A stretch of DNA of 64,000 nt. Source: Klebsiella phage N1M2. The number at the start of each line of letters is the position of its first letter. Positions within the stretch are counted from its first letter, which is position 1. Shown here piece after piece: positions 1-64,000 of this stretch. The stretch lies in the sequence record MN642089.1; one strand, given 5' to 3'. Under the pieces are notes generated by a model. It ran no database searches and was not told where the DNA came from. It saw only the letters and a list, made by a program, of their open reading frames with translations. The position numbers and the translations under genes are program-made.

Positions 1-706
1 TGGTGTTGAACCAATAGGTATTTGGAATACTGAAGTCTTTACCACGCTGGGTCGTAATGGACTCAGGAAGGTTAGAAGTAATTCCAGGAACATTGGCTTC
101 ATCCAGAACTAATTCATAAATGAATAGTGGATAGGTTCCAGTACCAAATGAAGCATCAGTGATTTTAACTGTACCTGATTCGAGAGTATCGTAATCAATG
201 AAAGTTAAAGATTCACGAGAGGTAACGTATTCATTAAAGAACAAATCACCAAAGGCAGCCATTGGACCACTGATGGTTTTTGCTTCTTCTTGAGAAAGCA
301 GAACACCATAGTTATTAAGCCACTTACACCACAGTAAACCGTGATCTACTTTGTTGGCTTTAACGTAAGCTTTCAAGTTATCCAGGTCTTCGATCTCGAT
401 CAATGGAACGGCGAAGTCTTCCAGGATATCTTTCATTTGTACACGAGTGATGTCGACGTCAACACGTGCAAAACCGGTTTTGCGCGCTGTAAAGCAAACG
501 CGAGTAATACCATCAGGGAAAGCAACTGGGTTCTCAATAACTAAGTCACCAGCAACCAAACCTGTGTAACGTTCTTTAGCTAACGCCAACTCATCTTCAG
601 GTCCTTCAACCTCAAGACGTTTTATACGTTCTTTCAAGAAACGTTCTACTGGTGTGTATAACGGATCGTTAATACACTTTTTGTTAATCTTAATTTGCTC
701 TGCCAT
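1..706 (-). CDS. hypothetical protein, 3' end runs off window; paralog of CDS 12725..13330
   Basis: ATG at 706 preceded by AGAGGA SD; translated N-terminus (MAEQIKINKKCINDPLYTPVERFLKERIKRLEVEGP...RVCFTARKTGFARVD) aligns residue-by-residue with 12725..13330 product (INDPVFLSARKFMVDRIAKLEAAGP...RCCFLSRKTGFFRAD). Confidence 0.5.
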   Translation of the reverse strand, partial: MAEQIKINKKCINDPLYTPVERFLKERIKRLEVEGPEDELALAKERYTGLVAGDLVIENPVAFPDGITRVCFTARKTGFARVDVDITRVQMKDILEDFAVPLIEIEDLDNLKAYVKANKVDHGLLWCKWLNNYGVLLSQEEAKTISGPMAAFGDLFFNEYVTSRESLTFIDYDTLESGTVKITDASFGTGTYPLFIYELVLDEANVPGITSNLPESITTQRGKDFSIPNTYWFNT

Positions 707-819
707 CAGCAGGGTCCTCTTTTATATGAAAAATCTATACTTTACATTTTAGAAGCAAATGATTCTAAGCCTCATACCATAATAATGAGAGCCCAGGTTA
801 CCCCAGACTCTCATTCATT

Positions 820-3636
820 TTATTTAGTTTTCAAATCAATAACTAATGGATAGTAAAGTGGGTCAGGTGAAGGGAATCTGAATTTAGCATCTGCATAATA
901 AGAAGTTCTTCTTTTCTTATCTGCAATAACCTCAACATATCCAATACCTGTTTGACGGTCATAAATAAGATCGATTGTTCTTACTTTCGTGTTGATATTG
1001 TTCTTGAAGAAATCATCAATACGAATGAACTTAGGATTCTTACCACTGGCATCTTTAAACTGCCACTTGTAAACTAATGTTCCCGACTTGGTAAACTCAT
1101 GACCTAAATAAGAAGCTGTTGCTGCAGGAGCATAATACTGCTGTCCTGTTTTAGCTTCGACAGTTAGCGAAGTACCAATCACTCTCACTTCAAAATTCAC
1201 ATCGAAAGGCATAACACCATTAACATCTTTCAATGGGAGTGTGTGGGTAATGATACCAGTTTTATCATTATAAATGAAGTTACTGGCTTCTTTGGTAAGA
1301 TTGTTTATTTTAACACCGGCACTAGAAGGTCGAGTCGATCTCAGTTGGTAACTAAGAACTAAGTCGCCATTCTTAAGTTCATAACCTAAGTACTCAACGT
1401 TAACTTTCAGTTTAGGTTCTTCAGTGTGAAGTAATTTGAACCATTGATCGTGAACACCATCCTCAGTTTCTATTCTGAGTTTAATATCCAGTCCGTAGTT
1501 TAGCTTGGCGTCCTGGTTATATTCACAATCAACGGCAAAGTTGAGATTACCAGTTTCTGGATCATAGCTTTCAGAACGACGGAGGTTTGAGATCCCCTTT
1601 ACATTCTCACCCAAAACAACAGAAGTTATTTTAACAGAAGGTGGGATTTCCCCGTTCTTAAGTATGACACCTAAGTTAAAGTTAAGTGAGTTCTTAATCA
1701 CACTAATGGCGTTAGTTTTCAATGAAACCGGAAATGAATCAGACCCGAATGTAGTAGACGATTCGAAATCGTATTCTGGGTTATCTCTGTAACCAGCCAG
1801 GTAGACCTTTCCTTTAAGGGTATGGGTTTCTTTGAAGCCGGTGGTTTCTACTTTGGTCAATATAGTCAATCGACCATTATGATAACCAGATTTAATGATT
1901 CCAGTGGATTTACCATTAACTTCAACTTTATTACTAACCATTACCATATTGGCAGGCGATGAGCCATCTTCAAACTTAGGTTCGAATACAGCCTTTTCAA
2001 TACCACCAATGACGGTATGTTCAATCACAGTAAAATCAATCTTACCTTCATCGGTAGGGATATTAATGTAATCCACAGTCTTGATATGAAGTGGTATTTT
2101 TCTTAGCACATTAGTTTTCACTAAAGCAGTACCAATCAACTCTACTTCTACAGCTTCTTCTTTCTGTTCATTCAGAATAAAGAATCCATTAACAATGTTG
2201 GGGTTCGTATCGTGTTTTTGAACGACATTGTTACTAGAAGGAATACGGTTGATCAACAAGCACAGTGAAGTGGCATCGATAGACACTATCTTCTCATTAG
2301 AAACCAGTGAGAAACTATAATCCATTCTGTCGGATTCATTTCTTATAATCGCCTCATTAAAGATGGCAATTGGTTTAGCCGTAGCTTCAACAAACCAAGG
2401 AACCATTTTATTATCGATAATGAAATGACCACGAAGGTTATAATGAAGTTCTCTACTGTTATCCACTACGACTTCCCAGGTAGCGATAAATTCATTACTA
2501 CCTTCAATCCAATTCAATCTTGGAGCAGCTGACCCGATTAAATGACTAACGAAGTCTGCTGGAGGAACGTGTAGATTCTGGAGAAGATAATTGGAATCTT
2601 CCTTTGAGGTTACCTTAAACCGAGCTTGAAGTGTATTATCTCCTAAGGTGGTAGAGATTAATTCTGCCTTATATGTAGATTGATGGTCATAATCCACAGA
2701 CAGATTAAAATCGATAGGTGGATAATTTTCACCTTTGGCTTTGGTAATAAAATTGTAATTCAACGTACCTTCTGGGATAACCCCCACCACTATATCGAAC
2801 TCGTATAGACCAGTGCGAGGATCGTAATTGATACTGTTAGGTTTTACAATACCAGTTGGAACATTATTGCCATATAGGAAAGGTGTCTCAAGAGAGAATG
2901 AACTCGGTGGTAGATTGGTATCAGCCCACTTAACTTCCATCATTACACGCAATGTTCTTTCTTTGAGAACTTTACTAATAACTTTATAGTTGATTGTTTT
3001 AGTTCTTTCTAGTCGACCATTGAAAGAAACTACAGTTCCAGGTTGGTCAGGTAAGGATCTTACTTCCGAACTATATTCCATATCAGCATACATAGCTCTG
3101 CTCTTAGCCTGGTAGGTCGCCACCAATATACCATCGATAGGATTATAAGTTTGCGTTAGTACTTTGTTACTAATCAGGTTACCTGTTGGCTTAGCTTCAT
3201 TATCCAAGCAGGCGAACTCAGGGATCTTCCCATTGGTTCTTTCTACTTTTAATGTCACTATCAGTTTATCGTCATGGAATCTAAATGAGGACGACTTGAT
3301 TAGTAAAGCCGGTTCTGGGATTCTGAGTTCTTCAGAATGTTCAAAAGGTGTTGAATATTTCTCACCTTCTATGATGTAACTTCCTTTGACTTTAAAAGGA
3401 ACATCCACATCTGGGTTTGTTTCCGGTTCTACTTTGAACACTGTTCTGTAAGTACCGGTATTTAAATCGTAACCTTGAGAAACCGGATCACCATCTAAAC
3501 CAATTACATTATTAAGGAAAACCCGTTTAGGATAACCACCCCTTGTATAACGAACAACGTGTTCTATAACTAGGTGATCAAACCCTTCTCTTTTTATTCC
3601 TCCACTAAGATATATAGTGGTTGGGTGATCGATCAT
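820..3636 (-). CDS. large hypothetical protein (938 aa), possibly structural
   Basis: long ORF, strong SD GGAGGAAGT immediately upstream of ATG; no recognisable catalytic motifs. Confidence 0.6.
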   Translation of the reverse strand: MIDHPTTIYLSGGIKREGFDHLVIEHVVRYTRGGYPKRVFLNNVIGLDGDPVSQGYDLNTGTYRTVFKVEPETNPDVDVPFKVKGSYIIEGEKYSTPFEHSEELRIPEPALLIKSSSFRFHDDKLIVTLKVERTNGKIPEFACLDNEAKPTGNLISNKVLTQTYNPIDGILVATYQAKSRAMYADMEYSSEVRSLPDQPGTVVSFNGRLERTKTINYKVISKVLKERTLRVMMEVKWADTNLPPSSFSLETPFLYGNNVPTGIVKPNSINYDPRTGLYEFDIVVGVIPEGTLNYNFITKAKGENYPPIDFNLSVDYDHQSTYKAELISTTLGDNTLQARFKVTSKEDSNYLLQNLHVPPADFVSHLIGSAAPRLNWIEGSNEFIATWEVVVDNSRELHYNLRGHFIIDNKMVPWFVEATAKPIAIFNEAIIRNESDRMDYSFSLVSNEKIVSIDATSLCLLINRIPSSNNVVQKHDTNPNIVNGFFILNEQKEEAVEVELIGTALVKTNVLRKIPLHIKTVDYINIPTDEGKIDFTVIEHTVIGGIEKAVFEPKFEDGSSPANMVMVSNKVEVNGKSTGIIKSGYHNGRLTILTKVETTGFKETHTLKGKVYLAGYRDNPEYDFESSTTFGSDSFPVSLKTNAISVIKNSLNFNLGVILKNGEIPPSVKITSVVLGENVKGISNLRRSESYDPETGNLNFAVDCEYNQDAKLNYGLDIKLRIETEDGVHDQWFKLLHTEEPKLKVNVEYLGYELKNGDLVLSYQLRSTRPSSAGVKINNLTKEASNFIYNDKTGIITHTLPLKDVNGVMPFDVNFEVRVIGTSLTVEAKTGQQYYAPAATASYLGHEFTKSGTLVYKWQFKDASGKNPKFIRIDDFFKNNINTKVRTIDLIYDRQTGIGYVEVIADKKRRTSYYADAKFRFPSPDPLYYPLVIDLKTK

Positions 3637-3714
3637 ACTTCCTCCGATATCGATACTGTTTGGACATAGAATCTGATAAAGAGTCCCTGGACGAACCCAG
3701 GGACTCTAATATCA

Positions 3715-4452
3715 TTAAGGTTCTATAACTAACGTGGTTCTGACACTACGTGAGCTGCATTTAACATCGGCATTACTAAACCATACTTCATAGTTAGTGC
3801 TGCTTTTGTTAGCAACATATGTGGTAAAGGTCACTGTTTTCTCATCAATGATCTTAGCGTCTCTGATCCAGTTAAATGTATTGGATCTCCCAGCAGCCTC
3901 ACTATACGTATAGTCTCGTTGTACAACCAACTTGTCTGATGTTATACCATCCTCAGGAAGTTTGACTGTCCACACCCCCAGGTTTCTTTCTTTGTCATAG
4001 ACAACTGAAACTTCGCCTGGGCCAACAGGAATATAATCGAATTCTGTTCTAGACGTATACTCAACACCGTCAGCTAATATAACTATATTAGTGGCCGCGC
4101 TATCTGGCTTATTGACGATATTTATATGAGCACGCAGACTGGTTTCTCCAAAGAGACCGTTTTCTCTCTTCCTTATTTTTAACGGACCAGTACCGCCCCA
4201 GATACCGGGCTCAAATCCTTTTACTTCCCACTCATTAATATAGGTAGTATTCCCTTTCTCATCAATGACTCTGAATGTTCCAAGTACTGAAGATTTGACC
4301 ATGTTATCCCATTCGGTAACTAGTTGGTTACCTCCTGTATACCCATAGCGCTGTTCAAATAAGATTGCAGGTCTACCCATATAACCATTGACCGCTCCAA
4401 ATGAAAATAATAACTGTTTTAAGTCAACAATGTGACCATAGGATCCGAACAT
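3715..4452 (-). CDS. hypothetical protein (245 aa)
   Basis: ORF in same-strand operon downstream of HEG; start directly follows GC hairpin. Confidence 0.5.
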   Translation of the reverse strand: MFGSYGHIVDLKQLLFSFGAVNGYMGRPAILFEQRYGYTGGNQLVTEWDNMVKSSVLGTFRVIDEKGNTTYINEWEVKGFEPGIWGGTGPLKIRKRENGLFGETSLRAHINIVNKPDSAATNIVILADGVEYTSRTEFDYIPVGPGEVSVVYDKERNLGVWTVKLPEDGITSDKLVVQRDYTYSEAAGRSNTFNWIRDAKIIDEKTVTFTTYVANKSSTNYEVWFSNADVKCSSRSVRTTLVIEP

Positions 4453-4455
4453 AGA

Positions 4456-4479
4456 GTAGGGTGGCTTCGGCCACCCTAC
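4456..4479 (-). terminator. perfect GC-rich hairpin GTAGGGTGGC-TTCG-GCCACCCTAC downstream of homing endonuclease gene
   Basis: 10-bp perfect inverted repeat with TTCG tetraloop seen directly in sequence. Confidence 0.6.
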
Positions 4480-4494
4480 TCATTATGATCTTAA

Positions 4495-5292
4495 TTAAAG
4501 TTCGAAGTCATTGAATGCGCCTTCTGCAACATTGGAATCGATTTGACCTACCAGGTAAGAACTAACCAAAGATTGTTTATCATGGGAGAAAGCCCAGCCA
4601 TTAACAATCTTCTTTCCATTAGATTTTAGAGCACGCCCTATCGATCTCCTAGATATTCCCAAGATTCCAGCACATTCATGGCTCGATTTGAATAACACGA
4701 GTTCAGTCCTGTCACTTATCTCAAGACCATAGAACATTTTACTTGTTCTGGTTCCGCTGTTATTAACTGAAAGTCCCTCTAATGTTATTTTCCATGTGTG
4801 GTCTAATAAAGTATCTTTATATTTATTGACAATCATTGTGCCTGAGACATTGGGAGTTCCAGCCCATCTTGATAGTTCTCGCAGAGAGTGTAGAGTGATG
4901 ACTTTTCCTGTCTTTACATTCTCTATCTTTATATGTTGGCTTGCTTTATTAAGTCCTGTCTTATATGCATGGAAGATGTTATCTGAATTGGTAGTCCATT
5001 CAAGATTGCTCTTAGTGCAGTCTAATTTATTACCATTAATGTGATTACAAGTTATTAGTTTGCAACCTTCTGGAAGATCTGGCCTTGGGCCATTAAATAT
5101 GGAACACACGGTGACATGAATAGTTATATAAGCCTGAACACCATAATCAGAGACGAGATTAACTGAACGATATCCATTACGGAGAAGGTCTTTCATTTTA
5201 AATTGGTCTTTCTTTCTCCTAACATCACCATTTTCATTTATCTCATAATTAGAGAACCCAGGTATGATTATCCAATTATCTTTATTATCCAT
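4495..5292 (-). CDS. HNH-family homing endonuclease (NUMOD4-like N-term, HNH core CNHINGNKLDCTKSNLEWTTNSDN, C-terminal HTH), free-standing downstream of nrdB; C-terminal 24 aa copy the NrdB tail
   Basis: motifs WIIIPGFSNYEINENGDV and C-x-H-x-N-G-N-x-x-D...N-L-E-W; start taken at second Met (GAGGT SD 5 nt upstream) because first AUG (5310) lies inside hairpin arm with no SD; six-frame ORF is 4495..5310. Confidence 0.8.
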   Translation of the reverse strand: MDNKDNWIIIPGFSNYEINENGDVRRKKDQFKMKDLLRNGYRSVNLVSDYGVQAYITIHVTVCSIFNGPRPDLPEGCKLITCNHINGNKLDCTKSNLEWTTNSDNIFHAYKTGLNKASQHIKIENVKTGKVITLHSLRELSRWAGTPNVSGTMIVNKYKDTLLDHTWKITLEGLSVNNSGTRTSKMFYGLEISDRTELVLFKSSHECAGILGISRRSIGRALKSNGKKIVNGWAFSHDKQSLVSSYLVGQIDSNVAEGAFNDFEL

Positions 5293-5304
5293 GAATACCT
5301 CATG

Positions 5305-5332
5305 CCCCATTTACCCAATTGGGTAAATGGGG
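5305..5332 (-). terminator. perfect hairpin CCCCATTTACCC-AATT-GGGTAAATGGGG between nrdB stop and HEG ribosome-binding site
   Basis: 12-bp perfect inverted repeat seen in sequence; abuts SD of HEG. Confidence 0.6.
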
Positions 5333-5343
5333 ATGTTGTTTAT

Positions 5344-6489
5344 TTACAGACTAAAATCCGCAAAGTCATCAGTGTCGACTGTTGAATCAATTTGCCCCAC
5401 AAGATAGGAGCTGATCTCAGCCTCCTGTGGGGCCACCTGAACGTTGTCAGACACCAACCAGGAGTTAATCCATGGGATTGGGTTAGTGGTAGTTGTAAAT
5501 GGCATACCGAGCCCGATAGCGTTCATACGGATGTTCGCAATGTATTCAACATACTGGCACAGGATCGGCTCTGACAGACCAATCATAGAACCATCTTTAA
5601 ACAGGTATGCTGCCCATTCTTTTTCTTGCTGTACAACTTCCAAGAACATGTCGATTGATTCTTGTTTGCATTCTTCAGCAATTTCAGCCATCTCTGGATC
5701 ATCAGCACCATTTGCAAACAGATTCAGGATATGCTGAGTGCCAGTAAGGTGGAGAGCCTCATCACGTGCGATGAGTTTGATGATCTTAGCATTACCTTCC
5801 ATCAGCTTACGTTCTGCGAATGCAAACGAGCAAGCGAATGATACATAGAAACGAATAGCTTCCAGGGCGTTAACTGATTGAATACACAGATAAAGCGCTT
5901 TCTTAATCTCACGCAGGGTAACGACAACACGTTTACCATTAACAGTGTGAGTACCTTCACCCAGGTAATAATACTGCTGGGTTAAAGCAATCAGTTTATC
6001 GTAGTAACGGGACACCGCACCAGCACGACGGGTGATGTGTTCGTTATCCACAACATCTTCAAACACGATAGAAGGATCGTTAACGATGTTACGGATGATG
6101 TGGGTATAGGAACGAGAGTGAATCGTTTCTGAGAAGCCCCAGGTCTCTGCCCATGTTTCCAGTTCTGGAATACTGATAATCGGAAGGAAGGCTACGTTAG
6201 GCCCACGACCCTGTACGGAATCCAGAAGCGTCTGATATTTGAGGTTACTGATGAAGATATGCTTTTCATGTTCCGGAAGGTTCATGTAGTCAATACGGTC
6301 ACGAGTAACGTCAACTTCTTCAGGACGCCAGAAGAAAGACAGTTGCTTTTCAATAAGCTTTTCAAAGATACCGTGCTTTTGTTGGTCATAACGAGAAACG
6401 TTAACGTTCTGACCCATGAACATGTGTTCTAACAGTTGGTTGTTTTTATTTTGGTTAAAAGTTGAATAGCCGGACATGTTTAACTCCAA
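5344..6489 (-). CDS. nrdB: ribonucleotide reductase class Ia small subunit (beta, R2)
   Basis: long identical stretches to E. coli NrdB as recalled ([92 protein letters not shown]-terminal [13 protein letters not shown] tail). Confidence 0.95.
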
Positions 6490-6703
6490 GTAAGATTTGT
6501 TTAAGATGTTTGCACTTAGCTAATAATTATTACTCGGATAAAAGATTAAAGTTAGGCTAAAATAAATTCTTAATGAAAGACACTATCATACGTTAACTTA
6601 AACATGTTTTCACCGAAAGGTGGGAGGGAAAGGGTGGATATGTTTATATAGCGATTACGTAGTAATCATCCTTTAAAGTCTTTGGCCTTTGGTTCCAAAT
6701 CTT

Positions 6704-6733
6704 TTCAGGTAGATATTATTAAAGTGAAGTTAG
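6704..6733 (+). promoter_or_regulatory. copy of conserved phage promoter-like motif (TTCAGGTAGATATTATTAAAGTGAAG)
   Basis: member of 9-copy family, ~75 nt upstream of ATG 6781. Confidence 0.5.
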
Positions 6734-6780
6734 TACCTTAATTTAAATTTGTTGTGTGTTAAACTTTTGAAGGATTTAAA

Positions 6781-7635
6781 ATGAAAACTATTTTAGCTAT
6801 TGTAATTATGCTGTTTTCTCTTTCTTCTTTTGCTGAGGTTGATTACAGTAAAGAAGCGATGGATGCTCGTTGTGGTGATGGCCAGGAAATGATCTATTGG
6901 AATAAGATCGCTAAGACAGGTGCCGAAGTTAAAGTGTGCTTGAATGGGGATATGGTTTCTGGTGGCTTCTATATGCCTGATGGTGATGATATGGTTTACA
7001 CCTCACCATTGATACTAACCCATGTTCAAGTAACCAAAGACTATGAAGCAGTGATCGTTCAGAACTTACCTATGGCTTTCCGCTTCCAGCATAAGTATGA
7101 TGGTCGTGCTGATTATGCATACTTATTCGACATGGGTACAGAATCTGAAAACTCCCGACCTGTTGCTCTGGATCCTACCTTAGCGTATTCTAATATCATT
7201 GGACTGCGTGAAGCTAAACGTGGAACCTTCAGTATCGACCCTGTAAAGCCTGTAGAGAAGAAAGTTAAGACTACCCAGGAGAATACTCAGATCAAAACTT
7301 CTGATGCGGTAGGTGATCGCTGTGCTCCTGGTGATATCGTATTCTACGGTAAAACTGTGAAGGGTAATAAAGAAGTACTGGTTTGTCGTTGGAATGATAA
7401 TGTCTTTTATCGCTTTGGTAAAATCGGTAAGAAACCAGATATGGATTTAAAAGAAGACATTTCTAATATTGGTGTTGCTAACGAACTGGTCAGCATTCCA
7501 AATGGAGATGTTTATTATCACACTGGTTATGAGGATGGGCGTGAAGTTCTGATTGTTTCCCGCGGTAAAGACACATTAGCAACGATCGATCTTGATCAAC
7601 GCAGTGTTGTAAATAATATCAAAGCTTTATTCTAA
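6781..7635 (+). CDS. secreted/periplasmic hypothetical protein with Sec signal peptide (MKTILAIVIMLFSLSSFA|EV)
   Basis: N-terminal hydrophobic h-region plus AxA-like cleavage site; GAAGGA SD; followed by strong terminator. Confidence 0.6.
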   Translation: MKTILAIVIMLFSLSSFAEVDYSKEAMDARCGDGQEMIYWNKIAKTGAEVKVCLNGDMVSGGFYMPDGDDMVYTSPLILTHVQVTKDYEAVIVQNLPMAFRFQHKYDGRADYAYLFDMGTESENSRPVALDPTLAYSNIIGLREAKRGTFSIDPVKPVEKKVKTTQENTQIKTSDAVGDRCAPGDIVFYGKTVKGNKEVLVCRWNDNVFYRFGKIGKKPDMDLKEDISNIGVANELVSIPNGDVYYHTGYEDGREVLIVSRGKDTLATIDLDQRSVVNNIKALF

Positions 7636-7643
7636 CATACTGA

Positions 7644-7672
7644 CTGAGTGTACCCTTAAAGGGTACACTCAG
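7644..7672 (+). terminator. rho-independent terminator CTGAGTGTACCCTT-aa-AGGGTACACTCAG followed by T-rich tract
   Basis: 14-bp perfect palindrome then CTTTATATTCTATTTTCTTTTTTGTTT. Confidence 0.75.
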
Positions 7673-7723
7673 CTTTATATTCTATTTTCTTTTTTGTTTC
7701 TGAGTTCATCTGCATTTCATTTT

Positions 7724-7751
7724 AAACCGATATTATTAACGTGAGTACTAC
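7724..7751 (+). promoter_or_regulatory. copy of conserved promoter-like motif (CCGATATTATTAACGTGAGTACTAC) plus TATAG box at 7773
   Basis: matches family consensus; 60 nt upstream of ATG 7790. Confidence 0.45.
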
Positions 7752-7789
7752 GAGTACAATTTTTATAATACTTATAGGGGATTATAACG

Positions 7790-8416
7790 ATGGATCGAAA
7801 GCAAGTTTTAGTTAATATGCTCAACAAAGATCGTGCAGAAACAGTTAAACTCCTTAAAGAAAGGAAAGCTTCCGGGAATCTAATTGTTAATCCAAAGAAA
7901 GACAATTTAGGTAATGGGAAGTGGAAACGTATCGGCATCGTTACAGCAATTGCTGGGATCGTCTTTTGTGTGGGTGCCATACTTTATAAGAAAAATCAGT
8001 TTGATGGGATCGTTTCCGATATCACCAAGTCTCGTCAAGACAGGGGTGAGGGGACTGGCGGTTCAGTTATTACTGAATCTTTAAATACCTTATCTGAAGG
8101 CGAAGGTATGAAAGCCGGGATAGATGATATAGTTTATTCCGGGATAAAGGGTTTAGCTGTAGGCTCTGCCGTTGGCCTGAGCGCTGCGCTAGCAAGCGAT
8201 GGTGTTCGTGAATTAATGGGTGATGTAAAGAATATTACCTATTCTGATATTAAAGACATCAATATTGAAATTGTGGAGCGTGAATTCAGTAAATACCGCA
8301 CTTACATTATCAATAAGTATCGTCAGTTATGTAAAGAAGATTTACCTACGTTTACCGAACTAGAAGAAGGTATTAAGAAGCTTTCTTCTAAACCTATCTT
8401 ATTCACTAATTTATAA
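7790..8416 (+). CDS. hypothetical membrane protein (one TM helix IGIVTAIAGIVFCVGAILY)
   Basis: ORF with SD; hydrophobic segment. Confidence 0.5.
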   Translation: MDRKQVLVNMLNKDRAETVKLLKERKASGNLIVNPKKDNLGNGKWKRIGIVTAIAGIVFCVGAILYKKNQFDGIVSDITKSRQDRGEGTGGSVITESLNTLSEGEGMKAGIDDIVYSGIKGLAVGSAVGLSAALASDGVRELMGDVKNITYSDIKDINIEIVEREFSKYRTYIINKYRQLCKEDLPTFTELEEGIKKLSSKPILFTNL

Positions 8417-8431
8417 TAGAGAGATTCAATT

Positions 8432-8827
8432 ATGTTTAAATCTATTTGGAAAACTATTGTTAATGCAATCAAGGTTGCTAAAGCATTCATTACTGGCAAT
8501 GTCTGTAAAAACATGTCTAGCCCAGTAGTTAACTCTCGCGAAGATATGATTGTTGTCAATAAAGGCGACAAGCTTAAACTTCTGCCATGGTTATTAGGTC
8601 TGTATCGTAATAATGATTTTGATTCTAGCTATGCGTATGGCAAAGAGTTGAAAAAGAGAATGAGCATCGATATTGCTAGTTGCATGGCCACTGGTGTAAT
8701 CTGGTTCGCTGGGATGATGTTTAACCTCCCATTTAATACTGTTATCTTTATCATCATTTATGCTGCTAACTTGGCAAGATTGATGGTTCGTAATATGAAA
8801 TTGGCTCAAGCTGCTATTGATGCTTAA
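8432..8827 (+). CDS. hypothetical membrane protein
   Basis: ORF with C-terminal hydrophobic segments. Confidence 0.5.
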   Translation: MFKSIWKTIVNAIKVAKAFITGNVCKNMSSPVVNSREDMIVVNKGDKLKLLPWLLGLYRNNDFDSSYAYGKELKKRMSIDIASCMATGVIWFAGMMFNLPFNTVIFIIIYAANLARLMVRNMKLAQAAIDA

Positions 8828-8906
8828 TTTCTATATTACACTAGGTACATGTAGTACAAGAAGGAAAGTTATATGAAGTATTAAAGTCCGCTATCACTAG
8901 ACGATA

Positions 8907-8933
8907 GCACAAACTAATATTATCAAACTTATT
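8907..8933 (+). promoter_or_regulatory. promoter-like motif copy (CACAAACTAATATTATCAAACTTATTG) inside 228-bp non-coding region
   Basis: ATATTATCAAA core identical to copy at 41550; no ORF start for ~120 nt. Confidence 0.35.
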
Positions 8934-9055
8934 GAGGAATCTAGAACCGGTTTACTAACTGGTAGAATATTTTATCTTTTTCTTATTTAGTATTTATGGA
9001 TTAATATCCATAAGGGTGTTAAGCTTTAAATATTAACCACTATCAAGGATCTTAA

Positions 9056-9331
9056 ATGAAAGCATTATCTTACATTATACTTATCGGGATTATTGTCCTC
9101 CTTTATTCCGTTATGTGGAACCCAGGAGAAAGTGAGACCAGGGTACTTGAAGATCAAGGTTTGACTGAGGTACATGTTGATACCTTGAGTTTCTTTGGTT
9201 GTCCTGATGATCAGTATGGTTACAAGTTCGAAGCCACCAACCAAGCCGGTAAGAATGTGAAAGGGGTGATGTGTAAAAAACGGTGTATTCTTCGGTTCTT
9301 GGAATATCCGTTACTTCTAACGATCCTTTGA
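9056..9331 (+). CDS. small membrane-anchored hypothetical protein
   Basis: N-terminal TM segment ILIGIIVLLYSVMW; 3' end uncertain (overlaps next gene). Confidence 0.35.
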   Translation: MKALSYIILIGIIVLLYSVMWNPGESETRVLEDQGLTEVHVDTLSFFGCPDDQYGYKFEATNQAGKNVKGVMCKKRCILRFLEYPLLLTIL

Positions 9332-9351
9332 CCCAAACAAAGGAGTTTATA

Positions 9352-9639
9352 ATGAAAAGATTAGGAGCACTTGCATTTGTAATAGCATTAACTTTACCTA
9401 CCGCAGCCATTGCTGAATTACACGGTTCTATCTTCTTTAGAGGAGAGATCGTAGAAGTCCCATGCTCTGGTGTCAATAATAACACCTCTGCATTGGTACA
9501 ATGTAATCGAAAAGGCGAAAGTCCTAAAACCTTGAATATCAATCTTACTTCTACCAAAGATCAGTATATCGATGGTGTTAAAGTAAATTCTGATAACATC
9601 GGTAAGGGACTGTATACTGTAACTTTAACCATCGCATAA
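9352..9639 (+). CDS. small secreted protein with fimbrial-subunit-like N-terminus (signal peptide MKRLGALAFVIALTLPTAAIA|ELHGSIFFRGEIVEVPCS)
   Basis: AAGGAG SD 7 nt upstream of ATG 9352; G-x-I-x-F-x-G-E-I-V-x-x-P-C pattern typical of chaperone-usher pilin N-termini but protein only ~75 aa mature. Confidence 0.4.
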   Translation: MKRLGALAFVIALTLPTAAIAELHGSIFFRGEIVEVPCSGVNNNTSALVQCNRKGESPKTLNINLTSTKDQYIDGVKVNSDNIGKGLYTVTLTIA

Positions 9640-9644
9640 ATCAA

Positions 9645-9677
9645 AGAGAGGCTTCCGAAAGGAGGTCTCTCTCTTTT
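9645..9677 (+). terminator. imperfect hairpin AGAGAGGCTTCC-gaaa-GGAGGTCTCTCT followed by TTTTT
   Basis: seen in sequence after stop at 9639. Confidence 0.55.
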
Positions 9678-9722
9678 TGTACCTGAACATAAATAAATTG
9701 AAATCACTTAAGGAGTATAGAA

Positions 9723-10124
9723 ATGAAAGTAACTGTAGATTTAACCGCACCTGAATCTCACCCTACCTCTAAATTACCTAAAGCTTTGCGTGAGTTCTGG
9801 TATTTCAAAGATGGTGAAGAACTTCGCCGTTTGATCGACTATACTGGTTGCCCTAATACCGGTTGCCAACATGCACTCCGTGTTTGGGGCGAGCGCGCTG
9901 ATGTTACTGCATGGTTGGATTTGTTCCAAGAAACCTATCCCGAAACAGAGCCAGAGATCATGCTGATTAAAAGTAAGATTCGTCTAGCTTTCGTGCACGG
10001 CACTGGTTTGAATAAGCTGGGTGGGTTGACTGTTGATCTTAAAACCATTACCCGTCAGGTTGGGTATAATGGCGAGATCCTGACCCGCCCTTACTTCTGG
10101 GCCCCATTCTGGGAAGAACGTTAA
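9723..10124 (+). CDS. hypothetical protein
   Basis: ORF with AAGGAG SD. Confidence 0.5.
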   Translation: MKVTVDLTAPESHPTSKLPKALREFWYFKDGEELRRLIDYTGCPNTGCQHALRVWGERADVTAWLDLFQETYPETEPEIMLIKSKIRLAFVHGTGLNKLGGLTVDLKTITRQVGYNGEILTRPYFWAPFWEER

Positions 10125-10125
10125 T

Positions 10126-10410
10126 ATGGAATTCTTAAAAGACTTCTGTAGTCTTCGCCATGGCGATATAATGGATAAAGGTATGTTCTACCTTATCGTG
10201 ATCGTATTTTTACTTATATTGGCATTACCATTTATTATCATACATGATAAGATGGAAATGACTGATGCAAATTGTATTAAGACCACTCAATCCAGAGAAA
10301 ACTCTCATATTCAGTTTATCTATGGTGACAAAGGTCAGATCATAAGTGCATACCCTGTCACCACAACTGAATATCTATATACCTGCGACGATTACCCAAG
10401 GTGGCGTTAA
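10126..10410 (+). CDS. hypothetical small membrane protein
   Basis: TM segment FYLIVIVFLLILALPFIII. Confidence 0.45.
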   Translation: MEFLKDFCSLRHGDIMDKGMFYLIVIVFLLILALPFIIIHDKMEMTDANCIKTTQSRENSHIQFIYGDKGQIISAYPVTTTEYLYTCDDYPRWR

Positions 10411-10411
10411 A

Positions 10412-10831
10412 GTGAAAAAGCAATTACATGTTAATGAAGTCATTGACAGACTTCGTGGTCCTGATGAGATTGTACCTGTTTCTATTAACTTTGAGGACGT
10501 CCTTAGTTATAAGGATTGTACTTATGGTGATGAAACTTCCATTGGTAAAACTTACATTAGGGTAATCAGCAGTGAACGTGGTTACTTAGTAACTGAAAAC
10601 TATAATACCGTAAGAAAGATGATGGAAGATCTTCGTTTAGAAGATCTGCGTCCTTGTTACCGTGTTAAGATCGGCTACCAGGTTCATTACGTTCCTAAGA
10701 ACGAAGTTGAACATATTGCCATTGATGAAGAGAACTCACATACAACTTTGATTCTCAAATCTGGCGATAAGATCAAGACTAATCAGACCATGATCGAACT
10801 TCGTGAATCCGCAATTGAAATCCCATTTTAA
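10412..10831 (+). CDS. hypothetical protein (GTG start after AGGTGG SD)
   Basis: six-frame ORF 10346..10831 trimmed to GTG at 10412 with good SD directly after upstream stop. Confidence 0.4.
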   Translation: MKKQLHVNEVIDRLRGPDEIVPVSINFEDVLSYKDCTYGDETSIGKTYIRVISSERGYLVTENYNTVRKMMEDLRLEDLRPCYRVKIGYQVHYVPKNEVEHIAIDEENSHTTLILKSGDKIKTNQTMIELRESAIEIPF

Positions 10832-10841
10832 AGGTTAAGAA

Positions 10842-11006
10842 ATGAAACAGACTAAAGGTGTTACTCGCCGAGATCTTATTGCTTTCTTCGCAGGTAGTGC
10901 CTTTAGTCCAAAGGCAAAGATCGAAGATTTAATAATTGATACCGTATTAGGTAAACAAGCTAGCACATTAATCAACTTTAGAAAGAGGTTCTTAAATGGA
11001 AAGTAA
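10842..11006 (+). CDS. small hypothetical ORF (54 aa)
   Basis: ATG with AAGGT SD filling otherwise non-coding gap; below ORF-track size cut-off. Confidence 0.3.
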   Translation: MKQTKGVTRRDLIAFFAGSAFSPKAKIEDLIIDTVLGKQASTLINFRKRFLNGK

Positions 11007-11766
11007 AAACAAAGACTGGTTCAAATACGATACTTACTGGCGCCAATGGTCCCGTGTAATTTGTCGTGGTGGTGGAAACTATGATCACGAGATCAGTATT
11101 CCGCTGACCCCTATTAATGATGAAGCAAGTGAATGGTCTCAACTGTCAGAGATCCGCATACACCGCTTCGATGTTCGTTATGCTGCATTCCGCGATAAGA
11201 ATAAGTACACTCACGTACTTCCTGATTCGGTGGTGGAGAAAATGAAGGCTAACTTATCTGCTAATAAAATAGAAGTCCTTCTTCATTCAAACATCCTTCC
11301 GTTAATCGATTGGGATAAGTACATCGAACTGGGTGATTCTGAAATGTCGATAATCCATTGTTCTATGGAACAGACAGGTTTCTTTAACCAGTTGTATGCT
11401 GGAAGTAATTCGAAGGAAACCTTCCCAACTGCGGAACAGTTTAAACGTGAGTATGGAATCCATATTCCGGAAGACCACATTCTCTTAGGTGGGATTTATC
11501 ACCAACATGGTGATGATCATGTACGTTGTCATGGTGTTCATGATCTAGCCAATAACACTATTTCTTTTGAAGTATTGTTGGATGGTAAAGATTATACTAT
11601 AGCAACTCGTTTCTCAGGTCGTTTGGGCGATATCGAATCAACCTGGGATATGAAGTTATTGAACTTTATGCAATCATCCCCCTATATCAAAATAGAAACT
11701 TTTGATGCAGTATTGCAGATGGTTGCTAAAACAAATAACAATCTCAACGTTTTCAAAAAGAACTAA
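10996..11766 (+). CDS. hypothetical protein (256 aa)
   Basis: ORF with AAGAGG SD. Confidence 0.5.
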   Translation: MESKNKDWFKYDTYWRQWSRVICRGGGNYDHEISIPLTPINDEASEWSQLSEIRIHRFDVRYAAFRDKNKYTHVLPDSVVEKMKANLSANKIEVLLHSNILPLIDWDKYIELGDSEMSIIHCSMEQTGFFNQLYAGSNSKETFPTAEQFKREYGIHIPEDHILLGGIYHQHGDDHVRCHGVHDLANNTISFEVLLDGKDYTIATRFSGRLGDIESTWDMKLLNFMQSSPYIKIETFDAVLQMVAKTNNNLNVFKKN

Positions 11767-11776
11767 GGAATTTAGA

Positions 11777-12196
11777 ATGCAACATTATTTCATGTCCTAC
11801 GGTATTCTGGTTAACTTTGGTGAAGACCACTTTATTCATCAGGCCGCTATCTTCCATAATAGCACCATCACCACTGATGAAATGGATCTGGGTTTCAACC
11901 TGAATACCAATCGTGTCTCACCTATGGAAGTTGAACATCAGATCAAAGAGATCTCTGAAGTAGTTGGTGATCGTAAACGTTCATCGATCTTTGATCCTGA
12001 GTCATGTGTCCGTAATCTGGACAACCTGAACTGGGCTGGGTTCACTTATATTCATAAAGAGCACGATCAAGATCAACCAGTCATCATGTTTATCAATGAT
12101 GATAAATACGTTGATCTCAGTAAGTGGAAAGAGATTTCTACTGAACGTGCTTTGGCAACCATTAACAAATTTGCAGAACCAAAGGAAGAAGAATAA
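11777..12196 (+). CDS. hypothetical protein
   Basis: ATG 11777 with AAGGA SD right after upstream stop; six-frame ORF extends to 11702. Confidence 0.45.
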   Translation: MQHYFMSYGILVNFGEDHFIHQAAIFHNSTITTDEMDLGFNLNTNRVSPMEVEHQIKEISEVVGDRKRSSIFDPESCVRNLDNLNWAGFTYIHKEHDQDQPVIMFINDDKYVDLSKWKEISTERALATINKFAEPKEEE

Positions 12197-12654
12197 TGGA
12201 ACTCAAATTCTTATTCGGTAATACACACTTAGTTAAAATCAATCATGACGATGTCAAAGAGAATGCTGAAATAAAACCAGCTATTCTTTTAACCCGTAAG
12301 GTTGATATTGTTCAACACTCTGATATGGCTAACCGTACTCAGTTCATGGGTGTGACTAATGGTGGATTCGTTCGTCGTTTCCGTAAACCATCTGGTTCTA
12401 TCTGGTATGGTGAATCAGTGTCATGCCGTGTCAGCACTGATGAATCCATGGAAAAGGTTTACCGTGCTTTGGTTGAGCAGAACAACTACTGGTATTTCGA
12501 ATTCGAAATGTACGGTGAAAAACACGCTATCTTTATGGCTTGTCCAGAAGGTTATTATCCATGCTCTATCATCTCTGGTATTGAATGGAAACCGTGTGAT
12601 CATAAAGAAATGTATGACATCATTTCAGTAGAAGACGAAGCCAACTGCTGGTAA
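12196..12654 (+). CDS. hypothetical protein (152 aa)
   Basis: TAATG overlap with upstream gene. Confidence 0.5.
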   Translation: MELKFLFGNTHLVKINHDDVKENAEIKPAILLTRKVDIVQHSDMANRTQFMGVTNGGFVRRFRKPSGSIWYGESVSCRVSTDESMEKVYRALVEQNNYWYFEFEMYGEKHAIFMACPEGYYPCSIISGIEWKPCDHKEMYDIISVEDEANCW

Positions 12655-12674
12655 AAATTAAATACATGCATAAT

Positions 12675-12704
12675 CCCTACCTAGCCTTTGCGGGCTAGGT
12701 AGGG
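12675..12704. terminator. bidirectional terminator hairpin CCCTACCTAGCC-TTTGCG-GGCTAGGTAGGG between convergent genes
   Basis: 12-bp perfect stem. Confidence 0.65.
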
Positions 12705-12724
12705 TTAATAATGTTTAATTATTT

Positions 12725-13330
12725 TTATGCTATCGCTTTCAAATCTTCAATGAAGAACATCAAGCCCTGGGTTGGATCGATGTTTATTGCTTCAACAGTA
12801 AACGTGCCTGAATGTTTACCAGTTGGATCAATGGCGTCTAGTTTATTGGTAACGATCTTATCCCAATAAATATTACCCATTATTTTCATTACACCATCTG
12901 GATTACCTTGCTCCGCTTCTGAAACAACACCATACTTATTGCTATCAGTTAACAGTACAATACCGGCTTGTTGTGTTCCGGCTTTAACTGCTGCGATCAG
13001 ATCGTCTACTTTAGCATACTCAGTGACAGTTACTGAGAATTCTTCTAAGATAGGTTTGATGGTTACTTTTTCAACTTCGATATCTGCACGGAAGAAACCA
13101 GTCTTACGAGAAAGGAAGCAACAACGGACAATGCCACTGTTGAAAGAAACCGGAGGTTCGATCATCACATCTTCGTGACGTAAACCATCATAACGTTGTT
13201 TGGCTAAGTCTAACTCTGCGCTTGGACCCGCTGCCTCTAGTTTAGCGATACGATCAACCATAAACTTTCGGGCAGACAGGAACACAGGGTCATTTATCTT
13301 TTTGCTATTGATACCTGAAACAGTGATCAT
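12725..13330 (-). CDS. hypothetical protein, paralog of CDS 1..706; lone minus-strand gene inside plus-strand block
   Basis: see alignment noted for feature 1..706. Confidence 0.55.
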   Translation of the reverse strand: MITVSGINSKKINDPVFLSARKFMVDRIAKLEAAGPSAELDLAKQRYDGLRHEDVMIEPPVSFNSGIVRCCFLSRKTGFFRADIEVEKVTIKPILEEFSVTVTEYAKVDDLIAAVKAGTQQAGIVLLTDSNKYGVVSEAEQGNPDGVMKIMGNIYWDKIVTNKLDAIDPTGKHSGTFTVEAINIDPTQGLMFFIEDLKAIA

Positions 13331-13394
13331 AATTGACTACCTATAAGGGGGAAAGTGTTAGAGTAATTACTCATTCCAAAAGATTCAAATAAAA

Positions 13395-13421
13395 ATAGAC
13401 AGATATTATCATTATGTACAG
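13395..13421 (+). promoter_or_regulatory. promoter-like motif copy (ATAGACAGATATTATCATTATGTACAG)
   Basis: family consensus, 55 nt upstream of ATG 13450. Confidence 0.5.
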
Positions 13422-13449
13422 TTAATAGTAATGTTAATAAGGAATCATT

Positions 13450-13905
13450 ATGACCCCACATGTTGGACCAGCCAGTATGCAAGAACATGAAACCGTAATA
13501 AAGGCTCTGTACGGTTCTATTGAAAAGATGCGTGAACATCCAACCTATCTGGAAGTTGTCAATCGCATTGAGTATTTAGAACGACTTAAAATCGATCTCT
13601 TTAACTTACTAGAGGAAGAAAAAGGTAATGTCCGTTGGTATAAACCTATCTCCTATTTGTCTTCTAAAATAGCAGACTTTGCTTATAAGTATACCGTGGA
13701 TAAACCTATCTCTGAAATCATCCATAAACTTAAAGCTCAGAAAGGGTTACCTGTGGGATTCGTAGTCGGTGAGCTTATTGAAGAAATGAATAAAGCTTTG
13801 TGCGTTATTCAGGACATGATCAAACACCGCAATAAACAATACTTCATTAACGACGACGTATATTTAAAAGAGGCTATTAAATGGAAAGAATCACAAAAAC
13901 GCTAA
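13450..13905 (+). CDS. hypothetical protein
   Basis: ORF. Confidence 0.5.
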   Translation: MTPHVGPASMQEHETVIKALYGSIEKMREHPTYLEVVNRIEYLERLKIDLFNLLEEEKGNVRWYKPISYLSSKIADFAYKYTVDKPISEIIHKLKAQKGLPVGFVVGELIEEMNKALCVIQDMIKHRNKQYFINDDVYLKEAIKWKESQKR

Positions 13906-14285
13906 ATCATGGTCAGTATTACTATGAGTTAGCCAATGAATCATTTAAAGGTCTATCCAAAGAAATCGAAGATGGGTATGCTTACCTTTCTCGTTTATTT
14001 GGGTGGAAACTTTATCTCACCTGGAATGGCGTTAAGACTGCATTGATCCTAGCAAGGGTTAAAGGTTTTATCACCGAAGCAGGTAAGATGTTTGATGATC
14101 CAGAATCTGTAGTGGAGTATTCTTATTATGAAGACATGATCGAAATGGTGCGTGAGTACGACGATCTGTTAAATGAATACAAATCTGACATCATCAAACT
14201 TTTCGACATGGCTTACGATGATCGCAATGTTGATTCTGAAACCCGCTTTAAAGCACATACCTGGGGCGGTCGTGTCCTTAACTAA
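13881..14285 (+). CDS. hypothetical protein
   Basis: ORF with AAGAGG SD, overlaps upstream gene by 25 nt. Confidence 0.5.
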   Translation: MERITKTLNHGQYYYELANESFKGLSKEIEDGYAYLSRLFGWKLYLTWNGVKTALILARVKGFITEAGKMFDDPESVVEYSYYEDMIEMVREYDDLLNEYKSDIIKLFDMAYDDRNVDSETRFKAHTWGGRVLN

Positions 14286-14296
14286 TAGGTGTAAAT

Positions 14297-14824
14297 ATGA
14301 ATACAGTATTCTGGTCCGATGGTCACGTGGATCACCTTCCTGCGGTTAAACAACGTGGCTTTGAAACTATCGAAGCATTTCAAGAGTATTACGCTGATAC
14401 TTGGTGTTCAACTGTCACTAAACGCACTAAGATTTTCTGCGTTGGTGATATGGCATTGACCCATCAAGGTTTGGTGTTCCTTAAGAAGCTTCCTGGTTAT
14501 AAACACCTTATCCTGGGGAACCATGATAAAGAACGTCAAAATGATATTCGGGATCTGATGGAAGTATTTGATGATATCGATGGTTTCTATAAACATAAGA
14601 AATCTCCGTTATACATCGCACACTGCCCTTCACACCCGTCCCAGTTACGTGGTCGTTTGATGGTACATGGACATACCCACATGCAAGTAATTCCTGACGA
14701 ACGTTACATTAACGTGTGTTTTGATTTGCTTCCTAACGGTCCTGTATCTATTGAAGATATTGTATCTGGTAAATATCGTTCATATAGGAAACCTGAAAAT
14801 GTTATCCAAACTGCAACGGCTTGA
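14297..14824 (+). CDS. calcineurin-like metallophosphoesterase
   Basis: motifs SDGHVDH, ILGNHD, VHGHTH (GDxH / GNHD / GHTH signature). Confidence 0.7.
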   Translation: MNTVFWSDGHVDHLPAVKQRGFETIEAFQEYYADTWCSTVTKRTKIFCVGDMALTHQGLVFLKKLPGYKHLILGNHDKERQNDIRDLMEVFDDIDGFYKHKKSPLYIAHCPSHPSQLRGRLMVHGHTHMQVIPDERYINVCFDLLPNGPVSIEDIVSGKYRSYRKPENVIQTATA

Positions 14825-15026
14825 TAAGTTTCTGGATACCGCATTTAAAATTATCTTTACAGTCAATGTAGTGCTGCTCGGGCTAAATTTATTTTGGCCC
14901 AAGGAAACTGCTCGCAATACCATCTTAATACTTTTACCAACTCTCGTGATCATCATGACGATACAAGCTGTATTAGGCTTTATCATCTCCAAGAAGAAGC
15001 GGAGGAGAACTTGGAAAGAACGTTAA
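14799..15026 (+). CDS. small hypothetical membrane protein
   Basis: two hydrophobic segments; weak SD; overlaps upstream gene. Confidence 0.3.
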   Translation: MLSKLQRLDKFLDTAFKIIFTVNVVLLGLNLFWPKETARNTILILLPTLVIIMTIQAVLGFIISKKKRRRTWKER

Positions 15027-15247
15027 AGTTAACCTTCTTCATCATCTTGCTGATATTAACATTCGTTATCTTTAACGGTGTTGTCTTGCATTGTTATGGT
15101 GAAGAGTTTGACAAAGACTTATATAACTTCATTTGGAAGTTTAATCTTTGTTTGTCTTTATTCTTGGCGTACATCACGTACGCCTTCTTTAATATGTTAA
15201 TCGACTATCGTTACCCAACTGGAACTGAAGATGAAGACTTTGAATAA
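15011..15247 (+). CDS. small hypothetical membrane protein (possible TTG start after GGAGGAG)
   Basis: hydrophobic ORF; start uncertain. Confidence 0.25.
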   Translation: MERTLKLTFFIILLILTFVIFNGVVLHCYGEEFDKDLYNFIWKFNLCLSLFLAYITYAFFNMLIDYRYPTGTEDEDFE

Positions 15248-16421
15248 ATATGAAGCCTGGTATATGGAACAGCTCAATAACATTATTGAGAACGGTCAGC
15301 GTCGTGGAGACCGTACAGGTACTGGTGTTATTTCATTACCTGATTTGGAATATCGTCATGATCTCCGTGAATCCTATCCGGTAACTTTCTCTCGTTGGTT
15401 TAACCTGCAGTTCCCTATCATCGAGATTCTCTGGATGATGTCTGGTGAATCAAACATCCAACGTCTGAAAGAAAATGGCTGTCCATTCTGGAATGGCTTT
15501 GCGGTTAAAGGTGACAAGATCGCACCAACCGAGCTTTCCATTACTGAGCGTCTGAAACTGCTGGCTAAAAAGCAGGGTGTCCCTTATGGTAAGGTTCTTC
15601 AAATCTTCGGTAGTGAGCGTCCTGAAGATATTACCATCGAACTGGACAAACAGCAGATTCCTAACACCCAGGATATGCTGATTGCTAAAGACGGTGATCT
15701 TGGTCCGGTGTACGGTGTTCAATGGCGACATTGGCCTAATCCGGATGGGACTACTTTCGATCAGCTGGTTTATGTATTGGAAACCCTCCGTAAAGATCCT
15801 GACAGCCGTCGTGTGGTCGTTGACTGTTGGAACCCAAGCTATCTACCTGATCCTAAGAAGAGTCCTGCAGAGAACGCTGTAGACGGTAAAATGGCATTGA
15901 CTCCTTGTCACTTCACTTTCGGTTTCTATACTTGGGAAATTCCTTTCCATGAACGTGTAGAAGAACTGAAGAAAGTTTGTAGTCGTCAGGAATGGATGTC
16001 AGTTTATCCAATCTATAAAGGTAGTGAGACAATGTTGAAGATCGATCACTTGATCGAGAAATACAATGTCCCTAAATACTATCTGGACCTTAAATACGTC
16101 ATGCGTAGTAATGACTGGATCTTGGGTCAACCGGCTAACATGAACATGTACTCTGCCATGTTGATGATGTTTGCGAAAGAACTGAATATGGTTCCTCGCT
16201 ATGTCAAATACACTGGTTGGGATGCGCATGTTTATACCAACCACCTGGAAGGCGCTGAAGAACTGAATAAACGTTGGGCTGAGAAGACTCACAAGTTCTC
16301 AACAATCAAGATGGATCTGGATACAGAACCAAAAGGTTTGTTCGGTTACCACCAAGATGACTTTAAGATCATCGGTAAGTATGAACCTATGGATCGTATT
16401 AAGTTCCCTATCGCCATCTAA
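15231..16421 (+). CDS. thyA: thymidylate synthase family enzyme (ThyA-like) with two large insertions; dUMP-specific by retained Asn177 equivalent
   Basis: GDRTGTG, GDLGPVYGVQWRHWPNPDG, DPDSRRVVVDCWNP, MALTPCHFTFGFY (catalytic Cys), RSNDWILGQPANMN, C-terminal PIAI; 396 aa vs ~264 aa for E. coli ThyA. Confidence 0.85.
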   Translation: MKTLNKYEAWYMEQLNNIIENGQRRGDRTGTGVISLPDLEYRHDLRESYPVTFSRWFNLQFPIIEILWMMSGESNIQRLKENGCPFWNGFAVKGDKIAPTELSITERLKLLAKKQGVPYGKVLQIFGSERPEDITIELDKQQIPNTQDMLIAKDGDLGPVYGVQWRHWPNPDGTTFDQLVYVLETLRKDPDSRRVVVDCWNPSYLPDPKKSPAENAVDGKMALTPCHFTFGFYTWEIPFHERVEELKKVCSRQEWMSVYPIYKGSETMLKIDHLIEKYNVPKYYLDLKYVMRSNDWILGQPANMNMYSAMLMMFAKELNMVPRYVKYTGWDAHVYTNHLEGAEELNKRWAEKTHKFSTIKMDLDTEPKGLFGYHQDDFKIIGKYEPMDRIKFPIAI

Positions 16422-16500
16422 ATAAACCAAGCTAGGGGCTCTTAGGAGCCTTTAGCTTTTCAAGGTATACGTTTACCTACCCTACAAATAGGAAATCGTT

Positions 16501-16725
16501 ATGAACTTACCACAATGGGTTATAGAGGTTAATCAACATGCATTCCTGATAATGATCAGTTTCTCTTTCGCATTATCGTTCTTCTTCTGTTTTTCTGATC
16601 TCCATAAGTACACCAAGTTGAAATACATTGTTATCGACTTCGTGGGTTATGGGGTAATCTCAATCGGATCTATTATTGTCGTCTACACTCTGGTGATGAC
16701 CACTTTAATGAATCATTATTTATAA
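16501..16725 (+). CDS. small hypothetical membrane protein
   Basis: two TM segments. Confidence 0.4.
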   Translation: MNLPQWVIEVNQHAFLIMISFSFALSFFFCFSDLHKYTKLKYIVIDFVGYGVISIGSIIVVYTLVMTTLMNHYL

Positions 16726-16735
16726 GGAATCAAAA

Positions 16736-17635
16736 ATGAAAAACGTTAACATTCAAATCAATTCTTTCGTTGGCGTAGCATCAATCCAAACCATGATCCG
16801 CCATGTAGGTACTGTAACTAAACAAAAGGTTCTTGAAGATTGTATTATCGATGGGATGGTCGGAACCAATACCTTTAATGCCCTTAACTTCATTGCTGGT
16901 TATGTGTTCGGCACTCGCCCGCATGTTCCACAAGGCATCGTTGGATTGGAAGATGGCATTCTCTCCGTCCAACGTTGGTATGAGGGAGTTAGAACTTCAA
17001 TGCCGCCACATCGCCAATCAGTATGGCCTCGTTTGGAATGTGATGGTGTTTGGGGAACCGATACATATATCGCATTTTCCAATATGGCCAATTTATATTG
17101 CGAATTGTTCATTGCTGCAAAATCTAAATCTGAAGGATTCGGATTAAGACGTCGTGATCCTTCCCGTCCATTTATTGATGGTCGTCCTATTGACTTAAAA
17201 CCTACCCAGCCAGAAATCTCTCTATCTCCAAGAGAGACAGTTCAGATGACCGGTCAGGAAGATGACCCAGAAACTCTCCAGGCTCTTGCTAACGCTATGG
17301 GTTGGGATAATCCAGTGATTACCCCTGCTCAACTGTTAGCTTCTCAGAATGGGTTTGAGGCGTTAATCACACGTCATGCTGGGACTAAAGAAACCCTGGG
17401 TATTCTTGTATACATGAAGCCTAGTCGTTTATCTCGTTTATATGACTTCAATATTGTTGGGTTATATGTGCGTGAAGGTTGTCGTGATGCCAGTATCGGA
17501 ACTTCTTTAGTTGGTCGTCTTAAAACAATTGCCGCCAATCAAGATAGTGATGTGAGTTTTACCCTTGCGAGTGTAGCAAGTAAATCTTCTCGCGTTGCTC
17601 AGTTCTTGAGCGGTATGAAGATCAATATGAAGTAA
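16736..17635 (+). CDS. protein with two PG_binding_1-like repeats (IDGMVGTNTFNAL, CDGVWGTDTYIAF) and C-terminal domain of unknown function (weak GNAT-like motif)
   Basis: D-G-x-x-G-x-x-T repeats; C-terminal VREGCRDASIGTSLVGRL resembles acetyl-CoA binding loop. Confidence 0.4.
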   Translation: MKNVNIQINSFVGVASIQTMIRHVGTVTKQKVLEDCIIDGMVGTNTFNALNFIAGYVFGTRPHVPQGIVGLEDGILSVQRWYEGVRTSMPPHRQSVWPRLECDGVWGTDTYIAFSNMANLYCELFIAAKSKSEGFGLRRRDPSRPFIDGRPIDLKPTQPEISLSPRETVQMTGQEDDPETLQALANAMGWDNPVITPAQLLASQNGFEALITRHAGTKETLGILVYMKPSRLSRLYDFNIVGLYVREGCRDASIGTSLVGRLKTIAANQDSDVSFTLASVASKSSRVAQFLSGMKINMK

Positions 17636-17643
17636 ACCAATAA

Positions 17644-17671
17644 CCCTCTATTCCTTAACGGGAATAGAGGG
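17644..17671 (+). terminator. hairpin CCCTCTATTCC-ttaac-GGGAATAGAGGG
   Basis: 11-bp perfect stem after stop 17635. Confidence 0.65.
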
Positions 17672-17694
17672 GTTGGATTTCAGTTGTATTTCTT

Positions 17695-17725
17695 TTCAGA
17701 CATATATAATTAAAGTGTATAAGAC
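17695..17725 (+). promoter_or_regulatory. promoter-like motif copy (TTCAGACATATATAATTAAAGTGTATAAGAC) with TATAG box at 17758
   Basis: ~85-nt block near-identical to 23895-23978. Confidence 0.55.
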
Positions 17726-17775
17726 AATAAAGTTTTATACAACTTACACTAATCAACTTATAGAGAGATACAATC

Positions 17776-18126
17776 ATGGCTAACAACTTCGCAAACGTAG
17801 AACACTTCGCTGACCGTAACGTAGATGGTCTGGCATACATGAAAGATGTACTGGCTAACGTTATGGGTGCTAACACCAAATCTGAGAAAGCTGAAGAATT
17901 CGGTAGCTTCTCTATGGCTGCTATCAAAGCTATCGGCCGTAAAGCTTTTGGTGCTATCCCACTGTTCCGTACCAAACCACAGGTTAATGGCATCATGACC
18001 TTCCAGGTTTTCTTCAACGACTTCGCTGAAGCTAACAACCTGAACATCCGTCTGCGCACTACCGGTGTATGGGACGAAGCAACTCTCAATGCCTTCACCA
18101 TGATGGTAGAGAAATACAAAGCGTAA
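17776..18126 (+). CDS. hypothetical protein (116 aa)
   Basis: ORF behind conserved leader. Confidence 0.55.
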   Translation: MANNFANVEHFADRNVDGLAYMKDVLANVMGANTKSEKAEEFGSFSMAAIKAIGRKAFGAIPLFRTKPQVNGIMTFQVFFNDFAEANNLNIRLRTTGVWDEATLNAFTMMVEKYKA

Positions 18127-18132
18127 TAATCG

Positions 18133-18173
18133 GCATCAACAGTATGGGGAATTTATCCTTGTACTGTTGATGC
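18133..18173 (+). terminator. hairpin GCATCAACAGTA-(17 nt loop)-TACTGTTGATGC
   Basis: 12-bp perfect stem after stop. Confidence 0.5.
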
Positions 18174-18212
18174 TATATTTAGTTAAACACTTTATTTTTG
18201 TCTGGAGAAATA

Positions 18213-18860
18213 ATGTCACCTAAATTAGTATTGGCGTTCGACATGGACGACACTCTTGTAGATACTTATGGTTTTATTTACAACCACATGTTGCAGTTCT
18301 ATACTGACCGTGGTATGGAAACCGAATTAAATTATATCATGGATATGCACGCCAAAGGTTTTAGTAGCTTAAGCTGGCGTAAAGATGAATCTGACGATGT
18401 GTTCTATCAGATCATCAAGAAACATACTTATATGGTTGATGCTAAACCAACCATGTTGCTCTCCAATGACTTCATCTCTATCTGTAATCGACTGATTGAA
18501 AGATATAAAGATGACGTTCAGTTTGTTATTTGTACACATCGTGGTTTTACAAGCCATGGGCAACCATTAACTGAAGAGTGGTTAGAGAAGTTTGAAGTCG
18601 ATCATATCTTCAAAACTGTTCATGCCCTGGATCGTAAAGAACATGCTAACAAAGTAGCGTTCTTGAAAGAACAATATCCTGGGTCTGAAATCCGTTTAGT
18701 TGACGATAACCCAATGCATGATGGTGAAACTGTTCATCCTTATATGCCTGAGTTAGTTATCTATGATAAGATTACTGCGTTACCGGGTTATGCTAATCAG
18801 CGTAAGTGGACCGGTAATCTTTCTTTCTTTAATATGTGCTACCAAATCCTTAAGGACTAA
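18213..18860 (+). CDS. HAD-superfamily phosphatase, probable 5'(3')-deoxyribonucleotidase
   Basis: HAD motif I LVLAFDMDDTLVD; ATG 18213 with GGAG SD (six-frame ORF starts at TTG 18198). Confidence 0.6.
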   Translation: MSPKLVLAFDMDDTLVDTYGFIYNHMLQFYTDRGMETELNYIMDMHAKGFSSLSWRKDESDDVFYQIIKKHTYMVDAKPTMLLSNDFISICNRLIERYKDDVQFVICTHRGFTSHGQPLTEEWLEKFEVDHIFKTVHALDRKEHANKVAFLKEQYPGSEIRLVDDNPMHDGETVHPYMPELVIYDKITALPGYANQRKWTGNLSFFNMCYQILKD

Positions 18861-18862
18861 TC

Positions 18863-19486
18863 ATGAATATTTCTACTACTTCTAAACTTTCTTCATTCAT
18901 CCACTATACCACTTACTCTATGATCGTTGCTGTTGACGAAGCGGGTGGTATCGGCATTGATAATAAATTACCTTGGCCTAAGTGCAAGGAAGATATGCAG
19001 TGGTTCCGTTCTCAGACTTTGGGTAAAATCATCGTCATGGGTCGTAAGACTTTTGAATCGATCGGATCCAAACCTCTCCCTGGTCGTATCAACATTGTTA
19101 TTGGTTCCAAACTGGAACCAGAAGTAGCTCGTACTTTTAATAAAGAAAATGAAGGTAACAAAGACGCAGGGTATCTGATGTTTGTTCCTTCTGTTTCTAA
19201 AGCTAAAGAAATGATTTCAATGACCGCTGGTACACTTCACAATGGTGGTGAAGTAATGGTCATCGGTGGTGCTTCCATTTATGAGGCATTCTGGAACGAC
19301 ATTGGTCGAGTCTACCTTACTACTTTCAAGGATACCTTTAATACTGACGTTAAGATCCACATGAATCTAAATCAATTTGAATTGGTTTATCGAGATGACC
19401 GTTCAGTGTTGGGTCCTAAGTTTGAAATCTATGATGCTCAACAAACCTTCCGTGTTGAACGTAAAGACACTTCCCGTTTTGCTTAA
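18863..19486 (+). CDS. folA: dihydrofolate reductase
   Basis: MIVAVDEAGGIGIDNKLPW...MGRKTFESIG..PLPGRINIVI typical DHFR N-terminal signature. Confidence 0.85.
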   Translation: MNISTTSKLSSFIHYTTYSMIVAVDEAGGIGIDNKLPWPKCKEDMQWFRSQTLGKIIVMGRKTFESIGSKPLPGRINIVIGSKLEPEVARTFNKENEGNKDAGYLMFVPSVSKAKEMISMTAGTLHNGGEVMVIGGASIYEAFWNDIGRVYLTTFKDTFNTDVKIHMNLNQFELVYRDDRSVLGPKFEIYDAQQTFRVERKDTSRFA

Positions 19487-19502
19487 TTGAGAGATAAAGT
19501 AA

Positions 19503-19757
19503 ATGTTTAAGATTCCGGCTGATATGATCGGTAAAGTTCGTGTTGGTGAAACTTTGGTTATTACCAAAATTGGTCATGGTAAAGCTTCTATCTGTGGAGA
19601 ACATGTGGTAGTTGAAGTTCCATCCAAAGATCGTAAATTGGGTGAACGGTTCTTTGCTACTGGTGATAACCGTTTAGTTAAACGACTAAGTTTGACTAAT
19701 GTCGTTTCAACCTGTAAAGAAACTCAGATTGTCTTTAAAGGCAAACGTATACAATAA
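19503..19757 (+). CDS. hypothetical protein
   Basis: ORF. Confidence 0.45.
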   Translation: MFKIPADMIGKVRVGETLVITKIGHGKASICGEHVVVEVPSKDRKLGERFFATGDNRLVKRLSLTNVVSTCKETQIVFKGKRIQ

Positions 19758-19766
19758 CAACTAATA

Positions 19767-19790
19767 AAGGGGATGGGTAACTATCCCCTT
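19767..19790 (+). terminator. hairpin AAGGGGAT-gggtaact-ATCCCCTT
   Basis: 8-bp stem after stop. Confidence 0.45.
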
Positions 19791-19802
19791 AGGAGTAATG
19801 TC

Positions 19803-19940
19803 GTGCATTTCTTATTAGAGCTATTAGCACTATTCGTAGGTGCTATCGTTATGGGGTTCGTATCTTTCTTAGGGTATGAAGCATTTAAGTACTTGAAAAC
19901 CCGTGCGGTAAAATTTTTCAAACAGATATTATCTAAGTAG
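19803..19940 (+). CDS. small hypothetical membrane protein (45 aa, GTG start after AGGAG)
   Basis: hydrophobic ORF below size cut-off; promoter motif copy overlaps its 3' end. Confidence 0.25.
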   Translation: MHFLLELLALFVGAIVMGFVSFLGYEAFKYLKTRAVKFFKQILSK

Positions 19941-19945
19941 TAAAG
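19917..19945 (+). promoter_or_regulatory. promoter-like motif copy (TTCAAACAGATATTATCTAAGTAGTAAAG)
   Basis: family consensus upstream of ClpP-like gene. Confidence 0.45.
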
Positions 19946-19958
19946 TAGAAATAATAAA

Positions 19959-20618
19959 TTGGAGATGATGATGTCTGAACAAATAACTGCGTTAGATTCT
20001 AGAGAAGTTTATCCAATGGAAATCATTGGGGTGATCTCAGAACAATCTAATCCAGCAATCATGGCTAAGATTCGTGGGAACACTAAACGCTTACCGTATC
20101 ACATCTATACCAGTGGTCCAGGTGGTAATGTGGCAGCTGGGTTCGCGATAATGGACATATTAGGATCCATGGATGTGAATGTAGTTTATTTCATCCAGGG
20201 TTTCTGCGCATCGATGAATGCGTGCTTTGTTCAGGATCGTGATTTCCTGAGATTGTGCTATCCGCATACTCGATTCATGTTCCACAGTTCGATGTTGAAG
20301 TTAGAGGGGAATGAGGAAACTATCGATAACCTCTACAAGAACCTTAAGCTTTATGATTCTGAAATTATTCAGGTCGTGGCTGATGGTGTCGGAATGGAAT
20401 TCAAAGAAGCTAAACGGAAACTGTTCACCTATGATAAATTCTTTATGGGTAAGGATTTATTAAAGCTGGGCGAAAACGGTGCTGTAGATGGCATCATTCA
20501 AACTGATCTGGGTGACCATAAATATCTGTGTGAAACTCGCGATGGATTGAAAGTGATCGATACTTACATTCATCAACGTTCAGACATTAAAGAACTTCCA
20601 CTGTGGGTGAAATCGTGA
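19959..20618 (+). CDS. ClpP-family serine peptidase homolog (Ser-His-Asp triad conserved)
   Basis: IYTSGPGGNVAAGFAIMD, GFCASMNAC (Ser), RLCYPHTRFMFH (His), YDKFFMG (Asp) align with E. coli ClpP INSPGGVITAG / GQAASMGA / RFCLPNSRVMIHQP / RDRFLSA. Confidence 0.75.
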   Translation: MEMMMSEQITALDSREVYPMEIIGVISEQSNPAIMAKIRGNTKRLPYHIYTSGPGGNVAAGFAIMDILGSMDVNVVYFIQGFCASMNACFVQDRDFLRLCYPHTRFMFHSSMLKLEGNEETIDNLYKNLKLYDSEIIQVVADGVGMEFKEAKRKLFTYDKFFMGKDLLKLGENGAVDGIIQTDLGDHKYLCETRDGLKVIDTYIHQRSDIKELPLWVKS

Positions 20619-21037
20619 ATCAGTTACTATGGATATTCTTGGGTATGGGTTGTGGGATCTATATCTTAATAGGTCTCTGGGTATTAGGTAATTACTTCTG
20701 GTGCTTCGGGACGGCACAGAGTAATCCAACCACTAAAATTAAATTCATTAACACCCTTATCTCCATTGGTCTAATTCTGCTATGGCCATTCTTTTATCTG
20801 TGGTTAGGGTGTGTGATCATTTATGACTATATCCAACACCTCAAGACTAAGAAAAAGAAAGTTCGTCTTTATACTTGCATAGGTAAGGGCGGTCGTTATA
20901 AATGTTACGGAGAAACTATTGGAGCAGGTACATCCAAAGGTGAGTCCGTGGTTATCTATCAAGACATAGATAGCAAGAAACTATTCCATCGTACCAGAGA
21001 TGACTTTGATAAACGCATGAAGCTGCTTGATAAGTAA
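20603..21037 (+). CDS. hypothetical membrane protein
   Basis: N-terminal TM segments. Confidence 0.45.
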   Translation: MGEIVNQLLWIFLGMGCGIYILIGLWVLGNYFWCFGTAQSNPTTKIKFINTLISIGLILLWPFFYLWLGCVIIYDYIQHLKTKKKKVRLYTCIGKGGRYKCYGETIGAGTSKGESVVIYQDIDSKKLFHRTRDDFDKRMKLLDK

Positions 21038-21085
21038 TCTGTAATAAACCAACCTCACTAACTTTAGAAAATAGGAATCAAGAAT

Positions 21086-22645
21086 ATGTCTTCCATCCTG
21101 ACTGAACAAACCTTCACCAATGCATCTGAAACTCGCCAGATCGTAGACGAAGTAATGAACAATGCATTTGAATCTGTATGTTCTACCATGGGACCGAATG
21201 GTCGTTATGTTGTAATCAATCAGCTGAATAAACCGAAGGTCACCAAAGATGGCGTGAGTGTAGCGAAAGCTCTGGATTTCGGTGAAGCTCGTCGTAACCT
21301 GATCGCTCAGATCATCACGGAGCCGTCAATCAAAACCGATAACGAAGTTGGTGATGGCACAACTACAACTGTGTTTATGACCAACCACCTGTATCGTGCA
21401 TTTGGTTCGCGCATGACTTTCCGTAATGTTCGTTATGTTGATAGCCTGATTCAACAAGTCCATGATTATATCGGGACATTGATTATCCCTGGTAATCTTC
21501 ACAGTGAAGAATTCCGTAACATGTTGATGACTTCTTCGAACTATGAAGAAGAGATTGTCGATAAAGTTCTGGAGATCTTCAAGTCTAACCAGAATCCAAA
21601 TATCACGCTGCAAAATACTCCGGCGCTTCCTAAGGATGAGATCGAGTTCACTAAAGAAATTAAATTCGATGGTGAATATGGTCAGAACAGTTATGCTCCG
21701 GCAAGTGGCGTTACTGTGGTCCCTACCGATAAAGCATATGTGGTGGTGGTTGATGGTAATGTACGCAGTATCCCTGCAGAGTTCCTTAGTCGTATGGCCT
21801 TTAAAGCTACTCAACATGCGGTCATTCTGATTGCTCGTAACTTTGATCCATCGGCAATGGCACAGATCAATAACGAGAACCAACGACTGGGTATTATGAA
21901 GTTCATCCCATATAAGGTTGCAGCGGCAGGTTCTTTGGGTACTGATACCATGAATGACCTGGGTAAGATTCTGGGACTGAGTCCAGTATTTGAACTGGGA
22001 AGTTATGATTATGATCGTGCTGTTACCAACCAGTTCGATATGTATCTGACAACCTCTGGTCTGCAGTTCGATAAAGACAATGCTGAGATGGAAGCCATCA
22101 CTGACGAGATCTTAGAAGGTCTGGATGTTCGTTGGGAAGCGCTCTCTATCGTAGAACGTCAAACTCCTGTCGGTCTGGCATTGGCACGTCGTATTGCTCG
22201 ACTGCGTGCAAACAACATTATCCTGAAAGTAACTGGGGTAACTCCAAGTGATGCAACTGAACGTTATTATCGCTATGAAGACGTTGTTAAAGCAGCGAAG
22301 ACTGGTTTGCAGTTTGGTGTGATTCCTGGTATTGGTTATGGCTATCTGATGGCATCTAACGTCATTGCTGCCTTGCCTGAACAATCTGATGAGGAGCTTG
22401 AGATCTGTCGTAAGAACTTGATCCAGGTATTATGTGCTCAATATGAACACTTAACTGGTCATGATTATACTGGCGGAACTCCTACCTTTATCGATCTGGT
22501 AACTGGGGAAGAATCTGATACACCTATGAATGTATTTGATAATGCCGCGGCTACTATGATTGCTCTTAAAGGTGCTTGGCAAACTGCCAAGACTTTGGGC
22601 AAGATCAGTAATGTAATGGGCCGTTCTAATAAGTCTTATGCATAA
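21086..22645 (+). CDS. GroEL-like (group I) chaperonin homolog
   Basis: GPNGRYVVINQ..PKVTKDGVSVAKALDF and GDGTTTTVFMT match GroEL GPKGRNVVLDK..PTITKDGVSVAREIEL and AGDGTTTATVLA; 519 aa; no GGM tail. Confidence 0.75.
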   Translation: MSSILTEQTFTNASETRQIVDEVMNNAFESVCSTMGPNGRYVVINQLNKPKVTKDGVSVAKALDFGEARRNLIAQIITEPSIKTDNEVGDGTTTTVFMTNHLYRAFGSRMTFRNVRYVDSLIQQVHDYIGTLIIPGNLHSEEFRNMLMTSSNYEEEIVDKVLEIFKSNQNPNITLQNTPALPKDEIEFTKEIKFDGEYGQNSYAPASGVTVVPTDKAYVVVVDGNVRSIPAEFLSRMAFKATQHAVILIARNFDPSAMAQINNENQRLGIMKFIPYKVAAAGSLGTDTMNDLGKILGLSPVFELGSYDYDRAVTNQFDMYLTTSGLQFDKDNAEMEAITDEILEGLDVRWEALSIVERQTPVGLALARRIARLRANNIILKVTGVTPSDATERYYRYEDVVKAAKTGLQFGVIPGIGYGYLMASNVIAALPEQSDEELEICRKNLIQVLCAQYEHLTGHDYTGGTPTFIDLVTGEESDTPMNVFDNAAATMIALKGAWQTAKTLGKISNVMGRSNKSYA

Positions 22646-22653
22646 CTAAGATC

Positions 22654-22677
22654 GAGCTGAGGGTAACACCTCAGCTC
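22654..22677 (+). terminator. hairpin GAGCTGAGG-gtaaca-CCTCAGCTC
   Basis: 9-bp perfect stem after stop. Confidence 0.6.
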
Positions 22678-22709
22678 GCTTAGACTCATTCTCCTTATTT
22701 TTTTTTCTT

Positions 22710-22955
22710 ATGAACAAATTAATTAAAGAAGAGTTAAAGAAACATTTAGAAAGTGGTGATTTCTGTGTAACCGTTTGTATTGGTGAAACGACCTTTCTAT
22801 GTTTTCCTTTATTACACTCTGTAGATATCTATAGGCTAGAAGGGAATCATCTAACCCACCATGAAAAGGAAATCAGCCCTGATCTCGATATAGATGAGAT
22901 AGAAACTTATTGCATCTATATAGAAGAACGGTGTCTAGCTGATAACAATAAGTAG
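22710..22955 (+). CDS. hypothetical protein
   Basis: ORF. Confidence 0.4.
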   Translation: MNKLIKEELKKHLESGDFCVTVCIGETTFLCFPLLHSVDIYRLEGNHLTHHEKEISPDLDIDEIETYCIYIEERCLADNNK

Positions 22956-23005
22956 GAGATTTATCTCCCCTATAGTGGCTCTTTGATTTTCAGGAAGTAT
23001 GGAAT

Positions 23006-23287
23006 ATGATACTGAAAAGAATTACCACTGCGAAGGGCGAAGGTAGAAAACAATTAGTTAATTTAGACAACATGCTTGCAATTGCCTTTATGATAATTGT
23101 TTTAACTTATGCGCTATGCATTGACTATTATGTCTTTGCCTACTTTACTATGGGTTTGGTTGTGGGTCGCGTCGGAGAAATAATTTTTGAAGTGAAGCAC
23201 AATTTATTTGATAAACCTTTTTTACATTGCCTAGTACTTTTAGGGATTCCGGTTCAGTTAGCTTGGAATCACTTTATGCATAGTTAA
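23006..23287 (+). CDS. hypothetical membrane protein
   Basis: ORF, TM segments. Confidence 0.4.
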   Translation: MILKRITTAKGEGRKQLVNLDNMLAIAFMIIVLTYALCIDYYVFAYFTMGLVVGRVGEIIFEVKHNLFDKPFLHCLVLLGIPVQLAWNHFMHS

Positions 23288-23303
23288 CGGAGTTAAAAAC
23301 ACA

Positions 23304-23888
23304 ATGTCCAGTTTGTACTTTTACCACAGTTCAATGAATGCGGGTAAATCAACAACATTGCTACAAGCCAACTACAACTATCATGAGCGCGGGATGAAGA
23401 CTCTTGTTCTTAAGCCAGCTATTGATACTCGTGAAGGCAAAGCTGTAATACGTTCACGTATCGGGCTTGAAGCTGAATGTGTCATGTTCGAAAAACATGA
23501 TAACCTATTCTGGGTCATCCAAAGCCTGATTGGATTAAAACCAAATCCACATTGCATTCTTATTGATGAAGCACAATTCCTAACCAAAGAGCAGGTCATT
23601 CAACTTTCAGAGATTGTTGATCAACTCGATGTTCCGGTATTGTGTTATGGGCTGCGGTCTGATTTCCAAGGGAACTTATTCCCAGGGTCGGCTGCGTTGT
23701 TTGCTTTAGCTGATAAACTCGAACGTGTCAAAACGATTTGTTGGTGTGGTAGAAGTGCTCACATGGTTTTGCGTCTTGACTCTGAAGGGAAAGTGGTACG
23801 TGAAGGTCAGCAAGTGGATGTAGGTGGGAATGATAAATACATTTCGGTTTGCCGCAAACACTTTAAGTCTGGTCAAACTCACGCTTGA
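23304..23888 (+). CDS. tdk: thymidine kinase
   Basis: LYFYHSSMNAGKSTTLLQANYNYHERGMKT (P-loop), LIDEAQFL, VLCYGLRSDFQGNLFPGS, CWCGRSAHMVLRLD, YISVCRKH closely parallel E. coli Tdk. Confidence 0.9.
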   Translation: MSSLYFYHSSMNAGKSTTLLQANYNYHERGMKTLVLKPAIDTREGKAVIRSRIGLEAECVMFEKHDNLFWVIQSLIGLKPNPHCILIDEAQFLTKEQVIQLSEIVDQLDVPVLCYGLRSDFQGNLFPGSAALFALADKLERVKTICWCGRSAHMVLRLDSEGKVVREGQQVDVGGNDKYISVCRKHFKSGQTHA

Positions 23889-23905
23889 TTTTAGTTGTAT
23901 CTTAT

Positions 23906-23937
23906 TTCAGACATATATCATTTAAGTGAATATGAAC
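23906..23937 (+). promoter_or_regulatory. promoter-like motif copy (TTCAGACATATATCATTTAAGTGAATATGAAC) with TATAG box
   Basis: near-duplicate of 17695 block. Confidence 0.55.
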
Positions 23938-23978
23938 AATAAAGTTCTTATACCTTAACTAATATAGAGAGAAATATC

Positions 23979-24326
23979 ATGACTACTATCAACGAAAACA
24001 TCATCAAACAAATGGACGCCATCCTGGACAATAAAGATCTGCCTAAAGAAGGTGATTACGTTAATCGTCATCGTAACATGATCGGTGCTTTGGCTGGCGC
24101 AGCAGTTGCTGTAGGTTTGGAAGTGGTTAGTCCAACTGGTTCTAAAACTTCTGCAGTAGTTGCAGCAGCGGTAAGCCTTGGTGCTACCTATGCAGCACGC
24201 AACATCATTGAGGCAGCTCCTCAGTCTAACATTACTGCAGCAACTGTAGCTGCCGGTACTTGTTATGCAGGGATGGTTGGTGGTCGTATTGCCGCTTGTT
24301 ATTTCCCAGGTAATGTAGGCGAATAA
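23979..24326 (+). CDS. hypothetical Ala/Gly-rich protein
   Basis: ORF behind conserved leader. Confidence 0.5.
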   Translation: MTTINENIIKQMDAILDNKDLPKEGDYVNRHRNMIGALAGAAVAVGLEVVSPTGSKTSAVVAAAVSLGATYAARNIIEAAPQSNITAATVAAGTCYAGMVGGRIAACYFPGNVGE

Positions 24327-24333
24327 GTAAACT

Positions 24334-24355
24334 CAGGCTACCTTCGGGTAGCCTG
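24334..24355 (+). terminator. hairpin CAGGCTACC-TTCG-GGTAGCCTG
   Basis: 9-bp perfect stem, TTCG loop. Confidence 0.6.
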
Positions 24356-24386
24356 TTATTCGGTTCTTATTTTTTTTGGTGAGAAT

Positions 24387-24677
24387 ATGATATCTTGTCG
24401 AAAATGCCTAGCATTAGCACTATTGTTTTCTATTGGGTTCTGTGCCATCGTTGTAGCTTGTTTGGCTAAAACACAATACTCGGCAACAGACCTTCTTATT
24501 CATTGCACCAATATTAACAAAGGAAATATACTTCCGTATCCCTCTGGTTGTGCGAGGCCCGTAGAGGTCATCGATAATGTTTTTACTTTTGTTAATGCTC
24601 AGGGTGCTTTAGAAACTTACGTTATAATAAGTAAGCGGGATGGGACATTTCAGTATTATGAAGTCAACCATTCTTGA
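24387..24677 (+). CDS. small hypothetical secreted/membrane protein
   Basis: N-terminal hydrophobic segment. Confidence 0.4.
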   Translation: MISCRKCLALALLFSIGFCAIVVACLAKTQYSATDLLIHCTNINKGNILPYPSGCARPVEVIDNVFTFVNAQGALETYVIISKRDGTFQYYEVNHS

Positions 24678-24763
24678 TATCCTATGAAAGTAATTGACTA
24701 AACTCTCACTTCACTATGAAGATGAGAGAATGGTTTTGTTTCATCAACATGGAATTTAAATAA

Positions 24764-25486
24764 ATGCAACAGACTCCTAGCCCTTGGCAGTACCTGCTCG
24801 ATATCGTTATCAAATCCAAACTGGCAGCTGCTGCCGCCAGCAAAGATCCTGCTTTCCGTGCACGCCAAGAAAAATACTATACCGATCTTAAAGAAGATCA
24901 GTGTGAGTTTTCTACCCCTGTACGTAAAGGCGATAATTGGTACGTTACCATCACTTGTCGTGAACGCGGTTTCCAGTTGGTAGACCTGCCTTATAAAACT
25001 GGCGCATTGTTCCCTATGGTCAAACCAATGGCCAACTATGTCCTGGAACCATCGTCTATCGCTATCAACACCATGACCGGTCTGTACTACGTCATGTCTA
25101 ACGAGCACCTGCATCTGCAAGTTCACCCTCAGTCTAATATCTGGGAAGCTCTCAAGATGACTGGTTATGAGTTTGCTCCTAAGCACTTTGTTACCAATAT
25201 GTATGAGCAGCGTAATGAAGAATTGGCAGCAGATGGTCATATCGACATTAACCATAGTGTTGTCACTGGTCGTATCTATATCTCTTATCTGCAGAAGCAA
25301 GCAGAAAAGGTAGAAGATCCTAAAACTGAAATCCCGGTAGAACCTCCGGTTGAAACTGTAGAAAAAGATCTTCCTCCAGTTGAAGAAACTGAGAAAGAAA
25401 CTGCCGGTGAAGTTGAAGAAGAAAAACAGGAAGAAGTTGCCAAGCCTGTAACTTTTAATAAACAGCAGAACTTCAAAAAGAAATAA
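24764..25486 (+). CDS. hypothetical protein with acidic PVE/EET-rich C-terminal region
   Basis: ORF; low-complexity acidic tail. Confidence 0.55.
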   Translation: MQQTPSPWQYLLDIVIKSKLAAAAASKDPAFRARQEKYYTDLKEDQCEFSTPVRKGDNWYVTITCRERGFQLVDLPYKTGALFPMVKPMANYVLEPSSIAINTMTGLYYVMSNEHLHLQVHPQSNIWEALKMTGYEFAPKHFVTNMYEQRNEELAADGHIDINHSVVTGRIYISYLQKQAEKVEDPKTEIPVEPPVETVEKDLPPVEETEKETAGEVEEEKQEEVAKPVTFNKQQNFKKK

Positions 25487-25498
25487 TCTAAAATAATT

Positions 25499-25529
25499 TA
25501 TCTAGAGCGGGGGAAACCCTGCTCTAGAT
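25499..25529 (+). terminator. hairpin ATCTAGAGCGGG-ggaaac-CCTGCTCTAGAT
   Basis: seen in sequence after stop. Confidence 0.55.
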
Positions 25530-25544
25530 TTATGCTCTATTTTA

Positions 25545-25575
25545 AAACAGATAGATATTATCATAGTGTAAAGGC
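25545..25575 (+). promoter_or_regulatory. promoter-like motif copy (AAACAGATAGATATTATCATAGTGTAAAGGC) with TATAG box at ~25598
   Basis: family consensus. Confidence 0.5.
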
Positions 25576-25616
25576 TTAAATATATTTTTTTACTAATCTA
25601 TAGAAGGAAATTAAAT

Positions 25617-26108
25617 ATGTTCTCTCTGATTAATGCTTGTGGATCTGATATCGAGTACGTTGAAGAATTGATCAAAGCAGTTCGAAAAGAACAACGTGAA
25701 GCCCAGTCGGCTATTCAGTATGAAACCAAATCAGTTTCTGTTAAACTGGTTCATGAATATCAAGTAACCAAAAAGCCACGTTCAGTTGCAAACATTCGTT
25801 ATAACACAGAAGAACGTTTGAGCAATGGTAAAGTGAGTTGTGATTCTTACTTGATTAAATTGGAGGAAGGTGAAACTTATAGCATGGATCCTATCAACGG
25901 TTTGATTGAAGGTATCCTTGAAGCAGTTAATAATGATATCGATATGGCGGCAATGTGCGGCTCTGTATTGGAAGCTGAGGATATCTCTGATCGAGTCCAA
26001 CGCTATATGACATCTGCTTTAGAAGGTGCTTACATCTTTGATGGTGTAAGTGTATCCACTGTGGTTGTTGCTAATCAACCATCTGAAATTATTGTAACGG
26101 TGTGTTAA
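25617..26108 (+). CDS. hypothetical protein
   Basis: ORF. Confidence 0.5.
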   Translation: MFSLINACGSDIEYVEELIKAVRKEQREAQSAIQYETKSVSVKLVHEYQVTKKPRSVANIRYNTEERLSNGKVSCDSYLIKLEEGETYSMDPINGLIEGILEAVNNDIDMAAMCGSVLEAEDISDRVQRYMTSALEGAYIFDGVSVSTVVVANQPSEIIVTVC

Positions 26109-26599
26109 TGCAAATATGGTTAAACCGAGATGGTAAACTCGTTTCAAAACCAACTGTTGCTGGTATCCCTATTCCTAAAGATAAATTACAGGAACCGGTG
26201 AATATCACTAAATTAGGTAACTTGGTTTATGTCTTACGCTTTGACGAGGAGACGGATGCTTATCTCACTATCTTCAGAAAGGACATAAGTCTAACACCAA
26301 GACTCCTTAAACTTCATGGTGTTCAACAACGTGAAGATCCTCAGAAACTCGCTGAGATCGTATTCAGTAAACTACTGTCGTTTGATAACAATCGCTTAGG
26401 TAACCGTGATCGCAATATCGCACTACCTATTGTCAGACCTCTGTGTAGTGAATTCTTCCGCGGTCATATTCAGACCCCTACAAAAATGCTGAACTATTCA
26501 GCTTATAAAACAATGCTGACCTTATTTGACCAAGATGGTAAAGGTGTGCTTCGTGTCAGCTATGTAAAACTTTCTCGTTCAATAAAGGATAGCCTGTAA
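26102..26599 (+). CDS. hypothetical protein
   Basis: ORF. Confidence 0.5.
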   Translation: MLMQIWLNRDGKLVSKPTVAGIPIPKDKLQEPVNITKLGNLVYVLRFDEETDAYLTIFRKDISLTPRLLKLHGVQQREDPQKLAEIVFSKLLSFDNNRLGNRDRNIALPIVRPLCSEFFRGHIQTPTKMLNYSAYKTMLTLFDQDGKGVLRVSYVKLSRSIKDSL

Positions 26600-27303
26600 T
26601 GATTGATATACTCGGTAACGCATTAAAATCTTCTTTGATGGAATGTAACAAAATCGAAAACCCTAATGACTATGCAAAAGAGTTATTAGAAACGATTAAC
26701 CGTTATAAAACCAACATGTTTAAAATGTTGGCTGTAGATACCAAACTGGTTTATGATCCTAAAGAACTGGTACAGATTCGTATCTGTGGTTCTTGGCGTA
26801 TCAGACCTGGGATGGATCGTAAACCTCAATTCCTCGAATCGTCTCCATTCATTCTTCATCTGAATGGTGTGATCCCAGCTATTGGTGAACGTAAGAACCG
26901 GGAATCTTCTTATAACTTGGGTATTGATATCAGTGATATTATTGATGTCGAGAAACTCAACATGCTTAAAACTGATTGGTATACTGGAAGCGTACAGGAA
27001 AACGAAGATGATGAAACTTCTGCTTTTGATATGCCTGGCGTCTATATGTTTGGCGATCGTCAGGCGACTGAGGTAATTGATATTACCCTTCAGTTCAGCG
27101 CTCATGTTTACCATCACGTTGTTTCTGAGTACGAACGTAAATCAGCAGAACGTATGGCTAACGACCCTAAACTGTCTAATGAAGTCCTTCGTAAACGTGC
27201 TGAGCAAAAGGAACGTGCGATGGGTTATGATTTGACTGATGTCTTTAATAAACGTGTTGGGGTAAGTAAGCCGCAATTAAGCGCTGCACAAATGCGTCGT
27301 TAA
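26599..27303 (+). CDS. hypothetical protein
   Basis: ORF, TAATG overlap. Confidence 0.5.
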   Translation: MIDILGNALKSSLMECNKIENPNDYAKELLETINRYKTNMFKMLAVDTKLVYDPKELVQIRICGSWRIRPGMDRKPQFLESSPFILHLNGVIPAIGERKNRESSYNLGIDISDIIDVEKLNMLKTDWYTGSVQENEDDETSAFDMPGVYMFGDRQATEVIDITLQFSAHVYHHVVSEYERKSAERMANDPKLSNEVLRKRAEQKERAMGYDLTDVFNKRVGVSKPQLSAAQMRR

Positions 27304-27330
27304 CTTTCAGCATAGCTGATAGGAATAGAA

Positions 27331-27906
27331 ATGAAAATCATTGAACGTATCAATCAAAGAGAATTGATAAAGTTAGACTCTGCACAAGGCTTTTATAATC
27401 TCTTACCTAATCCCCAAATTAATGCAACGTTAGATTTGCACTTGGATGATTACAACAGGTATCTTGGTGTTGAAGCCACAGACAAGTGGGGAATACATCT
27501 TTATGTTAGGAAACTTTCGGTAGTTTGGTTTTATACCGATAAACGCGGTGTGTATCTGGAATACTGGTCTCCAATTGGCGGTACAGATTTCACGCTTCAC
27601 ATTCAGTGGAAAGAGTTAGGCTTGCGAGTCGAACATATTCCAGAAAGCGTTGTGGAGAACTATCTCCCAATGATTAAGAACAAAATGATGACTACATACT
27701 TCCAGTTTATCATTACCCGTGGAAGTAAATGTAGAAAAGCCATTCTTGAAGCCCTACGATCTATTGAGACAGTTGAACGTATGTGGCATATCAATAATGA
27801 GTTTTCAATCATTCAGGAAGGTGGTCTGTACCATCTATATCGGGGTCGTACTTTACGTCGTGGCTATATTCCTCTCGAAGCTATTACCCCTCATCTTTTA
27901 ACCTAA
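27331..27906 (+). CDS. hypothetical protein
   Basis: ORF. Confidence 0.5.
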   Translation: MKIIERINQRELIKLDSAQGFYNLLPNPQINATLDLHLDDYNRYLGVEATDKWGIHLYVRKLSVVWFYTDKRGVYLEYWSPIGGTDFTLHIQWKELGLRVEHIPESVVENYLPMIKNKMMTTYFQFIITRGSKCRKAILEALRSIETVERMWHINNEFSIIQEGGLYHLYRGRTLRRGYIPLEAITPHLLT

Positions 27907-27914
27907 CGACAAAA

Positions 27915-27950
27915 TACCCCTACCCCTCCGTAAGGAAGGGTAGGGAGTAT
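27915..27950. repeat. member of conserved intergenic hairpin family (CCCTACCCCTCC-gtaa-GGAAGGGTAGGG)
   Basis: between convergent genes; related to 31874, 36245, 43763. Confidence 0.6.
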
Positions 27951-27963
27951 ACAATTAAATTTT

Positions 27964-28602
27964 TTATGGGTTTCTTGCTTTCAACTGATCTTCTAACTGT
28001 TTGATGTAAGCATACAGTTGTTGATTCTCAGTTGTCAGTTCTTCAATGCGAACTACGTCTGAAGGATTGCTAGTGATTGCTTGCTGACGTGTGTTTTCCC
28101 ATGCATCTGCCTGTTCTTTAGAAACATAACCACGAGTGGGCATTGTTCCTATAACAGTTCTCGGATCTTGGATACCAACAGAATTTTTGATGTACTCATT
28201 AAAATGAGCAATTACTGAATTGATACGATCTTTGAAAGCAGGTGGACACGCACCCAAATCAGAGATAATACAAACACGTTCATAGATCACACCATCAACT
28301 AGAGGGAATGATTTAAGATACGTCGATAAAAGATACGTATCAGGTCTTCCACGACTAGTCAGTACAATGACTACAGCTTCAGCTGCGATAGCTTGGTCCA
28401 GATAAGTTTGATACTGGTCTTGAGTAATACCAACCGGTTCAAACACGAGTTTGTAAATATCTTCTTTATCAGCTTGCATCTCAGGAATAGTGCGCACAGC
28501 TTCGACAGTATAGTAAATCTTTGGATCGACTACATTACTGAAAGGATTTTCAGCTTCGAAGGAACCTGCAGCCCAAATTGCTGGAATTAAGTTCTGACTC
28601 AT
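27964..28602 (-). CDS. hypothetical protein
   Basis: ORF. Confidence 0.5.
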   Translation of the reverse strand: MSQNLIPAIWAAGSFEAENPFSNVVDPKIYYTVEAVRTIPEMQADKEDIYKLVFEPVGITQDQYQTYLDQAIAAEAVVIVLTSRGRPDTYLLSTYLKSFPLVDGVIYERVCIISDLGACPPAFKDRINSVIAHFNEYIKNSVGIQDPRTVIGTMPTRGYVSKEQADAWENTRQQAITSNPSDVVRIEELTTENQQLYAYIKQLEDQLKARNP

Positions 28603-29930
28603 TCAGGAATTACCTTATCTTTGACAAATTGATAACGGGAGATCATCGTAAGCTTAACTTTAGATGAACGTCTCGTAATATACAGTTTGCCATCTTTGAT
28701 AACACGCTGAATACCTTTTGGAGGCATACCATCTGGAGTAACAATCTCACCAGCTGCGAGCATCTCTTCTAAGTCGAAGATAAACTTAACAGTGTCTTTA
28801 GACATCATACCTGCCTGAGAGTCAGTAGAAGGAATCAACTGGTAGTCAGGGAAGATGTCGCGGATCTTATCACGACCTGCATGGTTCTTAGGTTTCCCTA
28901 CGAAAGCCATGTGAGCCGACTTGTACAGATGAGGTACAATCTGAGTCGATTCTATGACGCTGTTCTCACCCCAAAGGCTTGCGTACTTCTTAGGTAAGTC
29001 TAAACCACCTTTAACGGTGTAGATTGGGGTAAACGTTGAACCAGCGATGGTTTCATTCTCAAGACCGATTTCATTCCAATAAGGAACAATCGCAAACTCA
29101 AGCGGGTTGAACAAGTCTGGGATAATATCAGCCCAGTCAGTTTCAGGATGCTTGGAGTGAGTGAGAATACACTCTTTGATCTTCTCGTACGTTTCTTCTT
29201 CTGCGTCATTAGGGTTGCCATAGTAAATGACAGTCCAATCTCCGCGGTTATAATGAGGAACGTTGATCAGGTCATAGATGTCAAAGGACATTACAATACG
29301 TGCAGTATACGGATTGGTATTATCACCAACTAGTTTCTGCACACGATCTTCGATCATCGCTGTGGTTTCATCAGCTAAGCGCTGAGCAACTTGTTTATAG
29401 TTCTTATCAGCAAGGAAATCGATATCGTCGATCGGGATAGGGTGAATAACATAGATTTCACGATATGGGAATTCGACACGGAAATATTCGTTAGCGAACC
29501 AGATCTTGAATTCTGATGTTACCTTACCTACAGTTAAAGTGAAGGAAATACTAGACGGCAACCAAATTGCGTTGTTGGTGACCATCACACTAACATCTTT
29601 CCATTCCCACCCTTTAGTGTAGGTTGCTTTAAGTAATTGGAGACAACCCTGAGAAGATTCGGTTGTTTTGTTTTGAGTAGCTTGGTCGTATAACCACTTA
29701 CACATGTTGAGAACTGGTGTTGCAAATTCCTGAGGAACTTTCTCATACATGGAAGTTTCAGAGACACCACGGAACACATGGAGATCTACTGGGTTATCGG
29801 GACCGAAATAAATATCAGGTTCTTTGGAGTAGGTCATCGTACTGTTGGTTAATTCACCAATGGGGGAAGTTGACCCATTGATCACCAAGTCATGAACCAC
29901 AGCAAAGCAACTATACAGAGTTGTTGACAT
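28599..29930 (-). CDS. hypothetical protein (443 aa)
   Basis: ORF. Confidence 0.55.
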   Translation of the reverse strand: MSTTLYSCFAVVHDLVINGSTSPIGELTNSTMTYSKEPDIYFGPDNPVDLHVFRGVSETSMYEKVPQEFATPVLNMCKWLYDQATQNKTTESSQGCLQLLKATYTKGWEWKDVSVMVTNNAIWLPSSISFTLTVGKVTSEFKIWFANEYFRVEFPYREIYVIHPIPIDDIDFLADKNYKQVAQRLADETTAMIEDRVQKLVGDNTNPYTARIVMSFDIYDLINVPHYNRGDWTVIYYGNPNDAEEETYEKIKECILTHSKHPETDWADIIPDLFNPLEFAIVPYWNEIGLENETIAGSTFTPIYTVKGGLDLPKKYASLWGENSVIESTQIVPHLYKSAHMAFVGKPKNHAGRDKIRDIFPDYQLIPSTDSQAGMMSKDTVKFIFDLEEMLAAGEIVTPDGMPPKGIQRVIKDGKLYITRRSSKVKLTMISRYQFVKDKVIPE

Positions 29931-29963
29931 ATTGCAACCTTTTAGCTATAATGAAACATATTT

Positions 29964-30389
29964 TTGAAAAGTGGTGGACACAGCATGAACTTCTTTCTGA
30001 GGGAACTAATCAATAGGATAATTAGTTACTTTATCCGAGTATCCAAAGGTGACTCATATGAAGACAAGATAGAACACTTGTTACGTAAGTCACTCTTATT
30101 CACATTTATGGCTTTGATTTTTGCTCTCACCATGACCTCTAAATATTTGGTAGCCAACTGGTACCTAGAAGATTTAGAGAAGAGTCTAAATAAAGTTGAC
30201 ACCTTCATGGTTGAGCAGCAAGATAACATGAACAGTCTTTTCCGTATTAACGGTGATCAGTTGAAACAGATCGATAAACTCACTCATGAGAATAACGACT
30301 TGGAGACTGATATCCGTACGTTACTCCACAACCAAGCTATCTTGGAAAAGGAGAACAAGGATCTACGGAAAAAGCTGGGTAAGAAATAG
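29964..30389 (+). CDS. hypothetical membrane-anchored coiled-coil protein
   Basis: TM segment then heptad-like C-terminus. Confidence 0.45.
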   Translation: MKSGGHSMNFFLRELINRIISYFIRVSKGDSYEDKIEHLLRKSLLFTFMALIFALTMTSKYLVANWYLEDLEKSLNKVDTFMVEQQDNMNSLFRINGDQLKQIDKLTHENNDLETDIRTLLHNQAILEKENKDLRKKLGKK

Positions 30390-30449
30390 TAAATTAAGAC
30401 AAGGATGTCCATTAGTTGTTACATCACAAATTGGCAGGTATAACTAACA

Positions 30450-31871
30450 ATGAACATTGTCTACTATATCGTAAGTTCTTTTATCAAAGATAAAAATGTC
30501 GGACTATCTGGCGGTCATGGCTATTCTTACGATCCCGGTAATGAGAGCAAGCGTAAGTTACAGAAAGACGTACCAACAGTTTATGGATACTACGTTAATG
30601 GTAACTATCAAAATATCGCAGTGGATCAGATCGATATTTATAATGGTCGTATCCTAAACCAACCAAATGAAGTTGACGCTTATCTCACTCATCTGGAACT
30701 GATCATTAATAAATGGTTAGAAGAGAAGAAAGATGGCAACAAACTTTTGGTAATTAGTAACTGTGTCAAAGCGCACAAGATGCTTGAGAAAAACAAGTGT
30801 CCTGATCAGTACAATGCAGAACTGTTCAAACGTGTTTATGCTTTGATTCAGGAACATAAGAAAGATATCATCCACGATATCGAGTATTATGCAAAAGGTG
30901 GTGAAGGTCCTAAGACAGCTCATAAACAATTGGAACTCGCAATTGCGTTGGCAGATTTACCCAATCCAGATGCTGTCACTCTTGACAAAATGGATGTTAA
31001 AGAGTATAAGAACCCAGAGATCGATTTCAATAAGTTGGTTACCGCAACTCGCTGGTATTTCAATACTGGTGATAAATCAACTTTCCATGATGTCGATGAA
31101 CAAGGGTATCGTCACTATACCTTTGGTCGGGTTGACCCGGATAAGAACTATTATGGTAAGGCAACACCAGATGTGTACTATTCTGCATTGTACACTAAAA
31201 CACCTATTAAGGTTTTGGATAAACTGTTCGCTTTCTGTCAGAAGAACAAGCCAAACCCTTACAACATCATGGCAGCCGGTAACTTGAACCACATCAAATC
31301 AAAAGAGATCGCTCGCGTTATCGATACGATCCCTGGAACATTTGGTAAGAAAGAGTTAGTTGCCCCAATGACGTTAGGTAATAATGAAGGTGCTAATCTG
31401 GTTGAATTCATTGACCCACCTGGATTATCTTACCGCATTCGTGATTTCCATGCCAAGCTGGATGCTATCTTCCGTTTCTGGAGAAAGCGTGATGAGAACG
31501 GGTGTTATCAGAAACATAAGTTTATTGATATCACTGAGTTGTTCTTTGTCAAGGATCCTAAAGGCAAATGGAAAATCCATCCGGACTTCACTAACAACAC
31601 TTTGAAAATGCCGGTGTCTATTGAAGCTCCTGGTTGTATTAAACCAGTTACGATCAATTTGAGTATGAAGTTCGATACTCCTGAACGTAATGCTTTAAAC
31701 AGTTTGATTGTGAATAAAGTAGAAGATATTAAAGTCTTCCTTGCTTTAGATTTCAGTGACGACTCTGGTGTTAGTTATTGCACCATTGTACATACTCCTG
31801 AATTTGATTACATTCATTCTAATAGCATCGCTAACCTTCGGGTTTACAGTTTGAAAGAGCTGGGCAAATAA
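30450..31871 (+). CDS. hypothetical protein (473 aa)
   Basis: ORF. Confidence 0.55.
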   Translation: MNIVYYIVSSFIKDKNVGLSGGHGYSYDPGNESKRKLQKDVPTVYGYYVNGNYQNIAVDQIDIYNGRILNQPNEVDAYLTHLELIINKWLEEKKDGNKLLVISNCVKAHKMLEKNKCPDQYNAELFKRVYALIQEHKKDIIHDIEYYAKGGEGPKTAHKQLELAIALADLPNPDAVTLDKMDVKEYKNPEIDFNKLVTATRWYFNTGDKSTFHDVDEQGYRHYTFGRVDPDKNYYGKATPDVYYSALYTKTPIKVLDKLFAFCQKNKPNPYNIMAAGNLNHIKSKEIARVIDTIPGTFGKKELVAPMTLGNNEGANLVEFIDPPGLSYRIRDFHAKLDAIFRFWRKRDENGCYQKHKFIDITELFFVKDPKGKWKIHPDFTNNTLKMPVSIEAPGCIKPVTINLSMKFDTPERNALNSLIVNKVEDIKVFLALDFSDDSGVSYCTIVHTPEFDYIHSNSIANLRVYSLKELGK

Positions 31872-31873
31872 AG

Positions 31874-31915
31874 CATACTCCCTTACCCTCCGCAAGGAAG
31901 GGTAAGGGTTATATG
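31874..31915. repeat. 42-nt conserved hairpin element CATACTCCCTTACCCTCC-gcaa-GGAAGGGTAAGGGTTATATG (identical copy at 36245-36286)
   Basis: exact repeat seen in sequence; bidirectional terminator position. Confidence 0.7.
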
Positions 31916-31927
31916 TTTGTTTCTTTT

Positions 31928-33016
31928 TTAGTTCATGAATTCATCTGCTAATTGAGCAAGATACTTACCTGCTTCTTCAGAGACTTCTTCTTTCGCTAAT
32001 TTGATTGCGTCTTTCACAATCGCTTTGCTGGTTTTCTTCTCACCTATCTGCAATTGAGAATCAAGAGTAATAACTGCATCACGATATCTTGCAGCGATAG
32101 CTCCCAGTTCTTTATCTACAGCAACAGCACGAGAAAGACTACGACGTTTACCTTCGTCTACAGTATCTTTGTTAGCTTCGTTCAGCTTATCCAAAGCAAC
32201 GGTAGCTGAAGCAAGAATAGATTGCATGTCGCCAGCTGCATCGATTAGATCACGTGTAGCCATAGTCAGATTACTAACTTTGGTGCCAGTGAAGTCAGCT
32301 TCCAGTCTATCCACCTTGGCTGCCTTTTCGATAGCTTCAATGCTGGTGTTCAGAGAGGTCAGTGTTTCACCATTAGGATCGATACGTTTGATCTCTTTAA
32401 TATGACCCGCTACGCCAGCTAATTGACGTTTAACGGTTCCAGAGATACGTTCTATCGTTTCACTCTGAATCTCTTCATGACGGGCTTCTGCTTCGTCAGT
32501 AAGAGCCACTTCCTTGATCTTCTGATTGATAATCATCTTGTCAGAACTAGACAGGCGTCTGATAATACGAATTATCTCGTGGTTACTACCATCGGTAGCT
32601 AAACCATCAATGCCTTTGGTCGCTAGTTGTTTAACTTGTCTGTTAACGACATCCCCTTCAAGAGATTTTTTAGCTTTAGTGAATTGTCTAGCTGTATCAC
32701 CATTAATCCAATCTCTGATGGCACGCAGTAAGTTCTTGATCCACTCATAAACTTTCTGACCACCTTTCTTAACGTTATCAAGGAAACTTTCCTGACCTTC
32801 TACTTCGACCAAGTCAATACCATGAAGTTTAAGTACGGTATCTGCATAGACAGCGTCGCCGCTCAATTCATTATCACCAACACTTTCTTTAGCCAATTCA
32901 GCCAGGCCATTGGTGATGGCGCAAGTGTGTTCAAACTCTGATTCCAGAGATTCAAAACCAGTAATGTGTTTCAGTTCCATTTTCATTTTACCATTGGAAA
33001 GGGGCCGTAGCCCCAT
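31928..33016 (-). CDS. hypothetical coiled-coil protein (start may be at downstream Met MKMELKH)
   Basis: ORF; first AUG lies inside GGGGC-tacg-GCCCC hairpin. Confidence 0.5.
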   Translation of the reverse strand: MGLRPLSNGKMKMELKHITGFESLESEFEHTCAITNGLAELAKESVGDNELSGDAVYADTVLKLHGIDLVEVEGQESFLDNVKKGGQKVYEWIKNLLRAIRDWINGDTARQFTKAKKSLEGDVVNRQVKQLATKGIDGLATDGSNHEIIRIIRRLSSSDKMIINQKIKEVALTDEAEARHEEIQSETIERISGTVKRQLAGVAGHIKEIKRIDPNGETLTSLNTSIEAIEKAAKVDRLEADFTGTKVSNLTMATRDLIDAAGDMQSILASATVALDKLNEANKDTVDEGKRRSLSRAVAVDKELGAIAARYRDAVITLDSQLQIGEKKTSKAIVKDAIKLAKEEVSEEAGKYLAQLADEFMN

Positions 33017-33019
33017 TAA

Positions 33020-35119
33020 TTAAAAGATATCACTCAGAGAATAATTCTTGAATGAGACATGATGATCAAAGTGTTCAGAATCTAAGTTATAACCTTCCAT
33101 CCCGACCATATTCATCAAGTTCATTTTACCAGCAACAGCTTTGGTGTTAGCTCCACCCGCCATCGTTAGCTTACCACCACCAAGGAGAATTTCAACTTGT
33201 TCCTTAGACCATTCCATAATGTCAATAGAACGAGAGGTGATGTTTTCTTCAGATCCAGTATCAAGATCAATAAGGTAAACGAAACATTCGGCATCCTGAC
33301 CTTTACGATAAATACGAGCAATGGTCTGTTTCAACTCATAAGAGCGGAATGGGGAGTTCATCAGAATCAACTGGTTACACATCAATAAAGGGTAACCTTC
33401 ACGGAGTGTGTTGAAAGTAGTAATTAGCGGGTTGACATTTGGATCATTCTCAACCTGTTTAATTACCTTCTCAATATCACCAGAGTTCTCGCCATGTACA
33501 GAAATGGAATCGATACCTTCAGATTCGAAGTAAGTCTCAAGTTCTTTGATAACTTCTATATAGGAAGTATAAATCGCAGTTTTCTTTTGAACAGACTGAA
33601 TCATCTCTGGAAGTTTGGCATGTCGTATAATGTCCCTGACAGCCTCCATACGGGCTCTTGATAAAACACGCCCTAATGCCTCACCACGAATCTTAAGTCC
33701 CACATACTTGACTGCAGACTTAATATGACGGAAGTATTTGAGGTCATCTCCCTTGAGTTCTTTTTCGATATCCTTTTCAACTGAATGAGCAAATTTAGAT
33801 TTGTCAGAATCAGTAAAGTTGTTGTACCCATGTTTCTGGAAGTAGTTCACAATCTCAATGTACTTATCAAGACGGGCTTCTTCTTTAGCATCACCTTCTA
33901 TCCAAGTGCGATACTGTTCAACAAACTTTTCCCAGTCGGAAATATATCGAGGCATGTGTTCATTATAGAACATAACACGATCTTCGATAAAGTCCATCAT
34001 CACTGCTCTGATATTATTCAGAGTGTATTTCTCAGCTCCTGGGAATTTAACAGGTACAACTTCAGGTTCAGGTGGTTCGTCCATCCCCTCGACTTTAGTA
34101 ATCGTAAATTTAATTCTACCCAAACGGTGAGCCAGCATCTGACTCAAGAATTCATTATCACGACCATACATCTTCAAGAAGTCAGTCTGAACATCCTTAT
34201 CAAAGAACTTATCGATAACAGTGAAGAGAGCAAAGGTTTCACGGCCTTGAGCTTTGATAGGTGTACCTGACATGAACAATACGTCTGAAACAAACTTATT
34301 AGAGCAGAGATCAATTAACCCCTGAGTTTGTTGTGACTTATATTCATTATAGTTGTGTGATTCGTCGACGATGACTTTGATGGGCTCTTTACCTTGCTTA
34401 GAGATAACGGAGATTAAACCATCGAATTCTCTACTACGGAGATTTTCTTTATAGATAATAAAGTAATCGGCGTCTGCATGGTTAAGCGGATCGGTCCCAT
34501 CTAAAGAAGTCCAGATCTTTGGAGTTTCTTTAAAATACTTAGTTGTCATCTCATTAACCCAAGGGGTCTGAACTAAGTGTTTTGGAACTACAATAATAGT
34601 TTTATAGGGAGAGATCATCTTGGACCAAACTAGGCTAGTGTATGTTTTACCACTACCTGGTTCAGCATCAAGTAAACAACCCCGTAACTGATACCCATAT
34701 TTTATACGAGAGTATCCTTCGAGAAACTCTTGTTGATCTGGGAAAGGTTTGAGTTTAAAACTTTTGAGTGCTTTATTAACATCGTAAGGCGGATAATCCT
34801 GGAATGTAGTTTCAATCCAGGTCTTGGCTTTGATCTCGTTATAGAGTTGATTGTATTTAAACATCCCAACCCGATAACGGTCTACCTGACGCTTGTTACG
34901 ATTAGTTGTAAAGTGGTCAAGAATCCATGCCAACTCCACCATAAAGAACTGGTGTATTTTGAAACGTCGGTTATTCAGTTTAGTGATCATTCGGCTAGCA
35001 ATTACAGATGTACCGAAGTTAGACTTAAGGTCCAACTCAAATGCATTTATATTAATACCGTTGATAACATAGTAGGAACCGACCTTTTCCACAGATGGCG
35101 AAAAGTTAAAGAATTCCAT
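33020..35119 (-). CDS. superfamily-2 (SNF2/DEAD-like) helicase
   Basis: Walker A DAEPGSGKTYTSL, motif II VIVDESHNY, helicase-C motif VI QTIARIYRKGQ. Confidence 0.7.
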   Translation of the reverse strand: MEFFNFSPSVEKVGSYYVINGININAFELDLKSNFGTSVIASRMITKLNNRRFKIHQFFMVELAWILDHFTTNRNKRQVDRYRVGMFKYNQLYNEIKAKTWIETTFQDYPPYDVNKALKSFKLKPFPDQQEFLEGYSRIKYGYQLRGCLLDAEPGSGKTYTSLVWSKMISPYKTIIVVPKHLVQTPWVNEMTTKYFKETPKIWTSLDGTDPLNHADADYFIIYKENLRSREFDGLISVISKQGKEPIKVIVDESHNYNEYKSQQTQGLIDLCSNKFVSDVLFMSGTPIKAQGRETFALFTVIDKFFDKDVQTDFLKMYGRDNEFLSQMLAHRLGRIKFTITKVEGMDEPPEPEVVPVKFPGAEKYTLNNIRAVMMDFIEDRVMFYNEHMPRYISDWEKFVEQYRTWIEGDAKEEARLDKYIEIVNYFQKHGYNNFTDSDKSKFAHSVEKDIEKELKGDDLKYFRHIKSAVKYVGLKIRGEALGRVLSRARMEAVRDIIRHAKLPEMIQSVQKKTAIYTSYIEVIKELETYFESEGIDSISVHGENSGDIEKVIKQVENDPNVNPLITTFNTLREGYPLLMCNQLILMNSPFRSYELKQTIARIYRKGQDAECFVYLIDLDTGSEENITSRSIDIMEWSKEQVEILLGGGKLTMAGGANTKAVAGKMNLMNMVGMEGYNLDSEHFDHHVSFKNYSLSDIF

Positions 35120-35136
35120 AGTAAGGACCTATTGAA

Positions 35137-36240
35137 ATGAACGAAAAAGAATTTGAATTCGAAAGTGATAACCACTATAACCTGTATGCTTTTGCGGAGC
35201 TGACTCAAAAGAAAGTATTTGAGGATTCAGCTTTTAAAGTTGAAAACCAGGATTACCACGATCGTTACAAAGTATCCTTGGGTGGGTACATTTGGTATGT
35301 CGCTGCTAAGTTCATTGGTAAATTCTGGCTGATGCTGGAACAATGTGAATACCAACAACTTGAAGCAATTATTGCTGAAGAAAAAGATGTTAAGGAAGGT
35401 CCATACATCCCTTATGAGAAGATCACTGGTGATGTTGATATGTCGGGTCCTTTCTATGAACTCGTTGGTGAGGATTTCATCAGCGTTGAAAATCGCATGA
35501 GCGGTTTGGTTAAAGCAGTAGCACAGAACATTCGTGAAACTGCAACAATCATCAATGAAGAAATGGAACTGGTCGCTAAAGACGGTGATATCGTTAAGGA
35601 CTTTGATGGTTATGTTACTTTTGACACCAAGCTGGGCCTCGACTTTAATGTAGGTCTGTGCTTTGACAAGATCAAACCAATTGCTGAAGATAATGCATCG
35701 GCTTGGATTGAACGCACTCCTATCACTCAAGAATATCTGGATACTTATTTCCCTAATGCGGGTAAACGTATTCTGGGTAAACTTGATCAAGTCAACTCTC
35801 TGGTTAAAGCACTGTTTGAATCTAAGACAGTTACTCGTAACCCTGAACTTGTTGAATATGCGGGCTGGTTGGTCACGGGTACGCTTGTGAACGCCTATCT
35901 TAATCAGAACGTAACTTACATCAGTTTCGGCGGTAAGGACAACTGGAGTGTTCTGGGTAAGGAAACTAAGAACAACCTGGCTTGCTTTAAATACCTGGAT
36001 CAGGAAGTCGAATACATTATCAAAATGTTGGATGGTATTGAGAAGACCGATGGTGTTGATATTTACTCTATGGATATTGATACCTTTGCTGTCTTCGGTC
36101 GTAACTTCGATAATAAAGTCGTTACGGAAGCATTGCAAGGTTATGTTCAGCCTCTGTTGGATAAATACTCCAAAGGTTTCGAGCAATGTTTAGCTACCCG
36201 TATGGCAATGATCGATAACCAACACTTCTTTAAAGCATAA
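35137..36240 (+). CDS. hypothetical protein
   Basis: ORF. Confidence 0.5.
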   Translation: MNEKEFEFESDNHYNLYAFAELTQKKVFEDSAFKVENQDYHDRYKVSLGGYIWYVAAKFIGKFWLMLEQCEYQQLEAIIAEEKDVKEGPYIPYEKITGDVDMSGPFYELVGEDFISVENRMSGLVKAVAQNIRETATIINEEMELVAKDGDIVKDFDGYVTFDTKLGLDFNVGLCFDKIKPIAEDNASAWIERTPITQEYLDTYFPNAGKRILGKLDQVNSLVKALFESKTVTRNPELVEYAGWLVTGTLVNAYLNQNVTYISFGGKDNWSVLGKETKNNLACFKYLDQEVEYIIKMLDGIEKTDGVDIYSMDIDTFAVFGRNFDNKVVTEALQGYVQPLLDKYSKGFEQCLATRMAMIDNQHFFKA

Positions 36241-36244
36241 CAAA

Positions 36245-36286
36245 CATACTCCCTTACCCTCCGCAAGGAAGGGTAAGGGTTATATG
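36245..36286. repeat. second identical copy of 42-nt conserved hairpin element
   Basis: identical to 31874-31915. Confidence 0.7.
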
Positions 36287-36288
36287 CT

Positions 36289-37068
36289 TTATGCTAATTT
36301 TTTAGCTTCAGTTATTTGCAGTTGAAGCACGCGAGTCAGTTCACTTAACTGGGCGAGCATTATCCCTGCGAAGTTAGCATTATCTACTAACTCACCAATC
36401 GCCATATTAAGGGATTCGGTTTCTTTAGGATTCAGAATAACTTCCGATTCTTCTATCTTAGCTTTCAGAAGGTTGGTAACGTAAATGACATTATCCATAC
36501 GCTTACTAACAACTTCAACATCACGCGCATTCAAAGTCTGCACGACCGTATTAAAGTTATTAAGGATATCTGTTGCCGAACCAAAGTTAGGATACAGTTC
36601 ATTCAGGCTACGAGTATAAGCCCCGGTATCTTTCATGAAGTTCTGGAAAGTCTCACGAGATTTAGAAATGAGAACCAGATCGTTCACATTGCGAATGCTA
36701 AAAGGAACTTGTCCAGTAGCTGCCGCTTTTTTAATACCGCGGTATACATTATCAGCTTGAGAATCAACCATTTTGATAATAGGAACTGCGTGGAGAACAA
36801 ACTCTACGAAATCCTTAAAGGACCAAACTGATGGGTTAAAGAATACTGGAGATGGGATATGTTTGATAGCAGCAGAAAAGTACACATTCTGATTAGCTAA
36901 ATCTTTCCATACTTCCCCACCTTTAACGGTGTGAATTGACTTATTAAAGTTCTTAGCGTTAAAGGCATCAAACCCAACACTGAGTTCTTTAAAGAAAGAA
37001 GTAAAGCGCTCGCCGACTGAAAGGGCTTCGTTGCCACTTACATCGGTATTTAATAATTCGGTAGACAT
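36289..37068 (-). CDS. hypothetical protein
   Basis: ORF. Confidence 0.5.
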   Translation of the reverse strand: MSTELLNTDVSGNEALSVGERFTSFFKELSVGFDAFNAKNFNKSIHTVKGGEVWKDLANQNVYFSAAIKHIPSPVFFNPSVWSFKDFVEFVLHAVPIIKMVDSQADNVYRGIKKAAATGQVPFSIRNVNDLVLISKSRETFQNFMKDTGAYTRSLNELYPNFGSATDILNNFNTVVQTLNARDVEVVSKRMDNVIYVTNLLKAKIEESEVILNPKETESLNMAIGELVDNANFAGIMLAQLSELTRVLQLQITEAKKLA

Positions 37069-37135
37069 GCTATGGCAAACTCCACTAGTGTGTGTTATTG
37101 AAACGTTTCATAACATTTAAATAAAAGGTATTACA

Positions 37136-38605
37136 ATGCTGACTGCATTTAACTTCTTGAAAGACTACGGCGCTGAATCCAACCTTCAAATTGGTTTGAA
37201 CGTCTCTCCTATCTTTGACCTTCTGACCACCACTATGATCAAAGGTAAAGATGGGGTTTGGTACATGAACGGCGGTCTGATGCCGATCAACGGTTTGGCA
37301 GGTGGTAACAACACCCAGAAAACCGGTAAGACTGTAAAGGACGTTGCTAAGTTACTCCATCGTTTCCAACACTCCATTATTCTGTATGGTGATACTGAAT
37401 CTACACTTGACGTTTCTCGTCTGGCTGAAGAAGTCGATCGCCTGTTTGGTATTCCTGGGTACTTCGAAGAAAATATCGAAGATGTCCGTTTCCACTACAT
37501 GCCTAACTCTGCTGGTATTGATGGGACCGAACTGCACAATAAAGTAATTGAAATCTATAAGACTATTACTGCATTGTCAGAATCCAAAGATAAAGAAGAA
37601 CAGGCCGCGTATAAGTCTCTGTTCCTGGATACTCCATTCTGGTCACAGAAAGCTAATAAGCACGTTCAGGTTATGCAACCTATCCTGTTCATTTGTGACT
37701 CTATCTCTGAAGTTCTGTTTGATAACTTGATGTTCAAACAGTTCGATGAAGGTGAGATGGATGAAGGTGGTAAAAAGCGTACTCGTGATATGGAGATCGG
37801 TAACCTGCGTCGTATCCTGATGACAGATACCTGTATCCTTGGTCCGCGTGTTGGTCTGCGTTCTTACTGGATCGCTCAGTCTGCTGATGTTATCAACATG
37901 GATGGTAAGCCAAAAGAGAAAGACTCTACCTTCCTGCGTCATAACAAAAAGCTGGCTGCTCCTAAAGCAATGCTTAAGTTACCGCACATCGGTATTGAGA
38001 TCATCAAAGGTCAGGTTCTTAAACAACCAGATCACTCTGTGACTTATCCTCGTGGTAAAGATTCTACTATCTCTTCCAATGCTAAGTCTAACCCAGAACT
38101 GGTTCAGTATTACACCACGGTCTTCCGTAACAAATCTGGTAGCTCCGGTGGTGATATTAGCTTCGTTGCTGGTCAGGCAGAAGGTATCCTTGAATACCTG
38201 TCAATGTATGATGCATTGAAAGATAACAAATACTTTGGTTTGGAAGGTTCGGCTATTCGTCATAGCTGTGCTCTTATGCCAGAAGTAAGCATTATGCGTA
38301 CGACAGTTCGTGAACTCCTGGAAGGCCCAGAAGCTAATCACAAACTGCAACGTGCAATTGAGCTGTGCTATCACATCTGGCACATGCAGACTTTCTGGGA
38401 TAACTTCCCTGAAGAATGGCGTCTTACTCCATCTGAGATCTATGCTAAAGGCAAAGAACAAGGATTGGATTGGGATGATGTTCTTGAAAATACCATCTAC
38501 TACTGGCACGATAACCCAGAGATCAAGAAACATACATTAACCGTTTACGAACTGATGGAAATCATCGTGAATGGTAAGAAACCATATTGGAAGGAAAAGA
38601 AATAA
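37136..38605 (+). CDS. hypothetical protein (489 aa)
   Basis: ORF. Confidence 0.55.
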   Translation: MLTAFNFLKDYGAESNLQIGLNVSPIFDLLTTTMIKGKDGVWYMNGGLMPINGLAGGNNTQKTGKTVKDVAKLLHRFQHSIILYGDTESTLDVSRLAEEVDRLFGIPGYFEENIEDVRFHYMPNSAGIDGTELHNKVIEIYKTITALSESKDKEEQAAYKSLFLDTPFWSQKANKHVQVMQPILFICDSISEVLFDNLMFKQFDEGEMDEGGKKRTRDMEIGNLRRILMTDTCILGPRVGLRSYWIAQSADVINMDGKPKEKDSTFLRHNKKLAAPKAMLKLPHIGIEIIKGQVLKQPDHSVTYPRGKDSTISSNAKSNPELVQYYTTVFRNKSGSSGGDISFVAGQAEGILEYLSMYDALKDNKYFGLEGSAIRHSCALMPEVSIMRTTVRELLEGPEANHKLQRAIELCYHIWHMQTFWDNFPEEWRLTPSEIYAKGKEQGLDWDDVLENTIYYWHDNPEIKKHTLTVYELMEIIVNGKKPYWKEKK

Positions 38606-38606
38606 A

Positions 38607-38969
38607 ATGAATGACTTTAGCTACGACTATTCGGTACTTGTAATCGCAGAACCTGACTTCCTCAACAAAGGCAAGGATTGCGAAGCATATCGAGAGAAGT
38701 TAATGAACTTCTTAGAGAAGCGAGCTGGGGAGAGTACGCTGCGCGCAATCAGTATCACTGGTAGCTACGGTCTCCCCATGGAAACTCAGATTGAAGTCGA
38801 TAGTCGGAACAAGACTTCTTTCGTTAAATCGCTTGATGATCAACTGCTTCAATTTAATGAGATCGTGATAATCACGAACTTTGAGAATGATAGCTACATT
38901 GATGCATTGAGTATCCGTGCTGCTGAACTCTCAAAAACCTTAACTATCTATGGTTACGAGACTAAGTGA
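38607..38969 (+). CDS. hypothetical protein
   Basis: ATG 38607 with GGAAGGA SD directly after upstream stop. Confidence 0.45.
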   Translation: MNDFSYDYSVLVIAEPDFLNKGKDCEAYREKLMNFLEKRAGESTLRAISITGSYGLPMETQIEVDSRNKTSFVKSLDDQLLQFNEIVIITNFENDSYIDALSIRAAELSKTLTIYGYETK

Positions 38970-39646
38970 TGAAAAACCGGAAAGAGATAGAAAGTGATAT
39001 TCTTGCATTAGCTAAGAAGTTCACTCTTGGTGGTGGAAACCACCAACTCTATTCCGAACTGTTTGGGCGTCTTGATGACGCCCAGTTTGCTAAGTTCTGG
39101 AATAGCATTTGCGATAACAAGTTTATTCCGATGTTTGTTGACAACTACAATGTGAAAGAAGGCATTAACTACGATCACATGGTTAAGGTTGCTGCGGAAT
39201 ACAACATCCCGTTGGAACAACAGTTGGTTATCACTGACCCAGATACTGGTTTGACTTTCACCACACCAGAAACTGCGTTGGTTGGTTTTGCTGAAGCACG
39301 TAAGCAACGTCAGTTACAAGCTAAGAAGTTTGGCGCATCTAAGCACGACTATGAAACTGAAGACTTGACTGGTCAACCTACTGGCGATTCAAAAGCTGGC
39401 GGTATCTCTAACCCAGAGATTCAGGTTCTTCTTTCTTTAGGTCTTCCTACTTTAGCTAAAGAGTTGGCAGACGTTCGTGGTGGTGATGCTGGCGCTTATC
39501 GTGCATATAAGAATGACATCCTGACCTCTGGCCAGGCAACTACTGAATCTGCGTTGACACGTGGTACCGGTGTTAAGTCACTTCAAACAGCACACTACCT
39601 TCTGTTAGGCCAGCACATTGATAACAACCTGAATTCGAGAGACTAA
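38966..39646 (+). CDS. hypothetical protein
   Basis: ORF, TGATG overlap. Confidence 0.5.
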   Translation: MMKNRKEIESDILALAKKFTLGGGNHQLYSELFGRLDDAQFAKFWNSICDNKFIPMFVDNYNVKEGINYDHMVKVAAEYNIPLEQQLVITDPDTGLTFTTPETALVGFAEARKQRQLQAKKFGASKHDYETEDLTGQPTGDSKAGGISNPEIQVLLSLGLPTLAKELADVRGGDAGAYRAYKNDILTSGQATTESALTRGTGVKSLQTAHYLLLGQHIDNNLNSRD

Positions 39647-40122
39647 TGGAACAGCAAATTAGTTACGATCCGATTGTTCAGTTGATCAGTTATGTAGCTG
39701 AAGAGTTACATCAGGAAATCGTTATTAACCAGGATAGTTCTGAGTTCTGGAAAAAGGCTCAGGATTATATCTTTGACAATAGCGTAGCTTCTGTACGTGA
39801 AGGCATAAACAACTTATCTGAAGGTATCGGTGAATCACCAGACCTTTATAGTTATCTTAGTAGTTTGGTCTTCAGGACTTTCTCCCAACCTTTCACAGCT
39901 CCTGCCCTTGAAAGTTTCTCAAAAGGGTTTGATATGGTAGCTGGCGATGCTTTCTTCCGTGATGGCTTTGGTTTCAAAGCTAGTGAGATGACCAAGGTAG
40001 AACAACTACTATTGTTCATTACCGTTCATCGTAATCACATTCAGCTTGCCTTTATGGAAGCAGAAGAGGAAGCAGAGAAACAGCGTATTGAAGAAGCTCT
40101 ACGGCAAAGAAAAAGGCAATAA
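39646..40122 (+). CDS. hypothetical protein
   Basis: ORF, TAATG overlap. Confidence 0.5.
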   Translation: MEQQISYDPIVQLISYVAEELHQEIVINQDSSEFWKKAQDYIFDNSVASVREGINNLSEGIGESPDLYSYLSSLVFRTFSQPFTAPALESFSKGFDMVAGDAFFRDGFGFKASEMTKVEQLLLFITVHRNHIQLAFMEAEEEAEKQRIEEALRQRKRQ

Positions 40123-40128
40123 CCGACG

Positions 40129-40857
40129 ATGAACATTGAAGTCTATACCGAAATGGATTCGTTGTTTGACGCTCGCCGTGGCATCATTATTAAATGTGCT
40201 TTGGAATCTGGCAATAAACGTTTCGACTGGAACAGGAACTTTAAAGAGATCTATGCTCGACGTCGATTCGATTACTTTCATCAACCTGAATTAGGTATTA
40301 CTGATGAAGGGTTTAAAGCCCGGTATGCTCAGCGGTCCATAGCTGACTTTGCTGATGAAACACAAGCATACATCATTCCAAGTAATCTCATATACAACAT
40401 CTTTAAGATAGTACGTGAGATTGAGTTCGGTGTAGGTCAGATCATCTCAGTGTCTAAGTTTAACTTAACGGTTAATCTGTATCCTTATGTATTGACTCAA
40501 GATCTGACTGACGAACTAGCATCTGTAATCCGTGGAGCGGTTCCGTTTAACATTGGTCTATCCTTTGTAAACATACCGTATGAAAATTTAACTCCTGCGG
40601 TTTTACACGCTTATCAGTATTGCTTCATTTATGACTTCCTGACTGGTGAACATCGTAAAGCATATTGGGAAAATTATGTCCCAGCTGCAAATACGAATAC
40701 CAAGTTCATAGTTCCAGATGTAATACTGAATAAGGAACTTCCAGAAGAAATGAGAAGCGAAAAGCCTATCGATCTAATTGGAAAAATGAATGCTACTCAA
40801 GGTGGTAAAATAACCTGGGTCCCATACTCAAAAACCATATTCGATTATAAAGAATAA
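40129..40857 (+). CDS. hypothetical protein
   Basis: ORF. Confidence 0.5.
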   Translation: MNIEVYTEMDSLFDARRGIIIKCALESGNKRFDWNRNFKEIYARRRFDYFHQPELGITDEGFKARYAQRSIADFADETQAYIIPSNLIYNIFKIVREIEFGVGQIISVSKFNLTVNLYPYVLTQDLTDELASVIRGAVPFNIGLSFVNIPYENLTPAVLHAYQYCFIYDFLTGEHRKAYWENYVPAANTNTKFIVPDVILNKELPEEMRSEKPIDLIGKMNATQGGKITWVPYSKTIFDYKE

Positions 40858-40863
40858 GGTCAC

Positions 40864-40890
40864 CCTAGGAGCCCCGCAAGGGCTCCTAGG
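40864..40890. terminator. hairpin CCTAGGAGCCC-cgcaa-GGGCTCCTAGG between convergent genes
   Basis: 11-bp perfect stem. Confidence 0.65.
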
Positions 40891-40905
40891 AGTGTTTGTT
40901 GTCTA

Positions 40906-41508
40906 TTAAGATTCTGGATCGAATTCTTCATCGTCATCTTCAGGAGCTTCGGTTGTATTTACCGTTACTTCCATATCGTCGTCGTCAAAGGTAGATTCAA
41001 TCTCCTTAGCGTTAACGATCTGACGACCTTGGTACAGTTCGTCTTCTTTGATCTCGTCATCTGGATCTTCTATACGGATAATAGGAGCCAATGGATCAAG
41101 TACGAATGCCTGATTACCATAAGTTGGAATCACAAGCTTGCCTGCAGCTACTTCATTAAGAGCGTTAACGAAGGTTGCAAAGTTAGCTCGGTTGTCTTCC
41201 AATTCTCTGTCCTTGAGTCTCTCTTTGCGATCGTCACGAACGGTCTTCTCAAGTTGAGCAAGAATGGTATTGATGGAATCCAACAGTTTAGGGTTGTTAG
41301 GTTTATTAATAAAAGTCTGAGTAGCGATATCTAACAACAGGGTACGTTGCTTCTGAATAATACCAACTAACTCATTCTCAGCTTCTTTGCTCTGAGGACC
41401 TTTAAGAACCTTATTGATTTCAGCAATCAAAGCGTCCTTATCGGTTACGGTTTTCAATTTCTCATCAGACGGCGGGGCCGGATGAATTTCATCATCATGG
41501 TCAAACAT
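40906..41508 (-). CDS. hypothetical acidic protein
   Basis: ORF with GGAG SD; Asp/Glu-rich termini. Confidence 0.5.
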   Translation of the reverse strand: MFDHDDEIHPAPPSDEKLKTVTDKDALIAEINKVLKGPQSKEAENELVGIIQKQRTLLLDIATQTFINKPNNPKLLDSINTILAQLEKTVRDDRKERLKDRELEDNRANFATFVNALNEVAAGKLVIPTYGNQAFVLDPLAPIIRIEDPDDEIKEDELYQGRQIVNAKEIESTFDDDDMEVTVNTTEAPEDDDEEFDPES

Positions 41509-41540
41509 AATTACTCCATATTCTTTAGCGACTATTATAT

Positions 41541-41570
41541 TTCAAACAAATATTATCAAAGTAGATACGG
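41541..41570 (+). promoter_or_regulatory. promoter-like motif copy (TTCAAACAAATATTATCAAAGTAGATACGG) with TATAG box at ~41595
   Basis: family consensus. Confidence 0.5.
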
Positions 41571-41617
41571 TGGAAATCTAATTTAATAATATACGTTATA
41601 GTCTTGAGGTAAATAAG

Positions 41618-42169
41618 ATGTTCTTTGAAAAGCTATTAAACAAGATTCCTTTCTTCCGTAATCGTCGCATCAAGAAGATTAAGGAGGATCTCGCTGAGAT
41701 TAAACATGACTTCACTGAGGGTCATTTTAATGAGCAATTTATCAGTGGTCTTCACAATATCCTAAATAGTTCCTTAATCGACTTCTCAGACGATTTAGTG
41801 GCGACTTCATTAAATGATATTACGACGTATTCAAAAACGTCTATATCGGCTCTGAAGCTCGCAGAAAAACCGATTATATCGAAAGCAACTCTTGGACTTT
41901 CCCCGTTGTTAAGCATGTCAAGAACAACCGGGTATTTCTCAGAGTGGTATTCTAACGAAGACTCTTTGTTAGAATTTATTAGCGTGATGAAACTGTATTT
42001 GCAAGCCCACACTTGGCAAATTGCAAACCCTGACTACCAGAATCAGGAGAAGGTTTCTGAACTTATTAATAGCATGAATCCTGAGTTTTTGGACTCACTA
42101 TTATATAGACTATTATTAGAAGATCTGGTCAGTATAATAACATTCTACGTAGAGAGCAAATATGATTGA
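41618..42169 (+). CDS. hypothetical protein
   Basis: ORF. Confidence 0.5.
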   Translation: MFFEKLLNKIPFFRNRRIKKIKEDLAEIKHDFTEGHFNEQFISGLHNILNSSLIDFSDDLVATSLNDITTYSKTSISALKLAEKPIISKATLGLSPLLSMSRTTGYFSEWYSNEDSLLEFISVMKLYLQAHTWQIANPDYQNQEKVSELINSMNPEFLDSLLYRLLLEDLVSIITFYVESKYD

Positions 42170-42572
42170 GAAGAATAAGGGCCTGTCGTTCAGCAAGAAT
42201 AAGAACTTTGTTCCTGCTGAACAGTTAACGGATGTACCAAGCCGTCTTTTCAGAAAGATCGTGGATGTACTGAACATTAACAATGCAAAGTGGAAAACGT
42301 ATTTAGATGATTACTTACGTTGGCAGCACCCTGACGATTCCGGTCCGGCAGCTGAAGTTAAACGTCAGCGCTCGACCGCCTTGGGGAATTTGCAAAGTAC
42401 CTTGTTTTACTCCAAGAACTTAACTTGGAACAAATTGTTGGTAGCTCTAAAGATCTGTCGAGTTACGAAGATCCGTGTGATCTTTGAAATAGAAACAGAA
42501 TCTGGTGAGCAACACACCATCACTGAAACTACAGTTCTTCGTAAATCACCAAAGGGCACTGTAGACGAATAA
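42162..42572 (+). CDS. hypothetical protein
   Basis: ORF. Confidence 0.5.
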   Translation: MIEKNKGLSFSKNKNFVPAEQLTDVPSRLFRKIVDVLNINNAKWKTYLDDYLRWQHPDDSGPAAEVKRQRSTALGNLQSTLFYSKNLTWNKLLVALKICRVTKIRVIFEIETESGEQHTITETTVLRKSPKGTVDE

Positions 42573-42578
42573 CGGATG

Positions 42579-42604
42579 TGTTACCTTACCTTCGGGTAAG
42601 GTAA
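42579..42604 (+). terminator. hairpin GTTACCTTACC-TTCG-GGTAAGGTAAC followed by T-rich tract
   Basis: 11-bp perfect stem; shares CCTTACC/GGTAAGG core with repeat family. Confidence 0.65.
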
Positions 42605-42641
42605 CCTCTTTTAAATAATTTATTTTTTTTTAGGATTAATT

Positions 42642-43757
42642 ATGTCAACTTTAGTTCAAAGAGCAAGTTTGTTTGAAGGGGTAGACCTAAATAACAAACT
42701 ACAAGAAGCTAGCCGTTCAATGACAGAAACGGTATCTGGTTTAACTAACCAATTAGTCAATCCATTTAAAGTAGTCACTGAAGCTACTGAATCCGGTGTT
42801 GCGTTAATTAGTGAGAAACAGTCGCAGATTGCTTCTAATATTAGTGCTTATAAATCTCAGGCTCTAACCGGCATCAACAATGCTATCAAAGGTCTTACCG
42901 GTGGATTGTTAAATATCGGTGACATCGGTAGTATCGTTACCTATCAAGATGGGTTTAAAGTTAATACTGATGAGTTACTACGTTTAGGTAGTAAAGGTCT
43001 TGGCTTTAACATCAACTCCATGCGTGATTTGAAACAGCAAATCGGTAATGGGTTTATTGATGAACTTGATAAAATGACCGGTGGGTTGGCTTCTGGTTTA
43101 TTTTACGCTGATGGAACCAAGTTACACATTGCTGATGGTTGGGAAATGAATATGGGGATGTCTCTCATTGACTTCCTCGGAAAAGACGACCCTGATGGAT
43201 TTGGGACCATTGTTAACGTAGCAGCCATGAATAGCATCCTTAATACGATGCTTGATAAAACCATTGGGTATGGAATGTGGCAAGGTTATGGTAATTACGG
43301 AAACATGTATCTGTTCCAATCCGATTACCATGACCAACTTATCGATTCATTAGGTTTGGCAATCGGGCGTGGTGATTGTAAATCTATTCAAGTCATCTTT
43401 GATATCATCAAACAAGAAGGTATCAATAAAGTTAAAGCTAAGTATCCTGAATTGATTGAACAGATGCTTTCTAACTTTACATTTAGCTCTGACGAAGATG
43501 CTAGTAATTATCAAGAGATCAAAGTCCTGTTACTTCAAGTTATCGAAACTGTAGGCGGTAAAGACTGGTACCAGTATCCGACTTCATTTGGTCCAGCAAC
43601 CAACTTAGCTTTAGTTAACTTTATTTCTGATGACGCCAAACTTCTATTAGGTGAAGAAACTAATTTGGTTCCTTTATTATGTTCATCCGGAATCTTCATT
43701 GATCAATCAGCTCCTGATGTCTTCATGCAAGATTTCCCTAAAGCAGTTAAATTCTAA
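42642..43757 (+). CDS. hypothetical protein (371 aa)
   Basis: ORF. Confidence 0.5.
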   Translation: MSTLVQRASLFEGVDLNNKLQEASRSMTETVSGLTNQLVNPFKVVTEATESGVALISEKQSQIASNISAYKSQALTGINNAIKGLTGGLLNIGDIGSIVTYQDGFKVNTDELLRLGSKGLGFNINSMRDLKQQIGNGFIDELDKMTGGLASGLFYADGTKLHIADGWEMNMGMSLIDFLGKDDPDGFGTIVNVAAMNSILNTMLDKTIGYGMWQGYGNYGNMYLFQSDYHDQLIDSLGLAIGRGDCKSIQVIFDIIKQEGINKVKAKYPELIEQMLSNFTFSSDEDASNYQEIKVLLLQVIETVGGKDWYQYPTSFGPATNLALVNFISDDAKLLLGEETNLVPLLCSSGIFIDQSAPDVFMQDFPKAVKF

Positions 43758-43762
43758 ACAAG

Positions 43763-43804
43763 CATAACCCTTACCCCTCCTCACGGAGTGGGTAAGGGAA
43801 TATG
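43763..43804. repeat. member of conserved hairpin family (CATAACCCTTACCCCTCC-tcac-GGAGTGGGTAAGGGAATATG)
   Basis: between convergent genes. Confidence 0.6.
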
Positions 43805-43815
43805 TATTATTTTTT

Positions 43816-46020
43816 TTATCTGTTCAGAGGTCTACCGGTAAAGATACGTGCAATATCACCAACAATACTATCGTTAACAACGCCAGCGATAGTTGCAGGT
43901 TTGAACATGTTCTCAGCATCTGTAGCAAGACGAGTCATACGACGGTTTAAGTCATTATAACGAAGAACAGTGTCCAAGTAATCAACACCAGCAACACGGT
44001 TAACCCAGTCATTGTATTTACCAATGTCTCCCAGATAACGGGCAGAGACACCAGCAACGTTTAACAACGCCAGAGGATTTGTAACACGTGCAATAGGAAC
44101 ACTCATGACTTTATCCAAGTCAGCGATAGTGAGATCAACACGGACGTTACGTGGCTTCATATCGGTAGTCCAACCTAATGGACCATTACCAAATGTGAAG
44201 GAAGCGTTCTGAACAATTCCTGTACGAATAATAGATCTACCACGACTGAAACACTTAACCAAGAAAGGAGAAGTATAAGTCGAACCACCTGTTGAGAAAG
44301 GAACAACGAATGGCATGATCAGAGCTAATGGTAAAAACACATTAGTCGCAATGGAGTATGGGTGTGCGTATGGCGCTTCAAAGTAGAAACTGAATTGTTC
44401 ACTATGAAGATTGGTATCAGAATCAGACCAGTGCTCAGGGATATCTACTTTTGCGTTACCCAACAGAGCAAGAGGTACGTTACCAATGACAGACCCAGCG
44501 GCCAGGCCAGCGGCAGCATCCTTGATCCCACCAACAAAGCTATCGATAATGTCGACACCTGTATTACCTCCAGCAATGTTAAACTTAAAGTCCTGAACTG
44601 CTTGGACAGTGTTGTTGAAAGTGGAAGCTATGGCAGATTGCGTTGTTTGGTTACTGAAAGTATCACTAACTGTCCCGATTCCTTCAGTACGGAATGTAAC
44701 CCCATCCATACCGCCGTAGAACCCATCCATAAGCAGTTGACCGATCTGACCAAGCCAACTGGACTCATCCAAGTCAGGTGCATCAGAAATCGATTGTGGG
44801 ACGGTTCCTTGCATATCAGGTCCAGTGGTTCCACTTTCGCCATTAGTGACACCAAATGAACTCATCCCTTCTGTTTGGACTTGTGCTCTTAACTTATCGA
44901 TATAAGAACCTTCAGTCCCAACACCTGCAGCAGCAGTTGCTGTAGCATCGGTAGGTTTGATGTTCACGCCTGCCTGAACACTGGTATATGCAGAAGCTAC
45001 TTCAGGATAGGATATCTCATCAACACCACGGTCCTTAGCAACAGTCTTGAGTTCTTCCATTAGGTATTGACTTGTTGTCATCCCACTTGTGTATCCACCA
45101 TTGGCGTTTACAAATGAGGAGTCCTTCATCAAGTCATTAAGGATATCTTCAATAGCCGAGTCTTTCTGTTCAACACTACGAATAGCAATGTTGTTATCCA
45201 GGTCCTTCACCTTCTTCATAAAGTAACGGAACTTACGAACACCACGAGTTGAAACTTTAAGGATATCGATTGTTCCATCTTTATTGATAGCGTCAGGGAA
45301 GAGACTATTCAGATAAGATGCGTTGTTTCTAGCAGCTGTTGAATCCTTGATATACCCTTTCTCTCCACCACCATTAAAGTCACGGTCACCTTTCTTAGTG
45401 TTACCTTGATCTTGGCGATCGTTAGGAAGAACAGTTAAAGCATAACCTGCTGCAATCATCAAGTCATTAAAGATACCTTGAGCTGCAGTGAAGTACATGC
45501 CCTGAGCTGGCTTACAATAATACCATTTGTTCTTTGGTGTGTTCGTTAAGAACTCAAAGAAGTTAAATGATGTTGCGATGATCTGAGCTGGCCAGAATGC
45601 AATAGCGCCCGCAGCTTGTCCAATATAGAAAGCCCAGGTTGGAGCACGACCTTTGTTAGCCATGATTGCTGCTGAATAATCAAACATGTTCAGAATGAAA
45701 GTAATCATACCTGTAAATTCAGCGACACCTGCAGTGAGTGTTACTGATAAGGCATTGTCATTATGAATACGTTTGTAATAACGCCCTTGGTTACCTAAAC
45801 GGTTTTCCATTAGAGGTTTAGGATGAGGATCGGTATTTAAACCGAACCCAGGCAATGGGTTAATAAATTTATTATCACCAATTGCTGTAGAAAAGAAGCT
45901 AGTGTAGAGATCATAGTCAGACCTGATTAATACCTTCTCAGGATCTTTGATCCCGTCGCTCATAATACGAAATGAACGACTAACTATGTTTGCGTCCTTA
46001 TAAGGAACTGATACGCTCAT
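43816..46020 (-). CDS. hypothetical protein (734 aa), possibly virion component co-transcribed with giant PG hydrolase gene
   Basis: ORF immediately downstream of giant gene. Confidence 0.55.
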   Translation of the reverse strand: MSVSVPYKDANIVSRSFRIMSDGIKDPEKVLIRSDYDLYTSFFSTAIGDNKFINPLPGFGLNTDPHPKPLMENRLGNQGRYYKRIHNDNALSVTLTAGVAEFTGMITFILNMFDYSAAIMANKGRAPTWAFYIGQAAGAIAFWPAQIIATSFNFFEFLTNTPKNKWYYCKPAQGMYFTAAQGIFNDLMIAAGYALTVLPNDRQDQGNTKKGDRDFNGGGEKGYIKDSTAARNNASYLNSLFPDAINKDGTIDILKVSTRGVRKFRYFMKKVKDLDNNIAIRSVEQKDSAIEDILNDLMKDSSFVNANGGYTSGMTTSQYLMEELKTVAKDRGVDEISYPEVASAYTSVQAGVNIKPTDATATAAAGVGTEGSYIDKLRAQVQTEGMSSFGVTNGESGTTGPDMQGTVPQSISDAPDLDESSWLGQIGQLLMDGFYGGMDGVTFRTEGIGTVSDTFSNQTTQSAIASTFNNTVQAVQDFKFNIAGGNTGVDIIDSFVGGIKDAAAGLAAGSVIGNVPLALLGNAKVDIPEHWSDSDTNLHSEQFSFYFEAPYAHPYSIATNVFLPLALIMPFVVPFSTGGSTYTSPFLVKCFSRGRSIIRTGIVQNASFTFGNGPLGWTTDMKPRNVRVDLTIADLDKVMSVPIARVTNPLALLNVAGVSARYLGDIGKYNDWVNRVAGVDYLDTVLRYNDLNRRMTRLATDAENMFKPATIAGVVNDSIVGDIARIFTGRPLNR

Positions 46021-46059
46021 GTTTACCTCTAAAAGTAAGGGGACCGAAGTCCCCTCATC

Positions 46060-49000
46060 TTAATTCATTCTCACCATTGGGGAATTACTAGAGCTGCGTT
46101 CCAACAACTGAGCAATCTTGTTAAGCGTTTGGTTAGCTATAGCAAGTTGACCTGCTGCGGTAGCATCTGTAGTATTGATATGATCAGGCATTGCAGGAGC
46201 TTGAACAACTTGAGGCATGGCCTGCTTATCAACTGGTTTAGCCGCTTCTTTAACTGGTGCTGGTTGAGCACTATTAGAAGAAGGACTAGAAGATGAAGTA
46301 GGAGCCCTAGGTTGATCGATAGATGGAGCACTAGAGTTAACTGTATTCACCGGACCATCATTAGTATCACCTGCAGCCACACCAGGATCGAGCGTTGAAG
46401 CTGTCTTCATTGGCGGTGGAGTACCTGCATTAGATGGTGCGGTATTGCGTGCATCTGATTTCAACAAGTCGCTAACGGTATTCTGACCAGGAGGTGTTGC
46501 GATTGGAGTATCTGTAGCTACGGCTCCTTGAGGAACACCTTTATCTGCTGCCGCAGGTGGTTCATTAGTTGGTGCTGGAGGAGTTGCAGCTGCTTGTTCG
46601 GCTTCTGCCCCATCTAGCGCTAAATCACCATTGCGGAGTTTATTCAGATATTCCTGATAGTATCTACGACGTTCATCTGTAGCTGGTACAGCATTACCGC
46701 CATTGATACCACGAACCGCTGTATCGAAATCACCCGTCTTAGCAATAGACAACATTGCCTTGTTGTTCTTAAGGAATCTAACAGCTGATTCAGCCATTAC
46801 ATTAGGATCCTCAGAAACCAACTGCGGATTACTAACAACATCGATACCCGTTTCTTTCTTGAACCGTTCGTAGTTTGCTTTACCAGTTAACTGGAAGAAA
46901 CCACGCCCACGATATTTCCAACCATCCTCAGGTGTAGTGTTTCCTAATTGTGGACCTTTAGGTGCACGACCATATACCCACATCGCTCGTTCAGCAGGAG
47001 ACATTGCTGCAACCTTCTGAGCTGTAGCGGCATCAGGAATGTTCTTAAAGTATTTCAGCAAGGTAGGTGCGGACCAGTTGGTGTTTTCCACCGTGTTCTG
47101 GTAGTTACCTGTTTCTTTCTTAACCATTGCCAAAGCAAGTGCGATAGTTTTAATATCAGTTATCCCAGCTTTAAGTAGGTGGTTAAGCATGAGCTTCTCA
47201 CCTTGCTCTGGGGACATCTTAATACCTTTATCTTCACCGGCCTTCTTCAAGAACTCTGGGTTAAAGTTAGCATCAGCTTTACCCATGAACTGACCTGCTG
47301 ACCCAGCACCGCCACCATCAACACTCATGGTAGGGTTAGGATAGACACTAGTGGGTCCGCCAGTTCTTACACCGTTCATAGATGGGGTGAATGAAGACCC
47401 ACCAATACCTTTGTTATTACCGAAAACTTCTTGGATAGCAGATTGAGCAGCTTGTCTACTTCTAGCAGCTTGTGCCATCTGAACTGGATCATCACCGCTA
47501 GTACCGCGAGATTTCTCTTCTTCCAACTCAGGATCTTTCAGTCTAGCTTCCTGTGCTTTCATATCCAAGATTTTCAGATATCTATCAGCACGGTCAGACC
47601 ATTTACCTGAAGTAGAGTTAGGGAATGGAGAAGCCTGAACTTCCCAAACAGTTTTAAGTTGTTCATCAACTGTCACCATTTGTTCGGTTAGTTTTCTAGC
47701 GACTTTGGCACGATTAGTAGCCGATAATTGTTTCCAACCTCTTTCCGGAACCACACCAGTTAATTTCTTAACCTCAATAGTGTATGTCATTAACGTAGGG
47801 AGGAATCGATCACGGAACCAAGTCATCCAATTCATCTCAGCCAGTTTAGTAGAGATTCTGAATGCTGGTTTAAACAGTTCTAACAGTTGAGAAGACTTAC
47901 CAGTGAATCTGGCTTGATCCCCAATTACCATGATGTAGGATTCGACATAACGTTCCAGACGCAATACCGCTTCCACACGCCAAGGCATGTTATCAATGTT
48001 ACCATAAACCGCAAGACGAGTCATGACGAATGGATCCATTTCCTTATCGCCACCAGGCATCAAGTCAGAGATATCAATCGTCTTAACTTGCTCTGGTTGA
48101 GAGAAACGTTTCTCAATGTCATCCATAGAAGCACGAGCTGCTATTTTAGACATCGCGTCTTGAGCAGTTATTTCAGCACTTGGACCAGTTTCTTTAGGAA
48201 CGCCTGGTGCTTGAGCTTTAGCATTAGCCTCTACCGTCGGTGCAATTTTCTCAACCGTAGTTGAAGGCTTAGGATAAGATTTTTCCATATCCTTAAGCAC
48301 TGCATCGATTTTGTGTCTCGTTGATTCCGGACCCATTGTGCCGTATTTAGAATCGACACGGACATCGATGGTAAATGGATTCGGCGAGAACGTATTCAGT
48401 GTTTGCTGAACTCTTTCCAATACCTGTACAACTTCATATCCCTTGGCATTATCGAATGACTCGATATCACCCATTCTTGCCACAGAGACTGCCGCGTTAG
48501 TGACAAGGAACACTGGTTTGAAACGAGCTACGAACCAAGTCTGAATAGCGCCTGCGTCGTGGTTAGTTCCTGAGTCGGTGTTCATGAAGTCAGTTAAGAT
48601 CTTCTCAATAGGTGCATCTTTCTTCAGAGAAGCACGATTATCTCGGATGGTGACGTAAGGATAAAGAACTTGTTCTAACCAACCCAGACGACGTCCAAAT
48701 GAAGATTGTTGATCAGCACAACCATACATAGCAAAACGAACGGCACGTGGTTGTGTAGCATACTGGGTTTTCAGTTCCCCGTATCCATCAGGAGTTTTAG
48801 AAACACCCTTGATCTTATCTTCATAAGCTTCCATCTCGTCTCGTTTAAAGAAGAACTTCTTATCACTTGACCAGAATAATCCATAGTTGTCCAGACCTTC
48901 TCTGGTTTCCTTATCCATAGGTAAGGAATCGGTAGCAGCTTTGGCCAACATACCAGATGGTAACCATTGGGTCAGTACATCAACTACGGCATCGCCTTGA

Positions 49001-52000
49001 GTACGATAGTGACCTGTTACTGAATCACGCTCGCCCATACTGACATCAGCCGCTGAGGTTGGTGTCGCATCTTGAGTATCATCTCCAAACATATCCGCTA
49101 AGAGATAACTACCAACTGCCGCAGTAGGGGAACCAAATGCGAATCTTCCCATGCGACCAAGTCGACCGCCACGACCAGCTCTCGCACCACCTCTTCTACG
49201 TCTAGTAGATTGACCACGTTGTTCAACGTCTAAGTCATCAGCAGGAGATCCCCCGAACAACCCTCTTCTCATTCCACCTGCGGCCTTGCCCATAACAAAT
49301 GCTTGTGCAAGTTTAGTGAAACCTAATTTGAGAAGTTTGTAGATTGGCGAGGCTACTCCTAACACACCACTAAACATGGCGCTACCAATTTTACCTAAAC
49401 GCTTGATTGAAGCTGCGGTAGTTCCCAATGCAAACTTACCTACACCACCAAGAATATCACCAATAGCACCAAGCGGGTTCTTGAAGAGTTTGACGGCAAA
49501 GCCACCGGCACCCATTACCAAACCTTTCAGTTTATCAAATAGACCACCACCTTCTTTCTTGCCAGCACCTTCTTCTTTACTACCACCGAGTGTCTCAGAG
49601 ATATTAATGATTGCTTCATTAACACGGTGCTTCTCTTGTTTCTCTTTCTGCTTTTCTTTCCAAGCCAAAGAGTTTAGACGCAAACTGTTATCTGAACTTT
49701 CACCCGTTACACCTAAAGGTTCATCGGGGTCTACTTCTGCAGGGATATCAAACTGTTTACAGAGTAAACGATAAATTTTGTCCAGACGACGCTCTACACC
49801 ATTCGGCCCAGATTTTCTTCCAGCAGCACCATTGCCTTCTCGATTAGGACCTTGAGAATAACCGAACCTTCCGAGGAGGTTATTGATCCCAGCTCTAGCC
49901 AACCCTGCCGCACCGCCAACCATATTAGCAGCCATACCGCCCACGTTACGTACAGCAGCACCTGAGGCAGTGACCAGACCGGACTGATATTCCTCTTCAC
50001 TAACCAGTTGATTACCTTGGTTATCATAAACAGCTCCATCAATCTCATTCCAACCAGTAATTGGTTTGAAACTACCATTGGCATCGCGAACGAAGTAATC
50101 ACCGGTTTTAAATTTACTAGCTCTTAATACAGGGTTCTTTAAATCAGATTTAAGGAACACATCCTGTTGATAGAGAAACTCTTTACCCAACTGAATGGTC
50201 GATCTAATACGCTCCATTGGGTTAAGCATGTTGTAAGCACCCACAGCCGCGTCTCTAACGCTACGCAAGCCTTTTAGTGCCACTGCTCTACCATCAGACC
50301 CAAAGATCTTCCCTGCTAACTCTCTGGCTCCCACAACGGACTTATTAATAGCATCCATTACTGGACCGCGGATATCTTCCCAAGTTTTAATAACTTTCTT
50401 GGTAGCCATGTCCACGTATTCACCAGCGCGCAGTTTGGCTGCCTTCAGAATAGGCTCACCGCGTTCGTCAAGGATATCTTCTTCATCCGAAGGAGCATCC
50501 CCTTCTGGAGCGGCACCTGATCTTTGACGATGTTGTAACCACGCACCACCCAACAATCCCAATCCAGCAACTGACGCCGCCATAATTGGGTTCTGCATGA
50601 ATGAAGACGCAACACCACCCAATAACCCACCAAGGATAAGAGGGTTGTTCTTGAAGAGGAATTCTGCAGATCTACCCAATACGTCATTTGGTACCAGTTT
50701 CTTAATACGATCAAGAACTGAACGTTTGGCTACTTCTTCTTGTTGCTCTACACGAGGGCTAGGGGCACCAGAGAACAACTTACCTGCTTTAGCTAAATCA
50801 AGCATGGTTGTGAGAAGCATCGACATTTCTGTCGTTTTATCGAGAATCCCTTGGTTACTGGTTTTGATGTCACTAAAGACACCAGTCTCAGAATCCCAAT
50901 TAACCGTAGTGGAGTTTTTGAGTTGGTCGAGGTTACTTAAGCGTTCATTCAAAGTTCCTAATGTATTATTAAGATCTTCATATGGATTAGCTGTAGGGCC
51001 AGCGCCAGCTCGTATTCCTCCCAGTGTTGGAGAAGGACCATTACCACTAGGGGTAGCACCTTTCAATACCGGGTTGTCTGGATTATCCATATACATTCCG
51101 ATACGATCATGGAATGCTTGGATGTTAATCTTATCGATACCATTATCGGTATAGATAACTCCTAAGTCACGGAGCATTTGTTCGTTACCAGTGGCACGTA
51201 ACAAATTAATACGTTCAGTGATATTAGGAATGTTTTCTTTTAAGTCCTGTGCTTTAGAACTAGCTGCGTTTAAACGTTCACGACCTTCTGCGGTATTAAG
51301 ACGCCCCAGCATTTTGGTTCTGGTTAAACCATCCCCACTTTGGAACTGTCTAACTTCATCATCGGTAATCCCGAAGTGACGTTTCATTACCGCATGGATT
51401 TCTTTCAGGTTCTCTGGAGAAACCCCTGGGATATCACCTAAGTAATAAAGAGGTTGGAAACCATACTCTTTGTCAACGTCGACAACGATCTGTTTAGCCA
51501 GCGCTTTACGAGCACCTGGTGATAACAGTTTGTCTGGATCCAAAGAGTCAACCATATTCAATGCAGCTGAAGTAAAGCTACGGAACTCAGAGTGAGGCAT
51601 TAAGTCAGAAGCGACTGAAATTCTTCTGTCGGAGTCTTTTTGGAATTGGCCTCGAGTATAGTTGTATCCAACTGACTCTACATCGTCACGACCGGTTCTC
51701 ATCTTTTCCAAGATAAGGTTAGTCTGAGAAATCAACCCTGGCAATACTTCATTCAGGGTGATGTTGTTCATCTCTTTCCAAATACCTGGTTTATCCAGAT
51801 CTTTAGGATTTCTTCTATTGATGGTATACTGAGTCCCGCGAGAGCGAGTGGTCTCTGACATCAATCGGTTAAGAGATTGTTTTGCTTTGTTCTCTGCAGC
51901 GTTCTTAGCCACCCAAACTGCTTTAGGTATTGGCTTGCGACCAGGAGGTAAACTATCTACATATTCCTCGTAATCGTAGAACCGCATCTCATCAAGAGGT

Positions 52001-53247
52001 TGCCAGTTATCCGCCATGTAGTTGGCAATACCACCACCAGACATAGCGATATGAGAAACTGTGTTACCCATATCTGTTACTTTGGCAATCTGTTCCCTAA
52101 TAAAGGTGCCTTGTTCAGGGTATTTCTTTATTAGGTTATCGATGGCTCTTTTACCTGGACCACGTGTAAAGAAGTATGGTAATTGGTCTACTGCCACACC
52201 AGCTATCATCTTACCAATGATATTGCCGAGCAAGCCGCGACTAAACCCTACATCACTACCCATCTCCAAACCGTCTGCAAGGTTCCCTAAGAGATCACTA
52301 ATCCCATTATAGGCATCTTTACGGTTACCGGCATTAAACCGATCACGGAGCATTCCAGAGATACCGCCAACACGTTTACCAACCGCATTGAACACACTGT
52401 TTCGCATGTACTCTTTGGATGCAGTAAATGTATTGGTCTTTTCAAAATCTGAAAGTTTACTGTACTGAACAATACGTTTCAGTTCAGCAACTTCGGCATG
52501 AATACCAGCTTCCATGAACTTGTAGAATTTCGCATCTTGAACATAAGAGCGTGCCATCAAGTTCAGTTTGGCTTGATCCAATTTAGCTTGTACATTTCTT
52601 TGGTAGCTAAGAAGGTCACGTATCCCACCTTCTATATTTACAAGCTGTCTATTACCTGCACCAATAGTTGCAGATATCTGACCGCCTACGGTGGCAGCCA
52701 TATTGTTTAAAGATTCACCGAGTGAAGCAAACATAGCTGATTGAGCCATTACTGAAGCATCAATAGCTTGGTCTACATCATCTTCGTCAACATTACCTAG
52801 TTTGGCATTGAAATTAGGATTTTCAGGATCGAGACGTTCCCAACTGGAGAAGTCTTTTTCACTGAAATTACCTAATGCATTCTGAGCAAAACCAGGAAGC
52901 TTTGAACCCATTCTCTGATTGAGGTGGGAAGCAATGCTTTGTAAGGATTTGGCGGATTCGGCATTTTCCTCTTTAAACTCTCTAACCAGATCGTCAACAC
53001 GACTACTGACAAAAGAAAGTTTATCAAGGGCATTGCTGTAAGAACTTGGTAAGATAGTTCTCAGTGTTCTCATGCGAGCTTCACCGGAACCTAAGGTTTC
53101 ATCAAAAGCACCTTGCAGAAAACCTGTTGCAAGACTTCTGACAAACCCCTTACCTTTAAAGGGATCCATATCGAAATCCATATCGAAATCTATATCCCCG
53201 GCAAATGGATCATCTCCCCAATCCATATCGAAATTATCGCTTGCCAT
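46060..53247 (-). CDS. giant virion-associated protein (2395 aa) with C-terminal GH19-family peptidoglycan hydrolase domain and Pro/Ala/Ser-rich tail; phiKZ gp181-like
   Basis: KKETGNY...WKYRGRGFFQLTGKANYERF matches GH19 E-T-G / Y-x-G-R-G-x-x-Q-L-[ST]-x-x-x-N-Y signature; N-terminal DFDMDFDMD acidic repeats; GAGGGT SD. Confidence 0.8.
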   Translation of the reverse strand: MASDNFDMDWGDDPFAGDIDFDMDFDMDPFKGKGFVRSLATGFLQGAFDETLGSGEARMRTLRTILPSSYSNALDKLSFVSSRVDDLVREFKEENAESAKSLQSIASHLNQRMGSKLPGFAQNALGNFSEKDFSSWERLDPENPNFNAKLGNVDEDDVDQAIDASVMAQSAMFASLGESLNNMAATVGGQISATIGAGNRQLVNIEGGIRDLLSYQRNVQAKLDQAKLNLMARSYVQDAKFYKFMEAGIHAEVAELKRIVQYSKLSDFEKTNTFTASKEYMRNSVFNAVGKRVGGISGMLRDRFNAGNRKDAYNGISDLLGNLADGLEMGSDVGFSRGLLGNIIGKMIAGVAVDQLPYFFTRGPGKRAIDNLIKKYPEQGTFIREQIAKVTDMGNTVSHIAMSGGGIANYMADNWQPLDEMRFYDYEEYVDSLPPGRKPIPKAVWVAKNAAENKAKQSLNRLMSETTRSRGTQYTINRRNPKDLDKPGIWKEMNNITLNEVLPGLISQTNLILEKMRTGRDDVESVGYNYTRGQFQKDSDRRISVASDLMPHSEFRSFTSAALNMVDSLDPDKLLSPGARKALAKQIVVDVDKEYGFQPLYYLGDIPGVSPENLKEIHAVMKRHFGITDDEVRQFQSGDGLTRTKMLGRLNTAEGRERLNAASSKAQDLKENIPNITERINLLRATGNEQMLRDLGVIYTDNGIDKINIQAFHDRIGMYMDNPDNPVLKGATPSGNGPSPTLGGIRAGAGPTANPYEDLNNTLGTLNERLSNLDQLKNSTTVNWDSETGVFSDIKTSNQGILDKTTEMSMLLTTMLDLAKAGKLFSGAPSPRVEQQEEVAKRSVLDRIKKLVPNDVLGRSAEFLFKNNPLILGGLLGGVASSFMQNPIMAASVAGLGLLGGAWLQHRQRSGAAPEGDAPSDEEDILDERGEPILKAAKLRAGEYVDMATKKVIKTWEDIRGPVMDAINKSVVGARELAGKIFGSDGRAVALKGLRSVRDAAVGAYNMLNPMERIRSTIQLGKEFLYQQDVFLKSDLKNPVLRASKFKTGDYFVRDANGSFKPITGWNEIDGAVYDNQGNQLVSEEEYQSGLVTASGAAVRNVGGMAANMVGGAAGLARAGINNLLGRFGYSQGPNREGNGAAGRKSGPNGVERRLDKIYRLLCKQFDIPAEVDPDEPLGVTGESSDNSLRLNSLAWKEKQKEKQEKHRVNEAIINISETLGGSKEEGAGKKEGGGLFDKLKGLVMGAGGFAVKLFKNPLGAIGDILGGVGKFALGTTAASIKRLGKIGSAMFSGVLGVASPIYKLLKLGFTKLAQAFVMGKAAGGMRRGLFGGSPADDLDVEQRGQSTRRRRGGARAGRGGRLGRMGRFAFGSPTAAVGSYLLADMFGDDTQDATPTSAADVSMGERDSVTGHYRTQGDAVVDVLTQWLPSGMLAKAATDSLPMDKETREGLDNYGLFWSSDKKFFFKRDEMEAYEDKIKGVSKTPDGYGELKTQYATQPRAVRFAMYGCADQQSSFGRRLGWLEQVLYPYVTIRDNRASLKKDAPIEKILTDFMNTDSGTNHDAGAIQTWFVARFKPVFLVTNAAVSVARMGDIESFDNAKGYEVVQVLERVQQTLNTFSPNPFTIDVRVDSKYGTMGPESTRHKIDAVLKDMEKSYPKPSTTVEKIAPTVEANAKAQAPGVPKETGPSAEITAQDAMSKIAARASMDDIEKRFSQPEQVKTIDISDLMPGGDKEMDPFVMTRLAVYGNIDNMPWRVEAVLRLERYVESYIMVIGDQARFTGKSSQLLELFKPAFRISTKLAEMNWMTWFRDRFLPTLMTYTIEVKKLTGVVPERGWKQLSATNRAKVARKLTEQMVTVDEQLKTVWEVQASPFPNSTSGKWSDRADRYLKILDMKAQEARLKDPELEEEKSRGTSGDDPVQMAQAARSRQAAQSAIQEVFGNNKGIGGSSFTPSMNGVRTGGPTSVYPNPTMSVDGGGAGSAGQFMGKADANFNPEFLKKAGEDKGIKMSPEQGEKLMLNHLLKAGITDIKTIALALAMVKKETGNYQNTVENTNWSAPTLLKYFKNIPDAATAQKVAAMSPAERAMWVYGRAPKGPQLGNTTPEDGWKYRGRGFFQLTGKANYERFKKETGIDVVSNPQLVSEDPNVMAESAVRFLKNNKAMLSIAKTGDFDTAVRGINGGNAVPATDERRRYYQEYLNKLRNGDLALDGAEAEQAAATPPAPTNEPPAAADKGVPQGAVATDTPIATPPGQNTVSDLLKSDARNTAPSNAGTPPPMKTASTLDPGVAAGDTNDGPVNTVNSSAPSIDQPRAPTSSSSPSSNSAQPAPVKEAAKPVDKQAMPQVVQAPAMPDHINTTDATAAGQLAIANQTLNKIAQLLERSSSNSPMVRMN

Positions 53248-53277
53248 TAATTTACCCTCGTTTAGGATATCTCAGTA

Positions 53278-54894
53278 ATGAGCAGAAAACCTACTAACTT
53301 TACCTTGCTTGATACAAACAAGGTGCCCTGGGGAACTATGACACCAGTTACGGTGGCAGACTCGTTCGAAGGGCAAACTAGTAACCTTAATGATGATGGT
53401 TTATATTCCACATCCATCTTTGGCCGTGTAGGTACGGATGAACGTGATAAAACTATCTCATATATCGATGTTACTCTCCCAATATTCAACCCCACGTATT
53501 TTAAAGCACTAATTCAACTGAAAGCTTTATACGGCGAAATCATCCGGGGTAGAGCATATGCAGTTTGGGATGCTGCTGAAAAGGATTTCATAAAATCCAA
53601 CATCTTAGAAGGCGATACTGGATATGCTTTCTTCATGTCACATTTCCACGAACTCGATCCTGTACAGAATGAATCTTTCAAACGTAAACAGAAGATCGAC
53701 CTGGTAGAACAATTCAGAGACAGAGCGCTCTCTAATAAGGTTATCGTTATACCTGCCGGTATTCGCGATATTGAAATGAACAACGGCGTTGTTTCAGAAA
53801 ACGAGATCAACGACCTTTATCGTAAACTTATCTTCCGTTCCAAATCTCTTAACGTAAGAAATGTGGACATCGACGATCCAGTCTATGATAATATCCGTTG
53901 GGGTTTACAAGAGTCTTTCAACAATATCGCTGACTTCCTATTTAAGATGCAGGAAGGTAAACGTGGCTTCATGCAACGTCGCATGTCACGCCGTAGTATT
54001 TTCGGGGCGACTCGTAACGTTATTACCTCCCGTAAAGTATCAGTAGAAAACTGCGACGATAACGTCACAGGCGATCCTAACTCCACCATCATCGGTTTGT
54101 ATCAAGCACTGCTTGGATTCAACCTGGTGGCCATACATGAACTCTCAAGTGGGTTCTTGAGTGAAGTGTTTACTTCTGGTATGGGTGTTGCTCGTCTCGT
54201 TGACCCTAAAACGCTCAAGGGAACTTATGTTGATGTAAGTCCGGTAGTCGTAGATAAATTTACTTCTTCAGATGGCTTGACTTCTCTCTTTAATGGTTAT
54301 GGTTCTCCTAACTTGAGAAACCGTGATATCAGAGTAGCTGGCCACTATCTCGGATTGGTTTATGACGACGGTAAGAATGTCATGCTGTTACACGACATTG
54401 ACGATCTTCCTGAATCATTCGATAAGAAGAAAGTTAGACCGGTAACTTATACTCAGTTCTTTTATATGCAATGTGTAAAAGCAATTGAGAAGAAGATGTT
54501 GCAGGTTACACGTTACCCAATCACAGGTATCGGTTCTATCTATCCGAGCCGTGTCTTTGTAATGCCAACTAACTCAACTTCCAGCAAACGTACATTATTA
54601 GATATTGATGGTTCCCCAATCGATACTTATAACTACTTCCCGGAATGGACTAAGAATCCAAGTTACTTTGACGGTATGTCTATTGCGAATATTCGCTTGG
54701 GACTTGCCGGTGGTGACTTCGATGGCGACGCCTTGTCTGCTAACTCCATTATGGCTGAAGACTCCATTGCTGAGATTGAGAGTTTGTTTGGTAAACGTGA
54801 CTTCTACATTTCTGGTTCTGGTGATTTCCTTTATGACCCAGTTCAGGAACCACATGAATTCCTTTTACGCTCATTAACAAATGGATTAGCATAA
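53278..54894 (+). CDS. multisubunit RNA polymerase beta-prime N-terminal half homolog (through catalytic DFDGD loop)
   Basis: IFGRVGTDE (cf. RIFGPVKDYE), VIPAGIRDIE..SENEINDLYRKLIFRSKSL (cf. LPPDLRPLV..SDLNDLYRRVINRNNRL), KRGFMQRRMSRRSIFGATRNVITS (cf. [23 protein letters not shown]), GGDFDGDAL (cf. NADFDGDQM). Confidence 0.8.
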   Translation: MSRKPTNFTLLDTNKVPWGTMTPVTVADSFEGQTSNLNDDGLYSTSIFGRVGTDERDKTISYIDVTLPIFNPTYFKALIQLKALYGEIIRGRAYAVWDAAEKDFIKSNILEGDTGYAFFMSHFHELDPVQNESFKRKQKIDLVEQFRDRALSNKVIVIPAGIRDIEMNNGVVSENEINDLYRKLIFRSKSLNVRNVDIDDPVYDNIRWGLQESFNNIADFLFKMQEGKRGFMQRRMSRRSIFGATRNVITSRKVSVENCDDNVTGDPNSTIIGLYQALLGFNLVAIHELSSGFLSEVFTSGMGVARLVDPKTLKGTYVDVSPVVVDKFTSSDGLTSLFNGYGSPNLRNRDIRVAGHYLGLVYDDGKNVMLLHDIDDLPESFDKKKVRPVTYTQFFYMQCVKAIEKKMLQVTRYPITGIGSIYPSRVFVMPTNSTSSKRTLLDIDGSPIDTYNYFPEWTKNPSYFDGMSIANIRLGLAGGDFDGDALSANSIMAEDSIAEIESLFGKRDFYISGSGDFLYDPVQEPHEFLLRSLTNGLA

Positions 54895-57800
54895 TGTTCA
54901 AAGAACCTATCATTATTGATGGGAGTGAGGCCATGCAGTATAACATGTTTGTTAAGCTGTATGGTACTCGCGAGAAGACTAACGATATCACCAATCCCCG
55001 CTATACTCCTGTCGGGGATATCATGCTTCCGCGTAATTCACTCATTCACTATCAACAGCAACATCCTGGTGAAATAGGTCCGAGTAACACCGCACCTTTT
55101 ATTAGTAACTTTGATAAACGTATCAACATTTACTTTAACGTTAATTATGAAACTGTTCTTGGTGTAACTAAAATTGAGAACATTCAGTTAAGTAAAATTA
55201 TCAAAGGCTACGAAGGTTCACACTTCATCTATAGTCGTGCTCGTCAATATCAGACGGTCATTGGTAAAGAAGGTGAGCTGTTAGTAAACGACTTGGCTGT
55301 AGGTCAGATTCCTGTTGTCTATAAACGCAGAACTGTATTCACGCCATATCAAAAATCCTACAACGAAATGTACACGTTGATGGATTCCGTAAATGAATTT
55401 GCTAAGTTTGGTCGTCACCAGTTTATCCAAATTGAAATGCCTCGCGTCTTCCCTACCTTTAAAAATCTTCAGCTGAACTTTGAGAAGTATAAGAAGTTCT
55501 TTAATGAAGATTATGAAGTTGTTCGGTATGACAAGATTCCTCTTCAACCATTCCAAGCAGAGCAATCATTCTGGTTGTTGGATCTGTATGGGATTCTGAT
55601 GGGTTATGAAGATGCTAAGTACAGCCTGTTTAACCGTTTGAGTGATCAAGCACGTCAACAGCTGGAAATCATTTTCACCTATAACGGTATGTGCTGGATT
55701 GTTAACTTACAGAACCTAATTAACGTTCTGAGTTATTCAGACAAACCTAATGATGAAAAAGCTAGCTCTTTAAAGATCAACTATTTCAAACGCTTCTATC
55801 TATCTTTAATTAGCCTAGTTACTCCTATCTCGGAAGGTATTGGGAAAGTTAAGGATGAAGAAGAAGATAACGGGGACGATGACCAAGACGGGCAGTCAAC
55901 TAGAAGAGAAACTGCTGATGACAAATCGTCCGAAGAAGGGGTTCCTGGGAAGGGTACCGCTGTGGGTGATAATTCTGGGGGTAGTTCTTTGGCTGATCTT
56001 TACGCCAGCACTCCGAGAAGCGATACTCTACAAAACGACGCCGTACGAAGTGAGGGAACGCAAGCTGATACTGAAGCACATGACCCAGTCGCCGATGCAT
56101 CAGACGAGGAAGACGACGTAGACCAAGACAGTTGGGGACAAGATGTCCCAGATGAACTGTTTGAACGTGCTACTGTTGAAAACGTCTCTCTGACTGTCGC
56201 TCAAGCTGCAAGTCCTACTTCAACTATCTCTCGTCAATTAACGGAACTTTCTCGTAACGGTCAATTAACTTCCAAAGAGAAAGACTTTTATGAAAGAGCT
56301 GCTAACAGTTATCATGACATTGAGTTTGGCGGACACACGCTGGCTGAGATCGTAGATATCAAACCTGAGGACATGGTTCTCAAAGATACTTCGATTGCTC
56401 CAGACTCAATCGTAATTACTGATAAGTCGGCCCTTAAATCACGTACTGAACTTCTCAGCGATGAGTACATCAAGAACATTCACCAGAGAAACATTCTGGA
56501 AATGATTCTGCATGTTCAGAACGGCGGTACCGCATTAACCGATCTGGAAGTAGAAAGAACAATTACGGCTGACTCTAAGTATGATGTTTATACCATGAAG
56601 TTCCAGCGTGTTAAAGGTGGACAATCTACTCGTCGTATGCGTTTACCTGTGGTTGAAGAAGATGGTACCTTTACCATTAACGGTGTTAAGTCTTATATGC
56701 AGTTAATGCGTATGGAACTTCCTATCCGCAAAATCTCTCCAACTAAGGTTGCCCTCACTTCTTATTACGATAAGAAGGTAATGGTTGAACGCTCAACTAA
56801 GAAAGTAGATGACTATGCTCGTTGGTTGAAATCGAGTATCATCGAAAGGTCTTATGTTGATAAGACTCTCCAGGTAGGTCTTGGTGGATTCAAACCACCT
56901 AAAGAAGAAGTCTGTTACTATTATTCTGTTCTGGCTTCCCGTTTCAAAACCGTCATTACTCCCGAATACCATTTCGACTTCGATACTGTTTCCTTAGTAG
57001 ATGGTAAACGTGAGTTGGCTAAGTTGTGTAATACCAACAGCTGGTTAATTGGCTTTAAAGGCGAACACCCTATCCTTATCGATAGCACTGGTCTGATTAC
57101 AGTGGATGGGGCAGAGCAAGGTTATATTGAAGAGATCTTGGGGTTAAACATTTCCAAGGCTCCTATCCCTACTGCTACTGTTAACATCAATGGGTATCAT
57201 TTCCCAGCGATTGTTGTTCTGTCTTATTGGATTGGTTTCAGTAATGTCCTGAAGGCTCTCAAAGCTCAGTACCGAACTGTAGACCCTGATCAACGTCCTA
57301 ACTTAGGCGCTGATGAGTATATGGTCCAGTTAGCCGATGAACGCTTGATCTTCAACCGTCGTGATGAACTTACCACACTGGTGATGTCCGGTCTTCGTAA
57401 GTTAAACAACTTGAGTAACTTCTCTCGTTCTAACTTAGATGATCCTAATATCTGGTTTGGTCTTGTCGGTGACCAACGTGTTAAACCAAGTCACTTCAAA
57501 GAAATGACTATGTTGTATGACATGTTTATCGATCCGATTACGATGCGTTTGTTAGAGAAATTCAAATATCCAGTTGTTATGGATAAGTTGATCATCGAAG
57601 CTGTTAAGCTGATGCTCTCTAATGAATCCAAACACGAAATCGAAATCACCGAACAACGTTTCGTCGGTTATGAACGTTTTGCTGGTCATGTTTATCGTGA
57701 GATGGTTAAAGCAACTCGTCAAGCACGTAACAAACCAAATAACGGTAAGGTTACTTTCGACCTCAACCCTGAAGCCGTGATGATGAACATTATCACTGAC

Positions 57801-59234
57801 TCCTCAGCCCAAGCTTGTGAAGAGGTTAACCCAGTTCACCAAGTTAAGCAACAAGAGGAAGTTACTTTCGGTGGTTCATTGGGTCGTAGTGATCGTGCAA
57901 TGGTTCGTCGTACTCGTGGTCAATTACCTAACTATGAAGGGATTATCTCTGAGGCAGGTAAAGACTCCGGTAAAGTTGGTTTCATTAGTTACCTAACTTC
58001 TGATGCCAAGATCGTTGACCTTTATGGTAACATTAACGTTAAAGAGAAAACAACCAACACTGGTCGTGGCTCTGTCGTTATGAACTTACTGTACGGTACA
58101 ACGAAGGACGATACCAAACGTACTCTGTTCTCTGGTGTTCAGCAGTCTCAGGTTATGGCTGCGGATAACTACGTGATGAACCCGCTGCGTACTTCTTATG
58201 ATACCGTTCTTGCTTATCGTACTTCTGAACTTTATTCTTCTGTTGCAAAACAAAATGGTAAAGTGACTGAAGTTACTGCTTATGGCATGAAAGTTGAATA
58301 TGAAGATGGTTCCGAAGATAAGTTCCCATTAGGTTATGAGATTGGTAAAGGTGCTGGTGAATATCATAAGCACATGAAAATTACCGACTTCAAAGTTGGG
58401 GATAAGTTTGAGAAGGGAACTATTGTAGCGTGGGATGAGATGTTCTTTGCACGAGACAACATTGATCCGACTCGCGTTGTGTGGAAAGCTGGTGCGATTG
58501 CTCGTATTGCATTGATTGAAGACCAGTTCACCTTTGAGGACTCCATCGGTATCGTTAAAGGTTTTGCTGAAGCTTCGACTTCTCCATTCCTTAAACCGAA
58601 TGATTTCAAAGTAGAAGCTGTTCAATCTATCAAGATGCATGTGAAGGTTGGTGATACTGTTGAGTACGATCAGATCCTATGTGACATCGAGAACCCGGTC
58701 TCGGCTGTATTCGAAGCTGATGATAGTGGTGATTTTGATGGTCTTGATCGTGCGGGTATTAAACAGATCAAAGCTAAACAGTCTGGGGTGATCTCTAAAA
58801 TTGAAGTTGTTTATAACGGCGACATCGATGGTTGGAGTGAATCTCTTCGTTCCTTTATTAACAAGCAAAATGGGATTCGTTCTAAAGTAGCTAGTTATAA
58901 AGTGAATGCCGCTACAACTGGTAACGTTGGTGGTAACACTTCGGTTGGTAAATCTAAAGTGTATCCTGATACTGCTGTTGTTTATATTTATATCGACAAC
59001 AAGATCAAAACCACTACTGCAGATAAGTTCGTAGTTGGTAACCAGATGAAAGGCACTGTTGGGTTTATCTATGAACACCCAATCTACACTACCGACGGTC
59101 GTCCTGTAGATATTACGTTCTCTCTTAAATCACTACTGAACCGAATGGTACTTAGTCTTCGTGACAAGTTGGTAGCGAATGAAGTGAACAACGTTTATAC
59201 AGAACGCATGGTTTCGAAATACGGAAAATATTAA
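54894..59234 (+). CDS. multisubunit RNA polymerase beta-subunit homolog (N-terminus to GRHGNKG-region) with ~100-aa acidic insertion
   Basis: DGTFTINGVKSYMQL (cf. KGTFIINGAERVIVSQL), FGGSLGRSDRAMVRRTRGQLPNYEGIISEAGKDSGKVGFISYL (cf. Rif-region [43 protein letters not shown]), TFEDSIGI (cf. NFEDSILV), DKFVVGNQMKGTVGF...GRPVDITFS (cf. DKMAGRHGNKGVISK...GTPVDIVLN); start overlaps upstream stop (TAATG). Confidence 0.8.
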   Translation: MFKEPIIIDGSEAMQYNMFVKLYGTREKTNDITNPRYTPVGDIMLPRNSLIHYQQQHPGEIGPSNTAPFISNFDKRINIYFNVNYETVLGVTKIENIQLSKIIKGYEGSHFIYSRARQYQTVIGKEGELLVNDLAVGQIPVVYKRRTVFTPYQKSYNEMYTLMDSVNEFAKFGRHQFIQIEMPRVFPTFKNLQLNFEKYKKFFNEDYEVVRYDKIPLQPFQAEQSFWLLDLYGILMGYEDAKYSLFNRLSDQARQQLEIIFTYNGMCWIVNLQNLINVLSYSDKPNDEKASSLKINYFKRFYLSLISLVTPISEGIGKVKDEEEDNGDDDQDGQSTRRETADDKSSEEGVPGKGTAVGDNSGGSSLADLYASTPRSDTLQNDAVRSEGTQADTEAHDPVADASDEEDDVDQDSWGQDVPDELFERATVENVSLTVAQAASPTSTISRQLTELSRNGQLTSKEKDFYERAANSYHDIEFGGHTLAEIVDIKPEDMVLKDTSIAPDSIVITDKSALKSRTELLSDEYIKNIHQRNILEMILHVQNGGTALTDLEVERTITADSKYDVYTMKFQRVKGGQSTRRMRLPVVEEDGTFTINGVKSYMQLMRMELPIRKISPTKVALTSYYDKKVMVERSTKKVDDYARWLKSSIIERSYVDKTLQVGLGGFKPPKEEVCYYYSVLASRFKTVITPEYHFDFDTVSLVDGKRELAKLCNTNSWLIGFKGEHPILIDSTGLITVDGAEQGYIEEILGLNISKAPIPTATVNINGYHFPAIVVLSYWIGFSNVLKALKAQYRTVDPDQRPNLGADEYMVQLADERLIFNRRDELTTLVMSGLRKLNNLSNFSRSNLDDPNIWFGLVGDQRVKPSHFKEMTMLYDMFIDPITMRLLEKFKYPVVMDKLIIEAVKLMLSNESKHEIEITEQRFVGYERFAGHVYREMVKATRQARNKPNNGKVTFDLNPEAVMMNIITDSSAQACEEVNPVHQVKQQEEVTFGGSLGRSDRAMVRRTRGQLPNYEGIISEAGKDSGKVGFISYLTSDAKIVDLYGNINVKEKTTNTGRGSVVMNLLYGTTKDDTKRTLFSGVQQSQVMAADNYVMNPLRTSYDTVLAYRTSELYSSVAKQNGKVTEVTAYGMKVEYEDGSEDKFPLGYEIGKGAGEYHKHMKITDFKVGDKFEKGTIVAWDEMFFARDNIDPTRVVWKAGAIARIALIEDQFTFEDSIGIVKGFAEASTSPFLKPNDFKVEAVQSIKMHVKVGDTVEYDQILCDIENPVSAVFEADDSGDFDGLDRAGIKQIKAKQSGVISKIEVVYNGDIDGWSESLRSFINKQNGIRSKVASYKVNAATTGNVGGNTSVGKSKVYPDTAVVYIYIDNKIKTTTADKFVVGNQMKGTVGFIYEHPIYTTDGRPVDITFSLKSLLNRMVLSLRDKLVANEVNNVYTERMVSKYGKY

Positions 59235-59236
59235 AA

Positions 59237-60103
59237 ATGGCTAATAGTAACACTGATGTATTCGCAATTAAAACATTGCAATCATTGTTACGAGAGCTTT
59301 CCCTATATAAAGGCCGCATTGACGGCCTTTTTGGGCAAGGTTGTCGTGATGCATTTAAATTGATGTTGCAAACTCATACTCCTAGTTTCAACACCACTCT
59401 CTATCAAGGTAGCTATGATGCAAGTCAAGTCTTTACTCTGGTTCAGACTGGTTTGGCTGCTGTTGGTCTATATACCCGTCGTATTGATGGTATCTGGGGT
59501 AGCGGCACTATGGATGGTTTCAATGAGCTTGTTGAATTCTATCGCAAAGCCAAAGGTCTCCCAACGTACTGGTTTGCGTGGTCTGGGCATCCGAATGTCC
59601 CGGCGGCAGGTGTCGAGAATTATAAAGAATGGGTGATGCATTGGGGCAAACCTGCCGATCACACTTCCTTTATTCTCAGCTGTAATGCATTAGAAACTGG
59701 TCGTACTTTTAATCCTGCTATCCGTAACCCTAAATCTGGAGCAGTTGGCTTGATTCAATTCATGCCTAAAACTACTGCACCTGATCTGGGGACTACAGCA
59801 GATGCTCTTGCTAAAATGACTTTTGTTGAGCAACAAGAGTATGTCTTCAAATATTTTGAAAAGTACGGTTATATTAAGAAGTGCCAGCACCTTGAAGATT
59901 ACTATCTTTCTATCTTCATGCCGAAACTGGTTGGTAAGAGCCCAGATGAAGTCGTTGCTTCTCGTGGTTCTCTGACTTATTCCCAGAACGCTGGTTTCGA
60001 TGCCAATAAGAAAGGTTATTATACTGTAGGTGATATCGCATCTGCTATTAACCAGTTCTATTGGGATGGTCTGGATCCTAAGAACCGTAAAGTTATTAAT
60101 TAA
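59237..60103 (+). CDS. endolysin-like protein: two PG_binding_1 repeats + C-terminal lytic transglycosylase (SLT-like) domain; phiKZ gp144-type architecture
   Basis: IDGLFGQGCRDAF and IDGIWGSGTMDGF repeats; ALETGRTFNPAIRNPKSGAVGLIQFMPKT resembles SLT E-S/T...G-x-x-Q-F motif. Confidence 0.65.
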   Translation: MANSNTDVFAIKTLQSLLRELSLYKGRIDGLFGQGCRDAFKLMLQTHTPSFNTTLYQGSYDASQVFTLVQTGLAAVGLYTRRIDGIWGSGTMDGFNELVEFYRKAKGLPTYWFAWSGHPNVPAAGVENYKEWVMHWGKPADHTSFILSCNALETGRTFNPAIRNPKSGAVGLIQFMPKTTAPDLGTTADALAKMTFVEQQEYVFKYFEKYGYIKKCQHLEDYYLSIFMPKLVGKSPDEVVASRGSLTYSQNAGFDANKKGYYTVGDIASAINQFYWDGLDPKNRKVIN

Positions 60104-60130
60104 CCGTCTCAAGAGCATAAGGAAAATTAC

Positions 60131-60297
60131 ATGTCTGCTGTAGACAATATCATTACAGTTAGCAACTTGTTTGAAGTTGTTAGCAAAGTAAAAGAAAAAG
60201 TAGGTTACGAGTTCCAGGCTCCTTTGGAAGCTGATGAACAGAACGAAGTTACCTCTCGTGCTATTAAACAGAAAATCATGGAGAGCGTCTCAGAATG
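60131..60297 (+). CDS. small hypothetical protein (55 aa)
   Basis: ATG with AAGGA SD; ATGA overlap with next gene; below size cut-off. Confidence 0.3.
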
Positions 60298-61812
60298 ATT
60301 ACCCAACAAACTGTCCTGATGGCTACTCCGATCGCATTACTTGCAACTGAGAAAGGCATCGATCTTCATGATAATGTTAGTGACGTTATCAAAGGTCTGA
60401 ATGAATGTACCGCCAATATCCGTGGGTTTACTGAGGACAACATCGCTGTTGAACTTCCTGAGTTTACCGAAGCTGTAAACGAACACACCATGGTTCTGGA
60501 AGAAGCGACTACCATTATTGCAGAACGCATTCGTTCAGCTCTGAACCTGATCTCTAAAACTGTTAAGCCTATTCTGAAAGATGTTGAAAACAGACTTCGT
60601 TCAGAAATCGATCCAGGTAACGTTGCAGATACTATCTTTAGTTATCTCGATGTCGAAATGGTTAACATTGAACCAAGCTTCCTGAATAGCCCGTATTACC
60701 CTAATGCGATGCCTCAGAACTTTATCGATGTTCCGACCATTCGTCTTAACCAACTTCTGCTGGGTACGTATCCATCTCTGTCTTCAGAAGAACTGGTTGA
60801 CCTGATCGCGGTAAACGTAGACGACCTGACTGGTTTCTGGTCTAACCCAGAAGAAGTAAAACGTATTTATGAAACCTTCTTTGTTGAAAAGAACTGGTGG
60901 GAACTGTTTGATGGTTCTGCTATCTCCAACGGTTCTGCTGATCTGGGTAACTACGAAAACTACGCATTTAAAGCTTTCCGTCCTCTGGTTATCGGTAGCC
61001 TGCTGCTGAACAGACTGGTTGCAATGGAAGATCCGCTTGATGGCGTTACTGGTGTTAGCCTGGAAGATTATCGTACTTCCCTGCTTGTTACCCGTGATCT
61101 GTTCAACGCCATGCTTTATAAGTTTAAGCAGGTTTGGGAAACTCGTGCAGCTGCTGGCGTAGTAATCATTAACGATGGTGTTCGCGTTGAAACTGCTGAC
61201 TGGGGTAACCTAGTAGGTAATCAAGTACTGACCGGTAAACTGCTTGTTGGTTATAACAATGCCGTACTGGAAATGTTTGCAGATAAAGAAGAGATGTCTC
61301 TTACTGAATTTGCTGCTGGTTATGCTTACGCTAAGACTCGTGACTACGCAGTTAAAGATATCATTACTGATAAAGAAACTGTAACTGCCGCTTGGCAGGA
61401 ATATTGCGGTGATATGCGTACTGCTCTGGTAGTTCGTAAAGGTAGTATCGCTAAGCGTATTTTCTGTCAGGTTCTGGAAGGTCTGTACGCTAAAGAAGAA
61501 TATAAACCATTCATCGATATTATTGATGAACATATTCATCCGACTCAGCGTATCCTGTCTCGTGTTCAACAGCATGTTGACCTGGATCTGTTCTTTGCCA
61601 ATATCCCAATGCTGGATGCCGTTATTCGTGAAGAGAACTCTCTGATGAATACCGTATTGGCAGCTAACCTGTCTGATGCTTTCGATTCTCCTATTGCTAG
61701 CGAAATCTTGACCATCAACGCATCTATGCCTGCTCACTCTCTGGTACAGCAGCGTAAACACCTGTCTCGTTCCATTGACCTGGTTATCCTTAACAGACTG
61801 ATCAAACTGTAA
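60295..61812 (+). CDS. hypothetical protein (505 aa), likely late/structural
   Basis: ORF. Confidence 0.55.
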   Translation: MITQQTVLMATPIALLATEKGIDLHDNVSDVIKGLNECTANIRGFTEDNIAVELPEFTEAVNEHTMVLEEATTIIAERIRSALNLISKTVKPILKDVENRLRSEIDPGNVADTIFSYLDVEMVNIEPSFLNSPYYPNAMPQNFIDVPTIRLNQLLLGTYPSLSSEELVDLIAVNVDDLTGFWSNPEEVKRIYETFFVEKNWWELFDGSAISNGSADLGNYENYAFKAFRPLVIGSLLLNRLVAMEDPLDGVTGVSLEDYRTSLLVTRDLFNAMLYKFKQVWETRAAAGVVIINDGVRVETADWGNLVGNQVLTGKLLVGYNNAVLEMFADKEEMSLTEFAAGYAYAKTRDYAVKDIITDKETVTAAWQEYCGDMRTALVVRKGSIAKRIFCQVLEGLYAKEEYKPFIDIIDEHIHPTQRILSRVQQHVDLDLFFANIPMLDAVIREENSLMNTVLAANLSDAFDSPIASEILTINASMPAHSLVQQRKHLSRSIDLVILNRLIKL

Positions 61813-62549
61813 TGGAAATAGAAAAGCTGAAGAAAGATCGTGGGCGGATTGATTCCGCCCTTAAAGTCATGCCAGATGGAAGCGTGGTTGCTTTAAAGAA
61901 ACTTACAGTTTGTTTTCCTAAGCGTTTCGAACAAAGCAACTTAGCAGAAATTTCAGATACCGTCACTTGCATTTTAATGTTGGGTGTTATCGTTGGTGAC
62001 GCATACGGTTTCCTGGGTGGGATGGTTAAAGTTAATCTCCTCCCAGGAGATATCTATGAAGAAACAATTGGAAACGATCGTTACTTCATGCTTGAGTTTG
62101 AACCTGGTGATATTGTTATTGAATCGTTGACTGTTCCTATGGACTCCAACATCGGTTACTATTATTACCTTGAGTTCACCAAGTATGCTCGTATCCCATG
62201 GTATTTTGATGCTGCTGATTTACTTAGTGTTTATGATGAAGCTAAGTTCTATACTGGCAAGTCAATGGGGACAAGTAACCAAGCCATTCGCGTATTCTAC
62301 GCTTTGACTCAACGTGATCCTAAAGACTTAGGTATTCCGTTCCGTTACTCGTCAAGTCTCAAAGACCCAGCAGTGAAACCTCGCATTATCGGTATTAACA
62401 ACCCAGGGCAGTTGCTCAACTCTACCTTCAGCCGTTTGGCTTCTGGTTATATGTCTGACAACATCATCTCTGGTATTCTTAATCCTGATACTAAGGTTAC
62501 ACATCTGGAAGAAGTTATTCGTGGCCTTCCGGCTGCAGGTGGTAATTAA
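61812..62549 (+). CDS. hypothetical protein
   Basis: ORF, TAATG overlap. Confidence 0.5.
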   Translation: MEIEKLKKDRGRIDSALKVMPDGSVVALKKLTVCFPKRFEQSNLAEISDTVTCILMLGVIVGDAYGFLGGMVKVNLLPGDIYEETIGNDRYFMLEFEPGDIVIESLTVPMDSNIGYYYYLEFTKYARIPWYFDAADLLSVYDEAKFYTGKSMGTSNQAIRVFYALTQRDPKDLGIPFRYSSSLKDPAVKPRIIGINNPGQLLNSTFSRLASGYMSDNIISGILNPDTKVTHLEEVIRGLPAAGGN

Positions 62550-62550
62550 G

Positions 62551-63399
62551 ATGGATGAAATTAGTTTAGGTAATATCGTTCTTGCTCATTCAGGTAAGAA
62601 AGGTATTCTTCGTCCTGACGCTGATGGTCTGTATGAATTAAACGCTGGGGGTTTTAATATCCCCAACCATGCTGGTATTACCTATCCAGCTAATGAATAC
62701 ATCATCTCTCAGATCGAAGAGAACAGTGACCTTAACCGTCGTGTTAAAATGGGTTACTGCAAGATGGAAGTTGAGCACCCTGAACCATTTATTTATGTCA
62801 TTGAAAATGGTGTGAAGTATCGTGCACCTATGACTGACGTTATTCAGTGGATCAACCGTTTGCGTTCTTTCGACCCAGATCGTATCTGTGGTTTGATCAG
62901 TCAAGTTATTTGGCGTCCTGAAGACAACCGTAACTTATCCAAACCTATTTGGAACCTGATCAAATGTAAACCATTCGGTCCGCGTGGTCCTGAGTTCCAA
63001 GAATCTCTGGAAACTCCTCAGCATAACACGGCTGTTAGTATCCGTACTCAGATCTCCCCATTCCGTCCTGGTGAACTCCAGAAGAACGTTGAATACTGGA
63101 CTGGTTATGATTGGGTATCTGAGCCTGGTATGGTTCATGCTAACAAACACATGACTGCTGGTTGTGAATCCTTCTTGAATGATTTTGGTATGGTTGACAA
63201 CATGAAGAAATTCAAAGTTGCCGACGTTATCGAAAAACTTGATCATGCTCTTGCTACAGCAACATCTGGTGAAGAACTGGATCGTGTTGGTGGTATGGAA
63301 GCACTTGGTCAATATCGTGACATGCTGTCAGCGATCAAGAAGAACTACCGTGCTGGTGAAACCACCACTATGGGCGTTAGCTTTACTGATATCTTCTAA
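62551..63399 (+). CDS. hypothetical protein
   Basis: ATG 62551 right after upstream stop; six-frame ORF extends to 62521. Confidence 0.5.
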   Translation: MDEISLGNIVLAHSGKKGILRPDADGLYELNAGGFNIPNHAGITYPANEYIISQIEENSDLNRRVKMGYCKMEVEHPEPFIYVIENGVKYRAPMTDVIQWINRLRSFDPDRICGLISQVIWRPEDNRNLSKPIWNLIKCKPFGPRGPEFQESLETPQHNTAVSIRTQISPFRPGELQKNVEYWTGYDWVSEPGMVHANKHMTAGCESFLNDFGMVDNMKKFKVADVIEKLDHALATATSGEELDRVGGMEALGQYRDMLSAIKKNYRAGETTTMGVSFTDIF

Positions 63400-63406
63400 T
63401 TAGATA

Positions 63407-63434
63407 AGTAGGGGTCCTTCGGGATCTCTACTTA
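63407..63434 (+). terminator. hairpin AAGTAGGGGTCC-TTCG-GGATCTCTACTT
   Basis: stem with two G-U pairs, TTCG loop, T-rich after. Confidence 0.5.
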
Positions 63435-63502
63435 TTTTGTTATGCGTGTTTGTATTATACGTTACGTACTGAAAATAATTTAATCTGAAAAGGAAATAAT
63501 AA

Positions 63503-64000
63503 ATGTCAGAAGCTAAACCATTTAACCTGAATACCCTTCGTGTTGCTACTCAGGTTCGTGAACTCGTCCTCCAGGGCGTTACCCTGAAGAACACTCTGAA
63601 AGATATGCATGAAGTTTGGATGAGTTTGTACAGTGAAGATAAGAAATGTCTTATCGTTGAAATGCAAGCAACTAAAGTACGTGCTCAGCTGATTAACCTG
63701 TATGCCATCAAACTGATCAAATATGTTAACAGTATTGTTGGTCTGGATTTGGTTCCGCTGTCTCAACAAGTTAATCCAGCTTCTGCTGATATGCAGAATC
63801 GTGACCCAGCTACTTTCTCATGGAAGATGGATAGCATCCTGCTGAACATCTGTTCTAACAAAATCGACAACCACGAACATCTGTTCAAACTGTTGATGAT
63901 CAATCTGTTTGGTGTATCTGAACAGGTAATCGAATTCTCCCTGAATCCTACTTGGGATTCACTGCGCGATATCGTTATCAAAACCTACGATATTGATCTG
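63503..64000 (+). CDS. hypothetical protein, 3' end runs off window
   Basis: ATG with AAGGA SD; open to window end (not in ORF track because no stop). Confidence 0.45.
   Translation, partial: MSEAKPFNLNTLRVATQVRELVLQGVTLKNTLKDMHEVWMSLYSEDKKCLIVEMQATKVRAQLINLYAIKLIKYVNSIVGLDLVPLSQQVNPASADMQNRDPATFSWKMDSILLNICSNKIDNHEHLFKLLMINLFGVSEQVIEFSLNPTWDSLRDIVIKTYDIDL

Follow-up and report, generated by a model that had tools for sequence, protein, structure and literature searches.

The window analysed here, the whole 64-kb stretch of DNA, is, judging by its sequence, part of an OBP-like (Petsuvirus) jumbo phage of the phiKZ-like kind, and shares about 86% identity with the Serratia phages Sureiya and Yubaba. 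The phage has its own RNA polymerase (RNAP) beta genes, the beta-subunit annotations of Petsuvirus relatives being orthologous to window positions 53278-59234, and the annotation of these relatives places it in a lineage with its own multisubunit RNAPs. Four hairpins of a single family lie in the window (Table 1), all of them in gaps of 48-59 nt separating convergent genes, with the hairpin starting 8-11 nt past the stop codon of the plus-strand gene and ending 11-19 nt before that of the minus-strand gene. Folding each of the four elements on both strands gave eight energies between -23.0 and -27.3 kcal/mol; the z-scores run from -5.1 to -6.7, and none of 200 shuffles folded equally well. No Rfam 15 family matched at the gathering score anywhere in the window. 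Comparisons were made with Sureiya as the annotated reference relative (256-kb genome, 268 annotated features, ~93% coding), across five orthologous junctions in seven phages (35 cells) and, for family-wide counts, over 40 distinct hairpin copies.

Table 1. Hairpins of the window, their parts and the genes beside them (folding energies in kcal/mol for the two strands).
Element	Extent	Hairpin	Neighbouring genes	5' flank and left arm	Loop	Right arm and 3' flank	Folding
J1, single-T variant	27914..27950	27917-27945	27331-27906(+) and 27964-28602(-), convergent	CCCCTACCCCTCC 27917-27929	GTAA 27930-27933	GGAAGGGTAGGG 27934-27945, pairing as single-T variant CCCCTACCCCTCC..GGGTAGGG; - strand tail TATTTTGTCG	-24.6 / -27.1
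J2	31874..31915	31880-31908	30450-31871(+, RNase H-like) and 31928-33016(-; counterpart in OBP an internal head protein)	CATACT 31874-31879; CCCTTACCCTCC 31880-31891	GCAA 31892-31895	GGAAGGGTAAGGG 31896-31908; TTATATG 31909-31915 (TATG 31912-31915); then TTTGTTTCTTTTTT	-24.6 / -24.5
J3	36245..36286	36251-36279	35137-36240(+) and 36289-37068(-; counterpart in OBP a virion structural protein), convergent	CATACT 36245-36250; arm 36251-36262	GCAA 36263-36266	arm 36267-36279; TTATATG 36280-36286	-23.0 / -26.1
J4, non-family		40864..40890	convergent 40857/40906	CCTAGGAGCCC, perfect 11-bp stem	CGCAA	GGGCTCCTAGG	
J5	43763..43804	43768-43798	42642-43757(+) and 43816-46020(-), both virion structural in relatives	CATAA 43763-43767; CCCTTACCCCTCC 43768-43780	TCAC 43781-43784 (- strand: GTGA)	GGAGTGGGTAAGGG 43785-43798, T bulged; AATATG 43799-43804; - strand tail TTATGCTTGTTT	-27.3 / -27.1
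12675 hairpin		12675..12704	convergent 12654/12725	CCCTACCTAGCC	TTTGCG	GGCTAGGTAGGG	
42580 hairpin (+), non-family		42580..42605	co-directional + genes 42572/42642	GTTACCTTACC	TTCG	GGTAAGGTAAC, then T9	
24334 hairpin (+)		24334..24355	co-directional + genes 24326/24387	CAGGCTACC	TTCG	GGTAGCCTG, then TTATTCGG..T8	
4454 hairpin (-)		4454..4481	co-directional - genes 4452/4495	GAGTAGGGTGGC	CGAA	GCCACCCTACTC, then TATG on - strand	

The family follows a common order of parts, from CATA through a C-rich arm, a loop and a G-rich arm to TTATG-YTTGT. On the 5' side, CATA(A/C)(T) precedes a 9-bp outer stem, CCCT(T)ACCC/GGGT(A)AGGG, followed by a one-nucleotide irregularity and a 3-bp inner stem (TCC/GGA), and the 3' tail reads (T/A)(T/G)TAT(A)TG-YTT(G)TT. 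The 5' arm is made up of C and T only and the 3' arm of G and A only, both in the four window copies (4/4) and throughout the family (40/40), and all 40 distinct copies pair the T or TT of the 5' arm with A or AA in the 3' arm. Of the 32 four-nucleotide loops, 28 have the GNRA form on one of the two strands, and the irregularity, be it a mismatch, a wobble or a bulge, is preserved in 39 of 40 copies; at J1 it is a C.A mismatch in plus-strand RNA and a U.G wobble in minus-strand RNA. A search with the pattern CCCTWMCCC..GGGKWAGGG gave three matches in the window against 0.00 expected (100 shuffles), and the 9-mer arms of the family hairpins have no further occurrence within it. The stem CCCT(T)ACCC-TCC/GGA-GGGT(A)AGGG is found again in nine or more related phages, across genera and sometimes at non-orthologous junctions, which bears out the earlier remark that conservation here goes beyond stem formation. 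An invariant stem sequence and an irregularity kept in 39/40 copies are more than stability can account for by itself, and weigh against the terminator reading given below; nine of the ten non-family convergent hairpins of Sureiya are perfect stems of 11-14 bp.

The observations of the preliminary description hold in part. The hairpins are present as described, and direct comparison shows 31874-31915 and 36245-36286 to be the same over exactly 42 nt, whereas the flanks, the occupancy of every junction and the placement of the looser relatives need correction. The supposedly common ATACT/TATATG flanks are found at J2 and J3 (CATACT/TTATATG), but J1 has AAAATA/AGTATAC and J5 CATAA/AATATG. Nor does the family mark every convergent junction: the hairpin at 40857/40906, a junction that falls inside the range given there, is unrelated to it, and the one at 12654/12725, which belongs to the same functional class, is only partly related, having only the outer CCCTACC/GGTAGGG in common with the family. 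Among the looser relatives, said to lie between convergent genes, the 12675 hairpin does so, whereas those given at 42579, 24334 and 4456 separate co-directional genes; they are candidate one-way terminators, the last of them flanked by CATAAT/CTATG, and several one-way hairpins have an early-promoter consensus site a short way downstream.

Placement follows gene ends closely. Every family copy is intergenic (14 of 14), the four of the window and all ten of Sureiya alike, in sequence that is ~93% coding; eight of the Sureiya copies sit at convergent junctions, and no gene contains one. A strong hairpin is found at every real convergent junction, 6/6 in the window and 18/18 annotated in Sureiya (-23.5 to -38.2 kcal/mol), against roughly 13% of co-directional junctions, as estimated from junction counts. 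Hairpins of dG <= -20 are intergenic in 16/20 cases in the window and 42/50 in Sureiya, although intergenic sequence makes up only ~7%. The unrelated hairpin at J4 is itself kept at the orthologous junction in seven phages, with compensatory changes. Furthermore, 32 of the 64 terminator-oriented sides in Sureiya have a TATG that starts no more than about 7 nt from the stem end, against a background of 5%, with TATG-YTT(G)TT as the consensus after hairpins; in the window family copies, six of the eight sides have TATG no further than 7 nt from the stem.

The closest known system is that of the phiKZ-type terminators. The phiKZ terminator motif, derived from 3' ends mapped by ONT-cappable-seq, is BCCYCCCCHWWDGGGRRGGBYTTATKYYGT, and six overlapping bidirectional terminator regions lie between convergent genes of that phage (Putzeys et al., 2024, PMC10914365). 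The motif of 201phi2-1 is the same; eight of its terminators are functional in vivo, and they stop transcription in a two-reporter trap and also work with host RNAP alone (Poppeliers et al., 2024, PMC11512511). Read directly from phiKZ DNA, the element is CATAA-GCCCTCCC-loop-GGGAGGGC-TTATG-YYGT, and of the four convergent junctions that phiKZ has in its first 50 kb, three (25195/25242, 34853/34962 and 43754/43798) carry the palindromic form of the element. The family shares with the phiKZ and 201phi2-1 terminators the CATAA, the C-rich 5' arm, the short loop, the G-rich 3' arm and the TTATG-YYGT or TATG-type tail, the position just past stop codons with palindromic forms between convergent genes, and the setting in a phage lineage with its own multisubunit RNAPs. 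It differs in its longer, two-part stem (9-bp CCCT(T)ACCC plus 3-bp TCC, compared with the 7-8-bp CCYCCCC stem of phiKZ), in its conserved mismatch, wobble or bulge and strong GNRA-loop bias, and in a tail that is often TTATATG or AGTATG instead of TTATG; furthermore, the phiKZ 3' ends have been mapped, whereas the present elements are read from sequence. The exact phiKZ IUPAC motif has no window match reaching 24 of 30 positions because stem length and spacing differ.

We consider these elements likely to be phiKZ-type terminators, compact and close to palindromic in form, set in the short gaps of convergent genes. Bidirectional termination, already proposed in the preliminary description, appears to be the best-supported reading of elements that are intergenic, near-palindromic, stable on both strands with one hairpin per convergent pair, and phiKZ-like in architecture. 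Because the reverse complement of each is nearly the same as the element itself, RNA from either converging gene would end in a C-rich 5' arm and a G-rich 3' arm folded into a hairpin of -23 to -27 kcal/mol, followed by a UAUG-YUUGU tail rich in U and A. The elements would thereby halt the phage's own multisubunit RNAPs from both directions, and the stop would keep early-strand (window plus) and structural-gene (minus) transcription from colliding. By analogy with phiKZ and 201phi2-1, we infer that RNA 3' ends form at the elements in this phage and that the phage's own polymerases are the ones stopped there. The hairpins are real and tidy, but as the local form of a terminator already mapped by experiment in phiKZ they would be no new kind of element.

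Canonical Rho-independent and bidirectional terminators offer a second comparison, resembling the family in the GC-rich hairpin past the stop codon, in the use of one hairpin for two convergent genes and in an A-run on one side with a T-run on the other. Unlike them, the family appears to have no canonical U-tract directly past the stem (at least 5 U in 8 nt, starting 0-2 nt past the stem, being the usual criterion), a point against the terminator reading, and its stem is conserved across genera in sequence as well as in structure. A consensus terminator scan flagged the four elements on the minus strand only, with weak T-rich tails (TATTTTGTCG and AGTATGTTTG, for example). The T6-8 runs are confined to the plus strand, where they begin 10-17 nt downstream of the family stems.

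An extension of the terminator reading, compatible with it and on present evidence unlikely though worth entertaining, is that a phage polymerase or factor recognises the bases of the element. The core of the phiKZ nvRNAP (beta-lobe of GP123) binds TATG on the non-template strand at late promoters, where TATG is the essential promoter core, with G as +1, and is contacted not by the sigma-like subunit but by one of the core. Since the motif after the stem is the one bound by this core, it could serve as a signal for pausing or release, or for termination followed by restart; the conserved stem with its irregularity could also be a putative protein-binding site. The tenfold enrichment of TATG after hairpins, its place in the phiKZ terminator motif and its rarity across the window (513 observed against ~679 expected) are consistent with such a reader, as are a stem sequence kept across genera and at non-orthologous junctions and an irregularity retained while other hairpins of the same genome are perfect. 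However, TATG is about as frequent in units with an upstream early-promoter site as in those without (7/17 vs 25/47, p = 0.57), J1 lacks TATG on both sides, and in 23/40 copies the irregularity amounts to no more than a G.U wobble in the RNA of a single strand. Moreover, the terminators of 201phi2-1 work with host RNAP alone (PMC11512511), and gene conversion could preserve identity among copies without any reader.

It is less likely still that polymerase reads through and that the hairpins then block 3'-5' exonucleases or mark a cleavage site, so that they would protect or process RNA 3' ends. Bacterial REP hairpins have a role in mRNA stability, and the position of very stable hairpins right past stop codons, with no canonical U-tract adjacent, would suit such a function; the 3' ends mapped by ONT-cappable-seq in phiKZ, furthermore, could, taken alone, arise either from termination or from exonucleases that trim the RNA as far as the hairpin. 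The bias towards convergent junctions (18/18 against ~13% of co-directional ones) nevertheless argues for the blocking of head-on read-through, and the homologous-type terminators of 201phi2-1 do stop transcription in the two-reporter trap (PMC11512511). Termination and 3'-end protection are not exclusive, and the two roles are compatible.

The preliminary description had also raised a mobile, REP-like origin, the part of its interpretation that finds no support. A REP- or MITE-like repeat spread by transposition, landing by chance in intergenic gaps, is a highly improbable source of the family, even though several copies are near-identical (including the 42/42 pair), the same variant sits at different junctions depending on the phage (as at window J1 and OBP J5), and the single-T variant carries GTAG/CTAC. 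A hairpin fills every one of the 35 orthologous junction-by-phage cells, leaving no empty sites; copies number just 10 per 256 kb in Sureiya; there are neither target-site duplications nor terminal repeats beyond the palindrome; and GTAG is missing from the TT/AA variant. By annotation, no RAYT, Y1, IS200-like or other transposase gene is present among the 268 Sureiya features, and the full signature of inner stem and CATA/TATG flanks appears in 0 of 130 bacterial matches listed (at least 120 loci), none of which pointed to a matching REP family. The family does resemble bacterial REP and BIME elements, which are short (30-40 nt), imperfect, GC-rich extragenic palindromes, often at convergent gene ends and homogenised within a genome, but it has no host counterpart among the matches listed and no conserved flanking tetranucleotide. 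A RAYT-mobilised REP or BIME is disfavoured by the want of an annotated RAYT, by low copy number and by the lack of presence/absence variation, and a MITE by the fact that the element is a single 30-42-nt hairpin with flanks that differ between copies except for CATA/TATG. A role as a palindrome at the DNA level (a cruciform, a site for a dimeric DNA-binding protein, or a signal for replication or recombination, for example) is equally hard to credit, since for all the perfect dyad symmetry of the outer arms and the sequence exchange among copies, the GNRA loop bias and the tolerated G.U/C.A positions point to a single-stranded fold, placement follows transcription-unit ends rather than replication or packaging landmarks, and phiKZ elements of the same architecture coincide with RNA 3' ends (PMC10914365).

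Gene conversion provides a better account than transposition of the likeness among copies, whose sequences suggest that paralogues co-evolve within a genome. J2 equals J3 over 42 nt in the window, with a left arm of 12 nt in both, and over 43 nt in Yubaba, with a left arm of 13 nt in both. Two causes probably underlie the uniformity of the stems: a constraint on terminator sequence common to phiKZ-like phages, and concerted evolution in which copies undergo gene conversion and loop inversion mediated by the hairpin. At J2, Sureiya and Yubaba differ by five changes within 9 nt despite 98.9% identity between the two phages; these changes amount to an inversion of the loop (GCAA in Yubaba, TTGC in Sureiya) and one substitution. 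Small hairpin-associated inversions of this flip-flop kind occur in chloroplast non-coding DNA; there, as here, the loop and sometimes the inner stem appear in either orientation between near-identical genomes, the present case differing in that the inverting element is a putative phage terminator.

The GC-rich hairpins that recur between convergent genes of the window are a real repeated feature, far beyond chance, and the scope first claimed for them is too wide. The four hairpins named in the preliminary description (J1, J2, J3 and J5, after the junctions they occupy) were found in their places, and the 42-nt identity reported for J2 and J3 is exact, ending at both sides. A degenerate two-arm pattern matches the window three times against 0.00 expected, with the copy at 27917 as a fourth, single-T/single-A variant (CCCCTACCCCTCC-GTAA-GGAAGGGTAGGG), and the 8–9-nt arm sequences have no other occurrence in the 64 kb. 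Folded as RNA on both strands, the whole inter-stop spacers of the four elements reach -23.0 to -27.3 kcal/mol (z -5.1 to -6.7), and 0/200 shuffles are as stable. Window genes were called from simple ORFs and then corrected with the annotation of Serratia phage vB_SmaM-Sureiya and a whole-window alignment (Sureiya 130126-64726, in reverse orientation), which leaves six real convergent junctions, all with a strong hairpin. The contention that the family marks every one of them holds for four, the remaining two carrying one partly related and one unrelated hairpin. Among the proposed looser relatives, only that at 12675 lies at a convergent junction, those at 42579, 24334 and 4456 being placed between co-directional genes. 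Four ORF-called convergent junctions (853/820, 8827/9111, 17635/17655 and 63399/63506) were rejected as false on the same annotation and alignment.

In a Megablast search with window positions 27000-45000, two full-length relatives were recovered at ~86% identity, Sureiya and Serratia phage vB_SmaM-Yubaba, along with weaker matches to Shewanella phage SXP01, Pseudomonas phage OBP, Pantoea phage Survivor and Edwardsiella phage pEt-SU. These relatives are OBP-like (Petsuvirus) jumbo phages of 255–285 kb, from a phiKZ-related lineage, and carry genes for multisubunit RNA polymerases of their own. Sureiya, the nearest annotated relative, was assembled in full (256 kb) for genome-wide placement. 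Hairpins were surveyed by sliding-window folding in place of an exact-stem scan (perfect stem, 3–8-nt loop), which is blind to the family because of its internal mismatch. All 18 annotated convergent junctions of Sureiya hold a hairpin of -23.5 to -38.2 kcal/mol, and a regular expression locates 10 family copies in this genome, eight at convergent junctions, two at co-directional ones and none in genes. Taken with the four window copies, 14/14 fall in the ~7% of sequence that is non-coding, and the elements are thus absent from gene interiors, which answers the refuting condition set at the outset. Hairpins with dG <= -20 kcal/mol are likewise largely intergenic (16/20 in the window, 42/50 in Sureiya), and by an estimate from counts only ~1/8 of co-directional junctions have one.

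Hairpins of the window and associated features, with the junctions and loci compared
Feature	Position	Strand	Remarks
Family hairpin J1	~27914
Family hairpin J2	31874-31915
Family hairpin J3	36245-36286
Family hairpin J5	43763
Unrelated perfect hairpin J4	convergent junction 40857/40906		CCTAGGAGCCC-CGCAA-GGGCTCCTAGG; within the range claimed for the family
J4 across phages			unrelated hairpin in 7/7 phages; compensatory changes, both arms
J1 in OBP, Survivor and pEt-SU			third hairpin type
J3 in OBP			differs
Flipped loop	L001 (Sureiya) 19866-19895 vs L287 (Yubaba) 5869-5898		orthologous to window 31880-31908
T6-8 runs	27955-27963, 31920-31929, 36298-36303, 43812-43819	+ only	10-17 nt 3' of family hairpins
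Early-promoter matches	6703-6726, 7720-7743, 17694-17717, 19916-19939, 23905-23928, 25545-25568, 41540-41563	+	OBP consensus
phiKZ palindromic hairpins	phiKZ convergent junctions 25195/25242, 34853/34962, 43754/43798

Mapping of phiKZ transcripts by ONT-cappable-seq located 133 termination regions, and most predicted intrinsic terminators follow the motif 5'-BCCYCCCCHWWDGGGRRGGBYTTATKYYGT-3', in which TTAT comes after a hairpin (Putzeys et al., 2024; PMC10914365). For phage 201phi2-1, 132 termination sites were reported, including 15 bidirectional ones; its main motif resembles that of phiKZ, and eight of its terminators proved active in Pseudomonas chlororaphis when assayed with a two-reporter trap (Poppeliers et al., 2024; PMC11512511). 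Direct reading of the first 50 kb of phiKZ reveals instances of the form CATAA-GCCCTCCC-loop-GGGAGGGC-TTATG-YYGT, with palindromic versions at three of the four convergent junctions there, as illustrated by GCATAAGCCCTCCCGCAATGGGAGGGCATTATG beside window J5, GCATAACCCTTACCCCTCCTCACGGAGTGGGTAAGGGAATATG. The phiKZ terminators and the family share the order of parts, a C-rich 5' arm, a G-rich 3' arm, the CATA/TATG flanks and their placement, but differ in stem sequence, stem length and internal irregularity, which is why the phiKZ IUPAC motif has no match in the window; Rfam gave no match either. On the basis of this shared architecture, the family can be filed as a putative Petsuvirus-branch form of the known phiKZ terminator kind.

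Placement, structure and an architecture homologous to that of experimentally mapped phiKZ terminators make the identification of these hairpins as transcription terminators well supported by analogy, and the same grounds favor the bidirectional role suggested from the outset. Either converging transcript would gain a very stable hairpin and then a U/A-rich UAUG-YUUGU tail, which together would most likely bring about polymerase release. The near-palindrome would let one element of 30–42 nt act for both directions inside a gap of 48–59 nt, in which both stop codons lie as well. For the early promoters of OBP a consensus has been published, TTTYARRYAKATATTATYWWADTG, taken here as quoted in PMC7058600; it has seven window matches with up to three mismatches, where 0.06 are expected. 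Several of these matches lie 12–126 nt downstream of one-way hairpins (7644, 17644, 19767 and 25496), giving what would be terminator-promoter modules. In Sureiya, 26/26 matches to the quoted consensus fall on one strand; early transcription hence appears strictly one-directional, and it is at the convergent junctions that the early strand comes up against the one with mostly virion genes.

The anatomy of the family was established from 40 distinct copies in at least nine phages, with arms parsed by regular expression; a MAFFT alignment of these copies mis-aligned the T/TT indel and was left out of pair counting. The 5' flank is usually (A/G)CATA(A/C/T)(T), and the outer stem pairs C3-5-T(T)ACCC with GGGT(A)A-G3-5, followed inward by a junction position, the inner stem TCC/GGA and the loop, while the 3' flank reads (T/A)(T/G)TAT(A)TG and then YTT(G)TT. 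T versus TT in the 5' arm is paired off by A versus AA in the 3' arm in 40/40 copies, indicating that pairing has been kept. Four-nucleotide loops are GNRA on either strand in 28/32 cases, where chance would give ~6%, and this bias argues for a folded single strand and against a duplex binding site. Where the outer stem meets the inner one, 39/40 copies retain an imperfection, either as a C.A mismatch equivalent to a U.G wobble on the opposite strand, as a one-nucleotide bulge for which the opposite strand shifts register and forms a continuous helix with one wobble, or as a C-G pair with a bulged U/A. Since non-family convergent hairpins of Sureiya have perfect 11–14-bp stems in 9/10 cases, the imperfection is family-specific.

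The four family elements depart from canonical terminators in having no clear U-tract directly after the stem; a consensus scan picks them out on the - strand alone, with weakly T-rich tails. The T-runs found further 3' are the complement of A-runs directly after the TAA stops (TAAAAAA...) of - strand genes, a pattern that recurs at most Sureiya convergent junctions and at J1 and J5 of the other phages; runs of T5 or more are more frequent on the terminator sides of the early strand (9/17 vs 7/47). TATG, in turn, starts within ~7 nt of the stem end on 32/64 terminator-oriented hairpin sides in Sureiya, against a background of 5% of intergenic 14-nt windows, and is followed by (T/C)TT(G/T)TT. 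This tail is common to the whole hairpin class of Sureiya, not just the family, and one-way hairpins without an upstream CATA also have TATG downstream, so that it is more than the palindromic partner of the 5' flank. Across the window as a whole, TATG/CATA falls short of expectation (513 observed vs ~679 expected), and this deficit, reckoned from base composition alone, would be in keeping with a functional signal being avoided.

Late promoters of phiKZ likewise have TATG as their essential core, G being +1 (PMC4666361), and in a 2026 structure it is core subunit GP123 that binds the non-template TATG, through its beta-lobe, and not the sigma-like GP68 (PMC12809450). It is conceivable, if rather improbable as a whole, that a non-canonical phage RNA polymerase reads the terminator sequence-specifically, via TATG and stem. 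Under this reading, the TATG box 4–7 nt after the hairpin would be the motif bound by the core of nvRNAP, one of the two such polymerases of phiKZ-like phages, at late promoters, acting in elongation as a promoter-like pause/release or stop-and-restart signal, and the invariant two-part stem, its conserved irregularity and the GNRA loop would form a surface recognized by the polymerase or by a phage RNA-binding factor. In bacteria, the U-tract provides the pause; by analogy, contact of the core polymerase with TATG could supply a pause in its place, or alternatively could couple stopping to restarting. The same four bases do follow terminator hairpins in this phage and in phiKZ alike, but TATG has no significant association with early-promoter units among hairpin sides (7/17 vs 25/47, p = 0.57) and window J1 lacks it on both sides; no tie between terminator-tail TATG and the late-promoter core was found in the literature searched. 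If this reading is true, the elements would not be generic hairpins but a termination code that only nucleus-forming jumbo phages possess.

Exact-pattern scans of IMG/VR place the full signature, made up of the outer stem, the inner TCC/GGA and the CATA/TATG flanks, almost exclusively in jumbo-phage contigs of 220–285 kb, its carriers including pEt-SU (at least six copies) and OBP. Comparison of five orthologous junctions (J1–J5) in seven phages reveals a hairpin in 35/35 cells, all of them family members except at J4, at J1 in OBP, Survivor and pEt-SU, and at J3 in OBP. The J4 hairpin belongs to a separate conserved family of CCYAGGAGCCC type (window 40864-40890, Sureiya, Yubaba and the database loci L046, L047, L288 and L289), with the tail AGTGTTTGTTGT, lacking TATG. 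Identical variants recur at non-orthologous junctions, as CCCCTACCCCTCCGTAAGGAAGGGTAGGGAGTATA does at window J1 and OBP J5, in phages only ~75% identical even in conserved genes, and the stem sequence is hence either constrained or copied between sites. J2 equals J3 over 42 nt in the window, with a 12-nt left arm in each, and over 43 nt in Yubaba, where an extra C makes the left arm 13 nt; within-genome paralogues are thus closer than between-genome orthologues, a signature of gene conversion. Judged by this signature, concerted evolution, not transposition, would account for the likeness of copies. Sureiya and Yubaba, 98.9% identical over 20 kb, differ at J2 by five changes within nine bases that turn CTCC-GCAA-GGAA into TTCC-TTGC-GGAA, equivalent to an inversion of the loop region (GCAA/TTGC) plus one substitution, an instance of hairpin-mediated small inversion and a sign of how fast the elements rearrange internally. 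The initial suggestion of a mobile REP-like element spreading by transposition is not supported, given the absence of empty junctions, target duplications and any transposase among the Sureiya annotations, the low copy number, and the presence of inner stem plus flanks in 0/130 matches listed when 185,579 bacterial genomes were scanned. J1–J5 are, moreover, syntenic in 7/7 phages, so the family copies there do not mark rearrangement breakpoints, a coincidence also raised at first. A host origin was rejected as well, the bacterial scan giving unrelated hairpins only, among the matches listed. Pairs of CCCTTACCCCCCGTCGGGGTAAGGG-type hairpins, 190–335 nt apart, occur in several contigs (L167, L216, L219, L220, L238 and L246) from Comamonadaceae/Rhodoferax and other betaproteobacterial MAGs, and appear to form a repeat family of bacteria, unrelated to the phage one, that shares the outer 9-mer by accident.

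Termination by the non-canonical RNA polymerases of phiKZ-like jumbo phages has so far been described through 3'-end maps and a motif from two Pseudomonas phages. The CATAA-hairpin-TTATG architecture is now extended to the OBP/Petsuvirus branch, with hosts in Serratia, Shewanella, Pantoea, Edwardsiella and Pseudomonas fluorescens, where it comes with a distinct, strongly sequence-constrained stem and copies that appear to evolve in concert; the presence of the late-promoter core TATG inside the terminator tail is an apparently new link. Otherwise ordinary as a genome feature, the family is of moderate value, mainly as a natural variant series for jumbo-phage termination, in which stems either perfect or irregular, loops in flipped form and the presence or absence of TATG in the tail provide variants for polymerase recognition, and its compact two-way terminators are possible engineering parts.

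The uninterrupted window gene at 5344-6489 (-) has a split orthologue in Sureiya (record 120841-123142), annotated as ribonucleotide reductase beta, in which a ~960-bp insert with a winged-helix ORF may represent an intron or the insertion of a homing endonuclease; Sureiya lacks any sequence corresponding to window 4387-5383 and 6720-9142. Window 33020-35119 (-) encodes a helicase of the SNF2 family (699 aa; Pfam SNF2-rel_dom, ResIII, Helicase_C), which is virion-associated by annotation in OBP and SXP01; a packaged SNF2 ATPase beside a virion RNA polymerase would recall NPH-I, the poxvirus termination factor. A separate "transcript termination protein" is annotated in Sureiya at record positions 247975-249519.

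Follow-up and report, generated by a model that had tools for sequence, protein, structure and literature searches.

Within a 64,000-nucleotide stretch of the genome of Klebsiella phage N1M2 (MN642089.1; hereafter the window), two overlapping genes encode products bearing landmarks of the beta-prime and beta subunits of RNA polymerase (RNAP), raising the question of which enzyme they belong to and where its other parts are encoded. We consider it about 95% probable that they specify beta'N and betaN, the N-terminal pieces of beta-prime and beta, of a five-piece virion RNAP (vRNAP) devoid of sigma, alpha, and omega, in a jumbo phage of the Chimalliviridae (phiKZ-like, OBP clade). Names for the gene pair exist in the deposited N1M2 record, and good descriptions of the enzyme family are available, so the finding itself is already known: the 538- and 1446-aa products match exactly QGH72085.1 (annotated as virion-associated RNAP beta') and QGH72086.1 (likewise, as beta), and the N1M2 paper (PMC7058600) supports the same assignment. 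Direct reading of the sequence confirmed the two open reading frames of the initial annotation, with their coordinates, lengths, and TAATG overlap (Table 1). In the junction cataatgttc, the TAA stop (54892-54894) and the ATG start (54894-54896) have one base in common; the annotated genes of OBP, Sureiya, and AH04 overlap in the identical way, and through this overlap beta'N and betaN are probably translationally coupled.

Table 1. Features of the vRNAP genes and their surroundings, in window coordinates
Feature	Position	Strand	Basis
vRNAP beta C-terminal subunit (betaC), 225 aa, SPN3US gp218 orthologue	38969-39646	+	PHROG 3233, tblastn, profile A5
Giant peptidoglycan hydrolase, gp181-like, upstream of beta'N	46060-53247	-	
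vRNAP beta-prime N-terminal subunit (beta'N), ATG start, 538 aa	53278-54894	+	ORF list; PHROG 2986; AR9 beta' match; identity to QGH72085.1
GGDFDGD catalytic Mg2+-binding loop, beta-prime double-psi beta-barrel, aa 478-484	54709-54729	+	AR9 alignment
TAATG stop/start overlap of the beta'N and betaN genes	54892-54896	+	Direct sequence reading
vRNAP beta N-terminal subunit (betaN), ATG start, 1446 aa	54894-59234	+	ORF list; PHROG 3148; PHIKZ178 tblastn; profile A1 vs Thermus beta; identity to QGH72086.1
Family-specific N-terminal domain of betaN, aa 1-315, no homology to cellular beta	54894-55838	+	
Acidic low-complexity linker of betaN, aa 316-432	55839-56189	+	Composition and homologue alignment
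Beta-like body of betaN, aa 433-1446, ending past the second double-psi beta-barrel lysine block	56190-59234	+	Profile A1
ADKFVVGNQMKG, aa 1376-1387, counterpart of bacterial GDKxxxRHGNKG with two active-site lysines	59019-59054	+	Alignment to Thermus beta 821-881
Endolysin gene, follows betaN	59237-60103		
gp177-like gene	60295 (start)		phiKZ locus comparison
Candidate vRNAP beta-prime C-terminal subunit (beta'C), 245 aa, phiKZ gp176 orthologue	61812-62549	+	tblastn and gene position
S80 prohead protease	62521-63399		Peptidase_S80, E 1.9e-69

Both products match PHROG profiles over their full lengths, beta'N with E = 5.9e-206 (residues 4-535 on profile positions 6-539 of 539) and betaN with E = 0 (residues 14-1444 on positions 2-1421 of 1424), and their resemblance to these families is therefore far above chance. 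The orthologues of beta'N are phiKZ gp180, SPN3US gp240, OBP gp277, and 201phi2-1 gp275; those of betaN are phiKZ gp178, SPN3US gp241, OBP gp278, and 201phi2-1 gp273-274. Every motif quoted in the initial annotation was located, and in the order given. In beta'N, these are IFGRV (residues 47-51), DLYRKLIFRSKSL (179-191), SIFGATRNVIT (240-250), and GGDFDGD (478-484). The last of them pairs with SGDYDGD in the beta' chain of AR9, and its residues G478, D480, D482, and G483 are invariant across nine homologues. Alignments to the beta' N chain of the AR9 non-virion RNAP (nvRNAP; 7s01_d; E = 8e-9 on its own, improving to 1.7e-13 with profile A2) and to plastid and cyanobacterial RpoC1/gamma (E = 3e-6 or weaker) uphold the assignment of beta'N as a beta-prime piece that stops soon after the catalytic loop, the C-terminus lying 54 aa past DFDGD. 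A Pfam search of beta'N returned no Rpb1 family at E<=1. The zinc-binding motif that bacterial beta' carries after the IFG block is absent from beta'N, since neither of the two cysteines in its translation falls between residues 47 and 100.

For betaN, comparison of profile A1 with Thermus beta (E = 3.9e-11) pairs GTFxING with residues 118-134, profile positions 1045-1216 with residues 537-697, and positions 1350-1408 with residues 821-881 (GDKLANRHGNKG...PSRMN). Matches to Thermus, E. coli, and Mycobacterium beta take in GTFxING and the DK...NKG...RM block as well as the fork region. The betaN motifs lie at residues 591-597 (GTFTING), 1213-1218 (TFEDSI), 1382-1389 (GNQMKGTV), and 1402-1407 (GRPVDI); D1377, K1378, N1383, Q1384, and K1386 of the lysine block are invariant across nine homologues. 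As that block aligns with Thermus beta and the protein ends 27 aa past NRMV (1416-1419), the earlier statement that betaN stops just beyond the GRHGNKG equivalent holds. Pfam RNA_pol_Rpb2_6 covers residues 1268-1418 (profile positions 128-268 of 373) with 21.7 bits, below the 23.4-bit cut-off; given such sub-threshold Pfam scores, we regard beta'N and betaN as remote homologues that lie outside the curated cellular RpoB/RpoC families. Bacterial RpoB/RpoC and cyanobacterial or plastid RpoC1 (gamma) share the catalytic blocks with the N1M2 proteins at this remote level of homology. Beta' is divided past the barrel, much as cyanobacteria divide gamma from beta' (PMC7598289), the split of beta falls near E. 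coli residue ~1130, and the beta' gene precedes the beta gene, unlike in bacteria.

Two further pieces of the enzyme, betaC and a candidate beta'C, are encoded in the window, in agreement with the proposal that the remaining subunits are separate genes. The betaC product matches PHROG 3233, 'RNA polymerase beta subunit' (E = 3.8e-79), and SPN3US_0218 (tblastn). Its best PDB match with profile A5 is E. coli beta 1162-1310 (E = 0.004), which roughly picks up where betaN ends, and the top 13 are all RNAP beta. In the ORF list this gene begins one codon upstream, at GTG 38966 instead of ATG 38969. By tblastn, 97% of the length of the candidate beta'C aligns with PHIKZ176, with 24% identity (E = 4e-16 against the collection, 5.6e-21 locally), and its gene, like the phiKZ one, lies immediately upstream of the prohead protease. 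The literature equates phiKZ gp176 with SPN3US gp244, and the beta'C role derives from SPN3US genetics and proteomics (PMC5105663). Each of the two products is identical (100% for betaC) to an N1M2 protein whose gene the record labels merely 'virion structural protein'. No gene for the fifth subunit, beta'M (beta-prime middle), was found within the window, which holds four of the five (beta'N, betaN, betaC, and candidate beta'C). OBP encodes a beta'M homologue at 71.9-73.2 kb, annotated as virion-associated RNAP beta', and ORF64 is listed as a third virion RNAP gene for N1M2 (PMC7058600).

Close counterparts of the locus are found in OBP (gp277/gp278) and in Serratia phages Sureiya and Yubaba (genus Petsuvirus), which have the same gene pair with its one-base overlap, an opposite-strand giant peptidoglycan hydrolase upstream, and, downstream, genes for an endolysin, gp177-like and gp176-like proteins, and the protease; at the nucleotide level the locus is 88% identical to Sureiya and 75% identical to OBP. 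The vRNAPs of phiKZ (gp180 as beta'N, gp178 as betaN, gp149, gp80, gp176) and SPN3US (gp240, gp241, gp218, gp42, gp244), both experimentally characterized virion enzymes (PMC10612078, PMC5105663, PMC5694885), consist of orthologous subunits with the same split points and share head-gene synteny with N1M2, at just 26-31% identity. The tblastn match of betaN to PHIKZ178 (30.6% identity across residues 482-1421, E = 3e-130) and this synteny bear out the earlier call of a phiKZ-type split polymerase. Differences of gene layout are that an additional gene, gp179, separates the two subunit genes in phiKZ, where betaN is not followed by the endolysin gene, and that the betaN gene, continuous in N1M2, has a mobile element interrupting it according to the 201phi2-1 annotation and is split into two ORFs in the annotations of both PS1 and EL. 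Orthology and synteny extend as well to the loci of OBP, Sureiya, AH04, PS1, BUCTxx100, EL, SPN3US-like and Agrican-like phages, and pTD1.

The same comparisons bear on whether the genes might instead encode subunits of the middle or late non-virion polymerase of a jumbo phage. Both kinds of enzyme are built from split beta/beta' homologues, and the sole solved relative that beta'N matches well is the non-virion beta'N of AR9. The AR9 and phiKZ nvRNAPs (PDB 7S00/7S01/7UM0; phiKZ nvRNAP structure PMC8287921) resemble the N1M2 enzyme in having split beta and beta' without alpha, omega, or sigma and a DxDGD motif within a short beta'N that ends soon after the barrel. They are, however, paralogous enzymes in which beta is split elsewhere (PMC7598289), their betaN lacks the N-terminal domain and acidic linker, and they are not packaged in virions. 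The PDB copy that we searched yielded nvRNAP chains and cellular enzymes, with no solved virion-enzyme structure detected, and the AR9 match is probably explained by this gap, no vRNAP entry being detectable there. Orthologues of the 1446-aa protein are the vRNAP subunits PHIKZ178 and SPN3US-type gp241, and it shares their non-beta N-terminal extension; its gene sits in a block that parallels the phiKZ head-gene order gp181-gp180-gp178-gp177-gp176-gp175; SPN3US nvRNAP gp34 and gp35 have no tblastn match in the window at E<1; and separate nvRNAP genes are listed for N1M2, ORF37, 51, and 52 (PMC7058600). We therefore hold a non-virion identity to be very improbable. The initial annotation favored a virion-packaged enzyme on the strength of the neighboring hydrolase. 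That conclusion stands through orthology to phiKZ gp180/gp178, SPN3US gp240/gp241, and 201phi2-1 gp275/gp273-274; adjacency to the hydrolase is by itself a weak argument, and the conserved gp181...gp175 synteny is a stronger one. Both orthologous proteins are flagged as identified by mass spectrometry in the 201phi2-1 record, and SPN3US and phiKZ vRNAP subunits have been detected in virions (PMC5105663, PMC5694885, PMC10612078). By this orthology, beta'N and betaN of N1M2 would likewise be packaged.

BetaN differs from cellular beta at its N-terminus. Described initially as a truncated beta, the protein does end early, but it is not simply truncated, as about 430-470 non-beta residues are added at its N-terminus, comparable to the extension of ~400 aa in SPN3US gp241. 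Residues 1-315 are conserved and predicted with high confidence to fold; no relative was found among solved structures, and the only BFVD matches that are credible include other jumbo-phage RNA polymerase subunits. The linker has 35 Asp/Glu against 9 Lys/Arg and is 30% acidic, compared with 10.5-15% in other betaN segments, with acidic strings at residues 322-349 and 404-421. Divergence from Sureiya and OBP is concentrated here: identity is 79% and 42%, respectively, whereas the remaining three segments reach 93-97% with Sureiya and 58-80% with OBP. All 11 aligned betaN homologues, phiKZ gp178 included, have an acidic linker (74-128 aa, 23-40% Asp/Glu). Judged from these alignments, the acidic stretch is a fast-evolving linker between the N-terminal domain and the beta-like body, and its equivalent position in all 11 homologues, which span OBP, phiKZ, and SPN3US-like phages, marks it as ancestral to the vRNAP betaN family.

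The stretch of ~100 aa had been reported initially as an insertion absent from cellular beta. It is real, acidic, and without a cellular counterpart, features that could suggest a lineage-specific insertion into the beta fold and a new property private to this enzyme; yet it precedes the first beta-homologous motif, GTFTING at residue 591, and so does not interrupt beta, nor is it peculiar to N1M2, and we give such an insertion almost no credence. A less remote, though still unlikely, alternative is that domain and linker together form a cleavable propeptide or capsid-targeting sequence, cut by the S80 prohead protease after packaging. In 201phi2-1 the prohead protease cuts off the N-terminal part of betaN, at TFE-275 (PMC5694885), a site that maps to an insertion just past N1M2 residue ~290, inside a low-confidence loop (residues 281-290) ahead of the last helix of the domain. 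Close relatives keep [ST]-[VI]-E motifs at the linker end (ATVE-429 here; SVE, TVE, and SIE in OBP, AH04, and PS1), and the protease gene lies 3 kb downstream of betaN. Against cleavage, SPN3US gp241 is clearly and phiKZ gp178 probably unprocessed (PMC5694885), N1M2 betaN has no S/A/G-x-E motif where the 201phi2-1 site aligns, and the conservation and good predicted folding of the domain suit a permanent function as well. More doubtful still is the idea of a dedicated packaging and ejection module, in which a putative DNA-mimic linker would fill the polymerase cleft, keeping the enzyme silent during cytoplasmic assembly and storage until it is freed after ejection.

We favor a vRNAP in which beta'N would contribute the double-psi beta-barrel that carries the DFDGD Mg2+ site and betaN the second barrel, with its two active-site lysines, and the lobe, protrusion, and fork regions. 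The core would be completed by betaC, the candidate beta'C, and beta'M, the last encoded outside the window. Earlier work has described the virion location of vRNAP, its five-subunit composition, and its pre-assembly (PMC5105663, PMC5694885, PMC10612078, PMC7598289). Extrapolating from work on phiKZ and SPN3US, the subunits would be made in mid or late infection and assembled in the cytoplasm, and the complex would enter the prohead, be ejected with the DNA, and transcribe early genes from AT-rich early promoters. Six copies of the early-promoter motif occur in the window, none of them from 41.6 kb to its end, which is consistent with non-early expression. The N-terminal domain and acidic, presumably disordered linker of betaN most likely serve in targeting or handling the complex during head assembly, as proposed before for SPN3US gp241; capsid targeting by this part of betaN has been suggested in the literature in general terms only.

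For two N1M2 genes now labeled as virion structural proteins, the annotation can be changed to vRNAP betaC in one case and candidate beta'C in the other, and the N-terminal domain of betaN offers a high-confidence orphan fold as a target for structural work on polymerase packaging. By means of vRNAP, nucleus-forming jumbo phages begin to transcribe within the early infection vesicle independently of the host enzyme, and this start makes vRNAP central to the resistance of these phages to host defenses.

Two overlapping genes, whose products of 538 and 1446 residues we refer to as beta'N and betaN, encode both catalytic barrels of a split multisubunit RNA polymerase, with the catalytic residues conserved. 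Their locus is orthologous to and syntenic with characterized loci for the virion RNA polymerase (vRNAP) of phiKZ-like jumbo phages, and genes for two more subunits are close by. The two reading frames meet at ...GCATAATGTTC, where the TAA stop of beta'N (54892-54894) and the ATG of betaN (54894-54896) have one base in common; we infer that this TAATG couples their translation. Every motif quoted in the initial annotation was recovered in order from the two overlapping frames, and the proteins terminate 54 residues past GGDFDGD and 27 residues past NRMV, respectively.

Positions of the polymerase genes, their motifs and other features in the window, with related loci
Feature	Position	Strand	Remarks
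beta'N	53278-54894	+	ATG start, 538 aa; phiKZ-block counterpart
beta'N motifs (aa)	47-51; 179-191; 240-250; 478-484		IFGRV; DLYRKLIFRSKSL; SIFGATRNVIT; GGDFDGD
betaN	54894-59234	+	ATG start, 1446 aa; phiKZ-block counterpart
betaN motifs (aa)	591-597; 1213-1218; 1382-1389; 1402-1407		GTFTING; TFEDSI; GNQMKGTV; GRPVDI
betaN acidic strings (aa)	322-349; 404-421
betaN profile, block 1	Thermus beta 118-134		GTFxING
betaN profile, block 2	Thermus beta 537-697		profile positions 1045-1216
betaN profile, block 3	Thermus beta 821-881		DKfVvaNQmKGtvg...DGrxVDI...nRM; Thermus GDKLANRHGNKG...PSRMN
betaC	38966/38969-39646	+	225 aa from ATG; phrog_3233 "RNA polymerase beta subunit", E 3.8e-79
Candidate beta'C	61812-62549	+	245 aa; PHIKZ176 homologue, E 4e-16 (5.6e-21 locally); phiKZ-block counterpart
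phiKZ-block counterpart	60295-61812
Protease, counterpart of gp175	62521-63399		Peptidase_S80, E 1.9e-69; phiKZ-block counterpart
GH19-containing hydrolase	46060-53247	-	2395 aa; divergent, upstream of beta'N
288-aa protein	59237-60103	+	PG_binding_1
443-aa virion protein	28599-29930	-
Early-promoter matches	6703-6726; 7720-7743; 17694-17717; 19916-19939; 23905-23928; 41540-41563	+	consensus scan
HNH endonuclease	4495-5310	-	phrog_59, E 7e-35
Ribonucleotide reductase small subunit	5344-6489	-	TTG start in mechanical ORF list
GroEL-like chaperonin	21086-22645	+	phrog_5725, E 6e-122
ORFs without PHROG match	820-3636; 3715-4452; 31928-33016	-	938; 245; 362 aa
ORFs without PHROG match	6781-7635; 16736-17635	+	284; 299 aa
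Interrupted betaN, PS1 (Aeromonas phage)	2501-7259 of locus extract L006
Interrupted betaN, EL	2498-7232 of locus extract L008
Interrupted betaN, 201phi2-1	11442-16280 of locus extract L013

Among PHROG profiles, beta'N and betaN match phrog_2986 (E 5.9e-206) and phrog_3148 (E 0) end to end, both labeled RNA polymerase beta subunit. A Pfam search placed residues 1268-1418 of betaN at 21.7 bits against Rpb2_6, below the 23.4-bit gathering cut-off, and reported no Rpb1 family; these results mark both proteins as remote homologues of cellular RNA polymerase. As a single sequence, beta'N matched the non-virion polymerase of AR9 in the PDB through the beta' N-terminal chain (7S01_d, E 8e-9), and its GGDFDGD is paired to SGDYDGD. 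A nine-sequence profile improved this match to E 1.7e-13, followed by plastid and cyanobacterial RpoC1/gamma chains (E 3e-6 and weaker), which are natural N-terminal halves of a split beta', and then by bacterial beta'. The betaN sequence by itself found no PDB match at E<=1; its nine-sequence profile reached Thermus beta at E 3.9e-11 through three collinear blocks, and all 41 PDB chains retrieved at E<=1 are RNA polymerase beta subunits. Invariant among the aligned homologues are D480, D482 and G483 of beta'N and K1378 and K1386 of betaN. The profile and structure alignments, together with these residues, identify the 538-aa protein as the beta' N-terminal piece bearing the catalytic Mg2+ loop. 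The proposed relationship to RpoB and RpoC was thus recovered by profile searches, and the Thermus blocks and invariant lysines bear out betaN as a beta N-terminal piece that ends directly past the two active-site lysines.

The initial annotation had placed the C termini of beta and beta' in separate genes elsewhere, and we located a betaC gene and a candidate beta'C gene inside the window. The product of the betaC ORF shows 100% identity with a protein of N1M2 and matches SPN3US_0218, that is gp218, the betaC subunit. A 27-sequence betaC profile found residues 1162-1310 of E. coli beta as its best PDB match (E 0.004), with RNA polymerase beta accounting for 13/13 of the top matches; in this alignment TGQPtGdSkaGG...E stands against TQQPLGGKAQFGG...E of E. 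coli beta, which takes beta up again at roughly the point where betaN ends. The mechanical ORF list starts this gene at GTG 38966, and the deposited 225-aa N1M2 protein begins at the ATG one codon later. For the candidate beta'C, a 40-sequence profile gave no RNA polymerase match; its homologue phiKZ gp176 has been equated with SPN3US gp244, a beta'C identified genetically (PMC5105663). By tblastn at E<1, the window contains no counterpart of the beta' middle subunit, beta'M (SPN3US gp42 = PHIKZ080), or of the non-virion polymerase subunits SPN3US gp34 and gp35. The OBP beta'M gene, annotated as virion-associated beta', lies at 71.9-73.2 kb; the circular map places the beta'N/betaN pair ~100 kb away. 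We rejected the 443-aa virion protein as beta'M, as its match in SPN3US is not gp42 but 'virion structural protein 21', encoded at 178.7 kb.

Megablast against a phage collection that did not return N1M2 located the pair in Serratia phages Sureiya, the best match, and Yubaba (88% identity) and in Pseudomonas phage OBP (75%), where OBP_277 and OBP_278 bear the annotations virion-associated RNA polymerase beta' and beta and overlap by one base, as here. A tblastn search with betaN returned 304 phage records, every one a jumbo phage, with PHIKZ178 aligned over residues 482-1421 (30.6% identity) and SPN3US-type gp241 over residues 18-1422. The phiKZ order gp180, (gp179), gp178, gp177.1, gp177, gp176, gp175 (protease) is matched in the window, with gp179 an extra gene of phiKZ between gp180 and gp178. 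The hydrolase-polymerase arrangement is common to the AH04, PS1, BUCTxx100, SPN3US-like, Agrican-like, pTD1 and 201phi2-1 loci; the EL extract is too short upstream to include the hydrolase position. In phiKZ, the vRNAP subunit that carries DFDGD is gp180, of which each virion packages ~10 copies; gp178, gp80 and gp149 co-purify with it (PMC10612078). Five subunits make up the vRNAP of SPN3US (gp241 betaN, gp218 betaC, gp240 beta'N, gp42 beta'M and gp244 beta'C), and they are taken into the head only once the complex has assembled (PMC5105663, PMC5694885). Mass-spectrometric identification of gp273/274 and gp275 is noted in the 201phi2-1 record. Orthology and synteny with characterized vRNAP loci uphold the assignment to the phiKZ-type virion enzyme. 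By analogy with these orthologues, five polypeptides would assemble in the cytoplasm and then be incorporated into the prohead; the vRNAP would reach the early infection vesicle on ejection, together with the DNA, and would carry out early-gene transcription there with no sigma, alpha or omega subunit (PMC7598289, PMC13282480).

The N1M2 betaN gene is uninterrupted, whereas those of PS1, EL and 201phi2-1 are interrupted near the position of window residues ~1070-1085. In 201phi2-1 the annotated interruption is a mobile element, in PS1 and in EL the gene is entered as two ORFs, and EL has an intron-encoded HNH endonuclease, ORF185, annotated upstream. Downstream of betaN, the 288-aa protein combines an N-terminal PG_binding_1 domain with a weak SLT/transglycosylase match. 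It occupies the position of OBP gp279, a characterized modular endolysin (PMC3352856), and the equivalent phiKZ locus has no such gene. Elsewhere in the window, an HNH endonuclease gene directly adjoins that for the ribonucleotide reductase small subunit and may be a homing-endonuclease insertion, a GroEL-like chaperonin is encoded, and five sizeable ORFs match no PHROG profile at E<=1e-5.

Six sites match the published N1M2/OBP early-promoter consensus TTTCARRYAKATATTATYWAAGTG with 0-3 mismatches, all on the + strand, where shuffled sequences predict 0; the virion polymerase presumably recognizes them. The rest of the window past 41.6 kb contains no such site, which fits the pattern in phiKZ, whose vRNAP genes are middle genes not transcribed by the vRNAP itself (PMC10612078). 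Between 52.5 and 64 kb, sigma-70-like sites are fewer than in shuffles (14 vs 25.1 +/- 5.1), as are predicted terminators (3 vs 7.3), and neither scan points to a promoter of host type driving the operon. The hydrolase and beta'N genes diverge from start codons just 30 bp apart (53248-53277), so the promoters of either must lie within the opposite gene's coding sequence or much farther off.

An acidic stretch in betaN had been described as an insertion into beta. Its presence is clear: an acidic low-complexity stretch (window residues 316-432) of 74-128 aa and 23-40% Asp/Glu occurs at the same place in 11/11 aligned homologues (the window, Sureiya, OBP, AH04, PS1, BUCTxx100, EL, pTD1, Bosolaphorus, an SPN3US-like phage and phiKZ). 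It is located upstream of the first beta-homologous motif, however, and is therefore a family-wide linker rather than an insertion into the beta fold. The linker evolves much faster than other betaN segments, with identity of 79% vs 93-97% to Sureiya and 42% vs 58-80% to OBP, and contains two small conserved islands, SLADLYAS and W..D..DDELF, that are clear only in closer relatives.

Ahead of the linker lies an N-terminal domain of ~315 residues, which AlphaFold2 models at pLDDT 92.7 and pTM 0.90. Among 1.84 billion representatives, an exhaustive search at E<=1e-3 retrieved 184 related sequences; for the 150 listed, the aligned region sits at the N terminus of proteins that mostly span ~450-1600 aa, some shorter fragments being included. 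A word-indexed protein search yielded one fragment only. Ten BFVD matches reached E<=1e-3, seven unnamed and three named (two RNA polymerase subunits and one uncharacterized Myoviridae protein), and none beyond these was credible. In SPN3US, gp241 carries a ~400-residue non-beta extension proposed to target the complex to the head (PMC5105663); the 201phi2-1 extension is cleaved at TFE-275, and gp241 is not processed (PMC5694885). TFE-275 aligns to a 201phi2-1-specific insertion just past window residue ~290, in a low-confidence loop preceding the last helix of the modeled domain, and the site was found in 0/151 proteins scanned. Close relatives share a conserved [ST]-[VI]-E motif where the linker ends, ATVE-429 in the window, which on sequence is a candidate cleavage site of betaN.

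The split-polymerase interpretation was real and correctly read. The 538-, 1446- and 245-aa proteins are identical to N1M2 QGH72085.1, QGH72086.1 and QGH72090.1 by exact-sequence look-up (MN642089, 253,367 bp), which makes the window N1M2 DNA or that of an isolate not distinguishable from it, and the N1M2 paper lists three virion-associated RNA polymerase genes, ORF64, ORF222 and ORF223 (PMC7058600). The finding is thus already annotated in N1M2, deposited under the same name, and is ordinary for this phage family. Two N1M2 genes could be re-annotated, as vRNAP betaC and as candidate beta'C, and the remaining interest lies in betaN, for its N-terminal domain of orphan fold and its acidic linker.
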